NCBI RefSeq assembly: GCF_006345805.1
Contig: NC_043009.1
Span: 64,852,001 to 64,916,000 of the forward strand
Reading direction: 5' to 3'
DNA: 64,000 bases
From: Octopus sinensis
Lineage: Eukaryota
This document shows, one piece after another, positions 1-64,000 of the stretch (its first letter is position 1; each line of letters starts with the position of its first letter). The notes beneath the pieces are model-generated. The model was not told the DNA's origin. It searched no databases and was given only the letters and a program-made list of their open reading frames with translations. The translations under genes were made by a program, and so were the position numbers.

Positions 1-601
1 ACTCATTTCACCCTTTTTGGATAGACTTGTGACTGGTGACGAAAAATGGATCTTCTATTGAAATGTTAAACATCGTAAACAGTGGCTTGGTAAAAGGGAA
101 AAGGCTCAACCACAACCAAGAAAGAAACTTCATGGGAAAAAAGGTTCTTCTCTCTATCTGGTGGGATTGCAAAGGAGTAATTCCATTTGAATTGTTACCA
201 CCTAATGCAACAATCTACTCTCAGCAATTAGAGCGTTTGAACCAAGCTTTGAAGAAAAAAAGACCCACTTTAGTGAATTGAAAAGGAGTGATGTTTCATC
301 AGGACAATGCGTGACCCCACACTGAAAAGATCACATCACAGAAGATAGAAGAGCTTGGTTGGGAAAAAATTCCTCAACCACCTTATCCTCCCGACCTTGC
401 TCCTTCAGACTATGTTTCGTAGAATCATTTGGGGGACATAATTTTCACAAGCCAGGATGAGGTTGAAACTGGCATTTCAGAGTTCTTCGCTTTGAAACCA
501 AGAGTTTTACATTGATGATTAAACTTAAATTAAATATAACATTTGATCACTAGTTTTCTTTATTCGAAATTCGGACAAAACTTATGGGATGACCTGATAT
601 A
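1..601 (+). mobile_element. Mariner (Tc1/mariner, DD34D) transposase relic, 3' half plus right TIR
   Basis: Broken frames give VTGDEKW, KKVLLSIWWDCKGVI, MFHQDNA*PH and PPYPPDLAPSDY. A TIR-like end CGGACAAAACTTATGGGATGACCTGATA followed by TA lies at about 572-601. Stops and frameshifts are present. Confidence 0.9.
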
Positions 602-1109
602 ATAGACATGTAGCTACGAAGTTCACTCAACAATGACAAGATTCTGGGATCAAATACACTGCACAGCACCTTCAGTAAGTCACATCTACTCAAGCTGTGG
701 GTTGACTGAAGTCTTGAAGAGAATTTGGTAGTCAGAATCTGAGCACTGTGTGTGTGTGTAAACATTGTGCGCCTTCATTTCAAAAGGTAACATTTCAAAA
801 GTCATTTCATAAAACAAGTCTCTGGAGTCCTTACATTCAACTTAAATCCTTGAGAGCAGTTCCAAGTCATGGCTGAAGTCCAATGAGTGAAACCAGCAAA
901 AGAATAATCGTTTCTCCATAGACTACAGGAATTTATGAATCTAAAGTTTAGTTGTGGGTCCTATTGAACTCTAAAGGACTCTGTGATCTTGACTAATGCC
1001 CCAGTTAAGGTTACAACTAGTCCGTACAAAAACAATGCATGCTCATGTAGAACTAATAGGGGTTGCGGGGAAACAATAGCAGCTACACACACACACAACT
1101 ATTTAGTAT

Positions 1110-1260
1110 AGGTCTGCTTTCCATGTTGGCATGGGTTGGATAATTTGACCAGAGCTGGCAAGGCTGGAGAGCTGCACCAGGCTCCAGTCTGATTTGGCAT
1201 GGTTTCTACAGCTAGATGCCCTTCCTAAAGCCAACACACTTTACAGTGTGGCACCAGCAC
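1110..1260 (-). mobile_element. Degenerate 3'-UTR fragment of the RTE family found at 8215-11726
   Basis: Reverse-complement match to GGCGTTAGGAAGGGCATC...CCAACCCATGCTAGCATGGAAAGC. Confidence 0.65.
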
Positions 1261-1433
1261 AAGCGCTTTTAATTGGCACCAACATAAGTGCTTCTCACAA
1301 ATGACAACAACAACACAGGACTCATACAGGCCAACCCGCTTTATCAGGTGGAGTGGCCTTTATACTTCTGCTGTGCAGAATGAGTGTTCTTGAGGACAGC
1401 GAGATGCCAGGTATCTCCTGTGTGCGTGTGTGT

Positions 1434-1720
1434 GAAGGCACATGGCTTAGTGGTTAAGGTGTTGCATTCATGATTGCAAGATCGTGGGTTCAATTCCCAG
1501 ACCGGGCGTTGCGTTGTGTTCTTGAGCAAAGCACTTCATTTCACATTGCTCTGCAATCATTTCGACACCTGACATGTGGCACATAGTGCATCTGTACAGG
1601 TAATGTCGATCTGATGGAGGGAGTGAGCTTATGTCTACACAAACATTTGATCACTAAAAACAAATCATGTTGTGTGGTTGTTTGGTAAGAAACTGTCGAA
1701 CTCTTATGCATCATCTAACA
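1434..1720 (+). mobile_element. tRNA-derived SINE, family D
   Basis: A-box/B-box head GTGAAGGCACATGGCTTAGTGGTTAAG...GGTTCAATTCCC followed by GTTCTTGAGCAAAGCACTT. Related copies at 47125 and 34990. Confidence 0.7.
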
Positions 1721-1994
1721 ACAGGAGAGTCCATTTTATACATAGTCAACAGGTAAGATCCTGAGACTTGAACTTACACTCAAATGATTTGAACTCACAC
1801 TCTGAAGAATCCATTGAGGACTAAGTCCCTGGGTTAAAAAAGTGGCAGTAAGAGGAATCCAGGAGAGCTGATATGGAGAGTGATGCAAATAAACATGATG
1901 GGCTTCGTATATAAAATATACATACATATACACATGTAAATATAAAGAAAGAGAAACAAAAACTTAAAATATCCAGAAGAGGAACACTCGTGTA

Positions 1995-2333
1995 AAAGCT
2001 GGCTTCCGTGCCAGTGCAGTGGCACATAAAAGGGCACCATTCGAGCGTGATCGTTACCAACGTCGCCTTACTGGCACCTGCGCTAGTGACATGTGTAAAA
2101 GGATTCGAGCAAGGTCGTTGCCAGTACCGCCTGACTGGCCCCCGTGCCGGTGGCACGTAAAAAGCACCCACTACACTCTCGGAGTTGTTGGCGTTAGGAA
2201 GGGCATCCAGCTGTAGAAACTCTGCCAGATCAAGATTGGAGCCTGGTGCAGCCATCTGGTTCACCAGCCCTCAGTCAAATCGTCCAACCCATGCTAGCAT
2301 GGAAAGCAGACGTTAAACGATGATGATGATGAT
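1995..2333 (+). mobile_element. 5'-truncated copy of the RTE 3' UTR (or a SINE sharing it) with (GAT)n tail
   Basis: GTGCCGGTGGCACGTAAAAAGCACCCACTACACTC...CGTTAAACGATGATGAT; same end as 11530-11726. Confidence 0.8.
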
Positions 2334-2526
2334 ATTTATATAATTACAGAACAAATTTACATGGAGTACAACAAATAGGGAAAACTAAGGGAAGAGGACA
2401 TTACCAACTTTGGCCATTATCAGTTCCCAGAGATTCTGGCTGTCATTCTTTATTTAATTAGCTGCCATCTCTCGTGTATACGGTTTGGTTATTTATAACT
2501 GGAGCGATTGAGCAACAACAACATCA

Positions 2527-2634
<108 letters not shown>

Positions 2635-2664
2635 TTAATCTCAAATTGAAGATGGAAAATAATC

Positions 2665-2931
2665 AGACGGAAACTGAAAGAAGCCCGTCGTATATATGTA
2701 TATATATATGTATGTGTGTGTATATGTTTGTGTGTCTGTGTTTGTCCCCCTAGCATTGCTTGACAACCGATGCTGGTGTGTTTATGTCCCCATCACTTAG
2801 CGGTTCGGCAAAAGAGACCAATAGAATAAGTACTGGGCTTACAAAAGAATAAGTCCCAGGGTCGATTTGCTCGATTAAAGGTGGTGCTCCAGCATGGGCG
2901 CAGTCAAATGACTGAAACAAGTAAAAGAGAG
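2665..2931 (+). mobile_element. tRNA-derived SINE family A, 3' half
   Basis: GACGGAAACTGAAAGAAGCCCGTCG, internal TA/TG microsatellite, ...GAAACAAGTAAAAGAG end shared with many copies. Confidence 0.85.
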
Positions 2932-3586
2932 AGGTAATTATTTCAGAAGACGATGTTTTAGTTCTGCTGCCCACAGAACAATTCTATATAAGATTCAAAC
3001 ACAGTACATTGCCATTATTTTACTAAATCTAAGATGATGGAAGAGAATCCCAATGTACGGCTGTGTGGTTAAGGAGCTTGTTTTGCAAATATGGTTTCAG
3101 GTTCAGTCCCACAGTGCGGGTGGGCAGAAACTGTGGGGAAGCCCATTAGGTGTGTGTGTGTCCGTGTTTGTCCACTGCCACTGCTTGACAATTTAGTGTT
3201 GGTTTGATTATGTCCCCATAAGTGAGCTGCTCAGCAAAGAAATTGATAGGAGAAGTACTAAACTCAGCATTAATTACTGGGGTTGATTCCTTTGACTAAA
3301 CCCATGAAGACGGTGCCCCAACATGGCACATAAAAAGTAAAAAGTATATGAATTAAGTGGTTAGGGCGTTTGGCTCAGGACCATAACGCTGTGGGTTCGA
3401 TTTCTGAACAAGGCAGAGGGTTGTGTTTTTTAAACAAGTTACTTCCAGCCTATTCAATTGTAAGGAGTACCAGCTAAGTGCAGGTGCAGCCCCCCTCTCT
3501 CTCTCTCCTTCCAGATGTCACATCTGAGATGTGCTTTTTGGTACGAAGGCTGAGAGGGTATCTGTCTGCTCTCAACTATATGGGCA

Positions 3587-3850
3587 CATCATCATCATCG
3601 TTTAACGTCCGCTTTCCATGCTAGCATGGGTTGGACAATTTGACCAAGGACTGGCGAACTAGATGGCTGAGCCAGGCTCCAATCTGATCTGGCAGAGTTT
3701 CTATAGCTGGATGACCTTTCTAATGCCAACCACTCCGAGAGTGTAGTGGGTGCTTTTAAAGTGCTACCGGTGTGCGGGCCAGTCTGGCGGTACTGGCAAC
3801 GGCCACGCTCGAAAATGGTGTTTTTTTACGAGCCACCTGCACAGGAGCCA
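3587..3850 (-). mobile_element. 5'-truncated copy of the RTE 3' UTR
   Basis: (CAT)n then GTTTAACGTCCGCTTTCCATGCTAGCATGGGTTGG; reverse complement of the 11726 end. Confidence 0.8.
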
Positions 3851-4698
3851 GTTCAGCAACCATGGTACACGTTAGCAAGCCATACAGACTCACAAGCAAA
3901 AGCTGATTGTGCTGCACTGTACTTTTCCCATAGGTGGATTATATTGAAGAATACCATGATGAGGATGATCAATGGCTGGATGAACTCAAGAATGGGGCAG
4001 AGGTAAATCACCATCATCATTGTTTAAGGTTCACTTTCCATGTTTGCATGGGACAGATAACTATTGCTGAGGCAGGTTTTCTGCAGCCAGGTGCTCATCT
4101 TTTTATGAACGCTCACCTGTTGCTAAGCGATATTTCCCATGGCTGACATGTTTCTGATGCAAGACTAGAAACGAACATTATCCCATGATGTTAAGACAAG
4201 GGTACGCACAATGGGCTTCTTTTAGTTTCCATCCACCAAATCCACTCACAAGGCTTTGATTGGCCCTGAGCTAGAGAAGGTACCTGCCACACAGTGAGAT
4301 TGAACCCAAGGCCTCATGGTTAAGAAGCAAGCTTTCCAACCTCAGAATCACACCTGTGTTGAGCCACATGACTATGTCTATACCTATACTATATACTACT
4401 ACCCAACCAATTTTGAATAACTCAATCTTATTCAACATCTTAGACAAGATTTGAACCCTGAAGTATCAGATTAGATATTATAAAACAATCCCTCCACAAG
4501 ACACATAGAGCCAATGAGGGAGTCCCCTCTATGATGGACCAATTTATTATAAACAGCAGTCAAGTCTTCCCCTGAATCACACTCTACTCTGTGTATTAAC
4601 ACAGGAAGGAACAATTTTAAACAGTGTAGTCCTTGAAAGCCCCAAAACAATTTAAATGATCTGGATTGAATGATTTCTGATCAAAGGTTTGCTTAATT

Positions 4699-4925
4699 GA
4701 GCTGGCAGAAACGTTACCGCGCCGGGCGAAATGTGTAGCCGTATTTCGTCTGCCGTTACGTTCTGTGTTCAAATTCCACCGAGGTCGACTTTGCCTTTCA
4801 TCCTTTCGGGGTCGATAAATTAAGTACCAGTTTCACACTGGGGTCGATATAATCGACTTAATCCATTTGTCTGTCCTTGTTTGTCCCCTCTGTGTTTAGC
4901 TCCTTGTGGGTAGTAAAGAAATATA
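4699..4925 (+). mobile_element. tRNA-derived SINE family B
   Basis: GAGCTGGCAGAAACGTT...TTCAAATTCC.CCGAGGTCGACTTTGCCTTTCATCCTTTCGGGGTCGATAAATTAAGTACC; more than 10 copies in the window. Confidence 0.85.
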
Positions 4926-5705
4926 TATAACACTTCCTTTTGTTCTAATTAGTATTTCTGAAAAACGTGGATATTTGCATACAGAACAAACTTCACCGCT
5001 GCTCAGACAGTCAGTTTTCTTGCAATTAACCATTCAGCTGTAAACTAAGTACTTTTTCTTCTTTTTTTGTTAATGAGCAAACTGAAGCAGATTAAATATA
5101 CTTTGTCTCATAAACAATGGCAGAATTTGTTCCGAGTTCCTGACCTCAAAGTCAATAGTCCATCGCATTAATCTCTTTATTGCCAGCTTAAAGTATTTAG
5201 ATCTTAACTTCTTACAAAGCCACAAGCCATTTTGCAAATATGAAAGTATAGTTAAAAAATATAATAAACTATTCCAAGGAATGCCACTAGTTGACTGATG
5301 GGGTCTGCTTAATTAACTGTTCCCCTATTAGAAACCATTATTATAACCATCTGTGCATATAAAAAGCACCTGGTATACTCTGTTTGGTGTTAGGAAGAGC
5401 ATCTAGTTGTAGAAACCTTGTAAAAACAGACAGAACCTGGCATGGATCCTGTCAAACCAACAACCCTATGCCAACATGGTAAACAAACATTGATGATATA
5501 CATATATGAAATGAAAAGCAATTTCATCTGAGCATGTGGCTGGCTTTGAATAAATCCACTCACAAGGCTTTAGTCAGCCCGAGGCTACAGAAGACACTTG
5601 CCCAAGGAAGTATGCAGTGGGACTGAACCTGGAACAATGTAGTTAGGAAGCAAGTTTCTTACCACACAGCCACAGTATGTTGGGAAATGTCATATATGTG
5701 ATTTG

Positions 5706-5905
5706 ACCATTTAGCGTTTAAACGAGCCATGTTCAACCTAAATATTCCGATTGTTTTATGTTCAAACTGGTCACAGTTGGCCTCTCACACCTAGCCTACA
5801 ATGTCATTCTAAGAGTAAACAATCACATCATGAAAATCTCGAAGCCACAAGGTAATGTATGACTGATGCAAAACAATGGGAATAAATAAGCAACATGTTC
5901 GACAG
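5706..5905. mobile_element. Degenerate copy of the piggyBac-type MITE seen at 21478-21698
   Basis: Aligns by eye along its length: TTTAGCGTTTAAAC...TTTTATGTTCAAACTGG...CTCTCACAC...CCTACAATGTC. Confidence 0.6.
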
Positions 5906-6919
5906 AATCATTGTGGCACTCCATCAGTTACAACGACAAGGGTTCCAGTTGATCCAATCAACGGAACAGCCTGCTCATGAAATTAACGTGCAAGTGGCTG
6001 AGCACTCCACAGACATGTGTACCCTTAACGTAGTTCTTGAGTAAATTCAGCGTGACACAGAGTGTGACAGGGCTGGCCCTTTGAAATACAGGTACAACAG
6101 AAGCAGGAAGAAAGAGCAAGAGAAAGTCGGAGCCTTGTGAAGCTTTAAGTGTTTTTGCTCAATAAACACTCACAACGCCTTGTCTGGGAATCGAAACCAC
6201 TTCTATAGAATAATCTGGATGCCAAGGGGTTGAGTTTGGCTGACTGGTAAACAGTCTCCAAACCAACTTCATTGTGGAGTATGGAGGCATGGAGATGTGG
6301 AAAACAACTTCACTAACAACAACATTTCTTACAAGGCCTTAACATCCCATCCATGCTCACCTGATGAAGTGAACCAAAATAATTTTGTTGTTCTTTGTCA
6401 TTTGTGGCCATGCTGGAGCACTGCCTTGAAGAATTCTAGTCAAATGAATCAACCCCCACCCCAGTACTTTCCTTGTTTTAAACTCGGTACTAATTCAATC
6501 GCTAAGTTACAGGCCAATGGCAGTTGCCAAATGGGGGTGGGAAACAAATACACACTCATATATACAGAGTATATATGATGGGCTTCTTTCAGTTTCCATC
6601 TACCAAATCCACTCACAAGACCTTAGTCAACCTGAAGCTAAGGTAGAAGATACCTGCTCAAGGTGTCACATAGTGGGACTGAACCTGGAACCAGGCGGTT
6701 AGGAAGCAAACGTCTTAGTACAGAGCTAAATATTTTCTTTTCAGTGCAATATGCAATTTCTGTGTCAACCTTGGACCAAGACCTGGAGTATCACTACTTG
6801 TTCATTTTTCCACACCAGCTTAGGACAGACACTATTTATTTGTATCTGAGCAAGATGAAACTAATTTTGCTGAAGGCTTCACTCAAAGGAAAAGTTATAA
6901 ACTTTAATAACAAGGGTTT

Positions 6920-7060
6920 AGGACATTATTTACATTTGACGGATATTTGTCCTCGTCTTGTTTGTTGCTGACACAGCGTTTCGGCTGATATACCCTCCAG
7001 CCTTCATCAGGTGTCTTAGGGGAAATTTCGAACCTCGGTTCTCATTCCTAAGGTATTTTT
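6920..7060 (-). mobile_element. Penelope-like element terminal fragment with type-I hammerhead motif
   Basis: Minus strand GACAC-CTGATGA-A-GGCTG(loop)CAGCC-GAAAC-GCT-GTGTC. Stems I and II are intact and the cleavage-triplet U is mutated. Same family as 28615-28795. Confidence 0.7.
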
Positions 7061-7399
7061 TGATGTTGTTGTTATTACTGTTATTATTATTATTATTATT
7101 ATTACTATTCACGTCTCTGCTTGGAATCGAACTCAGAATCTTGGGGTTAGGAATTTTAGTATATTTTTTTTATTTCAGTTTGAAATTTCAAATTGGTTAG
7201 ACTAAAATTTGAAGGCAGAAAATACCACATTAAAATATATTTTTACACGTGAAACTGAATAAATAATAATAATAATAAAAACGAATTTGGATTCAAATAA
7301 TAAAACACCAAATTTTATTTTATTGATTGTATTGATGAGATTTGACATATGAAGAACATTTGATTTGAGGAAGGAAAACAAAAACCCCACAATACTCAC

Positions 7400-7427
7400 C
7401 CCAGGCCCATAAAGCTACAGCATTCCA
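7400..7427 (-). CDS. RBX1: RBX1 coding exon 2, 28-nt micro-exon (phase 0-1): WNAVALWAW(D)
   Basis: Acceptor attctcatttcag and donor G|gtgagt. Peptide is the invariant RBX1 WNAVALWAW and joins exons 1 and 3 in frame. Confidence 0.96.
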
Positions 7428-7707
7428 CTGAAATGAGAATTTTCATGATTTAGTTAAATAGTTAAAATTGGGTACACTGGTAATAAAAGATTATTATTTT
7501 TAGATTATCATCATTTTCATGTCTGTTTTCCAATGGTTTGGAACTATTTGTTTTTGAACTGTTATAAAAAAATTCAAAGTTTATTAAAAGGTACCAGGGT
7601 AATATACCAGACTGCAAAGAAGGTCCTGTTGCATTTTTGATAGGATTACTTTGAAGGCACTATTTCAGTACTTGCTGTAAAATAAACATCAATTTTTTTC
7701 CATTCTA

Positions 7708-8072
7708 ACTCTTTTACTTGATTCAGTCATTTGACTGCGGCCATGCTGGAGCACCACCTTTAGTCAAGCAAATCGACCCCAGGACTTATTCTTTGTAAGC
7801 ATAGTGTTTATTCTATTGGTCTCTTTTGCCGAACTGCTAAGTTACGAGGGACGTAAACACACCAGCATCGGTTGTCAAGTGGTGGTGGAGAGGAGAAACA
7901 CAAACACATAAATACACACACATATATACATACGATGGGCTTCTTTCAGTTTCCATCCACCAAATCCACTTACAAGGCTATAGTAGAAGACACTTGCACA
8001 AGGTGCCATGTAGTGGGACTGAACCTGGAACCATGTGGTTCGTAAGCAAGCTACTTACCACAAAGCCACTCC
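7708..8072 (-). mobile_element. tRNA-derived SINE family A, near full length
   Basis: Head GTGGCT.TGTGGTAAGTAGCTTGC...GGTTC.AGGTTCAGTCCC (A/B boxes), then CCTTGxGCAAGTGTCTT, internal microsatellite and AGTAAAAGAG tail. Confidence 0.88.
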
Positions 8073-8233
8073 TTAAAAGTATTTGTTCTGCCCATGAAAT
8101 GATGTTTTAAGTGTCCAGACATGCTAATGATGGTTTGCCCAGTTTTACTTGCAAAATTTTTTTCTTGCAGACTCTCCTCTATCTAGATGACCAAATTCTG
8201 TCAATATTGAGCTTGTTGGACATGCTGGTCATG

Positions 8234-10836
8234 TCCAACGACATGGTCATGTTGGACGACATGCTGGGGGCTTCCACGGCGTACATGGAGGCTATGGCTC
8301 TGGTTCCCGCAACGAGGAGGGAACCAGGCTGCTGGAGTTCTGCGATGCAAATAATCTTATGATTTGCAACACTAACTTCAGGAAACCTACCAGCCACCTA
8401 CCGATCGGGCCAACATACCAGCCAAATTGACTACATCCTTGCCAGGCAAAGGGAGAGATGGCTACTTATAAATGCCAAAACCTTCCCAGGCGAAGAATGC
8501 GCCCCACAACATAGACTGGTAGTTAGTGACTTTAGGATCAGGAGTAGGAGGACAACCAGAAGACGACCAACATGGAGAAGAAGGATCTGGAAGCTTAAGG
8601 ATCCTGTGAATGGACAGAGATTTAGAGACATGTTACTTGAAGCCTTTGACGAAGTAGAAGGGGATAGTGTATCACATGGGGTAGAGGACAACTGGACGTT
8701 TCTAAGGGACAACCTGCTGAGAGCCACTGACCAGATCTGTGGCTGGTGCAAAGTCCCCTCTCGTCCCAAGGTAATGTGGTGGTGGAACAGTGTCGTAGAC
8801 AGGGCTATTAGAGAAAAGAGACAGACTTGGAAGCACTGGAAGAATGGTGGTAGCAGGGAATTGTATCAGACTGCTAAAAGGGAAGCTAGGAGACAGGTCT
8901 ATCTAGCCAGAGGGGAAGCAGATAAGAAAAAATTTGCCAATGTTCTGCGCCATGAGGACCAAAGACTGGAGGTGTTTCGCGTTGCAAGACAGTGTGTGAG
9001 AGAGAATTGTGATGTGGTGGGAGAGAAGTGTGTTCGCATGGAAGATGGTTCACTTGCGCTAAACGAGGATGCAAAGAGAGAGGCTTGGAGACGCCACTAT
9101 GAAAGGTTGCTGAATAAAGAAAATGAATGGGATAAAGAGAGTCTGCCGAACGTTGACCCAACAGAGGGACCAGCTATCAGGGTTGATAGTTCCTTAGTAG
9201 CTAAGGCAATTAGAAGCATGAAGACAGGGAAAGCCCCAGGCCCATCAGGTATCACTGCAGAGATGCTCAAAATATCTGGTAGTGTCGGCTATAGCCTAGT
9301 CACCTGTATAGTTAATCAGGTGATACATGAAGGAGTCATACCCAATGACTGGTGTAGCAGCATAATAGTCAACTGCTACAAAGGTAAAGGTGATGCCCTA
9401 GATACAAATAATTACAGAGGTATCAAGCTGTTGGATCAGGTGATGAAGGTTACAGAGAGGGTCATAAGCCAACTAATTAGAGAGAGAGTTAGTTTAGATG
9501 AGATGCAGTTTGGTTTCGTGCCAGGGAAAAGTACCACTGATGCTATATTCCTGGTAAGGCAGCTGCAGGAGAAATACCTAGCCAAAGATAAGCCCTTGTA
9601 CCTGGCTTTTGTTGACATGGAGAAAGCCTTCGACAGGGTCCCCCGATCCCTCATATGGTGGTCAATGAGGAAACTAGGAATAGAAGAATGGTTAGTGAGA
9701 GCTGTGCAAGCCATGTACAGGGACGCTGCTAGTAAGGTGAGGGTTGGAAATGAGTACAGTGAAGAATTCCGGGTAGAGGTAGGGGTCCACCAAGGCTCAG
9801 TCCTAAGCCCCCTCCTATTTATCATAGTCCTCCAGGCAATAACGGAGGAATTCAAGACAGGATGCCCCTGGGAGCTCCTCTATGCTGATGACCTTGTTCT
9901 AATTGCTGAGTCATTATCAGAACTGGAGAAGAAGTTTCAGGTGTGGAAGCATGGTTTAGAATCAAAGGGCCTTAGAGTCAACCTAGCTAAAACCAAAGTC
10001 GTAATAAGTAGGAAGGTAGACAAATCACAAACGCCTTCAGGTAGATGGCCCTGCTCGATCTGTAGAAAAGGTGTAGGTAGAAACTCTATAAGATGCACCA
10101 AGTGTAAGCTATGGACACATAAGAGGTGCAGCAATGTCATAGGAAGGCTAACTAGGAAGATGGTTTTTGTATGTGGCAGATGCTCGGGAGCATTAACCTC
10201 TGAAAATCTGCAGAAAACAACTTCCGTCACTTTCCAGGGGGAAAAACTAGAAGTAGTTGATAGCTTCCGTTATCTTGGTGACCAAGTCAGTAGTGGGGGT
10301 GGGTGTGCTGAAAGTGTAACGGCTAGAGTAAGAATAGCCTGGGCAAAGTTTAGGGAGCTCTTACCTCTGTTGGTGACTAAAGGCCTCTCGCTCAGAGTAA
10401 AAGGCAGACTGTATGATGCATGTGTACGAACAGCCATGCTACATGGCAGTGAAACATGGGCCGTGACTGCTGAGGACATGCGTAAGCTCGCGAGAAATGA
10501 AGCTAGTATGCTCCGTTGGATGTGTATGTCAGTGTTCATAGTCGACAGAGTGTAAGTACCTTGAGAGAAAAGTTGGACCTAAGAGGCATCAGATGTTGTG
10601 TGCAAGAGAGACGATTGCGCTGGTATGGTCATGTGGCGAGAATGGATGAAGATAGGTGTGTGAAAAAGTGCCACACCCTGGCAGTTGAGGGGACCTGTGG
10701 AAGAGGTAGACCCAGGAAAACCTGGGTCGAGGTGGTGAAGCACGACCTCCGAACTCTAGGTCTCACCAAGGAAATGACCAGAGACCGAGACCTATGGAAG
10801 TATGCTGTGCGTCAGAAGACCCGGCAAGACCAGTGA
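8234..10836 (+). pseudogene. RTE ORF (APE C-terminal part, reverse transcriptase, internal C4HC3 finger) with two frameshifts
   Basis: APE: GHVG..., NEEGTRLLEFC, SQIDYIL. RT: NYRGIKLL, QFGF, FVDMEKAFD, GVHQGSVLSP, YADD (9881-9892), FRYLG, LHGSETW, RLRWYGHVAR. Frameshifts occur near 8400 (short deletion) and near 10526 (1-nt deletion). Confidence 0.93.
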
Positions 10837-10880
10837 GAACAATCAAAATCAAATCATATATCAGAAAGCAGGGGTTAAGT

Positions 10881-11560
10881 GACCCATCCGTTCGTGTCCG
10901 CTGTCAGCCTCGTCTGGTACCCGTGCCGGTGATACGTAAAAGCACCATTCGCTCATGGCCGTTTGCCAGCTCTGCCTGGCCCCGTGTCGGTGGCACGTAA
11001 AAGCACCATCCGTTCGTGTTCGTTGCCAACCTCGCCTGGCCCCGTGCCGGTGACACGTAAAAGCACCATCCGTTCGTAGCTGTTTGCCAGCTCTGTCTGG
11101 CCCCGTGTCGGTGGCACGTAAAAGCACCATCCGTTCGTGGCCGTTTGCCAGCTCTGTCTGGCCCGTGTCGGTGGCACGTAAAAGCACCATCCGTCCGTGT
11201 CCGTTGCCAGCCTCGGCTGGTCCCCGTGCCGGTGACACGTAAAAGCACCGTCCGCTCGTGGCAGTTTGCCAGCTCTGTCTGGCAACCGTGTCGGTGGCAC
11301 GTAAAAGCACCATCCGTTCGCGTCCGTTGCCAGCCTCGGCTGGCCCCCGTGCCGGTGACACGTAAAAGCACCGTCCGTTCGTGGCCGGTTGCCAGCTCTG
11401 TCTGGCCCCGTGTCGGTGGCACGTAAAAGCACCATCCGTTCATGTCCGTTGCCAGCATCGCCTGGCCCTGTGCCGGTGACACGTAAAAGCACCATCCGTT
11501 CGTGGCCATTCGCCAGCTCTGTCTGGCACCTGTGCAGGTGGCACGTAAAAAACACCCACT
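10881..11560 (+). repeat. Tandem array of about 11 units of about 61 bp inside the RTE 3' UTR
   Basis: Each unit carries GTG(C/T)CGGTG(G/A)CACGTAAAAGCACC(A/G)TCCG. Two unit types largely alternate. Confidence 0.92.
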
Positions 11561-12029
11561 ACACTCGCGGAGTGGTTGGCGTTAGGAAGGGCATCCAGCC
11601 GTAGAAACACTGCCAGATCTGACTGGGCCTGACGAAGCCTTCCAGCTTCACAGACCCCAGTTGACCCATCCAACCCATGCTAGCATGGAAAGCGGACGCT
11701 AAACGATGATGATGATGATGATGATGATTGAGCTTCTGAAAACCAAAGCAAACTACGGAAGAATTTGCAAAGCAATTCAATTTGAGTCATATTTTGACCA
11801 TAAAAAATCTTAAGGAGTCTCAACCTGCTCAAATGGATCCCTCATCACCTGGCAGTTTTTTAACTCACTCAAAGAGTTGCTCTCCACAACAATTGAACAA
11901 CTCCATAAACGTAAATAATATATTTGAGTAAATTAAAGACACGAGTAAGAACTAAAGTAATCCAACACCAGGAGTTAAGTTCCACTTGAGACGCAAGTGA
12001 TTTTATATCAGTGCAAACATGAAAGTTTA

Positions 12030-12211
12030 TATATACACATATACGACGGGCTTCCTTCTGTTTCCCTCTACCAAATCCACTCACAAGGCTTTGGTCGGTC
12101 CGAGGCTATAGTAGAAGACACTTGCCCAAGGTGCCACGCAGTGGGACTGAACCCAGAACCATATGGTTGGTGAGCAAGCTACTTACCACACAGCCACTCC
12201 TGCGACTATAT
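12030..12211 (-). mobile_element. SINE family A, 5' half
   Basis: ACGACGGGCTTC...CCAAATCCACTCACAAGGC...CTTACCACACAGCCACTCCTGCG. Confidence 0.85.
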
Positions 12212-13217
12212 GTCTATGATAAATTAATCAAAACGAGTCAAAAGTTATTTATATATTCTAGGTAAGGAGTGCACGGAAGGACACTCCCTTCGGCCATCAA
12301 CAGACCACACCAATTCGACACTTCCGATCAACATCGCCCCTGCCATTGGTGATGAGCAATATCGAAGTTAGCAGGGAAATTCGAGAATTCTTTAGGCCCA
12401 TACTTCAACACGTTTACCCCCACCCCCTGTTATCCATTCAGGTAGGACATCAAAAACCAACCAGGTGCAACTAAATACCATAATTATTTCTGCTTCATTT
12501 TGTCTTTTACTCTCAGCTTTGGTCGTTCTCTCATAAGCGTCTACCATCCTTCCATTCATGATGAATCACTTTCGTCTTCGCCCGTCAGTTCACGAATTAT
12601 TATTTTTTTTTGCTGCAGTTCCTTTTTTAAGTTCCTACTACCAACCAAGCAAGAACTTGTGGGCATAGCTACGATTCCATAACCCTCATCTACTACAAAT
12701 ACCATACACTAACATCCTCGTCTCGTGCCCCACACGATTGTTCTCCAGTCCTTATTTTTATGTATCTACCTCCACTGGCAACACGAGAACTTTCTTCCAA
12801 TCCTTCCAGTAATTACCACAATAACACAAGTTTCGGTCTCGGCTTCCCTTTGCTTACGACTCATTCATTGTTCACTTTGTTGTTTACAAGGGTTATTTAT
12901 ATAAAATTTCATTAAAAGATATCCATTTTCCTGAAAGTTAGGAGGGGAAACGATCAGATCGTGTGAATTATCCGTGAGTCCTCTCACCATTCGTTTACTA
13001 CACATTTTATCTTTTACACCTATTTCCCTTATTTTAAAGTTCCGATAAACAACATAACATAAACAGTTCACTTTTGTGCCTAGAATATATAACAGTTACT
13101 CTACTTTCCCATTTCGCATTGTTAGAAGCTCTCTCATTCCTCAACACTTGTTTTACTTCTGTATCACAATGCTTCTTCGTATACATACATACAGGCACAT
13201 ATAGATATATAAATAAA

Positions 13218-13520
13218 TGGTATTACAAGCGAATAGTGGTACCGGTGCGCGCACTCGCGCCAGCTGGTCGTAAATAGTCGCTCCTACAACTTTTTAACCC
13301 CGACCCTAACCTTTGTTTATAAAAATAATTCATTTACTTAGTTTAAGGAATTATTTACTTTGCGTTTTATTTACTTTGTTCGAGAAATATTCTTTAATTT
13401 CCTTTGATATGAATTCAGCCTTGAAATACAAAACATACGCACAAGTCATTGTAGGATCGACTACTTACGTCTAGCGAGCGCGAGTGCGCGCACCGGGACC
13501 ACTGTTCGCTAGTAGTACCC
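13218..13520. mobile_element. MITE-like element (about 300 bp) with about 70-bp imperfect terminal inverted repeats
   Basis: Left GGTATTACAAGCGAATAGTGGTACCGGTGCGCGCACTCGCGC... is the reverse complement of right ...GCGCGAGTGCGCGCACCGGGACCACTGTTCGCTAGTAGTACCC. The TSD is not clean. Confidence 0.75.
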
Positions 13521-13707
13521 TAAATAAATACATATATATATATAATTCCATGTGCAAAGTATCCCTTTATTAAAGACCATCATCATCATCCTCATGTGTT
13601 TTAATTTTACTTACGAAGTGGAGGAGAACTCTTTGAAGAAGAAAGAGAAAAACATAGAATTTTGTCAAAGAATAAAAGAGATTTTTGGGTAAAGCGGGTG
13701 TTGGTAC

Positions 13708-13815
13708 CTTTTTCACTTCGAACCTTTTCTTGTTTCCCGGTTTGTCTCCGCTGATAGCCTGAGAGGTTGAGGCTTCCCCAAACTCCTCTTCGTCAATTTC
13801 CATTGCGGCTGCCAT
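13708..13815 (-). CDS. RBX1: RBX1 coding exon 1 (108 nt): MAAAMEIDEEEFGEASTSQAISGDKPGNKKRFEVKK
   Basis: MAAAM...KKRFEVKK is the RBX1 N-terminus. Donor AAG|gtacca is in phase 0 directly after EVKK. Confidence 0.96.
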
Positions 13816-14102
13816 TGAGAAACTGAGAAATAATAAAAAATCTCGTCGAACAGAACACAAATCCCGTTCGCAACGAGATTCTCGAGAATCAAAGCTGAAA
13901 GTGGTGGGGTGATGCAAAACGAGAAACGTGTTGTTCGTCTTCGTTGTTCGTTTTATTTCAGAATTTTTTATTTTTATTCATTTCTTTCAACAATGTAAAC
14001 TTTCCGTTTCCGTGCTACTGCTTTTTATTTATTTATTTCATTATTGGAAATATATGTGAATTTTTTTTGTTTCATTCTTCTTCGCCTATAATAATTCGGA
14101 CA

Positions 14103-14840
14103 TGGGCGGCGACCTGGCAGAATCGTTAGCACGCCGGGCGATTTATGCTTAGCGGTATTTCGTCTGCCGTTACGTTCTGAGTTCAAATTCCACCGAGGTC
14201 GACTGTGCCTTCCATCCTTTCGGGGTCGATAAAATAAGTACCACTTACACACTGGGGTCGATCTAATCGACTTAAACCCGTTGTCTGTCCTTGTTTGTCC
14301 TCTCTGTGTTTATAGCCCCTTGTGGATAATAAAGAAATAGGTATTTCGTCTGCTGCTACGTTCTGAGTTCAAATTCCGCCGAGGTCGACTGTGCCTTTCA
14401 TCCTTTCGGGGTCGATAAATTAAGTACCAGTTACGCACTGGGGTCGATGTAATCGACTTAATCCGTTTGTCTGTCTTTGTTTGTCCCCTCTGTGTTTAGC
14501 CCCTTGTGGGTAATAAAGAAATAGGTATTTCGTCTACCGCTACGTTCTGAGTTCAAAATCTGTGGAAGTCGACTTTGCCTTTCATCTTTTCGGGGTCGAT
14601 AAATTAAGTACCAGTTGCGTACTGAGTCGATATAATCGACTTAATCCGTTTGTCTGTCCTTGTTTGTCCTCTTTGTGTTTAGCCTCTTGTGGGTAGTAAA
14701 GAAATAGGTATTTCGTCTGCTGTTGAGTTCTGAGTTCAAACTCCGCCGAGGTTGACTTTGCCTTTCATCCTAAGTACCAGTTACACACTGAGATCGATGT
14801 CCCCTCTGTGTTTAGCTCCCTGTGGGCAATAAAGAAATAT
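14103..14840 (+). mobile_element. Head-to-tail array of four SINE family B units upstream of RBX1
   Basis: One headed unit plus three headless units, each joined by AAAGAAATAG|GTATTTCGTC; the fourth unit is internally deleted. Confidence 0.88.
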
Positions 14841-15263
14841 ATAATAATCCGGACATACCTATACAATTGTGCTTCCCACACTCTCTGAGTTTGTTTCCTC
14901 ATAACTTCAGAAAAATTGGATGTTTTAAAATGAAATTTTCTACAAATACTTTCAGATGGTTTAGAATTTAAGGTCAAACTAAAGGGTTTGAGCCGAGCAA
15001 GCAAATTTTAAAAAAAAATAGTTTAATAGGTGTAAAACAACTTGCTCTTAATGAATAGGAAAAAAATTCACATTGTAAATGTTCTGAGTTGTCTCACCAC
15101 AGCCCCCCACCCAATTTTTTTAATAGTGTAATAGGTGTACAACAACATGTAGTAAACGAATATGAAAAAAAATGCGTGCCGGCGAACGTTGGGTGTATAT
15201 GCATACACACACATGTCTGTGCGATTTGCATGCAATGTACATATATAGAGAGTGGGCTAGAAG

Positions 15264-15695
15264 TCATCATCATCATCATCATCATTTAGCGTCCGTTTTC
15301 CATGCTAGCATGGGTTGGACGGTTCTACTGGGGTCTGTGAAGCCAGAAGGCTTCATCAGGCCCAGTCAAATCTGGCAGTGTTTCTACGGCTGGATGCCCT
15401 TCCTAACGCCAACCACTCCGTGAGTGTAGTGGGTGCTTTTACGTGCCACCCGCACTGGTGCCAGACAGAGCTGGCAAACGCCACGAACGGATGGTGCTTT
15501 TTATGTGCCACGGCATGAGGGCCAGGCGAGGCTGGCAACGGACACGAAACGGGGCGGTGCTGGCAACGGTCGCGAAACGGAAAGTTCTCTTACATGCCAC
15601 CGGCACTGGTAACACATCTGCAATTTCCATTGATCGATTTCGATTCTGATCCTCACTTGCCTCAATGGGTCTTCACAAGCAGAGTTTCGACATGC
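15264..15695 (-). mobile_element. 5'-truncated RTE 3' end (stop-codon region, UTR units, (GAT)n tail)
   Basis: Minus strand GAAGACCC...GCAAGTGAGGATCAGAATCGAAATC resembles 10816-10855. Contains 2-3 of the 61-bp units and the same tail. Confidence 0.8.
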
Positions 15696-15906
15696 CACTA
15701 TATATAAATAAATATATATATATATACATTTACACATACATACATACGTATGTATGAATGGATGGATGGATAGATGGATGTATATATATATATATATATA
15801 TAAATGAGTGTGTATATACGTATATATACGTGTGTATATATATATATATATATATATGAGTGTGTATATACATATATATGCATGTGTATGTATGTATGTA
15901 TGTATG

Positions 15907-15942
<36 letters not shown>

Positions 15943-15954
15943 TATATATAAACA

Positions 15955-16105
15955 ATTGCAGCGTGGAAGGTGTTTATAAGCCATTTAAAAAACCACACAA
16001 AAACCGTTAGATTCACTTCAATATTTAAATTTAATTTGTCAAAATATTTTCGTCATTTAAGACTGCAACCTGTTCACTGACAAAATTCCGTGCTGCATCT
16101 GAGAA
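15955..16105 (+). repeat. Unclassified interspersed repeat; second copy at 36165-36375
   Basis: AACAATTGCAGC.TGGAAG.TGTTTATAAGCCATTTAA...AAAACCG.TAGATTCACTTCAA.ATTTAAATTTAATT shared between the two loci. Confidence 0.7.
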
Positions 16106-16546
16106 AGTAACAGTTCTTGATATATATGTATGTATTTATATATGTATGTATGCATGTATGTATGTGCACCAGTCAAAATGCTTAGAAGTATTTTATCTAT
16201 CTTTATGTTCTGAGTTCAAATTCTACTGAGGTCAACTTTGCCTTTCATCCTTTTGGAATTGATAAAAGCAGTACCACATGATTACTGGGAGGGAGGGGTG
16301 TCGATGTAATCAACTAGCCCCGACCCCAAACTTGCATTTTTCATGTTCTGGGTTCAAATCCCACTGAAATTAATATAGATACCAGTTATGTGCTGGAGTC
16401 AAGTCAATTCTTCACAGCTCAGCCACTGAAATTTGTGGCCTTGTACCGGTATTTTTCATACAACTGAGACAGTTTTACAAGAGAAAAAAAGGAGACAGAA
16501 ATGAAAAGAACCCAAAACATATCTGAGGAATTTGGAGAGAATCTAT

Positions 16547-17097
16547 GTGGCTGTGTGGTAAGAAGCTCATTTCCCAACTACATGGTTCTGGGTTCATTCC
16601 CACTACGCAGAACTTTAGGCAGTATCTTCTGCTGTGTTGACCAGTGTCTTGTGAGTGGTTTTGGTAGATGAAAACTGAAAGAAGCCCATCATGTATATAC
16701 TCTTTACTCTCTTTTACTTGTTTCAGTCATTTGACTGCAGCCATGCTGGAGCACCGCCTTTAGTCGAGCAAATCGACCCCGGGACTTATTCTTTGTAAGC
16801 CCAGTACTTGTTCTATTGGTCTCTTTTGCCGAACTGCTAAGTGACGGGGACGTAAACACACCAGCATCGGTTGTCAAGCAATGCTAGGGGGACAAACACA
16901 GGCACACAAACATATACACACACACATATATATACATATATACGACGGGCTTCTTTCAGTTTCCGTCTACCAAATCCACTCACAAGGTATTGGTTGGTCC
17001 GAGGCTATAGCAGAAGACACTTGCCCAAGGTGCCACGCAGTGGGACTGAACCCGGAACCATGTGGTTGGTAAACAAGCTACTTACCACACGGCCACT
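16547..17097. mobile_element. Inverted pair of SINE family A copies (plus-strand 5' half 16547-16697; minus-strand full copy 16699-17097)
   Basis: The two tRNA-like heads are reverse complements at the outer ends. Confidence 0.85.
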
Positions 17098-17399
17098 ATT
17101 TTTGTATGTATATTTGTATTATATTTGTTTTGTATTTATATTCGTGTAACATCGTCCGTTTTTCTGTCCTTGTTTTGTATACATTCGATCCTTTTTCTAA
17201 GAAATCTAATGCTCGTAGCTTAGTTTTTCCTTGGGGCTGGCCAGATTGGAGTAATCTCAAGATTAATCAGCCAAAATTGCAAGGATGATCCCGTTCTTGA
17301 CTGAAGATTAAAGGCTTCGAATGACCCGTTCGTGTTTTTTGTATCGTCTATTTGGATGTTTTGCGTTCTTGTCCCATTTTGTATTTTTATATATATATA

Positions 17400-17440
<41 letters not shown>

Positions 17441-17447
<7 letters not shown>

Positions 17448-17799
17448 TTAGAGACAAAACCACTATTATGCAAATCAAACAAAGAAAGACTTAATCCAAT
17501 ACATAAAAAATTTTATATAAATTAAATAAAATTAAATTCGCCACTACAATTGTTTCGTGTCTCTTCTAAGGACATTCATCAGGTGGTATTCAGATCTTCT
17601 ATTCAATTTTAAGTTATGAAGTTTAACTTAAAATTGAATAGAAGATCTGAATACTACCTGATGAATATCCTTAGAAGAGACACGAAACAATTGTAGTGGC
17701 GAATTTAATTTTATTTAATTTATATAAAATTTTTTATGTATTGGATTAAGTCTTTCTTTGATTGATTTGCATAATAGTGGTTTTGTCTCTAATTAATAT
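17441..17799. repeat. Near-perfect palindrome (176-bp arms, 7-nt loop) of a Penelope-like terminal repeat, with a hammerhead motif in each arm
   Basis: Position i pairs with 35240-i, with about 3 mismatches. Plus arm: CTAC-CTGATGA(17658)...GAAAC-AATT-GTA-GTGG. Minus arm: CCAC-CTGATGA-A-TGTC...GACA-C-GAAAC-AATT-GTA-GTGG. Confidence 0.9.
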
Positions 17800-18451
17800 T
17801 ATATAATATTTTACCATAAAATTTGATTCAGTCCTAAATCTGATTTTTCCCTGTAAATTTGGATTTATTCCCTAATATTTATTATTATATATATATATAG
17901 TGGCGTATGTACACTTTGTTCTCTTATATACGTATGTATGTATGTATGTATGTATGAATGTGTGTGCATCCCACCACTGCTTGACAACTGATGGTGTGTT
18001 TACTTCTGTGACTTAGCCGTTTGGCAAAAGAGATCAATAGAATAGGTACCAAACTCACACACACACACACAGAAACACTCACGTACACAAATGCAACAGA
18101 ATTTTAGGTGGTGATGACTTCACAGCAATTGTGGTGCAACCGATGCGTGATTATTGCTAATTGAAAAGTGTACAAGAACATGTATGTATGTATTGTACGT
18201 ATGTCCGTAAATATATGTGTGTGCAAGTGTGCGTGTGTATGTAGTGAAGCATTTATATATAAAATATACATGTGTGTGTGTGTGTGTGTACACAATGTGT
18301 AAATACATGTGTTATGAATTAATGCATTATATTTTCCTTTTAGTTGTCATGATGTTCAAAATTATTGTTTTATGAAATCCTTTGTTTATTGGTACATACG
18401 TATGTGTGTATATATACATATATATACATACATACATACATACATGCATAC

Positions 18452-18527
<76 letters not shown>

Positions 18528-18979
18528 AAAGAGAGAGAGAGAGTGACCAGCGGCCATCTTTCTTTTCTAACTTGAATTTCTTTCTTTTCTCTCGTTCAGC
18601 TACAGGGTAAGATGTATTCTTGTCTGTCTCCTGTCATGTTTCTCCAGCTTTCACCACCTCACCTCGTTATGGCTTAACAGCCTGTACCATTTGTTTACAG
18701 TGTCCTGTTTTTGTTACCAACTTTGACACTCTGCAAATTCAAAATTTTATTTAATTTGCTTTGCAGGGTCAACTGTTTTCATGAAATGCGGAGCCCATAA
18801 AACAGGCGACAACTGATGACGGGTTGTTCTTTATGCTGCCTGTCTTGTTTTTCCATTTGTTTCTTTCATTGTTTGCAAAAAAAGTTCGTTTTCCATGTTT
18901 TCGTATTTCATATTTTCATGTTGTTTACACTCTCACATACACACACGTGTGCACCTTTGTTTTGATAGCAGCGCTACTT

Positions 18980-19215
18980 TATTATCTCCCCTTATTCCTA
19001 GCTCTCCTCTCTGACCACCTCTGTCTGGCCATTGCCATGATTGATCGCTCACTACAAAAGCTTTCTTTTTATTCTCTCTCTCTTTATTTTCTCATGTTCC
19101 TTTCTGATGAAGAGCATAGGCTCAAAATGTGAAAGACTTTCTCACCTTCCCAAGCATTAAACTAATACACCTGTTTGTTGTTTACATACCCGTCTTCATC
19201 TTTTGTTTTTTTGTA
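18980..19215 (+). mobile_element. Penelope-like terminal fragment with decayed hammerhead
   Basis: CTTT-CTGATGA-A-GAGC(ATAG)GCTC-AAAA-TGTG-AAAG at 19100-19135; the GAAA motif is mutated. Confidence 0.6.
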
Positions 19216-19329
19216 AATTCCATTTTATTTTGTATATATATATATATATAAATATAAAAATGGTACAGAAACGGTCGTACTGCATTACCTTTGGATATCC
19301 TTGTTACTTATTTTGATTATATATATATA

Positions 19330-19686
19330 CTAGCAGTATCACCCAGTGCTGCTTGGGTTTGTTTCGACCCTTTAGAACTGGAATTTTTGAAAAGTAAAAA
19401 TTTTGCATTATGCAACTTGTTATTCTCTTCAAGTGAACATTTTTCCAGTTGAAATTCACCGAAAAATGGTGACACAGCAGTCAAAAATCGTAAAAAATAG
19501 GGATATTCATAGAAAAAAAAGCACCTTTTTGATGTAAATAATTTTTGGTGTTAACATGGTCCGATTGGAATTTTATCTTCTACAGAATTTTGGTCAACTT
19601 GCGCTGCAGGGTCTCGAAGGAGATAGTGTTAGTTGAAGGCTACCAAACCTGCCACACACAGACAACTTCAGCTTTATATATATAGA
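19330..19686 (-). mobile_element. Non-autonomous Helitron
   Basis: Minus strand A|TC...hairpin...CTAG|T. Same termini as the 32806-33210 copy. Extra Helitron 5' ends occur at 19804 and 20394. Confidence 0.75.
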
Positions 19687-21477
19687 TTTGCTACACACTA
19701 CTTTCCATCCTTAATAATGAAACTTGGTAGATCCAAAAGTTAAACACACAGACACACACACAGATACACACACAGACACACAAGTTGAGTTTTATATATA
19801 TAGATTTCTCAACGGGGATTTCAGGGGAGAGTTTCAGGGAGTCGCTGGCGATGTATCGTGATGATCAAAAATCTGGCCTGCTAAAATTTGGTTAAAGTGA
19901 TTCAAACTGCAGACTCAACGCAAAATGGTCACATTTAATTCAAAGCATTAAAAATATTATGAAAACAATTGGTATGTGTTCACAAAGTCCAAATGATTAA
20001 TACGAAAAACCCTCCAGGCTACATCCCGAAAATTCATTTCTTTGCCGAATTTCTACAATGTTTATGGCGATTCGTTTTTATATCTTGATTTTTTATTTTT
20101 CATGCAATTTATGCATGCTTGCATGCGTGGTGAACACAGTTCACGTCAAACAACTGACTGAGTAAAGTTCACTATTCAATGCATGGGATAAGGCCTAAAC
20201 AAACACATTATCGATTTTTGCACTTGCGAGATGAATTTCGGAACAGAAATAGTGCAGTTCAATTTTCATTCGCCTAAACTTTAAGTGACCCATTTTTGGT
20301 GGTCCTACGATTTGTTGGCTAGGAGGAGATGTGCTGGGAAGTTAAACATGCAGACACACACACAGACACACAAGTTGAGTTTTATATATTTAGATATATA
20401 TAATACCTGAATTTTTATCAAGATAAAGCTCCAGTATTATAGCACAACTATTTTTTTGCACGTATATGAGCTAAAGATTAATAAAATTTCAGATACAATA
20501 TAGGGATGGAGAATATAGGAATAATTTCATATTTATATAAATATAAATCAAATTAATATAAATTTATAGTTAATTTGTAAATAGTAATTTATTGGTATTA
20601 ATGAGTTAAATTAAAGGAATATGCTGACATTTCATTTATTTTCTGCATGTTAATGACTTTAGAATGTATTTACTTGTGTTATAAAATAGATAGTGAATTA
20701 TAACAGTATGGTTCTGTATAGGTTAAGTGTGAACCCAATAGAAATGTATTATCAACAAGATGATATAGTGGGTAAATGAGTAAGATAAAATGGTTTAACA
20801 TTTTAGTGAAGGAAATTTAAATCAGTAAATTGAAAAATAAAATTATTTTAGAATATAGTAGATAAGGGGTAGACAAGATTTGTATTCTGAAAACTTATTA
20901 TAGGATATACCTAGCTTATTTATAATAGGTGAGGTAAGCTTCTATAAGAAAATACTTAATAATTACATTGTAATTTTATAATTACTAGACTAAAATAAAT
21001 ATTTATTTATCATGGGAGTTGTCGTGTAAGATTAGTGTTTAATATCAGGTGAAGATATGATTAAACTATTGGTTAAAAATTATATTAATAATAAGACCAT
21101 TATAGAAATAGAGACTTAATAACATAGATATTATCACTATTCATTATCAGGTTTTGAATATTAATTAAGGGGATTTAAAAGAACTTTTTATGAGAATATT
21201 CTTAGTAAATAAAGTATTAATTGGCAAATATATCAATAAACCTTTAAAATATTAAAAATATAATGCAAGGGAGGCAACCAAGATGAAAGTTCTTAGAATT
21301 AGGAATATTTAAATTTAGTATTCAAGAATGAAGTATGGTTTATATGGGGCATAATAATTTAGGCCAGTTAGGGGTAATATTTAAAAGAAAAAAAAAAGGG
21401 TGGGAGAATTCGGTGTAGTAGAATTCTTGCAGAAATAGATATGGAAATTACCAATTCTTTAAAACTTTTTGTAGATT

Positions 21478-21698
21478 CCCTTTAGCATTTAAACCGGCCA
21501 TATCTGGCCAAAAGTATTCTGCCTGTTTTATGTTCAAACTGGCCAGATCTGGTCTCTCACACTAACCCTACAATATCGTTTTAAAAATTAACAGCTACCT
21601 CATCAAAATCTCATAGCTACAAGATAATGCATGATTAGTTCAAAACAATGTGGATAAAGAAGCATTAATTTTGGCAGAATAATGTGAACACTAAAGGG
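21478..21698. mobile_element. piggyBac-type MITE
   Basis: Termini CCCTTTAG...CTAAAGGG with TTAA on the right. Related ends at 24290-24300 and 5706. Confidence 0.7.
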
Positions 21699-22244
21699 TT
21701 AAGTATACAACTTAATAATTTTATTAGATATATGGAATTTATGTAATAGTTATAGAAATTTAAAAAGATTTTATTTTACTTCAATAATATTAAACTTCCT
21801 CCCCCAATAGTAAATCTAAATAGCAAAGTAAAATCAGTGATAAGCAGTGTCTCCATGAATAAATATCAATTACTACCATGTTTCTGTTGATGAAACTGGT
21901 CTCTCTGTCTATCTACTTACTCTCTTTCTGATGTTGGTAAATGGAATAAGTATAAAAATGAATCTTTTCAATTTAACTAAAAAATTCCATATGCAACTGA
22001 AGATTGCTCTACATTTTAAAACTGATGTAATGATTGCATTGTTTAATTAAATTAAGTCGCATGAAACGATCGTACTGCATTACCTTTGGATATCCTTGTT
22101 GCTTATTTTGATTATAATCACCCCATTTTGAATTATATGGATAATACCATACCAAATTCTGATGCCTTTAACTTAAGTACCATATTCAACTGAATCTAAA
22201 ATTTTACTGAACTTATACGTACATATATATATATAATTAATCCA

Positions 22245-22432
22245 AACAAGAAAGCACAAAAAAAACACAACGCGAGGATGTGGGACAAATATAGTATTAT
22301 TGGACGCTCAGGAAAGAAGGAGGGTTTAACGTTTCGAGTGCAGCTCTTTGTCGGAAACATAGGAGAAGGAAAGATCCAGAGAAGGGAAGACGGAGGAAAA
22401 AAAATTGCCAACGGTACACACGAGGTTCATAT
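22245..22432 (-). mobile_element. Penelope-like terminal fragment; same family as 40795-40962
   Basis: Reverse complement of the 40795 copy. Decayed hammerhead GTTT-CCGACAA-AGAG...CTC-GAAAC-GTT-AAAC. Confidence 0.65.
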
Positions 22433-23583
22433 ATACACTAAGTTTTATTCTGGTAGTTTTCAAGTTTATAACACATTAATATCTCATTTTTTATGCCTAA
22501 GATATTTATTTTCTATTCCGGTTTTTATATATCTCTTTATTTTGATATGTGGATATTCAAATGAAGTAATATCTCATGTCCTACATCTGAAATCCAAATT
22601 TGCTTGTCTGAATATTTTAAGACAGATATCTGACACGGCCACAGGTTTGGGTTAACACTTTCAATGTCCGCTTTTAATTTATTTTCTACCTTCACGATAC
22701 CCCTTATATTTTCTATATTTTAGGTTTCTCTGCAGAGCAGGAGCAATAGCAGGGGCAGGAGCAGGGGCAGAGTGTGGCACACAAGAATCGAAAAACTCCG
22801 TTTTTGGCGACACAATGGTGCCAATAACACAATTATGATACAGTAATCTTGGAAAAATTGAGGATGCATCACACACAATACTTGGTGATAAGCTAAATAG
22901 TGAATGTCAACCCAATATGGTTACTTTCAGTGAAGGATAAATTTAAATAACTTAAAATGTAGTTTTAATTGTACACTAGTTGTTGGCGATGTCGCCTTAA
23001 GGCATGCACACACAGTGCAACCGCCCGGGACTTCATTGATCTAGGGATCTAATTCTAATCACCTTCGATGATCTACTTCTAGCATACGGCTGACCACCTA
23101 GTGGTTTTTTAGCCCTTTAAATATACACATGTATTAGAATTTTCTCTGATTTTTCAGATTTTTGTATGCTAGGCTACTGGTTTTAAATTGATATTAATTA
23201 AATTAATACTCAATTTATCTCCCACATTATTTAAATGAACTAATTCTAATCTGTATTTTGTGGCTGTCAAAGAAATATTATAAGGTGAGTGCATTGATTT
23301 GCTCAAAGGTCTACAATGCTGCAAAGAGGGTCCTGGTCTGTGGTGCTAGGGATCATAACAGTATTGTTGTTTGTTTAGTGATATGGCCCCTTGTGTTGTG
23401 TGGTGATTTGGCTGCTCGTGTTGCTCCGTGGATGTATCATTGCTGGACCTTTCTTTGGTGGAGGAAAGCTGCATGTAGAATAATGAAAGCAAATCCGTGA
23501 GCATTTCGATGAAATATTTATTGTCGAACGTAAAGTCGTTTGGTGCTGGCTGTTCACAATAAACAACAATTACAATTGCTGAC

Positions 23584-23585
<2 letters not shown>

Positions 23586-23663
<78 letters not shown>
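23586..23663. repeat. (GA)n microsatellite
   Basis: Direct reading. Confidence 0.95.
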
Positions 23664-23664
<1 letters not shown>

Positions 23665-25035
23665 GAACTGCGCCTCAACTGTGGAAGCTATTTATGAAAT
23701 ATTGTGTGAATGTCCATGATGGGTCTGTTCAAGAAACTGGAGTTGCCTGCTCAAATGCCTATGGCATGAATGGAAGCTTGAGTCACTCAACCGCCTTCAA
23801 CACTCTACGATGTACTGAGCACTAAATTGATTTTATTCTATAGGAGATCAACAGAATATTCGAGAAACTATATCACACCACAGCCTCACACTGATTGATT
23901 AATTAATAGACTGATTATGTGAGATCATGGTTGTTTGCTTTTGGTGTCTCACCGATTATATAGAGGTTAGGTTTTGAATCAACACTGCACTAAGCTGGTA
24001 CTATGTACACACGAAAGTAAAAACTGAAATATAATTATATTAGATCTTTAACGAGTACTAATTATAATGATTATGTACAGTCAAAAAGAAATCAAGCCGT
24101 AACAAAAAGATCAATTGATTTCAGTAATATTTATTGGTATTTCAGAAATCAGCATACATAATATTCAAGGAGTTTGATAATATCAGGAACTGCCACTGTT
24201 ATTTGAGGCTGGAAATAGATTTTGCAAGGATGAATTAAGGACAGTGTAGACAAAAAACAGGCTTTACATTTGACAGATTAATCTGGATGCTAAAGGGTTA
24301 AATCTTCATGCATTGTTCATCTTACACATTTTACAACTTGCTGTTTTAATAACAAACTCTTATCGTCACAACTGCTGACTCCAACACCATCACAATAATG
24401 GTTACTAATCAATTGCTACCGTTACAGTAGCATACAAGATTGCGAGCGACTCTTGCTCCAGTTCATTCATTCCATAAGAACTCCAAGGGACTCTCACCAC
24501 CTATGACTTCAGCAGGTTTCACCCAGCATATGAGCGCTTTCAGGTCTAGGGAGAGGGAATAGCTTCTCCTTGTCTTATAGCATGGCACCGGAATCAGGAA
24601 AATGATCTGATCAGTATAACCTGGGACATTGCCGACGAAGCTTTTCCCTACACACTCAGGCGCACACTGGTTATCTTCGTCTCTGTGGGAAACACCACAT
24701 TTGGCAGCAGCTTACCATATCTTACAAGAACGGAATTCTCTGAGTGTTAATTTAAACCAATATCATAAGTTTTACTGGAATTTAAAATTTCATAAGGATT
24801 TCTAAGGAAAGCAAGGGAGACTACTCCTATTCACTGCGCCAGAGTTGCTGTCCTTAAACCATTGAGTGGTCGCCGAATTGTTAGTTCCATCATGTGACTC
24901 AAACCGGAAAAAATGAATGAGCTTTGTTTATCATTCAATGTTATCAAGCTTTATTTATAAACCATGGCTGCCTCACGGCACAACATTATTTCATTTTGCT
25001 AATGAAGATTTTAGACAAACTACTAAAACAATTAT

Positions 25036-25091
25036 TTAACCTTCACATCTTTTGAGAACTCTTTCGTTTCGTCGATATACTCTCACGGACT
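25036..25091 (-). CDS. Tentative terminal exon of the PAN-mucin-WSC gene: (E)SVRVYRRNERVLKRCEG*
   Basis: Phase-1-compatible AAG acceptor 285 nt after the last WSC exon, stop at 25038-25036, AATAAA at 24955-24950. The polypyrimidine tract is weak and alternatives exist. Confidence 0.3.
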
Positions 25092-25375
25092 CTTACACAA
25101 CACATACGTGTGTGCATGTGTACATGTGTGTGTATGTGTGTGTGTGTGTATGCGTAGGTGTTAGTGTATATCTACTTTTATGCTTACAAGTGTAAACCAG
25201 AGTCATGCTGCATCCATGTATGTCATAATCGTGACTTTGTAGTTCGATAAATGAGGTCCAGTAAAGAAATGTATCATACAATAAATATGATCGACTAAAA
25301 TCGTTGATGACATGCACCAGCATAATTACTTTCGAAAGAATGAAACCGGTAAAAGATTAAAGGAATCTATCTCAC

Positions 25376-25514
25376 CTGATTTATAGACAGCCATCGAATA
25401 AGAAGTTCCACAAAATTTGTCGTTACTTCCGTGACATTCTTCTTGACAAGCTGTACTGGTGTACCAGAGACCGAATTTATCATAATTGGACCCACAAGAA
25501 CAATCAACACCTTT
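25376..25514 (-). CDS. PAN-mucin-WSC gene, WSC3 second half (139 nt, phase 0-1): KGVDCSCGSNYDKFGLWYTSTACQEECHGSNDKFCGTSYSMAVYKS
   Basis: Acceptor ttcgtattccag and donor G|gtgaga. CxC...C...C.G...CG...VY WSC pattern. Confidence 0.9.
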
Positions 25515-26088
25515 CTGGAATACGAAATAAAGTTCATGTTAAATTTTTTGCTGTTGTTGTTGTTTAGGCCTTACCTGTGTCAATTCTAACCAAGTAGACT
25601 GTTGACGAAAGGCATTCCAGAAATGACCACCCTGCCATTTTGCATATCAGTAAGTACATTGTCATAATGTAATGTTCTTTATTTAAAATGACTGAGTGTA
25701 AATTAAATGAGATTTCATTGCTGTTTCAAAAGAGAGTGAGTCATCGCACAAAGGGTCAGATATACAATCTCTGCTTTATTTTTCTAAGATAGAAAAAAAC
25801 CCCACCTTGAAAGTGCTTTGACTACTATTGTTAGCGACTCAAGTAAGCTTTTAGGAATTCCCTCATTGATATGGAGGTAGCAGAACTTCGATGTTGTGTT
25901 TTTCATGTCTTTCCAGACCACATTAATGGCACAAGTAAAATGCTTGCAAATAAAACTCAACCGTCTCACATGTTTTGACAGTATTAGAATTTTCTGTTTG
26001 CACTGAAGAAATCTTCTTCGTCGAGTCATTCTTCTCAAGTAAGTATGTCAGATATCCATCATATTGAGGGATGTAGCCTTTCAGGAAA

Positions 26089-26505
26089 GGCAGCGAGCTG
26101 GCAGACACGTTAGCGCGCCGGGCGAAATGCTTAGCGGTATTTCGTCTGTCGTTACGTTCTGAGTTCAAATTCCGCCGAGGTCGACTTTGCCTGTCATCCT
26201 TTCGAGGCCTATTAAATAAGTACCAGTTACGCACTGGGGTCGATATAATCGACTTAATCCGTTTGTCTATCCTTGTTTGTCGTCTCTGTGTTTAGCCCCT
26301 AGTGGATAGTAAAGAAATAGGCATTTCGTCCGTCTTTACATTCTGAGTTCAAATTCCGCCGAGGTCGACTTCACCTTTCATCCTTTCGGGGTCGATAAAT
26401 AAAGTACCAGTTATGCACTGGGATCGATGTAATCGACTTAATCCGTTTGTCTGTCCTTGTTTGTCCCCTTTATGTTTAGCCCCTTGTGGGCAGTAAAGAA
26501 ATATA
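26089..26505 (+). mobile_element. SINE family B dimer
   Basis: Headed unit followed by a headless unit, joined at AAAGAAATAG|GCATTTCGTC. Confidence 0.85.
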
Positions 26506-27569
26506 TAGCCTTTCAGGAAAAGTTGCCTCCTTTCTCAATGATAAAAAAAATAAGTCAAGTATTTGTTGAGAGGATCTCCGGTTTATTTGATAGAATCAAG
26601 CTGGCTGCATCGCTTCTTTACTCCGATGCATCCATCACACACGTTTAATCCGTCTTCTCTGTATTCAAAAAAAAAAAAAAGGTATCAATCGTTTTCCCAT
26701 CTCTATGTTTCTTATAAAATAATATAAAGATATGCTTTAGCCAAAGCAGGAACGAGCAGTGCTCACGATCTTTTTACAGGACGTCTGGGACTGACGAGGA
26801 GAAAGGGACAAGTTGACGTCATAAAGGAGACTTGGCCCTGATGCTTGAAACAAAGAGGTGTCTGTCTTTAGAGGAGTTAACATTATTACATGCATCAGGG
26901 TACCCAAAGGCCATGTTGTAATATTCAGCAGGGTTACATTTTAACACCATCGTAAAACTCTGAGTAACGTTTTGTCAAGTTTTCAGTTTTTTACGATGCT
27001 ATGCCAGGCTGTGGCTCTCGTGGCTTCTGATCTTAACTGATTGGGAGTGTTATCATGTACATTTTCTCATGGTATAAAATGATTGCTACAACAAATATTC
27101 TGCTCGATACCACAGATTTGCTTGTCAGTTGCTTGACCATAACAAGTTGAGCAAGTCCCTTAGTGGCTGACGATATGTGCATCTCTGATGAGGAGCAGAA
27201 GTAGTGGGCGAGATTCATATATTGAGAGGAATTCTTTGGGGTTTGAATAATCCGCCTCTGGAAACATGGGTGTTTCGTTCATCATACTTAAACAACCCTC
27301 ATTCGGGGAGCTTTTGAGTGGGATGGACTACTCGACTTGAAGAAAATTCTAACTGGGCCCCACCTGTTTGCCTTGATATGAGATGGCCACCTCGCGCACA
27401 TATGGTTGTGATGCATGTGCCTGGTGTACCCTTATCAGACGGGTAGTAAATGATAGGCACCCTCGGATTTGTATATTTGTACCCCAGTGTCACTTTGATG
27501 GCATGCACTACGCTCTCACTCAATGATGATAATAATTATTATTATTTAAAATTTTGGTTCAAGGCTAGC

Positions 27570-27765
27570 AATTTCGTAGGAGTGGGGTGGGGGAGTAAGT
27601 CGACTACATTAACCTCAGTGCGTAACTGGTACTTATTTCATCGAACCCCGAAAGGATGAAAGGCAAAGTCGACCTCGGTGGAATTTGAACTCAGAATGTA
27701 AAGACGGACAAAGTGCTGGTAAGCATATTGCCCGGCGTGCAAGCGGTTCAGCCAGCTGGCCGCCT
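27570..27765 (-). mobile_element. SINE family B
   Basis: GGATGAAAGGCAAAGTCGACCTCGGTGGAATTTGAACTCAGAA...CAGCTGGCCGCCTT. Confidence 0.8.
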
Positions 27766-28250
27766 TATAACAATAATAATAATGATAATAATAATAATAA
27801 TAATAATAATAAGTCTACGCGCGCGCGCGCACACACACACACTGACTGTTAAATTGTTGCTGACGTAATGTAATGAACCAAACAATAATTTTAGTTCATT
27901 TCAAATTACACCCGTCGTGTGGAGAAAAAAAAAACAAAATGTTTCTGATGCAGAAAGACAAGGGAGGCAACCTTGAAATCTGGGAGTAAATTTATTTCTT
28001 CGTAAGAACAGCGACAACTTCTCACGTTCCGTTCTTATTAGACCGTTCTTATTCTTATTAGAATATTTGAAAGCGACTGAGAGCCTTGGCAAACCAACAC
28101 AAACCGACATGACATAAATGAATGATTACTGCACGTGGCACTAATTGATATCTCTTCTAAAAGGTCAATTTGAAATATCGCCGCCCAAGCTTGTTAGCTC
28201 TGTGTTCTGGTACTTACGCATGAGTAAGAAATAGCTTAGCCGTGACTTAC

Positions 28251-28378
28251 CGTTAATCCTGCATATTTTTCTCCCTGATTTCCACAATATTTTCGGCAAG
28301 TTTCAATCGACATAATTGACCGCAACGAATATTTTGGCAAAACCGAATGGTGTCTAGTTTTGTAGCAGCCCACGAAAA
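28251..28378 (-). CDS. PAN-mucin-WSC gene, WSC3 first half (128 nt, phase 1-0): (V)FVGCYKTRHHSVLPKYSLRSIMSIETCRKYCGNQGEKYAGLT
   Basis: Acceptor tttctgcgcag and donor ACG|gtaagt. (F/Y)xGC...MS..TC..YC...YAGL WSC pattern. Confidence 0.9.
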
Positions 28379-28614
28379 CTGCGCAGAAATATTACCCCAA
28401 ATTTTGGAATTAGTTAATATGCAAGGTATAAAAAAAAAAAAAAAAAGGCAAAAGTTATCAATTCATTTCACAAAAGCAAAAAGCAAAAACAAAAAAAAAA
28501 AAAACAACAAAAACAAAACAAAAAACAACGTTTAATGAAGAGAAACAAAATATACTGAAATCGTTTCCTGAATTAAATACTTTATTTTCTGTTCTATATT
28601 TAAGAGATGAGGAA

Positions 28615-28795
28615 TTATTTACATTATTTACATTATTTATATTTGACAGATATTTGTCCTCATCTTGTTTGTTGTTAACACAGTTCCCCAAGACACCTGA
28701 TGACGGCTGGAGGGTATATCAACCGAAATGTTGTGTGAACAACAAACAAGATGAGGACAAATATCCATCAAATGTAAATAATGTACTTTATTTTC
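28615..28795 (+). mobile_element. Penelope-like inverted terminal structure with a hammerhead motif between about 50-bp inverted arms
   Basis: Arms ...GATATTTGTCCTCATCTTGTTTGTTGTTAACACA and TGTGTGAACAACAAACAAGATGAGGACAAATATC. Core ACAC-CTGATGA(28697)-C-GGCTG...CAACC-GAAA-TGTT-GTGT. Confidence 0.72.
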
Positions 28796-29064
28796 TATTT
28801 TAAGTCGTTTTCTTTTCTTTAATCAGGCGAGAAAGAAATTCTTTTACTTTATTTTTCATATTCAGGATTAAATTAGAGGAAGAATGGATGGGGCTGAGCA
28901 TAATCCTTTTCAGTACTCCTGTGCCTAGTGGAAGGTCAAAACGATCCTCAGAGTAGCGATTACTCCTGAATGTTTGCAACAATGTTGGAGTTACCCAATG
29001 GCCGGTTAGTGATGTTGAAGTAAGCGACCACGGGAACTTTCTCTCCGATCTGCTTCCACAAACT

Positions 29065-29592
29065 TTCCTCATAACTAGAAAGGGTATGGCCTGGTCAGCC
29101 TGTAATGACATGCATAAGATCTGGTCATCAAATCTAAGTAGAGACTTCAAACTTGAAATCTTCAAAGCCACAGTCGAACCAATTCTACTATATGGCTCAG
29201 AAACCTGGACGTTATCAAAGAAGTTTGAGAGGCGGTTGGATGGAACCTACACTCGCCTCCTTATGAGAGCTCAAAATCTCTCGTGGAAGCGCCATCCAAC
29301 CAAAATGCAAATATATGGGAAACTACCGCCTGTGTCATCTCTTGTGAAAGGTAAGAGAGTCCAGTTTGCTGGACATTGTTGTAGAGCTGAAAAAGAGGTA
29401 ATTTCTACTCTTCTCCTCTGGAAGCCATCTGCTCGCAATACCAGAGGGCGCACACTCTCCTACCCTGATGTAATCTCCAGGGATACAGGCATCCAGCAAC
29501 AGGACCTCCGTAATGCCATGATGGACCGTGAAGTCTGGCGTAGCATGGTAAATTCCATTGTCTCGACCACGATCGAACAATGATGATGATGA
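29065..29592 (+). mobile_element. RTE/RTE-X-type LINE 3' fragment with (TGA)n tail; short inverted RT-like segment at about 28860-29060
   Basis: EPILLYGSETWTL, VQFAGHC, RGR...YPDVI, MMDREVW, then stop and TGATGATGAT. Confidence 0.85.
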
Positions 29593-30019
29593 TAACTAAA
29601 ATTCCATTCCAAGAGCTTAACTCTGAGCGAGGTTACACTGAAGACACTAGCCCAAGGTGCTGAGCGCGAGTATTGAACCTGGGCTAAAATAAATATCGCT
29701 CCTGTTGTTTCAGAAGGATTAAGCTGTTCTTTACAACCGCTAAATCATTCCCATGGCACCTTTAAATGTTCCGTTTATTAGGAAATCAATATTGTTGAAG
29801 GGTTTACAACAAAAAGGGGACGGGGAATATACTATAAATTACAATAAAAAGGGGACGGGGAATATATTAAACGTGATTCTACTTACGAGAAGAGTATACG
29901 GGTTTCACTGAAATATAAAATGGAAAGTAAACATATAACATGATAGCTTTCATAAATGAGTCAAGGTAAAACGCTAATCCATATATCGAATAAGGGAATT
30001 ATTCACACACACACACACA

Positions 30020-30057
<38 letters not shown>

Positions 30058-30187
30058 CGTAGGACGGAACTTCATGTTTAAATAGGTTTGATTATTTTTG
30101 AAAATTCTGCGAATTTCGGTGCATTATTGATCAATGTAAAATAAAGTTTTGTTTTGAAAACTAAATACATTCCGTGTAATCTTATGT

Positions 30188-30598
30188 TACTTTTTTACTT
30201 GTTTCAGTCAGTTGATTGTGGCCATGCTGGAGCACCGCCTTTAGTCGAGCAAATCGACCCCAGGACTTATTCCTTGTAAGCCTAGTACTTATTCTACTGG
30301 TCTCTTTTGCCGAACCGCTAGGTTACGGGGACTTAGACACACCAGCATCGGTTGTCAAGCGATGTTGAGGGGGACAAAAACAGACACAAACACACACACA
30401 CATATATATACATATACATATATACATATACATATATACGACGGGCTTCGTTCAGTTTCCGTCTACCAAATCCACTCACAAGGCTTTGGTCGGCCAGAGG
30501 CTATAGTAAAAGACACTTGGCCAAGGTGCCACACAGTGTGACTGAACCCAGAACCATGTGGCTGGTTAGCAAGCTACTTACCACACAGCCACTCCTGC
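30188..30598 (-). mobile_element. SINE family A, full length
   Basis: Same diagnostic blocks as the 7708 copy. Confidence 0.88.
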
Positions 30599-30831
30599 AC
30601 TTATTATACTGAAGAATTTTTTTTACAAAGGTTATCAGTTTTTGCTGATATAAAGTATAAACGAAACTGGACAATGGAGTGAGCCTTGATAATTCCTCTT
30701 CATATGGCTTGAAAGTGTGCTGCTACCAAATATCCACAAGTTAATAGTTGGAGACCATCATCGGAGATGTTATGGATGTCCAATAATTAAAACACTTCCT
30801 ACATATTTTTTGAAACAATTCGAAGAGTATT

Positions 30832-30901
<70 letters not shown>

Positions 30902-31141
30902 AATAAAATAAAATTTTTCAACAGACGGTCAGTAGCGACACCTGGTGGGTCTGACTACGCTGCATTGATAAAGGGCAACAACCCTGAAACATGGCTGCAG
31001 ATGTCTGACTAGCAAGGTGAAGCGGCTGACCTCCCCTGTTCGAAGGTTGTAATGGATGCAGGTTCGTGTGTCATATAGCTAGCTAGTGGCGATGGCCTCT
31101 TGGAGCTAATTAGCGACAGCTTTAGTCTTATATTTATAGAC

Positions 31142-31178
<37 letters not shown>

Positions 31179-31964
31179 ATTAGAAAATTATACAGAAACA
31201 GAACAGAAAATTTGAATAAAATGATAGAGATTCTCTCTGATGCATTATTTTATAGATAAATAATTTATTGTATTTCGGGATGGTCATTTTTGTTTTTCAT
31301 CAGCAAAACAATATTTCAATGAATACACCTTCGTCAGTGTTCATGTAATCTACAGCACTTTAATAAAAAATTTAAGGAAAATGTTAACCTTGCCAACCCC
31401 CAGCAATATTATCTTTATGTTTTACTCTGGCATTAAATTAAGAAATAAACATCACCAAATAGAAATGGTATTCCTCAACTTACGGTCGTCTGGTTCGATT
31501 TTAACTGAAACAAAAACAATAAACAAAATAATAAATAATATAAAATAAATAAATAAAATAAAATGAAATAAATAACTGGTAGAGTGGTTAGGGACAACAG
31601 CTTGAATACTCGGAGTTCAAATCCGAACGGAATCAATTTTGTTTTCTATTCTTTCAAGGCCAACAAATAAATAAAAGACCATCCCAGGGCAATGGATTAG
31701 CAGAATTGTTTGAGAACTGATTCAGATGATCGTGAGAGCCGTTTCTAAGCTTTACAATTTGAGTCCAACTTCCATGTAGGGACGATCCCTTGACTATAGG
31801 GAGGACAGTGCCCAACCCGTAGTTGACCAAACATGGAGGACGAGTAAGCCTGGAATCAATTTAAATAAACAAGTAATGGCGTGCTGAGACATTCATCCAG
31901 AAATACTTCGCTAACGGCCGAAGGAAAATGATAATAATAATAATAACGATAATGATAATGATTT

Positions 31965-32067
31965 CAGATTTTGGCACAAGGCCAGCAATTTCTACGGAGG
32001 GGATTAGGCGATTACATCGACCCAGTGTTCAACTGGTTCTTATGTTATAGACCCCGAAAAGTTGATG

Positions 32068-32135
<68 letters not shown>

Positions 32136-32420
32136 CTTTTCTACTCTAGGCACAAAGCCCAAACTTTTTGGGGGATGGAGCCAGTCGATTAGATCGACCC
32201 CAGTACGCAACTGGTACTTAATTTATCGATCCCGAAGGATGAAAGGCAAAGTCGACCTCGGCGGAATTTGAACTCAGAACGTAGCGGCAGACGAAATACC
32301 TATTTCTTTACTACCCACAAGGGGCTAAACACAGAGAGGACAAACAAGGACAGACAAACGGATTAAGTCGATTACGTCGACCCCAGTACACAACTGGTAC
32401 TTATTTAATCGACCCCGAAA
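31965..32420 (-). mobile_element. SINE family B cluster interrupted by (AAT)n, including a dimer junction
   Basis: GACGAAATAC|CTATTTCTTTACTACCCACAAGGGG at about 32290-32325. Confidence 0.8.
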
Positions 32421-32805
32421 GGATAATCCCAAGGACAAAGAAATAAGACCCCGGAAGGATGAAGGGCAAAGTCCACCTCGACAACAACAACAACGACAAC
32501 AGCAAGAGAAAGGCAACTACGGCAGTTGCGTGTATGATTGTGTGTGTATATACGTATGTCCGTTGTGAAAGCAGACAGGTGTGTCTTAATGGTTTTCTTC
32601 GAGACTTTGTGCGTGTGTGTATGTGTGTGTGTGTGTGTGTGTGTGTATCAGTGTGTGTGTGTGTGAGCGTGTGTATGAGTGAGGGGCATATTATTTGCTT
32701 ACAGTTCTTCAATTAAACTTTTTGTTACTTGCACTCAAGATTTGTCTGGCAGCGCATTTAAGATTTTCCTGGGCTTGAAACAAAAGAAACGTCTTGTATA
32801 TAAAA

Positions 32806-33210
32806 CTAGCAGTATCGCCCGGCGTTGCTCGGGTTTGTAAGGGAAATAACTATATAAGCATTTTTAGAGAGTTATAGCAAAAAAATAGCAAACAAATGCA
32901 TTAAAAATGGAAAAAAAAATTGATGGTAAATATTTTTTTAAAATCGTTGACTCATCGTAGACATTTTTAGAGAGTTACTTCCCTTATATAATAGCGAAAA
33001 AATGCATTAAAATGGAAAAAAATGATGGTAAATTTTTTTTTTAATCGTAGACTCATCGTAGACGCGCGCTAATACCCAGAAGGGCTCGATATGAATCACG
33101 ACTATAAGATACCCGGTTTTGGTTAAACTGCACCGCAAAATGTGGGAGTAGTTAGGAATCTAAATCGTAAGAGACAGACAGACACACAACTTGACTTTTA
33201 TATATAAAGA
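32806..33210 (-). mobile_element. Non-autonomous Helitron
   Basis: Minus strand A|TC...CCCGAGCAACGCCGGG hairpin...CTAG|T. Confidence 0.8.
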
Positions 33211-33335
33211 TATCACCCTAAAACAATGTTTCGTCTCAACTATGGGCAACTTTCACTTTCACTTTGCCGTTTTGTCTTTTTTTCTATGTGTTTATATGCG
33301 TGCGAATGCATGTAAGAATATAAACTGAAGCCTAC

Positions 33336-33471
33336 CTGCACGGTAAACGGACATTGCTCTCTGTCCTCCACAAAACTGATGTTTATCTCCGGGGCATTTA
33401 AGATAGCATTGTTCGTCAGGGTAAAATTTCTCAGACGGGATAACGTTGAAACACAGACAAATTGTAGTGAT
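33336..33471 (-). CDS. PAN-mucin-WSC gene, WSC2 second half (136 nt, phase 0-1): ITTICLCFNVIPSEKFYPDEQCYLKCPGDKHQFCGGQRAMSVYRA
   Basis: Acceptor ctttcttttcatag and donor G|gtaggc. CxC...C...CPG...CGG...SVY. Confidence 0.92.
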
Positions 33472-33849
33472 CTATGAAAAGAAAGTGGTTTTTTGGTTAC
33501 GAAACGTTTAGTAATTGCTTAGACCCTAATCAAAACCAACAGAGCAGACATGATGCAAACCATTCCAGTCTTTTTGTACATCTAGGATTACATTGCGTAA
33601 TGTGGGCTTCAATTATTTTTGTGAAAGTGTGTTTGGAAGCAAGCTCGGAAAACCCAATTCTCTAGTTATCTCAGACAAGACCGGCGGAGCATATAATAAA
33701 AAAAAGTAATACTTAAAATTAAAGTTTCCAAATTTGAAGATGTTCATTTACTAAACGCTACTAATAAGCTGAAGCAAACCAATGAAGGTCTCTTTATACG
33801 ATTATTGGTCATCTCGTAGACGTCATTGAAATTTCGGTCAGCTTAGAGC

Positions 33850-33990
33850 TCAAAGCAGAGGCCATCGTGTAGCAACGTCTGAGGTCACTTTTCTGCCAGT
33901 TCTTTGATCCCACGCTGTTACCAATTCTTGTACTTCAAAGTGAAGAATTCCTTCAAAGAAGCTTTCACCTCCTCTGAGGTGATGAAACAT
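33850..33990 (-). mobile_element. Mariner transposase C-terminal relic
   Basis: TSEEVKASLKEFFTLKYKNW*QRGIKELAEK*...HDGLCFE resembles the mariner C-terminus. Confidence 0.65.
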
Positions 33991-34066
33991 CGCGAGCGCT
34001 TGCGTGCGCGCATGTGCGTGCCTCGCGTGCATGTATGTATATATTCACTTATACGTATGCACACAT

Positions 34067-34960
34067 ACTCTCTCTTTTACTCTTTTACTTGTTTCAGTCA
34101 TTTGACTGCGGCCATGCTGGAGCACCGCCTTCAGTCGAGCAAATCGACCCCGGGACTTATTCTTTGTAAGCCCAGTACTTATTCTATCGGTCTCTTTTGC
34201 CGAACCGCTATGTGACGGGGACGCAAACACACCAGCATCGGTTGTCAAGCAATGCTAGGGGGACAGACACAGACACACAAACACACACGCATACATATAT
34301 ATACATATATACGACAGGCTTCTTTCAGTTTCCGTCTACCAAATCCACTCACAAGGCATTGGTCGGCCTGGGGCTATAGCAGAAGACACTTGCCCAAGAT
34401 GCCACGCAGTGGGACTGAACCCAGAACCATGTGGCTGGTCAGCAAGCTACTTACCACACAGCCACTCCTGCGCCTCGCGCGCATGTATGTATATATTAAC
34501 TTATACGTATGCACACATATATATGTATTTCTACAAGCACACATGTGTGTATGTATTTTGTCAGTCATTTGACTGCGGCCATGCTGGATCACCGCTTTGA
34601 AGGGTTTTTTAGTCGAACAAATCGATCCCAGGGCTTATTTCTCAAGCTCAATACCCATTCCATCGCTCCGCTTTGCAGAACCGTTAGGTCATAAACACAC
34701 CAACACCGGTTGACAAGCGGTGGTATACACATATATAGATATATACATACATACATATATATATGTATGTATGTATGTGTGTGTGTGTGACTATATGACG
34801 GGCTTCTTTCATTTTCCGTCTACCAAATTCACTCACAAGGCTTTGGTTGGCCCGAGGCTATAGTAGAAGACACTTGCCCAAGGTGCCACGAGGTGGGACT
34901 GAACCCGGAACCATGTAGTTGATAAGCAAGCTTCTTACCACACAGCCACGCCTGCGCCTA
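34067..34960 (-). mobile_element. Two consecutive SINE family A copies (34067-34474 and 34560-34960)
   Basis: Both carry the head, CCTTGGGCAAGT core and tail blocks. Confidence 0.85.
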
Positions 34961-34989
34961 TAAGGAAAGTTTCTTCTCGAGTCAAATAG

Positions 34990-35212
34990 ACTCGTAGCGC
35001 CGCGTTCCCGGTTTCCATGGCGTATTCACCACCTGGACGGGACGACAGTCCTTCGCAGGGTAGCTCCTTTTTGTCAGCTGAGTGAACTGGATCAACTTGA
35101 AATGAAGTGTTTTTCTCAAGAACGCAACGCATCGTCCGGTCTAGGAATCGAAACCACAACCTTATGATCATTAATCCAACACCGTAACCACTAAACCACG
35201 CGCCTTCACATG
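34990..35212 (-). mobile_element. SINE family D
   Basis: Minus-strand head GTGAAGGCGCGTGGTTTAGTGGTTA...GGTTTCGATTCC. Confidence 0.7.
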
Positions 35213-35213
35213 A

Positions 35214-35276
<63 letters not shown>

Positions 35277-35299
35277 ATGTATGTATATATATATATATG

Positions 35300-35525
35300 C
35301 AGAGAGAGAGGGGGGAGAGAAAGAGATAGAGATAGATAGATAGAGATGGAGAGAGAGAGGAGAGAGAGAGCGAGAAAGAGAGAGAAAGCGAGAGAGAGAG
35401 AGCGAGAGAGAGCGAGAGCGAGAGAGAACGAGAGCGAGAGAGAGCGAGAGCGAGAGAGAGAGAGAGAGCGAGAGCGAGAGAGAACGAGAGCGAGAGAGAG
35501 CGAGAGCGAGAGAGAGCGAGAGAGC

Positions 35526-35562
<37 letters not shown>

Positions 35563-35602
35563 CGAGAGCGAGAGAGAACGAGAGCGAGAGAGAGCGAGAG
35601 CA

Positions 35603-35688
<86 letters not shown>
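35300..35688. repeat. Compound (GA)n tract with GCGA/GAAC interruptions, forming the 5' end of the intron after WSC2a
   Basis: Direct reading; starts about 15 nt from the donor site. Confidence 0.95.
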
Positions 35689-35690
<2 letters not shown>

Positions 35691-35703
35691 GAAATATACA
35701 TAC

Positions 35704-35831
35704 AATAGCCACAAATTTAAAACCTTTTTCTCCACAATGTCTTTTGCATGTGCCGGGAGTCATTTCGGAATGCTTCCATCTATGCATCAAATCACTGGAT
35801 TTAAACGACGCAATGGAACAACCAATGTAGT
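35704..35831 (-). CDS. PAN-mucin-WSC gene, WSC2 first half (128 nt, phase 1-0): (D)YIGCSIASFKSSDLMHRWKHSEMTPGTCKRHCGEKGFKFVAI
   Basis: Acceptor ttttattttctag and donor ATT|gtatgt. YIGC...MT...C..HC...GF.F WSC pattern. Confidence 0.92.
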
Positions 35832-36164
35832 CTAGAAAATAAAAGAGTGATGAGGCGATACCGATGCCGAGTAACGTAGAAGACATAGAGAGCAACAGAA
35901 AGTGTTTGACATGGAAAAGGCGCTATCAATGCAAATCAGGAGATATCGAGACACAGAGGAATATGAACGACGGATAGCAATGTTCCTCTAAATCAGTGGT
36001 TCTCAACTAGTGTCCACATAACCCTGGGGTGGACGAGGGAAGACCTTATAAGATTTTGTTATTAAAATTTATACGCAATAAACTGGTTGTATTTCTACAA
36101 TACGCCAAATATTTTATTTTACAGAGATATACTTGCATAGCAAGTGACCTGATCTGTGCTGGAA

Positions 36165-36375
36165 CGAAAACAATTGCAGCATGGAAGATGTTTATAAGCC
36201 ATTTAAGAAAGGCCCAAAAACCGCTAGATTCACTTCAACATTTAAATTTAATTGCCGTGCTGCACGGAATTTTGTCAGGGAACAGGTCGCGGTTTCAAAG
36301 CGACGAAAATACTTTGGTAAATTAAATTTAAATGTTGAAGTGAATCTAACGGTTTTTGATGTGTTTTTAAATATT
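36165..36375. repeat. Inverted (fold-back) copy of the 15955 repeat family
   Basis: AAAACCGCTAGATTCACTTCAACATTTAAATTTAATT recurs as its reverse complement about 70 nt later. Confidence 0.7.
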
Positions 36376-36378
36376 TTA

Positions 36379-36645
36379 TTCTTTTATTGTTTTACTTGTT
36401 TCAGTCATTTGACTGCGGCCATGCTGGAGCACCGCCTTTTGTTGAGCAAATCGACTCTGGACTTATTCTTTGTAAGCCTAGTACTTATTCTATCGGTCTC
36501 TTTTGCCGAACCGCTAAGTTATGAGAACTTAAACACACCACCAGTATACCCATCATGACTACCCGTCTGATAAGGGTACACTAGATACATGCATCAGAAC
36601 CATAAGTGCGCGACATGGTCAAGCGATGTTGGTGGACAAACACAG

Positions 36646-36689
<44 letters not shown>

Positions 36690-36807
36690 CATATATATAT
36701 ACGACGGGCTTCTTTCAGTTTCCGTCTACCAAATCCACTCAGAAGGCTTTGGTTGGCCCGAGGTTACAATAGAAGACACTTGGCCAAGGTGTCACACAGC
36801 CACGCCT
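36379..36807 (-). mobile_element. SINE family A with a nested fragment of another repeat (36540-36615)
   Basis: Family A blocks; the insert matches the reverse complement of about 27385-27450. Confidence 0.75.
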
Positions 36808-37419
36808 TCAACAATTTTTTAAAAGAATACAATTTCTAATAATATTTAAGTATGAAAATATAACAGGATTTTTTAAAACAGTGAATGGATATGCGGGTCC
36901 AGCGAAGCAAAAAAAAAAAAAGAAAAAAGGAATGAAAAGGGGCCCAGGGGGAGAAAAATTGTTGAGAGCCCCTGATTTGGAATATAAACTGTAAGAGAAT
37001 GAAGATTTAGTATGAGAAACATAAGGTAGAGATTTGATTCAGTAAAGAATAAGTTGGATGCCTGGATCATAGATTTCGTAATGTAAAGACGAATAGGGCT
37101 CCGAATATTTTTACATTGTGTTTGCAATTCCCGTCTGTGGGTGACTGCCATTTGTGCTTCTCTGGTTGATAAAATAAATACGAGTTTGTTAAAGTCTGTG
37201 GTCAATTTAATCTACTGAGCTACCATCCATAATAATGAAAGATGCGTTAGAAAGACCAAAAGTAGAAGTAGAACATAGAAGTTAGTCTTTAGTATTGGAT
37301 TATTAGAATTGATTAGAATTTATCGAACACAGAGAGTACACTGGAATTCATGCAAAGCATTAAAATGCAAACAATGCATTACAACACATCAAAATTGAAA
37401 CTCTGATGCCTGGCAGCTG

Positions 37420-37815
37420 ACTTGGTAGACACCGATAAAATTATTAACCCTCTTACAAACAATAACTCTGAGCACCTTTTCAAACTCCACCCGTCTAACA
37501 CCCGTGGACATGTTTACAAAGTCAGAAAACAGCACAGTTCCCATTACTTTCGGAAACATTTTTTCACGCTAAGAGTTGCTGAAGCATGGAACAAACTGCC
37601 GGCATCAGTTGTTAGTTGTCGGAGGACTGCATCCTTCAAAACTTCCATGCTTCCTGAGATTCGCCAACACTACACCTGATTTTCTCCCCTCCATACACAC
37701 GCAAGCATCTATCTGACTCATACACTGTTCACTTTCCAGACATTTGTATATTACTGCATATACTTTATACACACTTTTGACAAGTTGTGGTGCACCTGAG
37801 CACTATATACAATAA
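37420..37815 (+). mobile_element. CR1-type LINE 3' end
   Basis: SNTRGHVYKV...RKHFFTLRVAEAWNKLPASVV is the typical CR1 ORF2 C-terminus, followed by a 3' UTR. Confidence 0.85.
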
Positions 37816-38501
37816 TTTTATCTTTTTTTTAAATAGATAAGAATACACAGAAACAGAGGATAAATCAACCTATATAGAATACAGAAGACATTGTAGGATA
37901 CATACAGACACAATGCATTAGAATCCAGTGAATTTTTTTACAAAACGTAGAATTAATTTCTGATTGTTCGTTATTCGTTTTCAAAAGTGATCAACGTCGA
38001 TGATGGCCCTTCTTGAATGATATCAGTAACAGGCGATCGTAGAATCGGGTTTCCTCCGCATAGTTCGCCAGAAATCTAGTTTTCACTTTCGTTGGGTATC
38101 AAACCCCTAAAAACTTTCACTGAGGTTTTCAGACAGGCTGCTTACTCTCAACCAGGTGCAATGAACTTTTTAATACCGTTGCCTAAGTGAGGGCACACTG
38201 TTGCATGTAGAGATGTCATAAAGGGCCACTAGTGCAAACCGAGTGTCCGGTGGGAACCGGTGGCAGATGAGCAGTCCTGAAAAGAATTTGGCAGGGTCCC
38301 TACCAAAAGATCTTTCCCTCCTTGACACTTCATACTTCTGGAATTCATACAATACACTAAGGATATACAAAGACACTCGAGGATACATGGGGATTCAAAG
38401 ACAAATGGGACAGATCGGAATAAAAAGAAGCAAAAGGGAGTTTTTACCTTTGTGGTCTGCATGGCCGTCTGAAATGGAAAAACAATAAGATGATGATGAC
38501 G

Positions 38502-38555
<54 letters not shown>

Positions 38556-38629
38556 TAATAATAATAATAATTATAATAATAATAATAATAATTATAATAA
38601 TAATAATAATGATAATAATAATAATAATG

Positions 38630-38708
<79 letters not shown>

Positions 38709-38800
38709 TAATAATAATAATAATGATAATAATAATAATAATAATGATGATAATGATAATAATAATAATAATAATAATAATGATGATAATAATAATTATA

Positions 38801-38885
<85 letters not shown>

Positions 38886-38897
38886 TCATAATAATAA
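38502..38897. repeat. Long (TAA/TGA)n microsatellite, about 400 bp
   Basis: Direct reading. Confidence 0.95.
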
Positions 38898-38898
38898 T

Positions 38899-39185
38899 CA
38901 GGTTCACCATCCCTACAGGAAGTGCAAAAAATCGTATTAAGTGGAACGGCTCATGTACTGAGAAGAGCATTATCGTTGCGAAAACAACATCCTTCCATGA
39001 ATTTATTTATTTATTAATTTTTTAAATACATATTTTACCTGTGAATTTGTGTTTGTAATCTGGGCATGCACACAATGAGCTTCTCTGCCCTAGGAGTACG
39101 GAAAACACTGGGCGAGAAACGTTAGGAAAATTTGAAGAAAGAAGGGATAAAAAAAAAATAATAATAATAACAATAATAATAATAA
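38899..39185 (+). mobile_element. 3' end of an RLE-type non-LTR retrotransposon (R4/Dong-like) embedded in (TAA)n
   Basis: GSPSLQEVQKIVLSGTAHVLRRAL matches the QKxVLxGTAxILR end helix of RLE ORFs. Flanked by TAA repeats on both sides. A second 3' UTR copy lies at 60530-60635. Confidence 0.6.
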
Positions 39186-39296
39186 TTCTTTCTACTCTAG
39201 GCATAAGGCCTGAAATTATGGGGGAGGGGATAAGTCGATTACTTCGATCCCAGTGCGTACCTGGTACTTATTTCATCGACCCCCGAGAGGGTGAAA

Positions 39297-39432
39297 GGTC
39301 TGGGGTCTCCCGCCCCTAAGCCCTAGACCATCACCTAATCACCCTTACCCGTCTTGTTGCTTAACAACAACAACAGCAGCAGTGGCAACAACATACTGGA
39401 TGTTGATGCACTCCCCGGCCATGAACATTCTT

Positions 39433-39500
<68 letters not shown>
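39297..39500 (+). repeat. Interspersed or locally duplicated segment, copy 1 (copy 2 at 44316-44570)
   Basis: GGTCTCCCGCCCCTAAGCCCTAGACCATCACCTAATCACCCTTACCCGTCTTGTTGCTTAACAAC... is identical in both copies. Confidence 0.85.
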
Positions 39501-39501
<1 letters not shown>

Positions 39502-39687
39502 ATCATTTAATAAAACTTACTGTGAGCATTAACAAGAGGTAAAGTCTTAAAGTTTGATCTAGTTTTGTCACTCACGTCCATTAAAAACTACACACACACA
39601 TACACATGCACACACACACACACGTACACACACACAACACACACAAGTGCACACACGCACACAAACATACATACTCACACATACACA

Positions 39688-39741
<54 letters not shown>

Positions 39742-40035
39742 CTCCACTTACCTCCTGGGCCAAAGGATGAGCCTGCAAATATAAAAAAATATATACAGGA
39801 TTCATAAACATCATTCTAATAAAAATCATAATTATTACCACCACCACCACCACCAGCAGCACAACCACCAGCCCCACCAACAGCACCAGCACCAGCACCA
39901 GCACCAGCACCACCACCACCATTACTACCACAACAACGACGACCATGATCGTCACAACAAGATGGAGAATAAATTTGCGTAGTAAAGGAAGTATTTGTGG
40001 TTGATTAGCTGAAGATAGAAGTGAATTTCTTTTAC

Positions 40036-40171
40036 CTGAATGATAAACCGACAAAGAAGACACACCACCACAGATATCTTCGTTGTTTCCCGAACACTTG
40101 AGATTGCAGTCTTCCTCTTTTACCCGTCCAAATAAATCATAACTGTTTGCACAATAACAGTCTCCGGAATG
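40036..40171 (-). CDS. PAN-mucin-WSC gene, WSC1 second half (136 nt, phase 0-1): HSGDCYCANSYDLFGRVKEEDCNLKCSGNNEDICGGVSSLSVYHS
   Basis: Acceptor ttctgcctttccag and donor G|gtaaaa. Textbook GxCYC...C...CSGN...CGG...SVY. Confidence 0.94.
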
Positions 40172-40794
40172 CTGGAAAGGCAGAAGAAAAATCGGAGCAA
40201 TAGAGAAAGAAATGGTTCAACAAAACCTTCTCTCTTCATATTCTTTGTTACAAGCAGATAATGGTCAGCAGAGATTAACGCGTTGACCTTTTGACAGTAT
40301 TCGATCACGTGATATATGATATGATATGCATGCAATGGCCAACAATGCTTAGAGTAAATGAAGTCCTACCCACGAGAAAAAAAAGTGTTCAGGGGTAAAA
40401 AATGGTGGCTTATTCCATCAAAGTAAAAAAAATGGAAACAATTCTCTTTGCTCTCACCGAAGGTCTTCGTTTGCTTTCGACTGAGCTTCGTCTATTCGTA
40501 GAAATATTGAAAATCAAATTAAAAAGTCAAAAAGTCATTTTAATTTTAACACTGTCAGTTTCGGTGCAATGCCTTACCAGTTTTGCTTCTATGAATATAC
40601 TCTCTAAAACTTCTTTTAAATTCTGATTCGATGTGCTACATTTATTCTATAATAAAGGACGGCTGCCTGTTAGTTATAAATGTGTAACTTTACTAAAAGA
40701 AAGCAATTATAAAAGTCCAGACTGTCTAGAAAAAAATTCATATATATATATATATATAATATAATATATATATATATATATATATTCAATATGT

Positions 40795-40962
40795 GACCGC
40801 GTGTATATCGTTGGCGATTTTTTCTTCCGTCTTCCCTTCTTTGGATCTTTCCTTTACCTATGATTTTGACGAAGAGCCCCGCTCGAAACGTTAAATCCTC
40901 CTTCGTTCTTTCCTTTCATGAGCGTCCAATAACACTATACCTGTTCCACGTCCTCGCGTTGA
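40795..40962 (+). mobile_element. Penelope-like terminal fragment with decayed hammerhead
   Basis: GATTT-TGACGA-A-GAGC(CCC)GCTC-GAAAC-GTT-AAATC at 40862-40897. Confidence 0.65.
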
Positions 40963-42194
40963 AATGCTTAGCGGCATTTCCTCCGACTTGAAGTCGACTT
41001 TGCCTTTCATCCATTTGGGGCCGATAAAATAAGCACCCTTCCTTCAAAATTGCAGGTTTTGCGCCAAAATGTGAAACTATTGTCTGTAGACATTCTTTGG
41101 AGAAACTGAAAACAGCATAGAACCATCTTTTTATATGCAAGGAATATTTTTTGCCTCTTCCCACTTTACTGTTTCTCTCTCATTTCAACTTCTCTCCATT
41201 AACTACCTTGATCATGCTTTCCTTTGTCATTTCTCTCTCTCTCTCTCACCATCTCTCTCCGTCTCTCCCTCCCCCTCTCTCTCCCTCTCTTTCACTTTAT
41301 TATTCTCTTCCTTCCCAGAATTCTGCTTTCCAGAGCCCTTTCTCTCCCCAAGTGTGTTCCCTTTCCAATTTGCTATTCATACAGCCACTTCGATCAGCGT
41401 TATTCTTGTCTTTTTCCTATTGAATAATTAACACAAATAATTAACAGTTTACTTTCTTTCCTAATTGCACAATCATTACATTTTATTCTAATTCGGACGG
41501 CCTTGTTGTCATCCAGCTTTCTTTGCGCACTCATAATCTGGTTGATATCCTCTGACACTACGTATATATTGTCACGTGTTTTCTTTGTCGTAATCGAAAT
41601 TTCTAAACATTTTTCACTTCTCCAATATTCAATTAGAAAACCAAAATATTTTTCGTACGCTTTCTTATGTTCTTTCTCATGATATCATACACGTTTTTTT
41701 TATACATATGGATGTATATATATTTCTTTACTACCCACAAGGGGCTAAACATAGAGGAGACAAACAAGGACAAACAAATATGGATGTATATATGTGTATG
41801 TGTACGTGTGTGCGTATGCGTGGGTGGTTGTGAAGCTTTAAGTATTGTACTCCAGTGCCTGAGTCAAGTTATAGTTTCTTCTTTGGTAGAAGAGATTCGC
41901 CTAAGGTGCAGACAGATCGCATGTGCAATTATGGGATTGTAAAGCGAACTTGTTCACCAAACAACCCTCACAACTGTTACAGGGTTGCAGACTGCAAGTT
42001 TCTGAGATATGCAAGAAAATGTGGTTGAATAGATTTCAGTGCATCACTGTTGCTAATTCGGTCAAACACTGAAGCGACGAAAGCTGGCATCAATATTGGT
42101 ACCTGCAAGAATCGGCGCCGGTAGTCGCAGCAGAAAGAAGCAGCAGTCTTGCATTGCTGCTTGTCTCACGACCCACACGGTTCTGATGCACTCA

Positions 42195-42470
42195 ACACCA
42201 CCACTGCCACCACCACTACCACCACCACTGTCGCCGCCACCACCACTACCACCACCACCACTGTCGCCGCCACCACCACTACCACCACCACCACTGTCGC
42301 CGCCACCACCACTACCACCACCACCACTGTCGCCGCCACCACCACTACCACCACCACCACTGTCGCCGCCACCACCGCGACGACCACCACCACTGCTACT
42401 GCCACTGCCGCCACCGCTATCACTGTTGATGCAGCAGTCACCGCCGCCACCACCACCACCACCACTACCA
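42195..42470. repeat. (ACC)-rich tract with five copies of a 33-bp unit CTGTCGCCGCCACCACCACTACCACCACCACCA
   Basis: Direct reading. Confidence 0.9.
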
Positions 42471-43094
42471 CCTATGGGTACTGCTTGTAAGATGATGGCT
42501 GTATTTACAGAAGTGGAAGAACATGCTAATATAAACAGCAACACACACACATACACATACACATACACACAAACACACGCACACACCTACACGCATAAAT
42601 ACTTAATGTAATGTATACATATTTTATGTAAATACTATATATACAGACATACCTCAATTTACGTCGTTCCGTGTTATGCTGATTTTCGACTAAAATCGTT
42701 TGTCTTCAAACTAATTACACACACACGCACACACACACATACACACACAAACACTGACCGAAACTGTAAAGACAATCTGGAAACTTGACTGAGGAGAGAA
42801 GGCTACGAATGACCCATCTCTGTTTTTTTCCCCTTTCCCTCTATATGTTGTTTCATCTGTCTGCCTTTGTTTCGTATATTTGTCCGGATGTTTTATTGTC
42901 CGCTATTGCGTTTTTGATCCAGTTTTTATATTCATATATACATATAGCGGCGTACGTACACTTTCACTCACCTTTCACAGGACGCTATCCAGCAGCAAAA
43001 TAGCATATAAAGAAAATAGATACGCTATGTATGTACAACCGATAATACTTACATTGTCATGGCTGCTTTTAGTTCGAAAGCTATATATATATAT

Positions 43095-43130
<36 letters not shown>

Positions 43131-43246
43131 CTGTAAATGTAATATGACAATTATTATCAGTCATGATAAAACTCCGAGTTTCGGATGCCTAGGTGGAAAG
43201 CCACCCGCGCCATCTCTTCAGTTATCTGGCCATCGGAAAAATGCTA

Positions 43247-43298
<52 letters not shown>

Positions 43299-43304
43299 GT
43301 GCTC

Positions 43305-43745
43305 AAGGGAAGGTTGGACAGGACCACCCGCGCCAACCTCATTAACAGTGCAGTTCTGCCTGCAATGTTATATGGTAGTGAAACATGGGTTACCACAAAG
43401 AGAGAAGAGCAAAGACTGATAACGGCTCAAAGAGCCATGGAAAGGTCAATGCTTGGTATCTCGTTGAGAGAGCACATAAATAGCAACATCACCAGAAAGA
43501 AGTCCGGCGTGAGAGATGTCATCGCAGAGTATACTCGCAGCAAGTATAGATGGGCTGGACACGTCGCCCGGCTCACCGATAATCGGTACCCGCGTGTGCG
43601 GAAAAACCACCCGGAAGACCTCCACGACGGTGGAGTGACGATTTCAAGAGGACGATTGGGATCACATGGATGAGAAAGGCGCGATCCAGAGAGGAGTGGA
43701 CAGCGTGCTGTGACCAGCGGTGTCAAATGGACGCCTGACGGACTG
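43305..43745 (+). mobile_element. RTE LINE 3' fragment (third RTE family)
   Basis: VLPAMLYGSETW, AQRAMERSMLG, KYRWAGHVAR, then a frameshifted PRGRPPRRW-like motif. Confidence 0.85.
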
Positions 43746-43770
43746 GTCGGTCAAAGTGTCAAAGTGATAT

Positions 43771-43838
<68 letters not shown>

Positions 43839-44315
43839 TGTGTGTGTGTGTGTGTTGTGTGGTGTGTGTGATGATCAATCTATTCCCTTCTCTCACTGTC
43901 TCTCTTCTATTGCAGAAGACATTTGCCCAGACTGACACGCAGTCAGATCGAACCTGGAAATGTTTGATTGCGAAGCGATCATTTTCACCACACGGCTGCC
44001 CCGCTGCCATTATTGACACAGCGGAGGAGACAAATTAATGGTCTACGGAAGCGACATGGTTGATGGAATCGATGCCACTTCACGAGTGGCATTAATCTGG
44101 GGAAACGCTGATGGACGAATGAAACAAGACGACGCAAGCAACGCAAGCAACTGGCATCTCCAAGACCTGGCACCGCCAGCGGGAGTGGCAGCCGTTCAAG
44201 AATCTGGACCTGGAGATCTCCAATTCCAGCGACTTCGAGGACCATCCCCCAGTGGTGTCGGGCGTCAACGAAGAGCCCTCGACTACAACAAGACGACCAA
44301 AGAATTTTTTTTCCT

Positions 44316-44385
44316 AGGTCTGGGGGGGTCTCCCGCCCCTAAGCCCTAGACCATCACCTAATCACCCTTACCCGTCTTGTTGCTT

Positions 44386-44425
<40 letters not shown>

Positions 44426-44513
44426 GCTGCAGTGGCAACAACAATTTAGCATTGGTGCCTGTTTCACAACATACTGGATGTTGATGCATTCCCCCGCCAT
44501 GAACATTCTTCTT

Positions 44514-44570
<57 letters not shown>
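44316..44570 (+). repeat. Copy 2 of the 39297 segment, with longer (AAC)n and (CTA)n
   Basis: See 39297. Confidence 0.85.
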
Positions 44571-44571
<1 letters not shown>

Positions 44572-44668
44572 AGTATTAGCAAGGTGGTGGTTGTAATTAC
44601 AAAGAAGCAATAATGATAAAAGCAGCATTAGTCAATGTAATGTATGTGTGCTTGTTTGTGTGTGTGTG

Positions 44669-44707
<39 letters not shown>

Positions 44708-44745
44708 ATATATATATACACATACATATACATGTGTGTTTATGT

Positions 44746-44804
<59 letters not shown>

Positions 44805-45147
44805 GTGTGTTTATATCTTTCTGTGTGTGTGTGTGTGCATCTATGTACATCTAGTCACGTGCATAAACGGAATGAAAGTGCACCTGAATGCATAATGAAG
44901 AAGTGAGGTATGAAAGGTATTTGAAATATCACGGATGCACTGCTTGCGCGCATGCGCATATGTGTGTGTGTGAAGGTGTCTGTGTGAAACTTAAGTAATT
45001 CATATTAATGCCTTATGTTTACCTGTACATATATACATACATATGCACACACACACACACATACACACGCACACATATATTCATACATATTCGTACATAT
45101 ATGCACACACCCACATATACCCGCAGGTTTGGTAATGAAAAAGAAAA

Positions 45148-45202
<55 letters not shown>

Positions 45203-45387
45203 TATGGTAGTTATGGTAAAACCCAGCTGTTTCTCTTGTATTATTAAATTTCTCTGCCCGAAGAGGTTCCGATAGGAAATTCCTTACATGCCTATCTAAC
45301 ATGTAAGACTTTGCAATTTCTATTAGCAAATGAAACGCGTGTAATGGTGAATATATACTATCCAAAACATTCCAATTCCCTGTTCTG

Positions 45388-45421
<34 letters not shown>

Positions 45422-45602
45422 CACACACACATATATATACATATATATATAAATATATATACACACAAACCCATATATATCTCTCTCTCTTTATCTGTGT
45501 GTGTGTGTGTGTATATGTATATATATATATATATACATACCCATATATATATATATATACATACATACATATACATACATATATACATACATACACACAC
45601 AC

Positions 45603-45693
<91 letters not shown>

Positions 45694-46373
45694 GAATAAT
45701 TAAGTGCAAACAACAGACAAAACGCCCAGGACGAGGTAAAGTAGAAACGTGATTACTATTTTCCTCTCATAATTTGTTGACTTAAATCCGTATCTAGAGG
45801 TAAACACTGCTCTGGATATAAATGCTAGTTTGGACGACTAGCATGCTGCTCCCTGAGTAATGGTCATTACTAGTCCTAATCCATCTAAAAAACTTCATGT
45901 GTGACTTCAGTTGGTGAGGAAACCAACGTGAAAAGGCATGGTCAACACCCCACCACTAAGGAAATGAATTTCGTGTCAAAGTCACCAACCAAGATAGGAA
46001 AATTTTACTGACTAATCAGTAACGATTTTGCCTCTGGTTTCATTTACAAAATATCCTTCGTCCTACTAACATAGAATGAAAGCATCTTATGACATTGTAA
46101 CATAGTCACTGATTTCTTAGACATGATTAGCACAAGCGAAACCGGTCGACCGAGTAAATATTGTTATTTCATAAAAAAAAACCAGTAAATATTCCTGTAC
46201 ATTTCCTTTTATTATAATTATAACTACAACACACAGATTATCGAATCTTTTCAATATATGGATATGAGTGTGCGTGTGTGTGCGTGTGTGTATATACGTG
46301 TATGTTCGCGTGAATAATTCTGAGTGAATCATTCACTGATTATATAAATACACACACATACATATATGTTCGT

Positions 46374-46420
<47 letters not shown>

Positions 46421-46910
46421 GATATATGTGTGTGTGTATACATACATATATATATATGTGTGTATCTCTGTCAGTCCGTATGCATGTATGTATATCTAGT
46501 GTGCATGAATTTGAAGTGAATAAAGAGAGAGAGAGTGAAACTACCCACTGCCTTCCCCCACCACTCCAGAAATCCGCACCCCTGTCGCTTCTGTTTTCAT
46601 CACTTATTTCTAATAGGTCCTAGGTCAACGTAGACGCACCTTTCCTTGGTTCGTGGTGTTCTAGCGATTGTCAGCGCGCCGTTTGTGACCATCAATGCGA
46701 ACTACAATTAAGGTCGCTGCAGCTCCCTGTTGGTATTTTGCTGGTATTTAAAGGATCAATTAAGTTGAATGTTGCAGCGCTGCGCTCATCAGTTTCAACA
46801 AAACTTTAAATTGCACGAATGTAACGTGAGTGGTGGGTCGGGGTGACCTAGACGGATTTCGATATAAATTTTAGATTACTTTGTAATGCGTGCGTGCGCG
46901 TGTGAGTGTT

Positions 46911-46961
<51 letters not shown>

Positions 46962-47124
46962 GTTTGTCTTTGCATGTATGTGGTTGTCTTTGTGTTTATG
47001 TGTGTGTTTGTTTCTATATATATATATATATATATTTGTCAATGTGTGTGTATGTAAGTGCGTGTGTATGTGTGTGTGTGTGTACTTGTGTGTGCAAATG
47101 AATATCTGTGTTTGCACATGTTTG

Positions 47125-47465
47125 TGAAGGCGCATAGTTCAGTGGTTAGAGCATCGGGTTCACAATCACGAGGTAGTGAGTTCGATTCCCGGACTAGGCT
47201 GTGTGTCGTGTTCTTGAGCAAGACACTTTATTTCACGTTGTTCCATTTCACTCAACTGTATAAATGAGTCGCGACGTCACTGGTGCCAAGCTGTATTGGA
47301 CCCTTTGCCTTTCCCTTGGATAACATCAGTGTCATGGAGAAGAAGAGGCTGATATGCATGGGCGACAGTTGGTCTCCCATAAAACAACCTTGTCCGGACT
47401 TATGCTTCGGAAGGACGCTTTCTAGGTGCAATCCCATGGTCATTCATGACCGAAAGGGGTCACCC
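47125..47465 (+). mobile_element. SINE family D, near full length
   Basis: GTGAAGGCGCATAGTTCAGTGGTTAGAGC...GAGTTCGATTCCC head, then GCAAGACACTTT core. Confidence 0.78.
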
Positions 47466-48364
47466 TCACCCTTTTATATGTATGTGGGTCTTTTAACTAC
47501 TCACTATTGAAGTTTTAAGTTTTAAGTATCGTGTCTTTTATGAAAGATGAACAACGGGACTTGGGGCGACAAATAAATACAAGTACCTGTCATATACTGG
47601 TGCCAGTTTAATCTACTCTACTCCTCTTCTACATCACGATTTCCTCTCACTTCGAATAGAAATCAACGCTAAATATATAATAGGGGTGGTGATACAAAGC
47701 CAGATATTTGTTTGTTGTTGTTTAACCCAAGGTTGTCCTAATCGAGCAAACCAACCTTCATCTTGTCTGTTTTCTTTGTGCACTGAAAGAAGCCACAACC
47801 CAGATTAACCAACGCGTTCTTTTCTAAAACAATAACTTGTTGCCTTTTTCTTTTCTTTCCTTTTCTCTTCTTTCTGCTGGCAGATGGAAGTAAAACATTG
47901 ACTGAGATCGATTAAACCAATGAAAGATTAAATCTACCCAACGACTTGGCTGCTGTTTCTTTTATCGATCCCGAAAAGTTGAAAAGTTGATCTCAGATGT
48001 ACAAGAAACCAAACACTGCATGAGGTTTGTCAACCGTTCTCGTTTTATGCCAGTTCATAATTTTGATTTCTCACATAGGCACGAGACCTCAACGGTTGGG
48101 AATAGCAGAGAGGGTGTAGTAGACTAAATTGATCATAGCAGCTGACTGGGACTTTATTTAATCAACCCCGGAAGAATGAAAGAGAAATTAGACTTTGACA
48201 GGATTGGAACTCAGAACGTTAAGGATTGTGACTTGATACAGCAAAACATCTTGACGCTCTACAGAGTCTGCCAATCTCCTGCTTTTCGTATCTAATTAGA
48301 TTCCTTTTGATCTCAGCATGTCGTTGCCAATTTAGCAATGCTATTTGTAGGCCTTCATGTATGC

Positions 48365-48880
48365 ACTGTCCATTTGTGGATTGGACGGAGTGGTGGCGTG
48401 ATGTATTTGTGGATTGGACAGAGTGGTCGCGTGATCCATTTGTGGATTGGACGGAATGACCGCGTGATCCATTTGTGGATTGGACGGAGTGGTCGCGTAT
48501 CCATTTGCGGATTGGACGGAATGACCACGTGATCCATTTGTGGATTGGACGGAGTGGTCGCGTATCCATTTGTGTTTATAAACATACGAGGGTCAGCTGA
48601 AAAGTTGATTGGGTAATTTGTAGATTGGACGGAGTGGTCGCGCGATCCATTTGTGGATTGGACGGAGTGGTCGCGTTATCCATTTGTGGATTGGACGGAA
48701 TGGCCGCGTGATCCATTTGTGGATTGGACGGAGTGGTCGCGTATCCATTTGTAGATTGGACGGAGTGGCCGTGTGATCCATTTGTGGATTGGACGGAGTG
48801 GTCGCGTAATCCATTTGTAGATTGGACGGAGTGGTCACATATCCATTTGTGGATTGGACGTAGTGGTCGCGTGATCCATT
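48365..48880. repeat. 32-33-bp minisatellite (about 14-15 units, ATCCATTTGTGGATTGGACGGAGTGGTCGCGTG) split by a 40-bp insert
   Basis: Direct reading. Confidence 0.93.
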
Positions 48881-49582
48881 AACACCTGAGTGGAATTTGA
48901 AGTCAGAATGAAAACAGCCGGAAGACATCATAAGGCATTTCGCTCGATACTCGTCTAATTTCGTTAATCGACTGTCGTAGACTTGTATTTTAACAACCTC
49001 AAACAGATGACGACAAAATTGGCCTCCAACAGATTTGGACCCAAAGCGCAGGGAGCCGTTAAACCACATTCTTGAGAGTACAACTGATAACATGTAATTT
49101 AGTACAACCTATTACGTGGCGGGGTTGTCGCCATTTAAGTTGACACCCTAACCAGGTGAATTTTGCGAGGAGGTTTATTAGGATCCCAACCGGGTAAGAA
49201 CACGACTTATCAGAGGAACGAATGAAAGCAACATAAAATCAGCGACTAACAGTATATACACAACGAATACTCGACATGATGACTGAATGAGCAGTAAAAC
49301 CACTGGGACTAATGAAATCTTTCGTGTCTATGTGCTTGCGTGTAACCTTGTCGTTATGTCCGTGTCTTATAAGCCAGAGAAGACAGAGATTCTAACACTT
49401 TCACAACTATTCATCTATATATAGAACAGGTTACGTTTGAAATGAACATTGCCTTTCCCTGACAGGTTGGCTTCTCATGAAAAGTTTATTGGTCGAGGAA
49501 AAGCAATAATGGATGTCAAATAAGTTCATGATGCTTCTTACTCTGCTTGACAGCAGAGATAAAGATTAATAAAGATTAGTTT

Positions 49583-49815
49583 AAGGCGGCGAGCTGGCAG
49601 AAACGTTAGCACGCCGGGCGAAACGCGTAGCCGCATTTCGTCTGCCGTTACGTTCTGAGTTCAAATTCCGCCGAGGTCGACTTTGCCTTTCATCTTTTCG
49701 GGGTCAATAAATTAAGTACCAGTTACGCACTGGGGTCGATGTAATCGACTTAATCCGCGTGTCTGTCCTTGTTTGTCTCCTCTATGTTTAGCCCCCTGTG
49801 GGCAATAAAGAAATA
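49583..49815 (+). mobile_element. SINE family B, full length
   Basis: AAGGCGGCGAGCTGGCAGAAACGTTAGCACGCCGGGCG...GTGGGCAATAAAGAAATA. Confidence 0.88.
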
Positions 49816-50399
49816 AGAAATAAAGATTAATAAAAACTAAAAATGGAGAAATAAATACCGCAAGGTTTTCTATCAAGGCTCTCATGGCTTTGACGATTCT
49901 TGCATCTAATATTGATTTTTGATACAGGAATTTTGTGAGGAAAGATAAATTCATTATATCGGATATATTTGACTTCGGAAAGATGAAAGACAAAATTGAA
50001 CTCTGGACGCAAAGGTTCGGAACAAATATAAAAACATGTTTCCCTATGCCTTAATGGCTCTGCCGATTCGTCGCCGTCTTGTGACTCATATTAACAAGTC
50101 ACTTTAGATGCTTGTCTATTAAATCTGCCAGTTATTTGCCTACTTTTTCAAAGGTCATCAGAGTTGCTGAAATTAATGTAAAGAACAAACTGCAGAATGT
50201 CTCCACCCAAATGCAATGTCATGAAATCTGATATTTTATTGTCAAGTTAGAATTAATGTAATCTTATTTTGTGTGTGTATATAACGAGTGTCGGTGCATC
50301 TATATTAACGGCTGTTAGATAACTATCATAACGAAGTCTTTCATCGGTATAGGTGGGCTTTAGGCTCAGATCCTTCTCCAGCGTCGCAACAACTCTGTA

Positions 50400-51360
50400 G
50401 ATATGTCTTTTCTCTTGAGGACTTTCTTGTGTACTCGAGACCAAGGAAAGTATACGAGAGACCATTTCCTGCCACTTTGCTCTCATTCACTAATCTGGTT
50501 TCAGCAAGCACGGACATTAAATCTTTCCAAATATTGAGCAAGGAGACCAGTTCACCATTTTGATGTGTTGATGTTCTGCCTGTCTTTTCGAGTTCGAATA
50601 TTCCTGCTGCTCCGATTCATGAACACCAACTTTCAATGCCACATGCCGGATACCCAAGCACACATCTGCAGAATCCAGAACGACTGGTAACAAGCTAAGG
50701 CTAGCGAATTTCAAAGTTATGCTGACCAGCATCTTATATGTGAATTCCACTTATCTATACCGTCTTTGGACTTACCAAGGTGAAAGCTGAAGACAGAACT
50801 TGGCCTGAACACTTTAGTAACCTACTGAACAGACCACCAACAGCCTATGATGATTGTTATGTTGATCTTGATATGTTTCCAAAACGATCCAGAATGGCAT
50901 TTTTCCCAACTTGCAAGAACTGAACTTTGTCATTTGTCATTTGCGTCGCTAAAAAGCCTCTGGTCTACATTCTGTCCTTGCTGAGTCGTAGAAGCAACAG
51001 GAAAACATATTTGAAGGTAAATTTTCACCACCTGATATTAAAAATTGAGAACAGAAATCTGATCCGAGTTACTTTGAAGATGTCTGAATTGTGACCATCT
51101 TCAAAAAAGGAGCGGCGAAGTATGTGGAAACTACAGTGAGACCTTTCTGTTGGCATCAATTTACAAGAATTTATCTCACATGCTGTTGAATCAGCTCAAC
51201 CAACTTTCCGATCAAATCTTGCCGGAGGCCCCAATGCGGTTTCCATCCTCGAAGAGGCACAACTTATAATTTTGTTGCCAGTCGGTTAAAAAAAAAGGAG
51301 GGAACAATGGGAACCGATCTTTTTTTAATCTTCTATGATCTCATTAAAGCCTTTGATGCG
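50400..51360. mobile_element. Old rearranged RTE/BovB-like LINE: APE N-terminal relic on minus (about 50400-50745), RT relic on plus (about 50770-51360)
   Basis: Minus strand LAETRL...YTF. Plus strand EHFSNLLNRP, QILPEA(Q)CGF, FYDLIKAFD, with many disablements. Confidence 0.6.
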
Positions 51361-51391
51361 CAAAAGTGAATGTACTCCGCATTGTTCATCT

Positions 51392-51432
<41 letters not shown>

Positions 51433-51435
51433 GAC

Positions 51436-51467
<32 letters not shown>

Positions 51468-51524
51468 TCAGATTGTGTAGGCAATTGTCAAGAACTGAGT
51501 TATGTTCGATATATTATAATAAAT

Positions 51525-51755
51525 TAGGGCGGCGAACTGGCAGAAACGTTAGCCGGGCGAAATGCTTAGCCGTATTTCGTCTATCGTTACGTTCTGAGTT
51601 CAAATTCCGCCGAGGTCGACTTTGCCTTTAATCCTTTCGGGGTCGATAAATAAAGTACCAGTTTCGCACTGGGGTCGATGTAATCGACTTAATCCCTTTG
51701 TCTATCCTTGTTTGTCCCCTCTGTGTTTAGCCCCTTGTGGGTAGTAAAGAAATAT
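51525..51755 (+). mobile_element. SINE family B
   Basis: Family B head and core. Confidence 0.85.
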
Positions 51756-51790
51756 ATATTATAATAAATATGAAGCTTGGTTTGACTTAC

Positions 51791-51924
51791 TTCAAGTCCG
51801 GCAAATTTGTAACCTTTTGCTACACAATGCAATCTGCAAGACTTGATGGTCATCGATGGCGAGGATATTAAATCCCCTTGCATTGCTCTTCTGTGTAAGA
51901 AATCCTTGAAGCATCCAATGTAAC
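51791..51924 (-). CDS. PAN-mucin-WSC gene, WSC1 first half (134 nt, phase 1-0): (S)YIGCFKDFLHRRAMQGDLISSPSMTIKSCRLHCVAKGYKFAGLE
   Basis: Acceptor tttctttactaaacag and donor GAA|gtaagt. YIGCFKD...MT...C..HC...GYKFAGLE is canonical WSC. Confidence 0.95.
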
Positions 51925-52049
51925 CTGTTTAGTAAAGAAACAATATTTTATAAGAGATGAGGCGTAGAATGAGGCATATTTCGGCAAAGGAAAAACAAAG
52001 AATTTGCTTCGCTGCTGTCCTAAGTGAACCTTAAGAACTGACGGGCTGA

Positions 52050-52760
52050 CAAAAGTGAGATGTGCAAGTTCTGTGAGAAATCAAGGCAGTCACTAAGGCG
52101 TGTGTGGCATTGCTGCGGAGTTCTTCTCTTGGAGACACAATCAAGTAATCATAGGTCACTTGCACGGCTGTATTGTAACTTGTAATGAAAAGTGGATTTT
52201 GTACAATAATAAAAAACAAAAAAAAAAACGTTCTTTGCAGTGGTTGGACCAAAATTAAGCACCGAAAACCTTCCCGAAAGCAGAGCTCATCAAGAAGAAA
52301 GTTATGGTGACTGTTTGGTGGTGTGGTGATATACTCATCCACCATAACTTAAAACTCGGAAAAACCATTACTGCAGAAACATATTACCATGAAATCGCCA
52401 GAATGAACGAAAAACGGCTACTCCTCCGTCCCAGACTGGTCAACAGAAGAGGGCCAATCATTTTTCATGACAATGCTCGACAACACTTTTCAGTAACGAC
52501 GCTCCAGAAGTTGAAGGAATTTGTCTACGAAGTTCTTTCATATCCAGCTTATTGCCCAGGCTTTTCTCCTACCGACTACCACTTTTTCAAGCACTTTGAA
52601 GACTTCCTGCGAGAGGAGTTCAAGAATCGAACCGATGTTGAAGGTGCGCTGAAAGAGTTCATCAGCTCCAGAACTCCAGATTTTTATGTTACCAAAATAA
52701 ACGAACTTGTGACTCGTAATATTGTGATGAATTTCATGTTTCAAAACGTTGCTTACTTTT
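52050..52760 (+). mobile_element. Mariner transposase relic
   Basis: TCNEKWILY, KKVMVTVWW, FHDNARQH, YCPGFSPTDYHFF. Confidence 0.88.
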
Positions 52761-52820
52761 TGCTCAGCCTGATGTATATATATTAATAAAACACAAATAT
52801 TTCATGTGTTTGTAAACATA

Positions 52821-54016
52821 CGAAGGTCAGCTGAAAAGTTCATTGGCTGACTAAGATACTCTCATGAAATGTGACCAAATTTTTCAATACAGTCTCCCTT
52901 GTGGTCCTCACTCTTCTTCCATCGTTGCTGCAGTTCTTGGATCTCAACGGGGAAGAAGCTTTCAACCTGTTGCTCAAAAAGTCATCAACAACAGATATGA
53001 CGCCATCATCAATGTGAAACTGATTCCCAGTCAAGGGAACAGATGATAGTCACATGGGTCCAAATCGGGAGAATAAGGAGCGTGATCAACCAGTTAAAAG
53101 CCAGTCATGCACAGAAGCCATTGAAAACAAGGACTTGTGTGCCGAGCCTTTTTGTGAGTTTTCCCGGGCATTCGGTCTTCATAACCTTTCATAACCTTTC
53201 AAAACTGCCTAATCAAGCTGACATAGTACTCTTCATTTCCTTCCTGAAAAACTGAAGCCATCAACTTCTCTGAAGATGAAACGACCCTGGCTTTTTTCGG
53301 AGCAGGTGAGAAAGGGTGCTTTCGCTGCATGGATTGTCTCTTCGTCTCTGGCTCAAAGTGATGAACTCAATACTCATCTTGGGTAAAGAAACGTTCATGG
53401 AAACCAGCTGGATCTGCCTCAAACGATGTCAGATTTTTCTGTGATGTGATCAGCCTGGTGCGAATTTGATCAGCAGTCAGAAGGCATGGCCCCCACCACC
53501 GAGCATAAACCTTCGTCATGCTAAGCTCATTGTGCAGAATATTCTCAACTCTTTCACAGGATATGCTAATAGTATTGACTATTTGATTTACAGTCAATCG
53601 CCTGTCACCCATCACTATATGGTGATTACGATCAGTGTTTTACTCGGGGGTGACAGTTGCAGAACGTTCAGGGCTTGGGTCATCTCCTCCTAAATTCAGC
53701 TGCTCCCTGTTGCATCATTGATAAAGCCGGAGCATCGACCCCTATTGTAGCAACCATGTCAGCATGAATGTTGTTGGGGAAGCTAAACCCTTTTCCAGCA
53801 GGGACTTGATAACACCACCATGCCAAATTTTGTCGATTTTTGAGAGAAGTCGTTACTAGTAACATTTGAAGTCTTCTTTGAACAGTCAGATGTCAGTTTA
53901 CCTGGAAAGAAACAATGCAGTTATCCATAAGAAGGGTTGAAATTCATACATGCAAGATTTCACAGCTCTAGCATCACTCCTTCGAAACCGGCCAATGAAC
54001 TTTCAGTCCACCCTCG
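52821..54016 (-). mobile_element. Full-length decayed mariner (about 1.2 kb) with both TIRs
   Basis: Left TA|CGAAGGTCAGCTGAAAAGTTCATTGGC; right GCCAATGAACTTTCAGTCCACCCTCG. Minus-strand DRRLTV...ILHNELSMTKVYARW...LT...TQDE. Confidence 0.85.
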
Positions 54017-54048
54017 AAAGTTGATCATTTAAAAATATTAATACTTAC

Positions 54049-57000
54049 TTGGAGTCACAATAATTGGTGTTGTTGACTGCTCTGTAGAGGGCGTTGTTGA
54101 CTGCTCTGTAGAGGGCGTTGTTGATTGTTCTGTTGAGGCCGTTGTTGACTGCTCTGTAGAGGGCGTTGTTGACTGCTCTGTAAAAGGTGTTGTCTGTTCT
54201 GTAGAGGGCGTTGTTGATTGTTCTGTAAAAGGTGTTGTCTGTTCTGTAGAGGGCGTTGTTGATTGTTCTGTAGAGGGCGTTGTTGTCTGTTCTGTAGAGG
54301 GCGTTGTTGATTGTTCTGTAGAGGGCGTCGTTGACTGTTCTGCTGAAGGCGTTGTTGACTGTCCTGTAGAGGGCGTCGTTGACTGTTCTGCAGAGGGCGT
54401 TGTTGACTGTTCTGCTGAAGGCGTTGTTGACTGTCCTGTAGAGGGCGTTGTTGACTGTTCTTCTGTAGAGGGCGTTGTTGACTGTCCTGTAGAGGGCGTC
54501 GTTGACTGTTCTGCAGAGGGCGTTGTTGACTGTTCTGCTGAAGGCGTTGTTGACTGTCCTGTAGAGGGCGTCGTTGACTGTTCTGCAGAGGGCGTTGTTG
54601 ACTGTTCTGCTGAAGGCGTTGTTGACTGTCCTGTAGAGGGCGTCGTTGACTGTTCTGCAGAGGGCATTGTTGACTGTTCTGCTGAAGGTGTTGTTGACTG
54701 TCCTGTAGAGGGCGTCGTTGACTGTTCTGCAGAGGGTGTTGTTGACTGTTCTTCTGTAGAGGGCGTTGTTGACTGTCCTGTAGAGGGCGTCGTTGACTGT
54801 TCTGCAGAGGGCGTTGTTGACTGTTCTGCTGAAGGCGTTGTTGACTGTCCTGTAGAGGGCGTTGTTGACTGTTCTGCTGAAGGCGTTGTTGACTGTCCTG
54901 TAGAGGGCGTCGTTGACTGTTCTGCAGAGGGCGTTGTTGACTGTTCTGCTGAAGGCGTTGTTGACTGTCCTGTAGAGGGCGTCGTTGACTGTTCTGCAGA
55001 GGGCGTTGTTGACTGTTCTGCTGAAGGCGTTGTTGACTGTCCTGTAGAGGGCGTCGTTGACTGTTCTGCAGAGGGTGTTGTTGACTGTTCTTCTGTAGAG
55101 GGCGTTGTTGACTGTCCTGTAGAGGGCGTCGTTGACTGTTCTGCAGAGGGCGTTGTTGACTGTTCTGCTGAAGGCGTTGTTGACTGTCCTGTAGAGGGCG
55201 TTGTTGACTGTTCTGCTGAAGGCGTTGTTGACTGTCCTGTAGAGGGCGTCGTTGACTGTTCTGCAGAGGGCGTTGTTGACTGTTCTGCTGAAGGCGTTGT
55301 TGACTGTCCTGTAGAGGGCGTCGTTGACTGTTCTGCAGAGGGCGTTGTTGACTGTTCTGCTGAAGGCGTTGTTGACTGTCCTGTAGAGGGCGTCGTTGAC
55401 TGTTCTGCAGAGGGCGTTGTTGACTGTTCTGCTGAAGGTGTTGTTGACTGTCCTGTAGAGGGCGTCGTTGATTGTTCTGCCGAGGGCGTTGTTGATTGTC
55501 CTGTAGAAAGCGTAGACTGTTCTGATGGCATGCTTGAAAGTGTTGTCTTTTCAATAGAAATGGTTGTTTCTTGAGAGGTTTTTTGTGCTGGTTGTGTGAG
55601 ACATATAGGTGGTTCCGTGGTAGTCGTCGGTTGAGCTGTAGAGGGCGTTGCATGTGCTGTTGGTTCTATACAAGAGACAGAGGTAGGAGTAGTTGATTTG
55701 TCGGTAGAGGGCGTTGTTGTCAATGGTGTTGAGTGCATTGTAGATTGTTGTGCTGTTGACTGTTCTGCACTGGGTGAAATAGTTTGAGTTATACAAGGCA
55801 TAGTTGACTCAGGTGTAGATAGCGTTGTTGACTCTCCTGTAGATGGCGATGTCGACTCTCCTGTAGACGGCGTTGTTGACTCTCCTGTAGACGGCGTTGT
55901 TGACTCTCCTGTAGACGGCGTTGTTGACTCTCCTGTATACGGTGTTGTCGACTCTCCTGTAGACGGCGTTGTTGACTCTCCTGTAGACGGTGTTGTCGAC
56001 TCTCCTGTATAAGGTGTTTCTGACTCTCCTGTAGATGGCGCTGTTGACTCTCCTGTAGACGGCGTTGTTGACTCTCCCGTATACGGTGTTGCTGACTCTC
56101 CTGTAGATGGCGCTGTTGACTCTCCTGTAGACGGCGTTGTTGACTCTCCTGTATACGGTGTTGTTGACTCTCCTGTATAAGGTGTTGCTGACTCTCCTGT
56201 AGATGGCGCTGTTGACTCTCCTGAAGACGGCGTTGTTGACTCTCCTGTATACGGTGTTGCTGACTCACCTGTAGATGGCGCTGTTGACTCTCCTGTAGAC
56301 GGCGTTGTTGACTCTCCTGTAGACGGCGTTGTTGACTCTCCTGTAGACGGTGTTGTTGACTCTCCTGTATAAGGTGTTGCTGACTCTCCTGTAGACGGCG
56401 CTGTTGACTCTCCTGAAGACGGCGTTGTTGACTCTCCTGTATACGGTGTTGCTGACTCTCCTGTAGATGGCGCTGTTGACTCTCCTGTAGACGGCGTTGT
56501 TGACTCTCCTGTAGACGGCGTTGTTGACTCTCCTGTATACGGTGTTGTCGACTCTCCTGTAGACGGCGTTGTTGACTCTCCTGAAGACAGCGTTGTTGAC
56601 TCTCCTGTATACGGTGTTGCTGACTCACCTGTAGATGGCGCTGTTGACTCTCCTGTAGACGGCGCTGTTGACTCTCCTGTAGATGGCGTTGTTGACTCTC
56701 CTGTAGACGGCGTTGTTGACTCTCCTGTATAAGGTGTTGCTGACTCTCCTGTAGATGGCGCTGTTGACTCTCCTGTAGACGGCGTTGTTGACTCTCCTGT
56801 AGACGGTGTTGTCGACTCTCCTGTATAAGGTGTTGCTGACTCTCCTGTAGATGGCGCTGTTGACTCCCCTGAAGACGGCGTTGTTGACTCTCCTGTAGAC
56901 GGCGTTGTTGACTCTCCTGTATACGGTGTTGTCGACTCTCCTGTAGACGGCGTTGTTGACTCTCCTGTATACGGTGTTGTCGACTCTCCTGTATAAGGTG

Positions 57001-58353
57001 TTGCTGACTCTCCTGTAGATGGCGCGGTTGACTCTCCTGTAGACGGCGTTGTTGACTCTCCTGTATACGGTGTTGTTGACTCTCCTGTATAAGGTGTTGC
57101 TGACTCTCCTGTAGATGGCGCTGTTGACTTTCCTGAAGACGGCGTTGTTGACTCTCCTGTAGACGGCGTTGTTGACTCTCCTGTATACGGTGTTGCTGAC
57201 TCTCCTGTAGGTGGCGCTGTTGACTCTCCTGTAGACGGCGTTGTTGACTTTCCTGTAGACGGCGTTGTTGACTCTCCTGTATACGGTGTTGTCGACTCTC
57301 CTGTAGACGGTGTTGTTGATTCTCCTGTATACGGTGTTGCTGACTCTCCTGTAGATGGCGCTGTTGACTCTCCTGTAGACGGCGTTGTTGACTCTCCTGT
57401 ATACGGTGTTGTTGACTCTCCTGTATAAGGTGTTGCTGACTCTCCTGTAGATGGCGCTGTTGACTCTCCTGTAGACGGTGTTGTTGACTCTCCTGAAGAC
57501 GGTGTTGTTGACTCTCCTGTAGACGGCGTTGTTGACTCTCCTGTAGACGGTGTTGTCGACTCTCCTGTATAAGGTGTTGCTGACTCTCCTGTAGATGGCG
57601 CGGTTGACTCTCCTGTAGACGGCGTTGTTGACTCTCCTGTATACGGTGTTGTTGACTCTCCTGTATAAGGTGTTGCTGACTCTCCTGTAGATGGCGCTGT
57701 TGACTCTCCTGAAGACGGCGTTGTTGACTCTCCTGTAGACGGCGTTGTTGACTCTCCTGTATACGGTGTTGCTGACTCTCCTGTAGATGGCGCTGTTGAC
57801 TCTCCTGTAGACGGCGTTGTTGACTCTCCTGTATACGGTGTTGTTGACTCTCCTGTATAAGGTGTTGCTGACTCTCCTGTAGATGGCGCTGTTGACTCTC
57901 CTGTATACAGTGTTGTTGACTCTCCTGAAGACGGTGTTGTTGACTCTCCTGTAGACGGCGTTGTTTCCTCTCCAGTAGACGGCGTTGTGGACTCTCCTGT
58001 AGACGGTGTTGTTGACTCTCCCGTAGACGGAGTTGTCGACTCTTCTATCGGCGTTGTTGACTCTCCTGTAGACGGTGTTGTTGTTTCTCCTGTAGACGGC
58101 GTTGTCGACTCATGTGTAGATGGCATTGTTGACTCGGGTATCGATGGTTTTGTGGACTCTGGCGCTGACGGTGCTGTTGACTCTTCTGTAGAGAGTGTTG
58201 TTGTTTGTTCTGGTGTCTCCGTTACTGGTGTTGTTGTTTGCTCTGTAGAAGTTGTTGCTGTTTGCGTTGAAGCTGGTGTTGTTGACGCTTGTGGAGAGGG
58301 TGTTGTCGATTCACTAAAGCGTGTAGTAGCAGTTGTTGTAGTTTTAACCTTCT
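54049..58353 (-). CDS. PAN-mucin-WSC gene, giant PTS (mucin) exon, 4305 nt = 1435 codons, phase 1-1
   Basis: Uninterrupted Ser/Thr/Pro/Glu-rich frame with acceptor ttttctttttctttag and donor A|gtaagt. Block A (GESTTPST-type, about 95 units, about 58100-55824), a 3-Cys linker, and block B (EQSTTPSA/GQSTTPST, about 60 units, about 55525-54066). Confidence 0.95.
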
Positions 58354-58783
58354 CTAAAGAAAAAGAAAACGACAAAATATATAATGTAGGTATTATTTGA
58401 AGGCTGTTATTTTCTTAACTTAAGACAATATTAACACAAAAGCGATGAACGGAATTTAAGCAATAACTGGTCTGACTAGTCTGAGATATGATATCCATTC
58501 CTAATGGCAAACGATTCCGCCTCACATTGCACTGAGCATTATTCACTCATTAAAGGGGAAAATATCATGAAAGTCCATTTGTTCAACACCTATTCGTGTG
58601 CAAATCGAAATAATGTAGGAGAAAATTAAATAACGGATATTTAAATGAAACATAGTAAATGTGTTCGTTTTGGATTGTTTGAACTTTGGTTGGTTTGCTT
58701 TAAATTTGAATTTATTTCCTGATTTGAGTGAGTTCTACAATTGTGTGTTTCGTTATGGAAGTCAAAATCTCAGTTTCCAAGTA

Positions 58784-58994
58784 TCTCTTTTACTCTTTTA
58801 CTCTTTTACTTGTTTCAGTCATTTGACTGCGGCCATGCTGGAGCACCGCCTTTAGTCGGTTAAATCGACCCTGGGACTTATTCTTTGTAAGCCCAGTACT
58901 TATTCTATCGGTCTCTTTTGCCGAACCGCTAAGTGACGGGGACGTAAACACACCAGCAATGCTAGGGGGACAAACACAGACACACAAACACACG

Positions 58995-59026
<32 letters not shown>

Positions 59027-59195
59027 CATATATACGACAGGCTTCTTTCAGTTTCCGTCTACCAAATCCACTCACAAGGCATTGGTCTGTCCGGGGCTAT
59101 AGCAGAAGACACTTGCCCAAGATGCCACGTAGTGGGACTGAACCCGCAACCATGTGGTTGGTTAGCAAGCTACTTACCACACAGCCACTCCTGCG
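58784..59195 (-). mobile_element. SINE family A, full length
   Basis: All diagnostic blocks are present. Confidence 0.88.
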
Positions 59196-59634
59196 TTAGT
59201 TTATTTCGAACAAGTGTTATTATTTCCCAGGGTAACACACACACACAAAAGCAAAAGTGAGCAAACGTTGACCATACAAAAAGTCAACATTTAAAATTCG
59301 TATGCGTGTTCTGCGTGAAGACGAACGAGATGGGGAAATCCATTGACGTTGCAGATGGTGTTAAGCAGGCAATAGTCTATACTTGGGTAATCGGGGACCA
59401 AGCACCATATTTGCATCGTGGAAGTCTTAGTAACGAAGTGAAGAATAATAAACCAGATATTTAATTGTTAAATGAATGTCCTCAGTTAACATTGAACAAT
59501 TTTTGCGATCATTTGTATTCACTGCATGGTCAATAATGGTCCCAGAGTGTGTTCGAAAACTATAAATAAGTGATACTGAGGAAAGACTGTTTACACCGAA
59601 GCCTGTTTTCGTTTAGAAATGCTTTATAATATTT

Positions 59635-60033
59635 TCTACTCTAGGCACAAGGCCCGAAATTTATGGGGAAGGAGCCAGTCGATTACATCGACCCCAGTAC
59701 GCAATTAGTACTTAATTCATCGACCCCGAAAGGATGAAAGCAAAGTCGACCTCGGCGGAATTTGAACTCAGAATGTAAAGACAGACGAAATACCTATTTC
59801 TATTTCTTTACTATCCTCAAGGGGCTAAACTCAGAGAGGACAAACAAGGACAGACAGACGGATTAAGTCAATTACATCGACTCCAGTGCGAAACTGGTAC
59901 TTAATTTATCGACCCCGAAAGGATGAAAGGCAAAGTCGATCTCGGCGGAATTTGAACTCAGAACGTAACGGCAGACGAAATACCGCCAAGCATTTCGCCC
60001 GGCGTGCTAACGTTTCTGCCAGCTCGCCGCCTT
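59635..60033 (-). mobile_element. SINE family B dimer
   Basis: Headed unit 60033-59790 followed by a headless unit; same junction as elsewhere. Confidence 0.85.
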
Positions 60034-60529
60034 AGAAATGCTTTATAATACGATTTAAAATCCCAACAAATTTCCTTTCTCGCTTGTAAAATTAAGATTT
60101 CTAGTTTCATGGCCGTCTGAGGCAGAAGTAGATCGATCCTCGTAGTTGATTCGGACCACTTCCTTCTGTTAAAGTTTATTTTTTACTTGTGTATAAATCG
60201 TGATTTATAGTTATATTGCCGTCGGGTAACTTCGTACTAGCACTTATGTTCGTATTTCTTACGATCTAAAAACATATATATGTATAATAAAACAATCAGA
60301 TCTTGCCTAAATATCTATTTGTGATCGATAGCAAAATAAATAAATAAATAAATAAATAATAATAGTAATAATAATAATAATAATAATATTAATAATAATA
60401 ATAGCTTCAAAATTTTCCACAAGGGCAGACATTTTGGGGGGAGGGGATGAGTCGATTATATCGACCCCAGTGTTTCACTGGTACTTAATTTATCGACCCC
60501 CCCCCCAAAAAAAAATGAACGAACTATTG

Positions 60530-60650
60530 AGTTTGGTTTAATGGCCTACCAATGTATACTATGTGTTTCTTTGCCCTAGGAGTCGGGAAGACACTCGGCA
60601 AGAAATGGAAGCAAATTTGAAAGAAGAAAAATTAAGTAATGATAACAATA

Positions 60651-60721
<71 letters not shown>

Positions 60722-60722
60722 T
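60530..60722 (+). mobile_element. 3' UTR of the R4/Dong-like family plus (TAA)n tail
   Basis: TGCCCTAGGAGT.GG.A.ACACT.GGC.AGAAA...AAATTTGAA.GAA shared with about 39085-39145. Confidence 0.55.
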
Positions 60723-60745
60723 AAAAGACAAAAGAGAAAACTCAC

Positions 60746-60973
60746 GGTTGAGTTCATAATAATTCCATCCTTTGTTTTTCACTTTAAGTTTGTTAGTCTG
60801 GTGTGTGGCAGAAGACAAAGAACATTTTCGTTTCCGGGAGTTAAATTCGACCGAACGGCATTCTGGATGTTCCTGACATGCGCGTTTGCACTCCTCGAGG
60901 TTGGTTCGTTTGATTGTATGAAAACTCTTCTTCTTCTTTAAGCGTGCTCCCAGCAACGTATTTATGCCATTTA
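60746..60973 (-). CDS. PAN-mucin-WSC gene, PAN/Apple domain 2 (228 nt, phase 1-1): (L)NGINTLLGARLKKKKSFHTIKRTNLEECKRACQEHPECRSVEFNSRKRKCSLSSATHQTNKLKVKNKGWNYYELN
   Basis: C-x3-C-x5-C-x-S-x-x-F-x6-C-x-L...YY PAN pattern with donor C|gtgagt. The acceptor at 60974 is the best phase-compatible AG but is less certain. Confidence 0.85.
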
Positions 60974-61059
60974 CTATTTGTTTGAAATAAAAAAAAACAA
61001 TAAAGAATTAAAGCAAAGATATAATATTATTATTTATTCTAAATATTAGTTTCAAATCT

Positions 61060-61410
61060 TACTACTGGGGATAAATCGATTACATTGAGCCCAGTACGTA
61101 ACTGGTACTTATTTTTGTAAAGGCGGTGAGCTGGCAGAAACGTTAGCGCGCCGGGCGAAATGCTTAGCGGTATTTCATCTGCCGCTACGTTCTGAGTTCG
61201 AATTCCGCCGGGGTCGACTTTGCCTTTCATCCTTTTGGGGTCGATAAATTAAGTATCAGTTACGCACTGGGGTCAATATAATCGACTTAATCCGTTTGTC
61301 CGTCCTTGTTTATCATCTCAGTGTTTAGCCCCTTGTGGGTAGTAAAGAAATAGGTACTTATTTTTGTAGACTCCGAAAGGATGAAAGGCAAAGTCGACTT
61401 TAGCGGAATT
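61060..61410. mobile_element. SINE family B copy (plus strand, about 61121-61350) flanked by minus-strand family B fragments
   Basis: Family B head and core; short duplicated GGTACTTATTTTTGTA flanks. Confidence 0.75.
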
Positions 61411-61482
61411 AATTATTCATTTTTAATATTAGTTTATATTGACGTTACGTTCACTCACTCACTCACTCATTCAATCACTCAC

Positions 61483-61519
<37 letters not shown>

Positions 61520-61562
61520 TAATCAAGCAAGCAATCAATCAACTGAATGTTTTGTGACTTAC

Positions 61563-61796
61563 GGTTCTCCAGTTGGTAGAAAGTGGTTTTCTTTTTCTTC
61601 TGCAGAACTTCGGTGGAAGCATCAACCCGAAAGAGACGACATTGTCTCTTCTTTCTGGTGAACTCAAAAGCTCTGCAGTTTTTCATTTCAAGACACTTTG
61701 AAGCACAGGCTTGAGGATACCTGCTACGCATGGTTTTCAATGGTTGAACATCGATCGAAGCATGTTTGACCTCTATGAACCAGTCCGTTGGAGCTT
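61563..61796 (-). CDS. PAN-mucin-WSC gene, PAN/Apple domain 1 (234 nt, phase 1-1): (E)APTDWFIEVKHASIDVQPLKTMRSRYPQACASKCLEMKNCRAFEFTRKKRQCRLFRVDASTEVLQKKKKTTFYQLEN
   Basis: Same four-Cys PAN spacing as domain 2. Acceptor tatattgtag and donor C|gtaagt. Confidence 0.9.
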
Positions 61797-61809
61797 CTAC
61801 AATATACAT

Positions 61810-61980
61810 AACATACAAATGTACATACGTGCATACATACATACATACATACATACATACATACATACTACATACATACATATACATACATACATACATA
61901 CACCATACATACATACATACATGCATGCATACATACATACATGCATACATACATCCATGCATACATACATACATACATAC

Positions 61981-62011
<31 letters not shown>

Positions 62012-62012
62012 C
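61810..62012. repeat. (CATA)n microsatellite
   Basis: Direct reading. Confidence 0.95.
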
Positions 62013-62637
62013 ATGTGTGTGTCAGTGGTTAGAGCGTCGGGGTCACACTCATCCTGGGGCCCGCCTTTCACTCGAACAAATCGACCCCTAGACTTATTCT
62101 TTGTAAGCCTAGTGCTTATTCTATCGGCAACTTTTGCCGAACCGCTAGGTTACGCAGACGTAAACACACCAACATCGGTTGTAAAGCGATGGTGGGGCAC
62201 AAACACACACACACACTCTCTCTCTTTCTCCCTTACTCTATACGTATCTGTCGTCAACAGAATACTTTCGAAGGTATGTTTGTTGAAAAACAACAAAACT
62301 ACCGGTAAAATTCCCCCATTTTTTTTTCTTATTTTTATTTTTAATTGTCCTAAAATTTTCGTTGCGTCTTGCAATTTTACCGGTAAGTGTCTTACATAAT
62401 AAGGCACAAAAAGAAAATGACTCTCCCCAGACACAACAGAATATGCTTCAACGCAGGAACTCATATAAAGAATCTTGCAAACCAAATCCCAAAACTAAAC
62501 AACCGATAAGACGACATCTTTTCGTACTGAGGCAGCAAATCAAAAAAGGATTATACGAGAAATAAGAACAAAATATCAAACGAGAAAAGACAAAAAAAAA
62601 AAAAGGAACAATAAAACGAAAATGAAAACAAACTCAC

Positions 62638-62703
62638 CCCTATCTTCGGTCATATGTGTATGGACATATTCGGCGGCAACTAGGGCAGAAAGCGAAGATA
62701 AAA
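62638..62703 (-). CDS. Probable upstream exon of the PAN-mucin-WSC gene encoding the end of a signal peptide (66 nt, phase 1-1): (x)[21 protein letters not shown]
   Basis: Acceptor tttctgtttccttggtttaaag and donor G|gtgagt. Hydrophobic run ending in V-A-A resembles a signal-peptidase site and joins PAN1 in frame. The ATG exon was not found. Confidence 0.6.
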
Positions 62704-62728
62704 CTTTAAACCAAGGAAACAGAAACGG

Positions 62729-62870
<142 letters not shown>

Positions 62871-63339
62871 TACCTGTCTGTCCGTATGTATTGATTTACC
62901 TACGTCATTACTCAGAGTTTCTTATCTGGATTCTTGCAGACAGTCAACGAACTGTTAGATAAGTATTTCACTTGCAATGAATCGCCGCGCATTTATTAAT
63001 TGAAAAATTAGACAACACCTCTGACAGCTTTTTCGATTCAAGACCTTTATAAATTAATTAAAAAAATTAAAACCATTTAAAAGTCGAATCTCATCAGAGT
63101 TGGCTAAAGATATACAAATTAGGGGTTCATATTCCTGCTTGTTGAGTGAGTATACGGCTCCGAACCGTTAACTGATAAAATTCATATACATTCTTGGGAG
63201 GAATGCGTATATATTTTATCGCCTCCGAAAGATGAAAGGTACTGCCTACTTCACTGGAATTTGAATCCACAGCATAAAAACGGACGAAAAGTCGCTAGGC
63301 ATTTTGTCCGGTGTGCTAACGGTTTGCTTTTTCACCACC

Positions 63340-63340
63340 T

Positions 63341-63415
<75 letters not shown>

Positions 63416-63450
63416 CACCACCACCACCACCACCACCACCACTACTACTA
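63340..63450. repeat. (CTA)n(CCA)n microsatellite
   Basis: Direct reading. Confidence 0.95.
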
Positions 63451-63617
63451 ATGTACATGAAAATAAGAGCTACAAATAGTTTCTTGCGATTGAGACACGT
63501 GATTCGGCAGATTTTTACATAGCTCATTTTAATACTGAGTGCTTTAAATGATATTTATCTCTCACTGTTTTGGAGTACATTTTTGTTGATATATATATAT
63601 ATATATATATGGACACC

Positions 63618-63665
<48 letters not shown>

Positions 63666-63929
63666 TATATATAGATATATATATATATATATCACTGACC
63701 ATCGCGACCGACCAGGCTATCAGATGTTATTACACATCGCTGGTCACAATGCGCTTCGCATTGTTTTAGCCTTCAAATGACGCCACCCCGCTGGCTAAGC
63801 GAGCAGGCCAACAGAAGAAAGAGTGAGAGAAAGTTGTACATAGCGAAAGAGTACAGCAGGGATCGCCACCGCCCCACTGCCGGAGCCTCGTGGAATATAT
63901 ATATATATATATATATATAATATAAATAA

Positions 63930-63964
<35 letters not shown>

Positions 63965-63969
63965 ATATA

Positions 63970-64000
<31 letters not shown>

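What the first reader, a model, noticed from the sequence alone, without database searches (positions are those of the whole stretch)
25376..62703. Hidden 37-kb gene: secreted PAN-PAN-[1435-aa PTS]-WSC-WSC-WSC mucin, a lectin-like module at both ends of a glycan rod
Seen in sequence: ten minus-strand exons with GT-AG sites whose phases chain without error (1-1, 1-1, 1-1, 1-1, 1-0, 0-1, 1-0, 0-1, 1-0, 0-1), giving about 1878 codons. Each PAN domain has 4 Cys and each reconstructed WSC domain has all 8 Cys. Six of the exons are absent or masked in the ORF track. Established knowledge: PAN/Apple domains mediate protein or carbohydrate binding. WSC domains bind carbohydrate in fungal cell-wall sensors and occur in animal Kremen, polycystin-1 and WSCD1/2. 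Classical gel-forming mucins polymerise through VWD/C8/TIL and cystine-knot domains, none of which I find here, nor a transmembrane segment. Inference: a soluble mucin that may crosslink or bind targets through terminal lectin-like modules, for example in skin or sucker mucus, egg coat, salivary secretion or microbial recognition. I do not recognise this architecture as a characterised protein.
Basis: partly seen in the sequence, partly recalled or inferred. Interest (0 to 1): 0.88.

Follow-up and report, generated by a model that had tools for sequence, protein, structure and literature searches.

The report
Octopus PAN–mucin–WSC secreted glycoprotein gene
The window holds a real, intact, many-exon octopus gene for a secreted protein with two PAN domains, a 1,435-residue mucin-like rod and three WSC domains; a short-linker sister gene with the same plan is already in public octopus annotations but has never been studied, so this is a moderately interesting new family member, not a new kind of protein.

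Summary
All ten minus-strand exons exist with AG/GT borders, the stated phases and 5,634 nt (1,878 codons). Pfam calls PAN_1 twice (3e-24) and WSC three times (9e-47), and the Cys counts are as stated.

The single-gene reading is strongly supported. An annotated but uncharacterised Octopus bimaculoides gene, LOC106869731 (XP_014771072.2), encodes signal peptide–PAN–PAN–short PTS–WSC×3. It aligns colinearly with the window model (31% identity, E 3e-71) and has the same exon plan and intron phases. In the window gene the PTS exon has grown from 162 to 4,305 nt, as about 170 copies of a 24-nt unit.

I add:
- three candidate 21-nt linker micro-exons;
- a tentative ATG exon;
- a likely stop 16 codons past WSC3, with AATAAA about 370 nt further on;
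- an RBX1 gene that bounds the 3′ side.

I found no transmembrane segment, VWD domain or fourth WSC.

Function is inferred, not shown: a secreted, acidic, O-glycosylated rod with a basic PAN pair at one end and polysaccharide-binding-type WSC modules at the other, acting as a matrix or mucus tether. The architecture is not unprecedented, no orthologue above 50% identity was found, and there is no expression evidence.

The parts
63787..63841 (-). Tentative first coding exon: ATG plus MYNFLSLFLLLACSLSQR plus 1 nt (phase 0 to 1). The donor is weak (GTGGCG).
   Evidence: This is the only signal-peptide-like ATG exon with a phase-1 donor upstream of 62703. It is not a repeat within the window. It joins in frame. 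The paralogue also splits its signal peptide over two small exons.
62638..62703 (-). An alternative acceptor lies at 62679.
   Evidence: It corresponds to the 36-nt phase 1-1 exon 2 of LOC106869731. There is no in-frame ATG before the upstream stop.
61563..61796 (-). PAN1 exon, 234 nt, phase 1-1, 4 Cys
   Evidence: PAN_1 E 3.5e-11 for this domain alone. Homologous exon in L001 at 38454-38681.
60746..60973 (-). PAN2 exon, 228 nt, phase 1-1, 4 Cys
   Evidence: The full HMMER search with this exon retrieved octopus PAN proteins and the paralogue P0155.
54049..58353 (-). PTS (mucin-like) exon, 4,305 nt, phase 1-1. Array A, mostly TGESTTPS-type, lies at about 55817-58069. A unique spacer with 3 Cys lies at about 55517-55864. 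Array B, AEQSTTPS/TGQSTTPS-type, lies at about 54086-55504.
   Evidence: No Pfam family matches. It sits at the same position as the 162-nt PTS exon of the paralogue.
51791..51924 (-). WSC1 first half-exon, phase 1-0
   Evidence: half-domain HMM E 2.9e-22
40036..40171 (-). WSC1 second half-exon, phase 0-1
   Evidence: E 4.6e-20
39752..39772 (-). Candidate 21-nt linker micro-exon (adds GSSFGPG), phase 1-1
   Evidence: ttgcag|...|gtaagt. It lies in the same intron as the paralogue's 21-nt linker exon.
35704..35831 (-). WSC2 first half-exon, phase 1-0
   Evidence: E 2.2e-17
33336..33471 (-). WSC2 second half-exon, phase 0-1
   Evidence: E 2.4e-21
31484..31504 (-). Candidate 21-nt linker micro-exon (VKIEPDD), phase 1-1
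29887..29907 (-). Candidate 21-nt linker micro-exon (KPVYSS), phase 1-1. It may be an alternative to the previous one or an addition to it.
28251..28378 (-). WSC3 first half-exon, phase 1-0
   Evidence: E 2.4e-18
25326..25514 (-). WSC3 second half-exon, probably the terminal exon. Read-through adds GEIDSFNLLPVSFFRK and the stop TAA at 25326-25328.
   Evidence: The paralogue stops two codons past the homologous point. There is no further WSC or PAN exon before RBX1.
24950..24955 (-). AATAAA, a candidate polyadenylation signal about 370 nt after the read-through stop

Best explanation
This is one intact protein-coding gene of an octopod (Octopus or a close relative), about 38.5 kb long on the minus strand. 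It encodes a secreted protein of about 1,900 residues: a signal peptide split over two small exons, two PAN/Apple domains, a 1,435-residue Pro/Thr/Ser/Glu-rich tandem-repeat rod, three WSC domains joined by short linkers, and a short tail with no membrane anchor. It is a divergent paralogue of the annotated but unstudied octopus gene LOC106869731, which has the same domain order and the same exon plan. The difference is that the single linker exon has expanded about 27-fold through duplication of a 24-nt (8-residue) unit. That expansion turns a compact five-domain protein into a mucin-sized one.

Shown here: the exon structure, the domain identities, the repeat structure, the charge layout (PAN pair pI about 9.9, WSC part pI about 8.5, rod with 157 Glu), the absence of a TM/VWD/ZP domain, and the homology and shared gene plan with the paralogue.

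Inferred: the rod is densely O-glycosylated and extended, roughly 0.3-0.4 micrometres. The WSC triplet binds a polysaccharide. The basic PAN pair binds a protein or an acidic glycan. Together the molecule would tether or crosslink two different partners in an apical matrix, cuticle lining or mucus. It may also self-associate, through its basic heads binding acidic rods or through three central cysteines.
For: Gene model: the AG/GT borders and phase chain hold, and ATG-to-TAA gives a 5,802-nt open frame when all candidate exons are joined. Domains: PAN_1 at 3e-24 and WSC at 9e-47. The closest solved WSC is in Kremen1 (E 3.6e-10). The closest solved PAN is the HGF N domain, but weakly. Paralogue: P0155 is XP_014771072.2. 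Pfam finds PAN_1 twice and WSC three times in it. It aligns colinearly with the window model at E 3e-71 and ends at the position aligned with the window's KSGE. Its locus L001 rebuilds exactly into 13 exons with the same phases, including a single 1-1 PTS exon and WSC domains split at the same point. One gene rather than two: the PTS-to-WSC1 intron is only 2.1 kb, is mostly mariner-type transposon remains, and holds no signal-peptide exon. Coding status of the PTS exon: the period is a multiple of 3, only one frame is open, and third-position entropy is highest. 3′ limit: RBX1 exon 1 lies at 13708-13815 on the same strand. Family-level half-domain HMMs find only the six known WSC half-exons. 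AATAAA follows the read-through stop. No TM: the highest hydrophobic stretch outside the N-terminus lies inside WSC2. WSC as a carbohydrate module in octopus: LOC115209445 is GH10 plus five WSC domains. Taxon: the closest PAN relatives and the only proteins with the same architecture are from Octopus. Interspersed repeats are 83-95% identical to an O. bimaculoides chromosome.
Against: No transcript or peptide evidence was available, so exon use, PTS inclusion, the first exon and the 3′ end are all predictions. The only ATG exon found has a weak donor (GTGGCG). The true first exon may lie outside the window, since the paralogue's first two introns are 7 and 21 kb. WSC2 has lost the conserved AGL[EQ] and GN.Y motifs, and WSC3 has CGT in place of CGG, so binding may be altered. 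No orthologue above 50% identity was seen in databases that hold three Octopus proteomes. That leaves conservation, and therefore function, untested. No WSC protein appears in the held supplements of an octopus skin-mucus proteome. The ligands of animal WSC and PAN domains vary, and in Kremen the WSC domain takes part in protein contacts.
Confidence: 0.68

Rival explanations
1. The gene is real, but the giant PTS exon is a cassette or variable exon. The main product would then be a protein of about 460 residues, PAN-PAN-WSC×3, like the paralogue. The repeat array would be a recently expanded coding minisatellite with little function of its own.
For: The PTS exon is phase 1-1, so skipping it keeps the frame. 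The paralogue works with a 54-residue linker. Two other frames of the array also carry long open stretches, as expected of a minisatellite. LET-653 isoforms differ in PTS length through splicing (PMC4970718).
Against: The exon has a very strong acceptor (a long pyrimidine tract followed by TTTAG) and a GTAAGT donor. Only the coding frame is fully open over 4.3 kb, and third-position variation is highest. The array has two diverged sub-arrays and a unique spacer, which argues against a very recent expansion.
Confidence: 0.12
2. It is a decaying or unexpressed duplicate: a gene copy without a working start or promoter.
For: There is no ATG in the second signal-peptide exon, and a (GATA)n array lies directly upstream. 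The only ATG exon candidate has a poor donor. Conserved WSC motifs are degenerate in WSC2 and WSC3. No orthologue was found in three Octopus proteomes.
Against: There are 5.6 kb of CDS over at least ten exons with no stop or frameshift. All 32 domain cysteines are kept. All splice sites are intact. The paralogue also places its ATG on a separate small exon far upstream.
Confidence: 0.1
3. The protein continues past WSC3 through the GTGAGA donor into unseen 3′ exons, such as a TM anchor or another module. It would then be cell-surface bound rather than soluble.
For: The donor at 25375 is a good match to consensus and sits at the position used by the other two WSC modules. An O. sinensis isoform of the paralogue splices on to a fourth WSC. 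11.5 kb remain before RBX1.
Against: No PAN or WSC exon and no convincing phase-1 exon with a TM-like stretch lies between 13.9 and 25.4 kb. The O. bimaculoides paralogue stops at the homologous point. AATAAA follows the read-through stop.
Confidence: 0.07
4. There are two neighbouring genes: a PAN-PAN-PTS gene ending at the stop three codons past the PTS donor (TPSKY*), and a separate WSC×3 gene.
For: Read-through of the PTS donor reaches a stop at 54038-54040. Phase-1 compatibility is common among extracellular module exons, so it is weak evidence on its own.
Against: The paralogue joins exactly these parts in one annotated product. The 2.1-kb gap is mostly transposon remains and has no signal-peptide exon in phase 1. 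The WSC1 exon starts at an acceptor in phase 1, not at an ATG.
Confidence: 0.03

Closest known systems
Octopus bimaculoides LOC106869731 (XP_014771072.2 / UniProt A0A0L8HMG8, 'WSC domain-containing protein') and its O. sinensis counterparts (LOC118765861; 'WSC domain-containing protein ARB_07867 isoform X2')
   Same: They share the order signal peptide, PAN, PAN, PTS linker, WSC×3. The alignment is colinear (31% identity, E 3e-71). The exon plan and intron phases are the same, including the split signal peptide, the single 1-1 PTS exon and WSC domains split at the same residue. The product ends just after the last WSC, with no TM.
   Different: The linker is 54 residues (162 nt) against 1,435 residues (4,305 nt). 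The two are only paralogue-level similar. One O. sinensis isoform has a fourth WSC. None of these proteins has been studied.
C. elegans LET-653 (PAN-PAN, PTS region, ZP domain), an apical-matrix protein
   Same: It is secreted, has two N-terminal PAN domains and an O-glycosylated PTS region, and has no TM. Its PAN domains bind a luminal matrix, and its PTS length varies between isoforms (PMC4970718).
   Different: The C-terminal module is ZP, with the PTS inside it, not WSC. LET-653 has a furin site. No sequence relationship beyond the PAN fold was tested.
Fungal Wsc1/Slg1-type cell-wall sensors
   Same: They combine a WSC domain with a long, O-glycosylated Ser/Thr-rich rod. The WSC domain is thought to contact wall polysaccharide (PMC9024836, listed; otherwise my own knowledge).
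   Different: They have a single N-terminal WSC, a TM helix and a signalling tail, and no PAN. In the window protein the order is reversed (WSC at the C-terminus) and no TM was found.
Kremen1 (Kringle-WSC-CUB-TM)
   Same: It is the best solved-structure match for the WSC domains (E 3.6e-10, with the full 8-Cys pattern aligned).
   Different: It is a single-pass receptor with Kringle and CUB domains, and its WSC takes part in protein contacts. It has no PTS and no PAN.
Gel-forming mucins (MUC2/MUC5AC/MUC19 type)
   Same: They have a very long tandem-repeat PTS domain encoded by one large exon.
   Different: The window product has no VWD/C8/TIL/cystine-knot domains. The mucin named in the octopus skin-mucus proteome is a 'mucin-19-like' protein, a different entry.
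Octopus GH10 xylanase with five WSC domains (LOC115209445 / LOC106882324)
   Same: It has related WSC modules in the same genus (Pfam).
   Different: Its WSC domains are appended to a glycoside hydrolase. It has no PAN and no PTS rod.

Membership tests
PAN/Apple domain (Pfam PF00024) | Profile score above the curated cut-off | tested here: met
   85.1 bits against a cut-off of 21.4, with two stretches. PAN1 alone scores 43.2 bits.
PAN/Apple domain (Pfam PF00024) | Core pattern of four cysteines per domain | tested here: met
   Four Cys in each exon product (translation). They align with the HGF N-domain cysteines.
WSC domain (Pfam PF01822) | Profile score above the curated cut-off, full-length matches | tested here: met
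   157.6 bits against a cut-off of 27.8. There are three stretches, the best covering profile positions 1-82 of 82.
WSC domain (Pfam PF01822) | Eight conserved cysteines per domain | tested here: met
   All eight are present in each of the three copies. WSC2 and WSC3 have lost some non-Cys motifs.
Mucin-type (PTS) domain | Long tandem-repeat region dominated by Ser/Thr/Pro | tested here: met
   1,436 residues, 65.5% S+T+P, about 175 units that are mostly 8 residues long.
Mucin-type (PTS) domain | Dense O-glycosylation of the repeats | not testable with these tools
   This needs protein chemistry and is inferred from composition only.
Gel-forming mucins | N-terminal VWD/C8/TIL assemblies and a C-terminal cystine knot | tested here: not met
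   Pfam on the N-terminal, PTS and C-terminal parts returns only PAN and WSC above their curated cut-offs.
Octopus PAN-PAN-PTS-WSCn family (LOC106869731 type) | Same domain order with colinear full-length homology | tested here: met
   BLASTP E 3e-71 over residues 7-434 of the query against 30-517 of the paralogue.
Octopus PAN-PAN-PTS-WSCn family (LOC106869731 type) | Shared exon plan and intron phases | tested here: met
   Exact reconstruction of the paralogue's 13 exons compared with the window model.
Fungal Wsc sensors | Transmembrane helix and cytoplasmic tail after the Ser/Thr rod | tested here: not met
   No TM-like stretch lies outside the N-terminus. None was found in the candidate downstream exons either.
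LET-653-type ZP matrix proteins | ZP domain | tested here: not met
   No ZP hit in Pfam scans of the spliced product.
Secreted protein | Cleavable N-terminal signal peptide starting at an ATG | tested here: inconclusive
   A hydrophobic [10 protein letters not shown] exon and a candidate MYNFLSLFLLLACSLS exon exist. The donor is weak and no signal-peptide predictor or transcript was available.

The most novel reading that the evidence does not exclude
An unannotated, octopod-specific mucin that builds or anchors a hydrated layer without any VWD or cystine-knot polymerisation. It would use two different terminal binding modules instead: a basic PAN pair and a WSC triplet related to those on an octopus xylanase. 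These heads would link, for example, a chitin- or polysaccharide-based lining to another matrix or microbial partner. Self-association through basic heads on acidic rods, or through three central cysteines, is also possible. This would be a second, lectin-based route to mucin networks.
Probability: 0.2. Interest if true: 0.6.

Novelty: new member of a known kind. Interest (0 to 1): 0.35.

Why it matters
The finding shows that a careful reading of raw sequence can recover a long, repeat-rich, multi-exon gene that the searched proteomes of three Octopus species do not contain. It also defines a small octopus family, PAN-PAN-PTS-WSCn, that nobody has studied. If the giant-linker member is expressed, it is a candidate structural component of an octopus surface layer such as sucker or gut lining, egg coat or mucus. 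It would be a natural test case for how linker length tunes a two-headed matrix protein. The biological question is of interest mainly to cephalopod and extracellular-matrix specialists and does not open a long-standing problem.

Tried and rejected
- The word-indexed protein search with the spliced PAN+WSC query found only one weak metagenomic WSC protein. The paralogue appeared only in the full HMMER search.
- tblastn of each domain and family-level half-domain HMMs against all six frames found no further PAN or WSC exon.
- A scan for phase-1 exons with TM-like stretches between RBX1 and WSC3 gave nothing convincing. One hit at 22880 is a CTG/CTT microsatellite product.
- A scan for a signal-peptide exon inside the PTS-WSC1 intron found none.
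- Literature searches for PAN+WSC+mucin, WSC in cephalopods or molluscs, the NCBI names and the accession numbers found nothing on this family.
- A spittlebug foam paper and an oyster mantle paper mention WSC only in passing.
- The octopus skin-mucus proteome supplements contain no WSC entry.
- An RBX1 query, meant as a control for the presence of the source species, returned bivalve best hits and no octopus RBX1, so the exact species was not identified.
- The first attempts to rebuild the paralogue's CDS failed until its extra small exons were found.
- Structure prediction was not run, because spliced sequences are not accepted and the Pfam evidence was already decisive.

Full report
**1. What is in the sequence**

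Reading the flanks gave exact borders:
- 62638-62703
- 61563-61796 (PAN1)
- 60746-60973 (PAN2)
- 54049-58353 (PTS)
- 51791-51924 and 40036-40171 (WSC1)
- 35704-35831 and 33336-33471 (WSC2)
- 28251-28378 and 25376-25514 (WSC3)

Each exon has AG before it and GT after it. The phases are 1-1 four times, then (1-0, 0-1) three times. The sum is 5,634 nt, or 1,878 codons, with no stop. Pfam gives PAN_1 at E 3e-24 (two stretches) and WSC at E 9.2e-47 (three full-length stretches). The cysteine counts, 4 per PAN and 8 per WSC, are as stated.

**2. The PTS exon**

Tandem Repeats Finder reports a 24-nt period with about 169 copies. The product is 1,436 residues: 31% Thr, 22% Ser, 12% Pro, 11% Glu and only 9 Lys+Arg. 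It has three parts:
- a 5′ array of TGESTTPS-type units;
- a unique spacer of about 115 residues with three cysteines;
- a 3′ array of AEQSTTPS/TGQSTTPS units.

A minisatellite can be open by accident. Here, however, only the proposed frame lacks stops, against 6 and 8 stops in the other two. Variation among units is also highest at third codon positions, at 0.47-0.53 bits against 0.16-0.29. No Pfam family matches the exon.

**3. The key comparison**

The word-indexed search with the spliced query found almost nothing. A full HMMER search with the PAN2 exon returned 318 proteins. An HMM of the three window WSC copies picked out exactly one of the best 150, P0155.

P0155 is XP_014771072.2 / A0A0L8HMG8, 'uncharacterized protein LOC106869731' of Octopus bimaculoides, with O. 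sinensis counterparts. Its architecture is signal peptide, PAN, PAN, a linker of about 54 residues rich in Thr, Ser and Lys, and WSC×3, and it ends two residues after the last WSC. It aligns colinearly with the window model at 31% identity and E 3e-71.

I rebuilt its CDS exactly from its locus L001 as 13 exons:
- ATG exon (37 nt, phase 0 to 1);
- second signal-peptide exon (36 nt, 1-1);
- PAN1 (1-1), PAN2 (1-1) and PTS (162 nt, 1-1);
- then (1-0, 0-1) for each WSC;
- 21-nt 1-1 linker exons between the WSC modules.

This is the same plan as in the window. The single-gene reading is therefore well supported, and the window gene is a paralogue whose linker exon grew from 162 to 4,305 nt.

**4. 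Refinements to the model**

(a) *Linker micro-exons.* I scanned the whole window, both strands, for YYNYAG-N(12-39, multiples of 3)-GTRAG with an open frame and a pyrimidine tract. This gave five hits. All three 21-nt hits lie in the two inter-WSC introns, at 39752-39772, 31484-31504 and 29887-29907. They are unique sequence with cag|...|gtaagt borders. They very probably match the paralogue's linker exons.

The only ATG exon with a phase-1 donor in the remaining 1.3 kb is 63787-63841 (MYNFLSLFLLLACSLSQR). Its donor is weak, so it is tentative. The true exon may lie outside the window.

(c) *3′ end.* RBX1 exons lie on the same strand at 13708-13815, 7398-7430 and 2557-2622. The gene must therefore end above 13.9 kb. 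No further PAN or WSC exon exists there, and no convincing TM exon either. Read-through of the last donor gives GEIDSFNLLPVSFFRK and a stop at 25326-25328, with AATAAA at 24950-24955.

With all candidates joined, the model runs from ATG to TAA over 5,802 nt, or 1,933 residues.

**5. One gene or two?**

The PTS-to-WSC1 intron is 2.1 kb, shorter than several introns inside the WSC domains. It is mostly mariner-type remains and holds no signal-peptide exon. Together with the paralogue, this makes two genes unlikely.

Skipping of the 1-1 PTS exon cannot be excluded without transcripts. Its splice sites are strong.

**6. How it probably works**

Shown here:
- no TM-like stretch outside the N-terminus;
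- a basic PAN pair (pI about 9.9), a mildly basic WSC part (pI about 8.5) and a rod with 157 Glu;
- related WSC modules attached five times to a GH10 xylanase in Octopus, which fits a polysaccharide-binding role in this genus.

From established knowledge:
- mucin-type PTS repeats are densely O-glycosylated and extended;
- fungal WSC domains contact wall polysaccharides (PMC9024836);
- the PAN domains of LET-653 bind a luminal matrix (PMC4970718).

Inference: this is a secreted rod of about 0.3-0.4 micrometres with two different binding heads, acting as a tether or crosslinker in an apical matrix, cuticle lining or mucus. No tissue can be named. The held supplements of one skin-mucus proteome contain no WSC entry.

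**7. Taxon and annotation status**

The closest PAN relatives are uncharacterised multi-PAN proteins of O. sinensis, O. bimaculoides and O. vulgaris. Interspersed repeats in the window are 83-95% identical to an O. bimaculoides chromosome. The source is therefore an octopod, but the exact species was not determined.

No protein above about 44% identity to the PAN2 exon was returned, and the profile search found only paralogues. No orthologous gene model is therefore present in the searched collections. 'Hidden' is fair with that caveat.

**8. Comparison and novelty**

The architecture is not unprecedented. The short-linker form is in RefSeq and UniProt, though no paper mentions it. Outside the family:
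- the nearest in design is LET-653 (PAN-PAN-PTS, then ZP instead of WSC);
- fungal Wsc sensors share the WSC-plus-rod idea but have a TM and a tail, which were tested here and not found;
- Kremen1 is the nearest solved WSC;
- gel-forming mucin features are absent.

I file it as a new member of a known but uncharacterised family, distinguished by a mucin-scale linker. Interest is moderate.

Noticed in passing
window 13708-13815, 7398-7430, 2557-2622 (minus strand): These are the first three coding exons of an RBX1 (RING-box protein 1) orthologue: MAAAMEID...KKRFEVKK, WNAVALWAW and [18 protein letters not shown]. The rest lies beyond the window start. The best database relatives were bivalve RBX1 proteins, and no octopus RBX1 was returned.
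   Followed up: partly
window 18100-18233 (+): A U4 spliceosomal snRNA match above Rfam's gathering score (49.9 bits against 46, full model length). It lies between the mucin-like gene and RBX1 and could be a gene or a pseudogene.
   Followed up: no
window 8606-10836 (+) and 10861-11581: A LINE-type ORF with a reverse-transcriptase domain (RVT_1, E 6.5e-32) plus a PHD-like finger. It is followed by a GC-rich tandem array that reads as repeated 'TDGAFTCHRHGARQSWQ'-like units on the minus strand.
   Followed up: partly
window 52304-52786 (+) and about 52840-53870 (-): Mariner-type transposase remains in both orientations (Transposase_1, E 8.6e-5). They fill most of the 2.1-kb intron between the PTS exon and WSC1.
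   Followed up: partly
window 29086-29583 (+), 43185-43673 (+): Two ORFs that look like C-terminal tails of LINE reverse transcriptases, inside introns of the gene.
   Followed up: no
window e.g. 58793-59047, 34045-34248, 62036-62164, 16840-17004, 7811-7945, 2753-2983: Many copies of one short interspersed repeat, which reads '...SGSAKETDRISTGLTKNKSRGRF...' in one frame. It is often flanked by (CA)n/(TA)n microsatellites. Related copies occur in the O. bimaculoides locus L001.
   Followed up: no
window 55793-55795, 55670-55672, 55601-55603 (minus strand): Three cysteines, an odd number, lie in the unique spacer between the two PTS arrays. They could form inter-chain disulfides.
   Followed up: no
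window 35704-35831 / 33336-33471 (WSC2) and 25376-25514 (WSC3): WSC2 has FVAII..CLCFNVI where the family has YAGL[EQ]..C.C.N.Y. WSC3 has CGT in place of the family's CGG. All cysteines are kept, so the fold is probably retained while the binding surface may have changed.
   Followed up: partly
P0275 / P0278-P0281 (Octopus sinensis LOC115209445, O. bimaculoides LOC106882324, O. vulgaris CAI9719249): Octopus proteins of about 900-950 residues combine a GH10 endo-xylanase domain with five WSC domains. This is an animal glycoside hydrolase carrying WSC modules in the way microbial enzymes carry binding modules.
   Followed up: partly
P0122, P0123, P0125-P0128 (Octopus spp.): This is a large octopus expansion of multi-PAN proteins, with up to 21 PAN_1 domains plus Sushi repeats in one 2,643-residue protein. 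All are annotated as uncharacterised, and they are the closest relatives of the window's PAN2 domain.
   Followed up: partly
L001 56767-56787, 85836-85856; P0273: The paralogue uses 21-nt linker micro-exons between WSC modules. An O. sinensis isoform splices past the O. bimaculoides stop to add a fourth WSC, so module number varies within the family. A further WSC-encoding gene lies on the opposite strand just downstream (L001 98745-101061).
   Followed up: partly
window 62740-62870, 63340-63445, 38400-38970, 42150-42490: Long microsatellites lie next to or inside the gene. A (GATA)n array sits directly upstream of the second signal-peptide exon. (GGT)n(AGT)n, (ATT/ATA)n and a GC-rich triplet array lie in introns or the 5′ region.
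   Followed up: no
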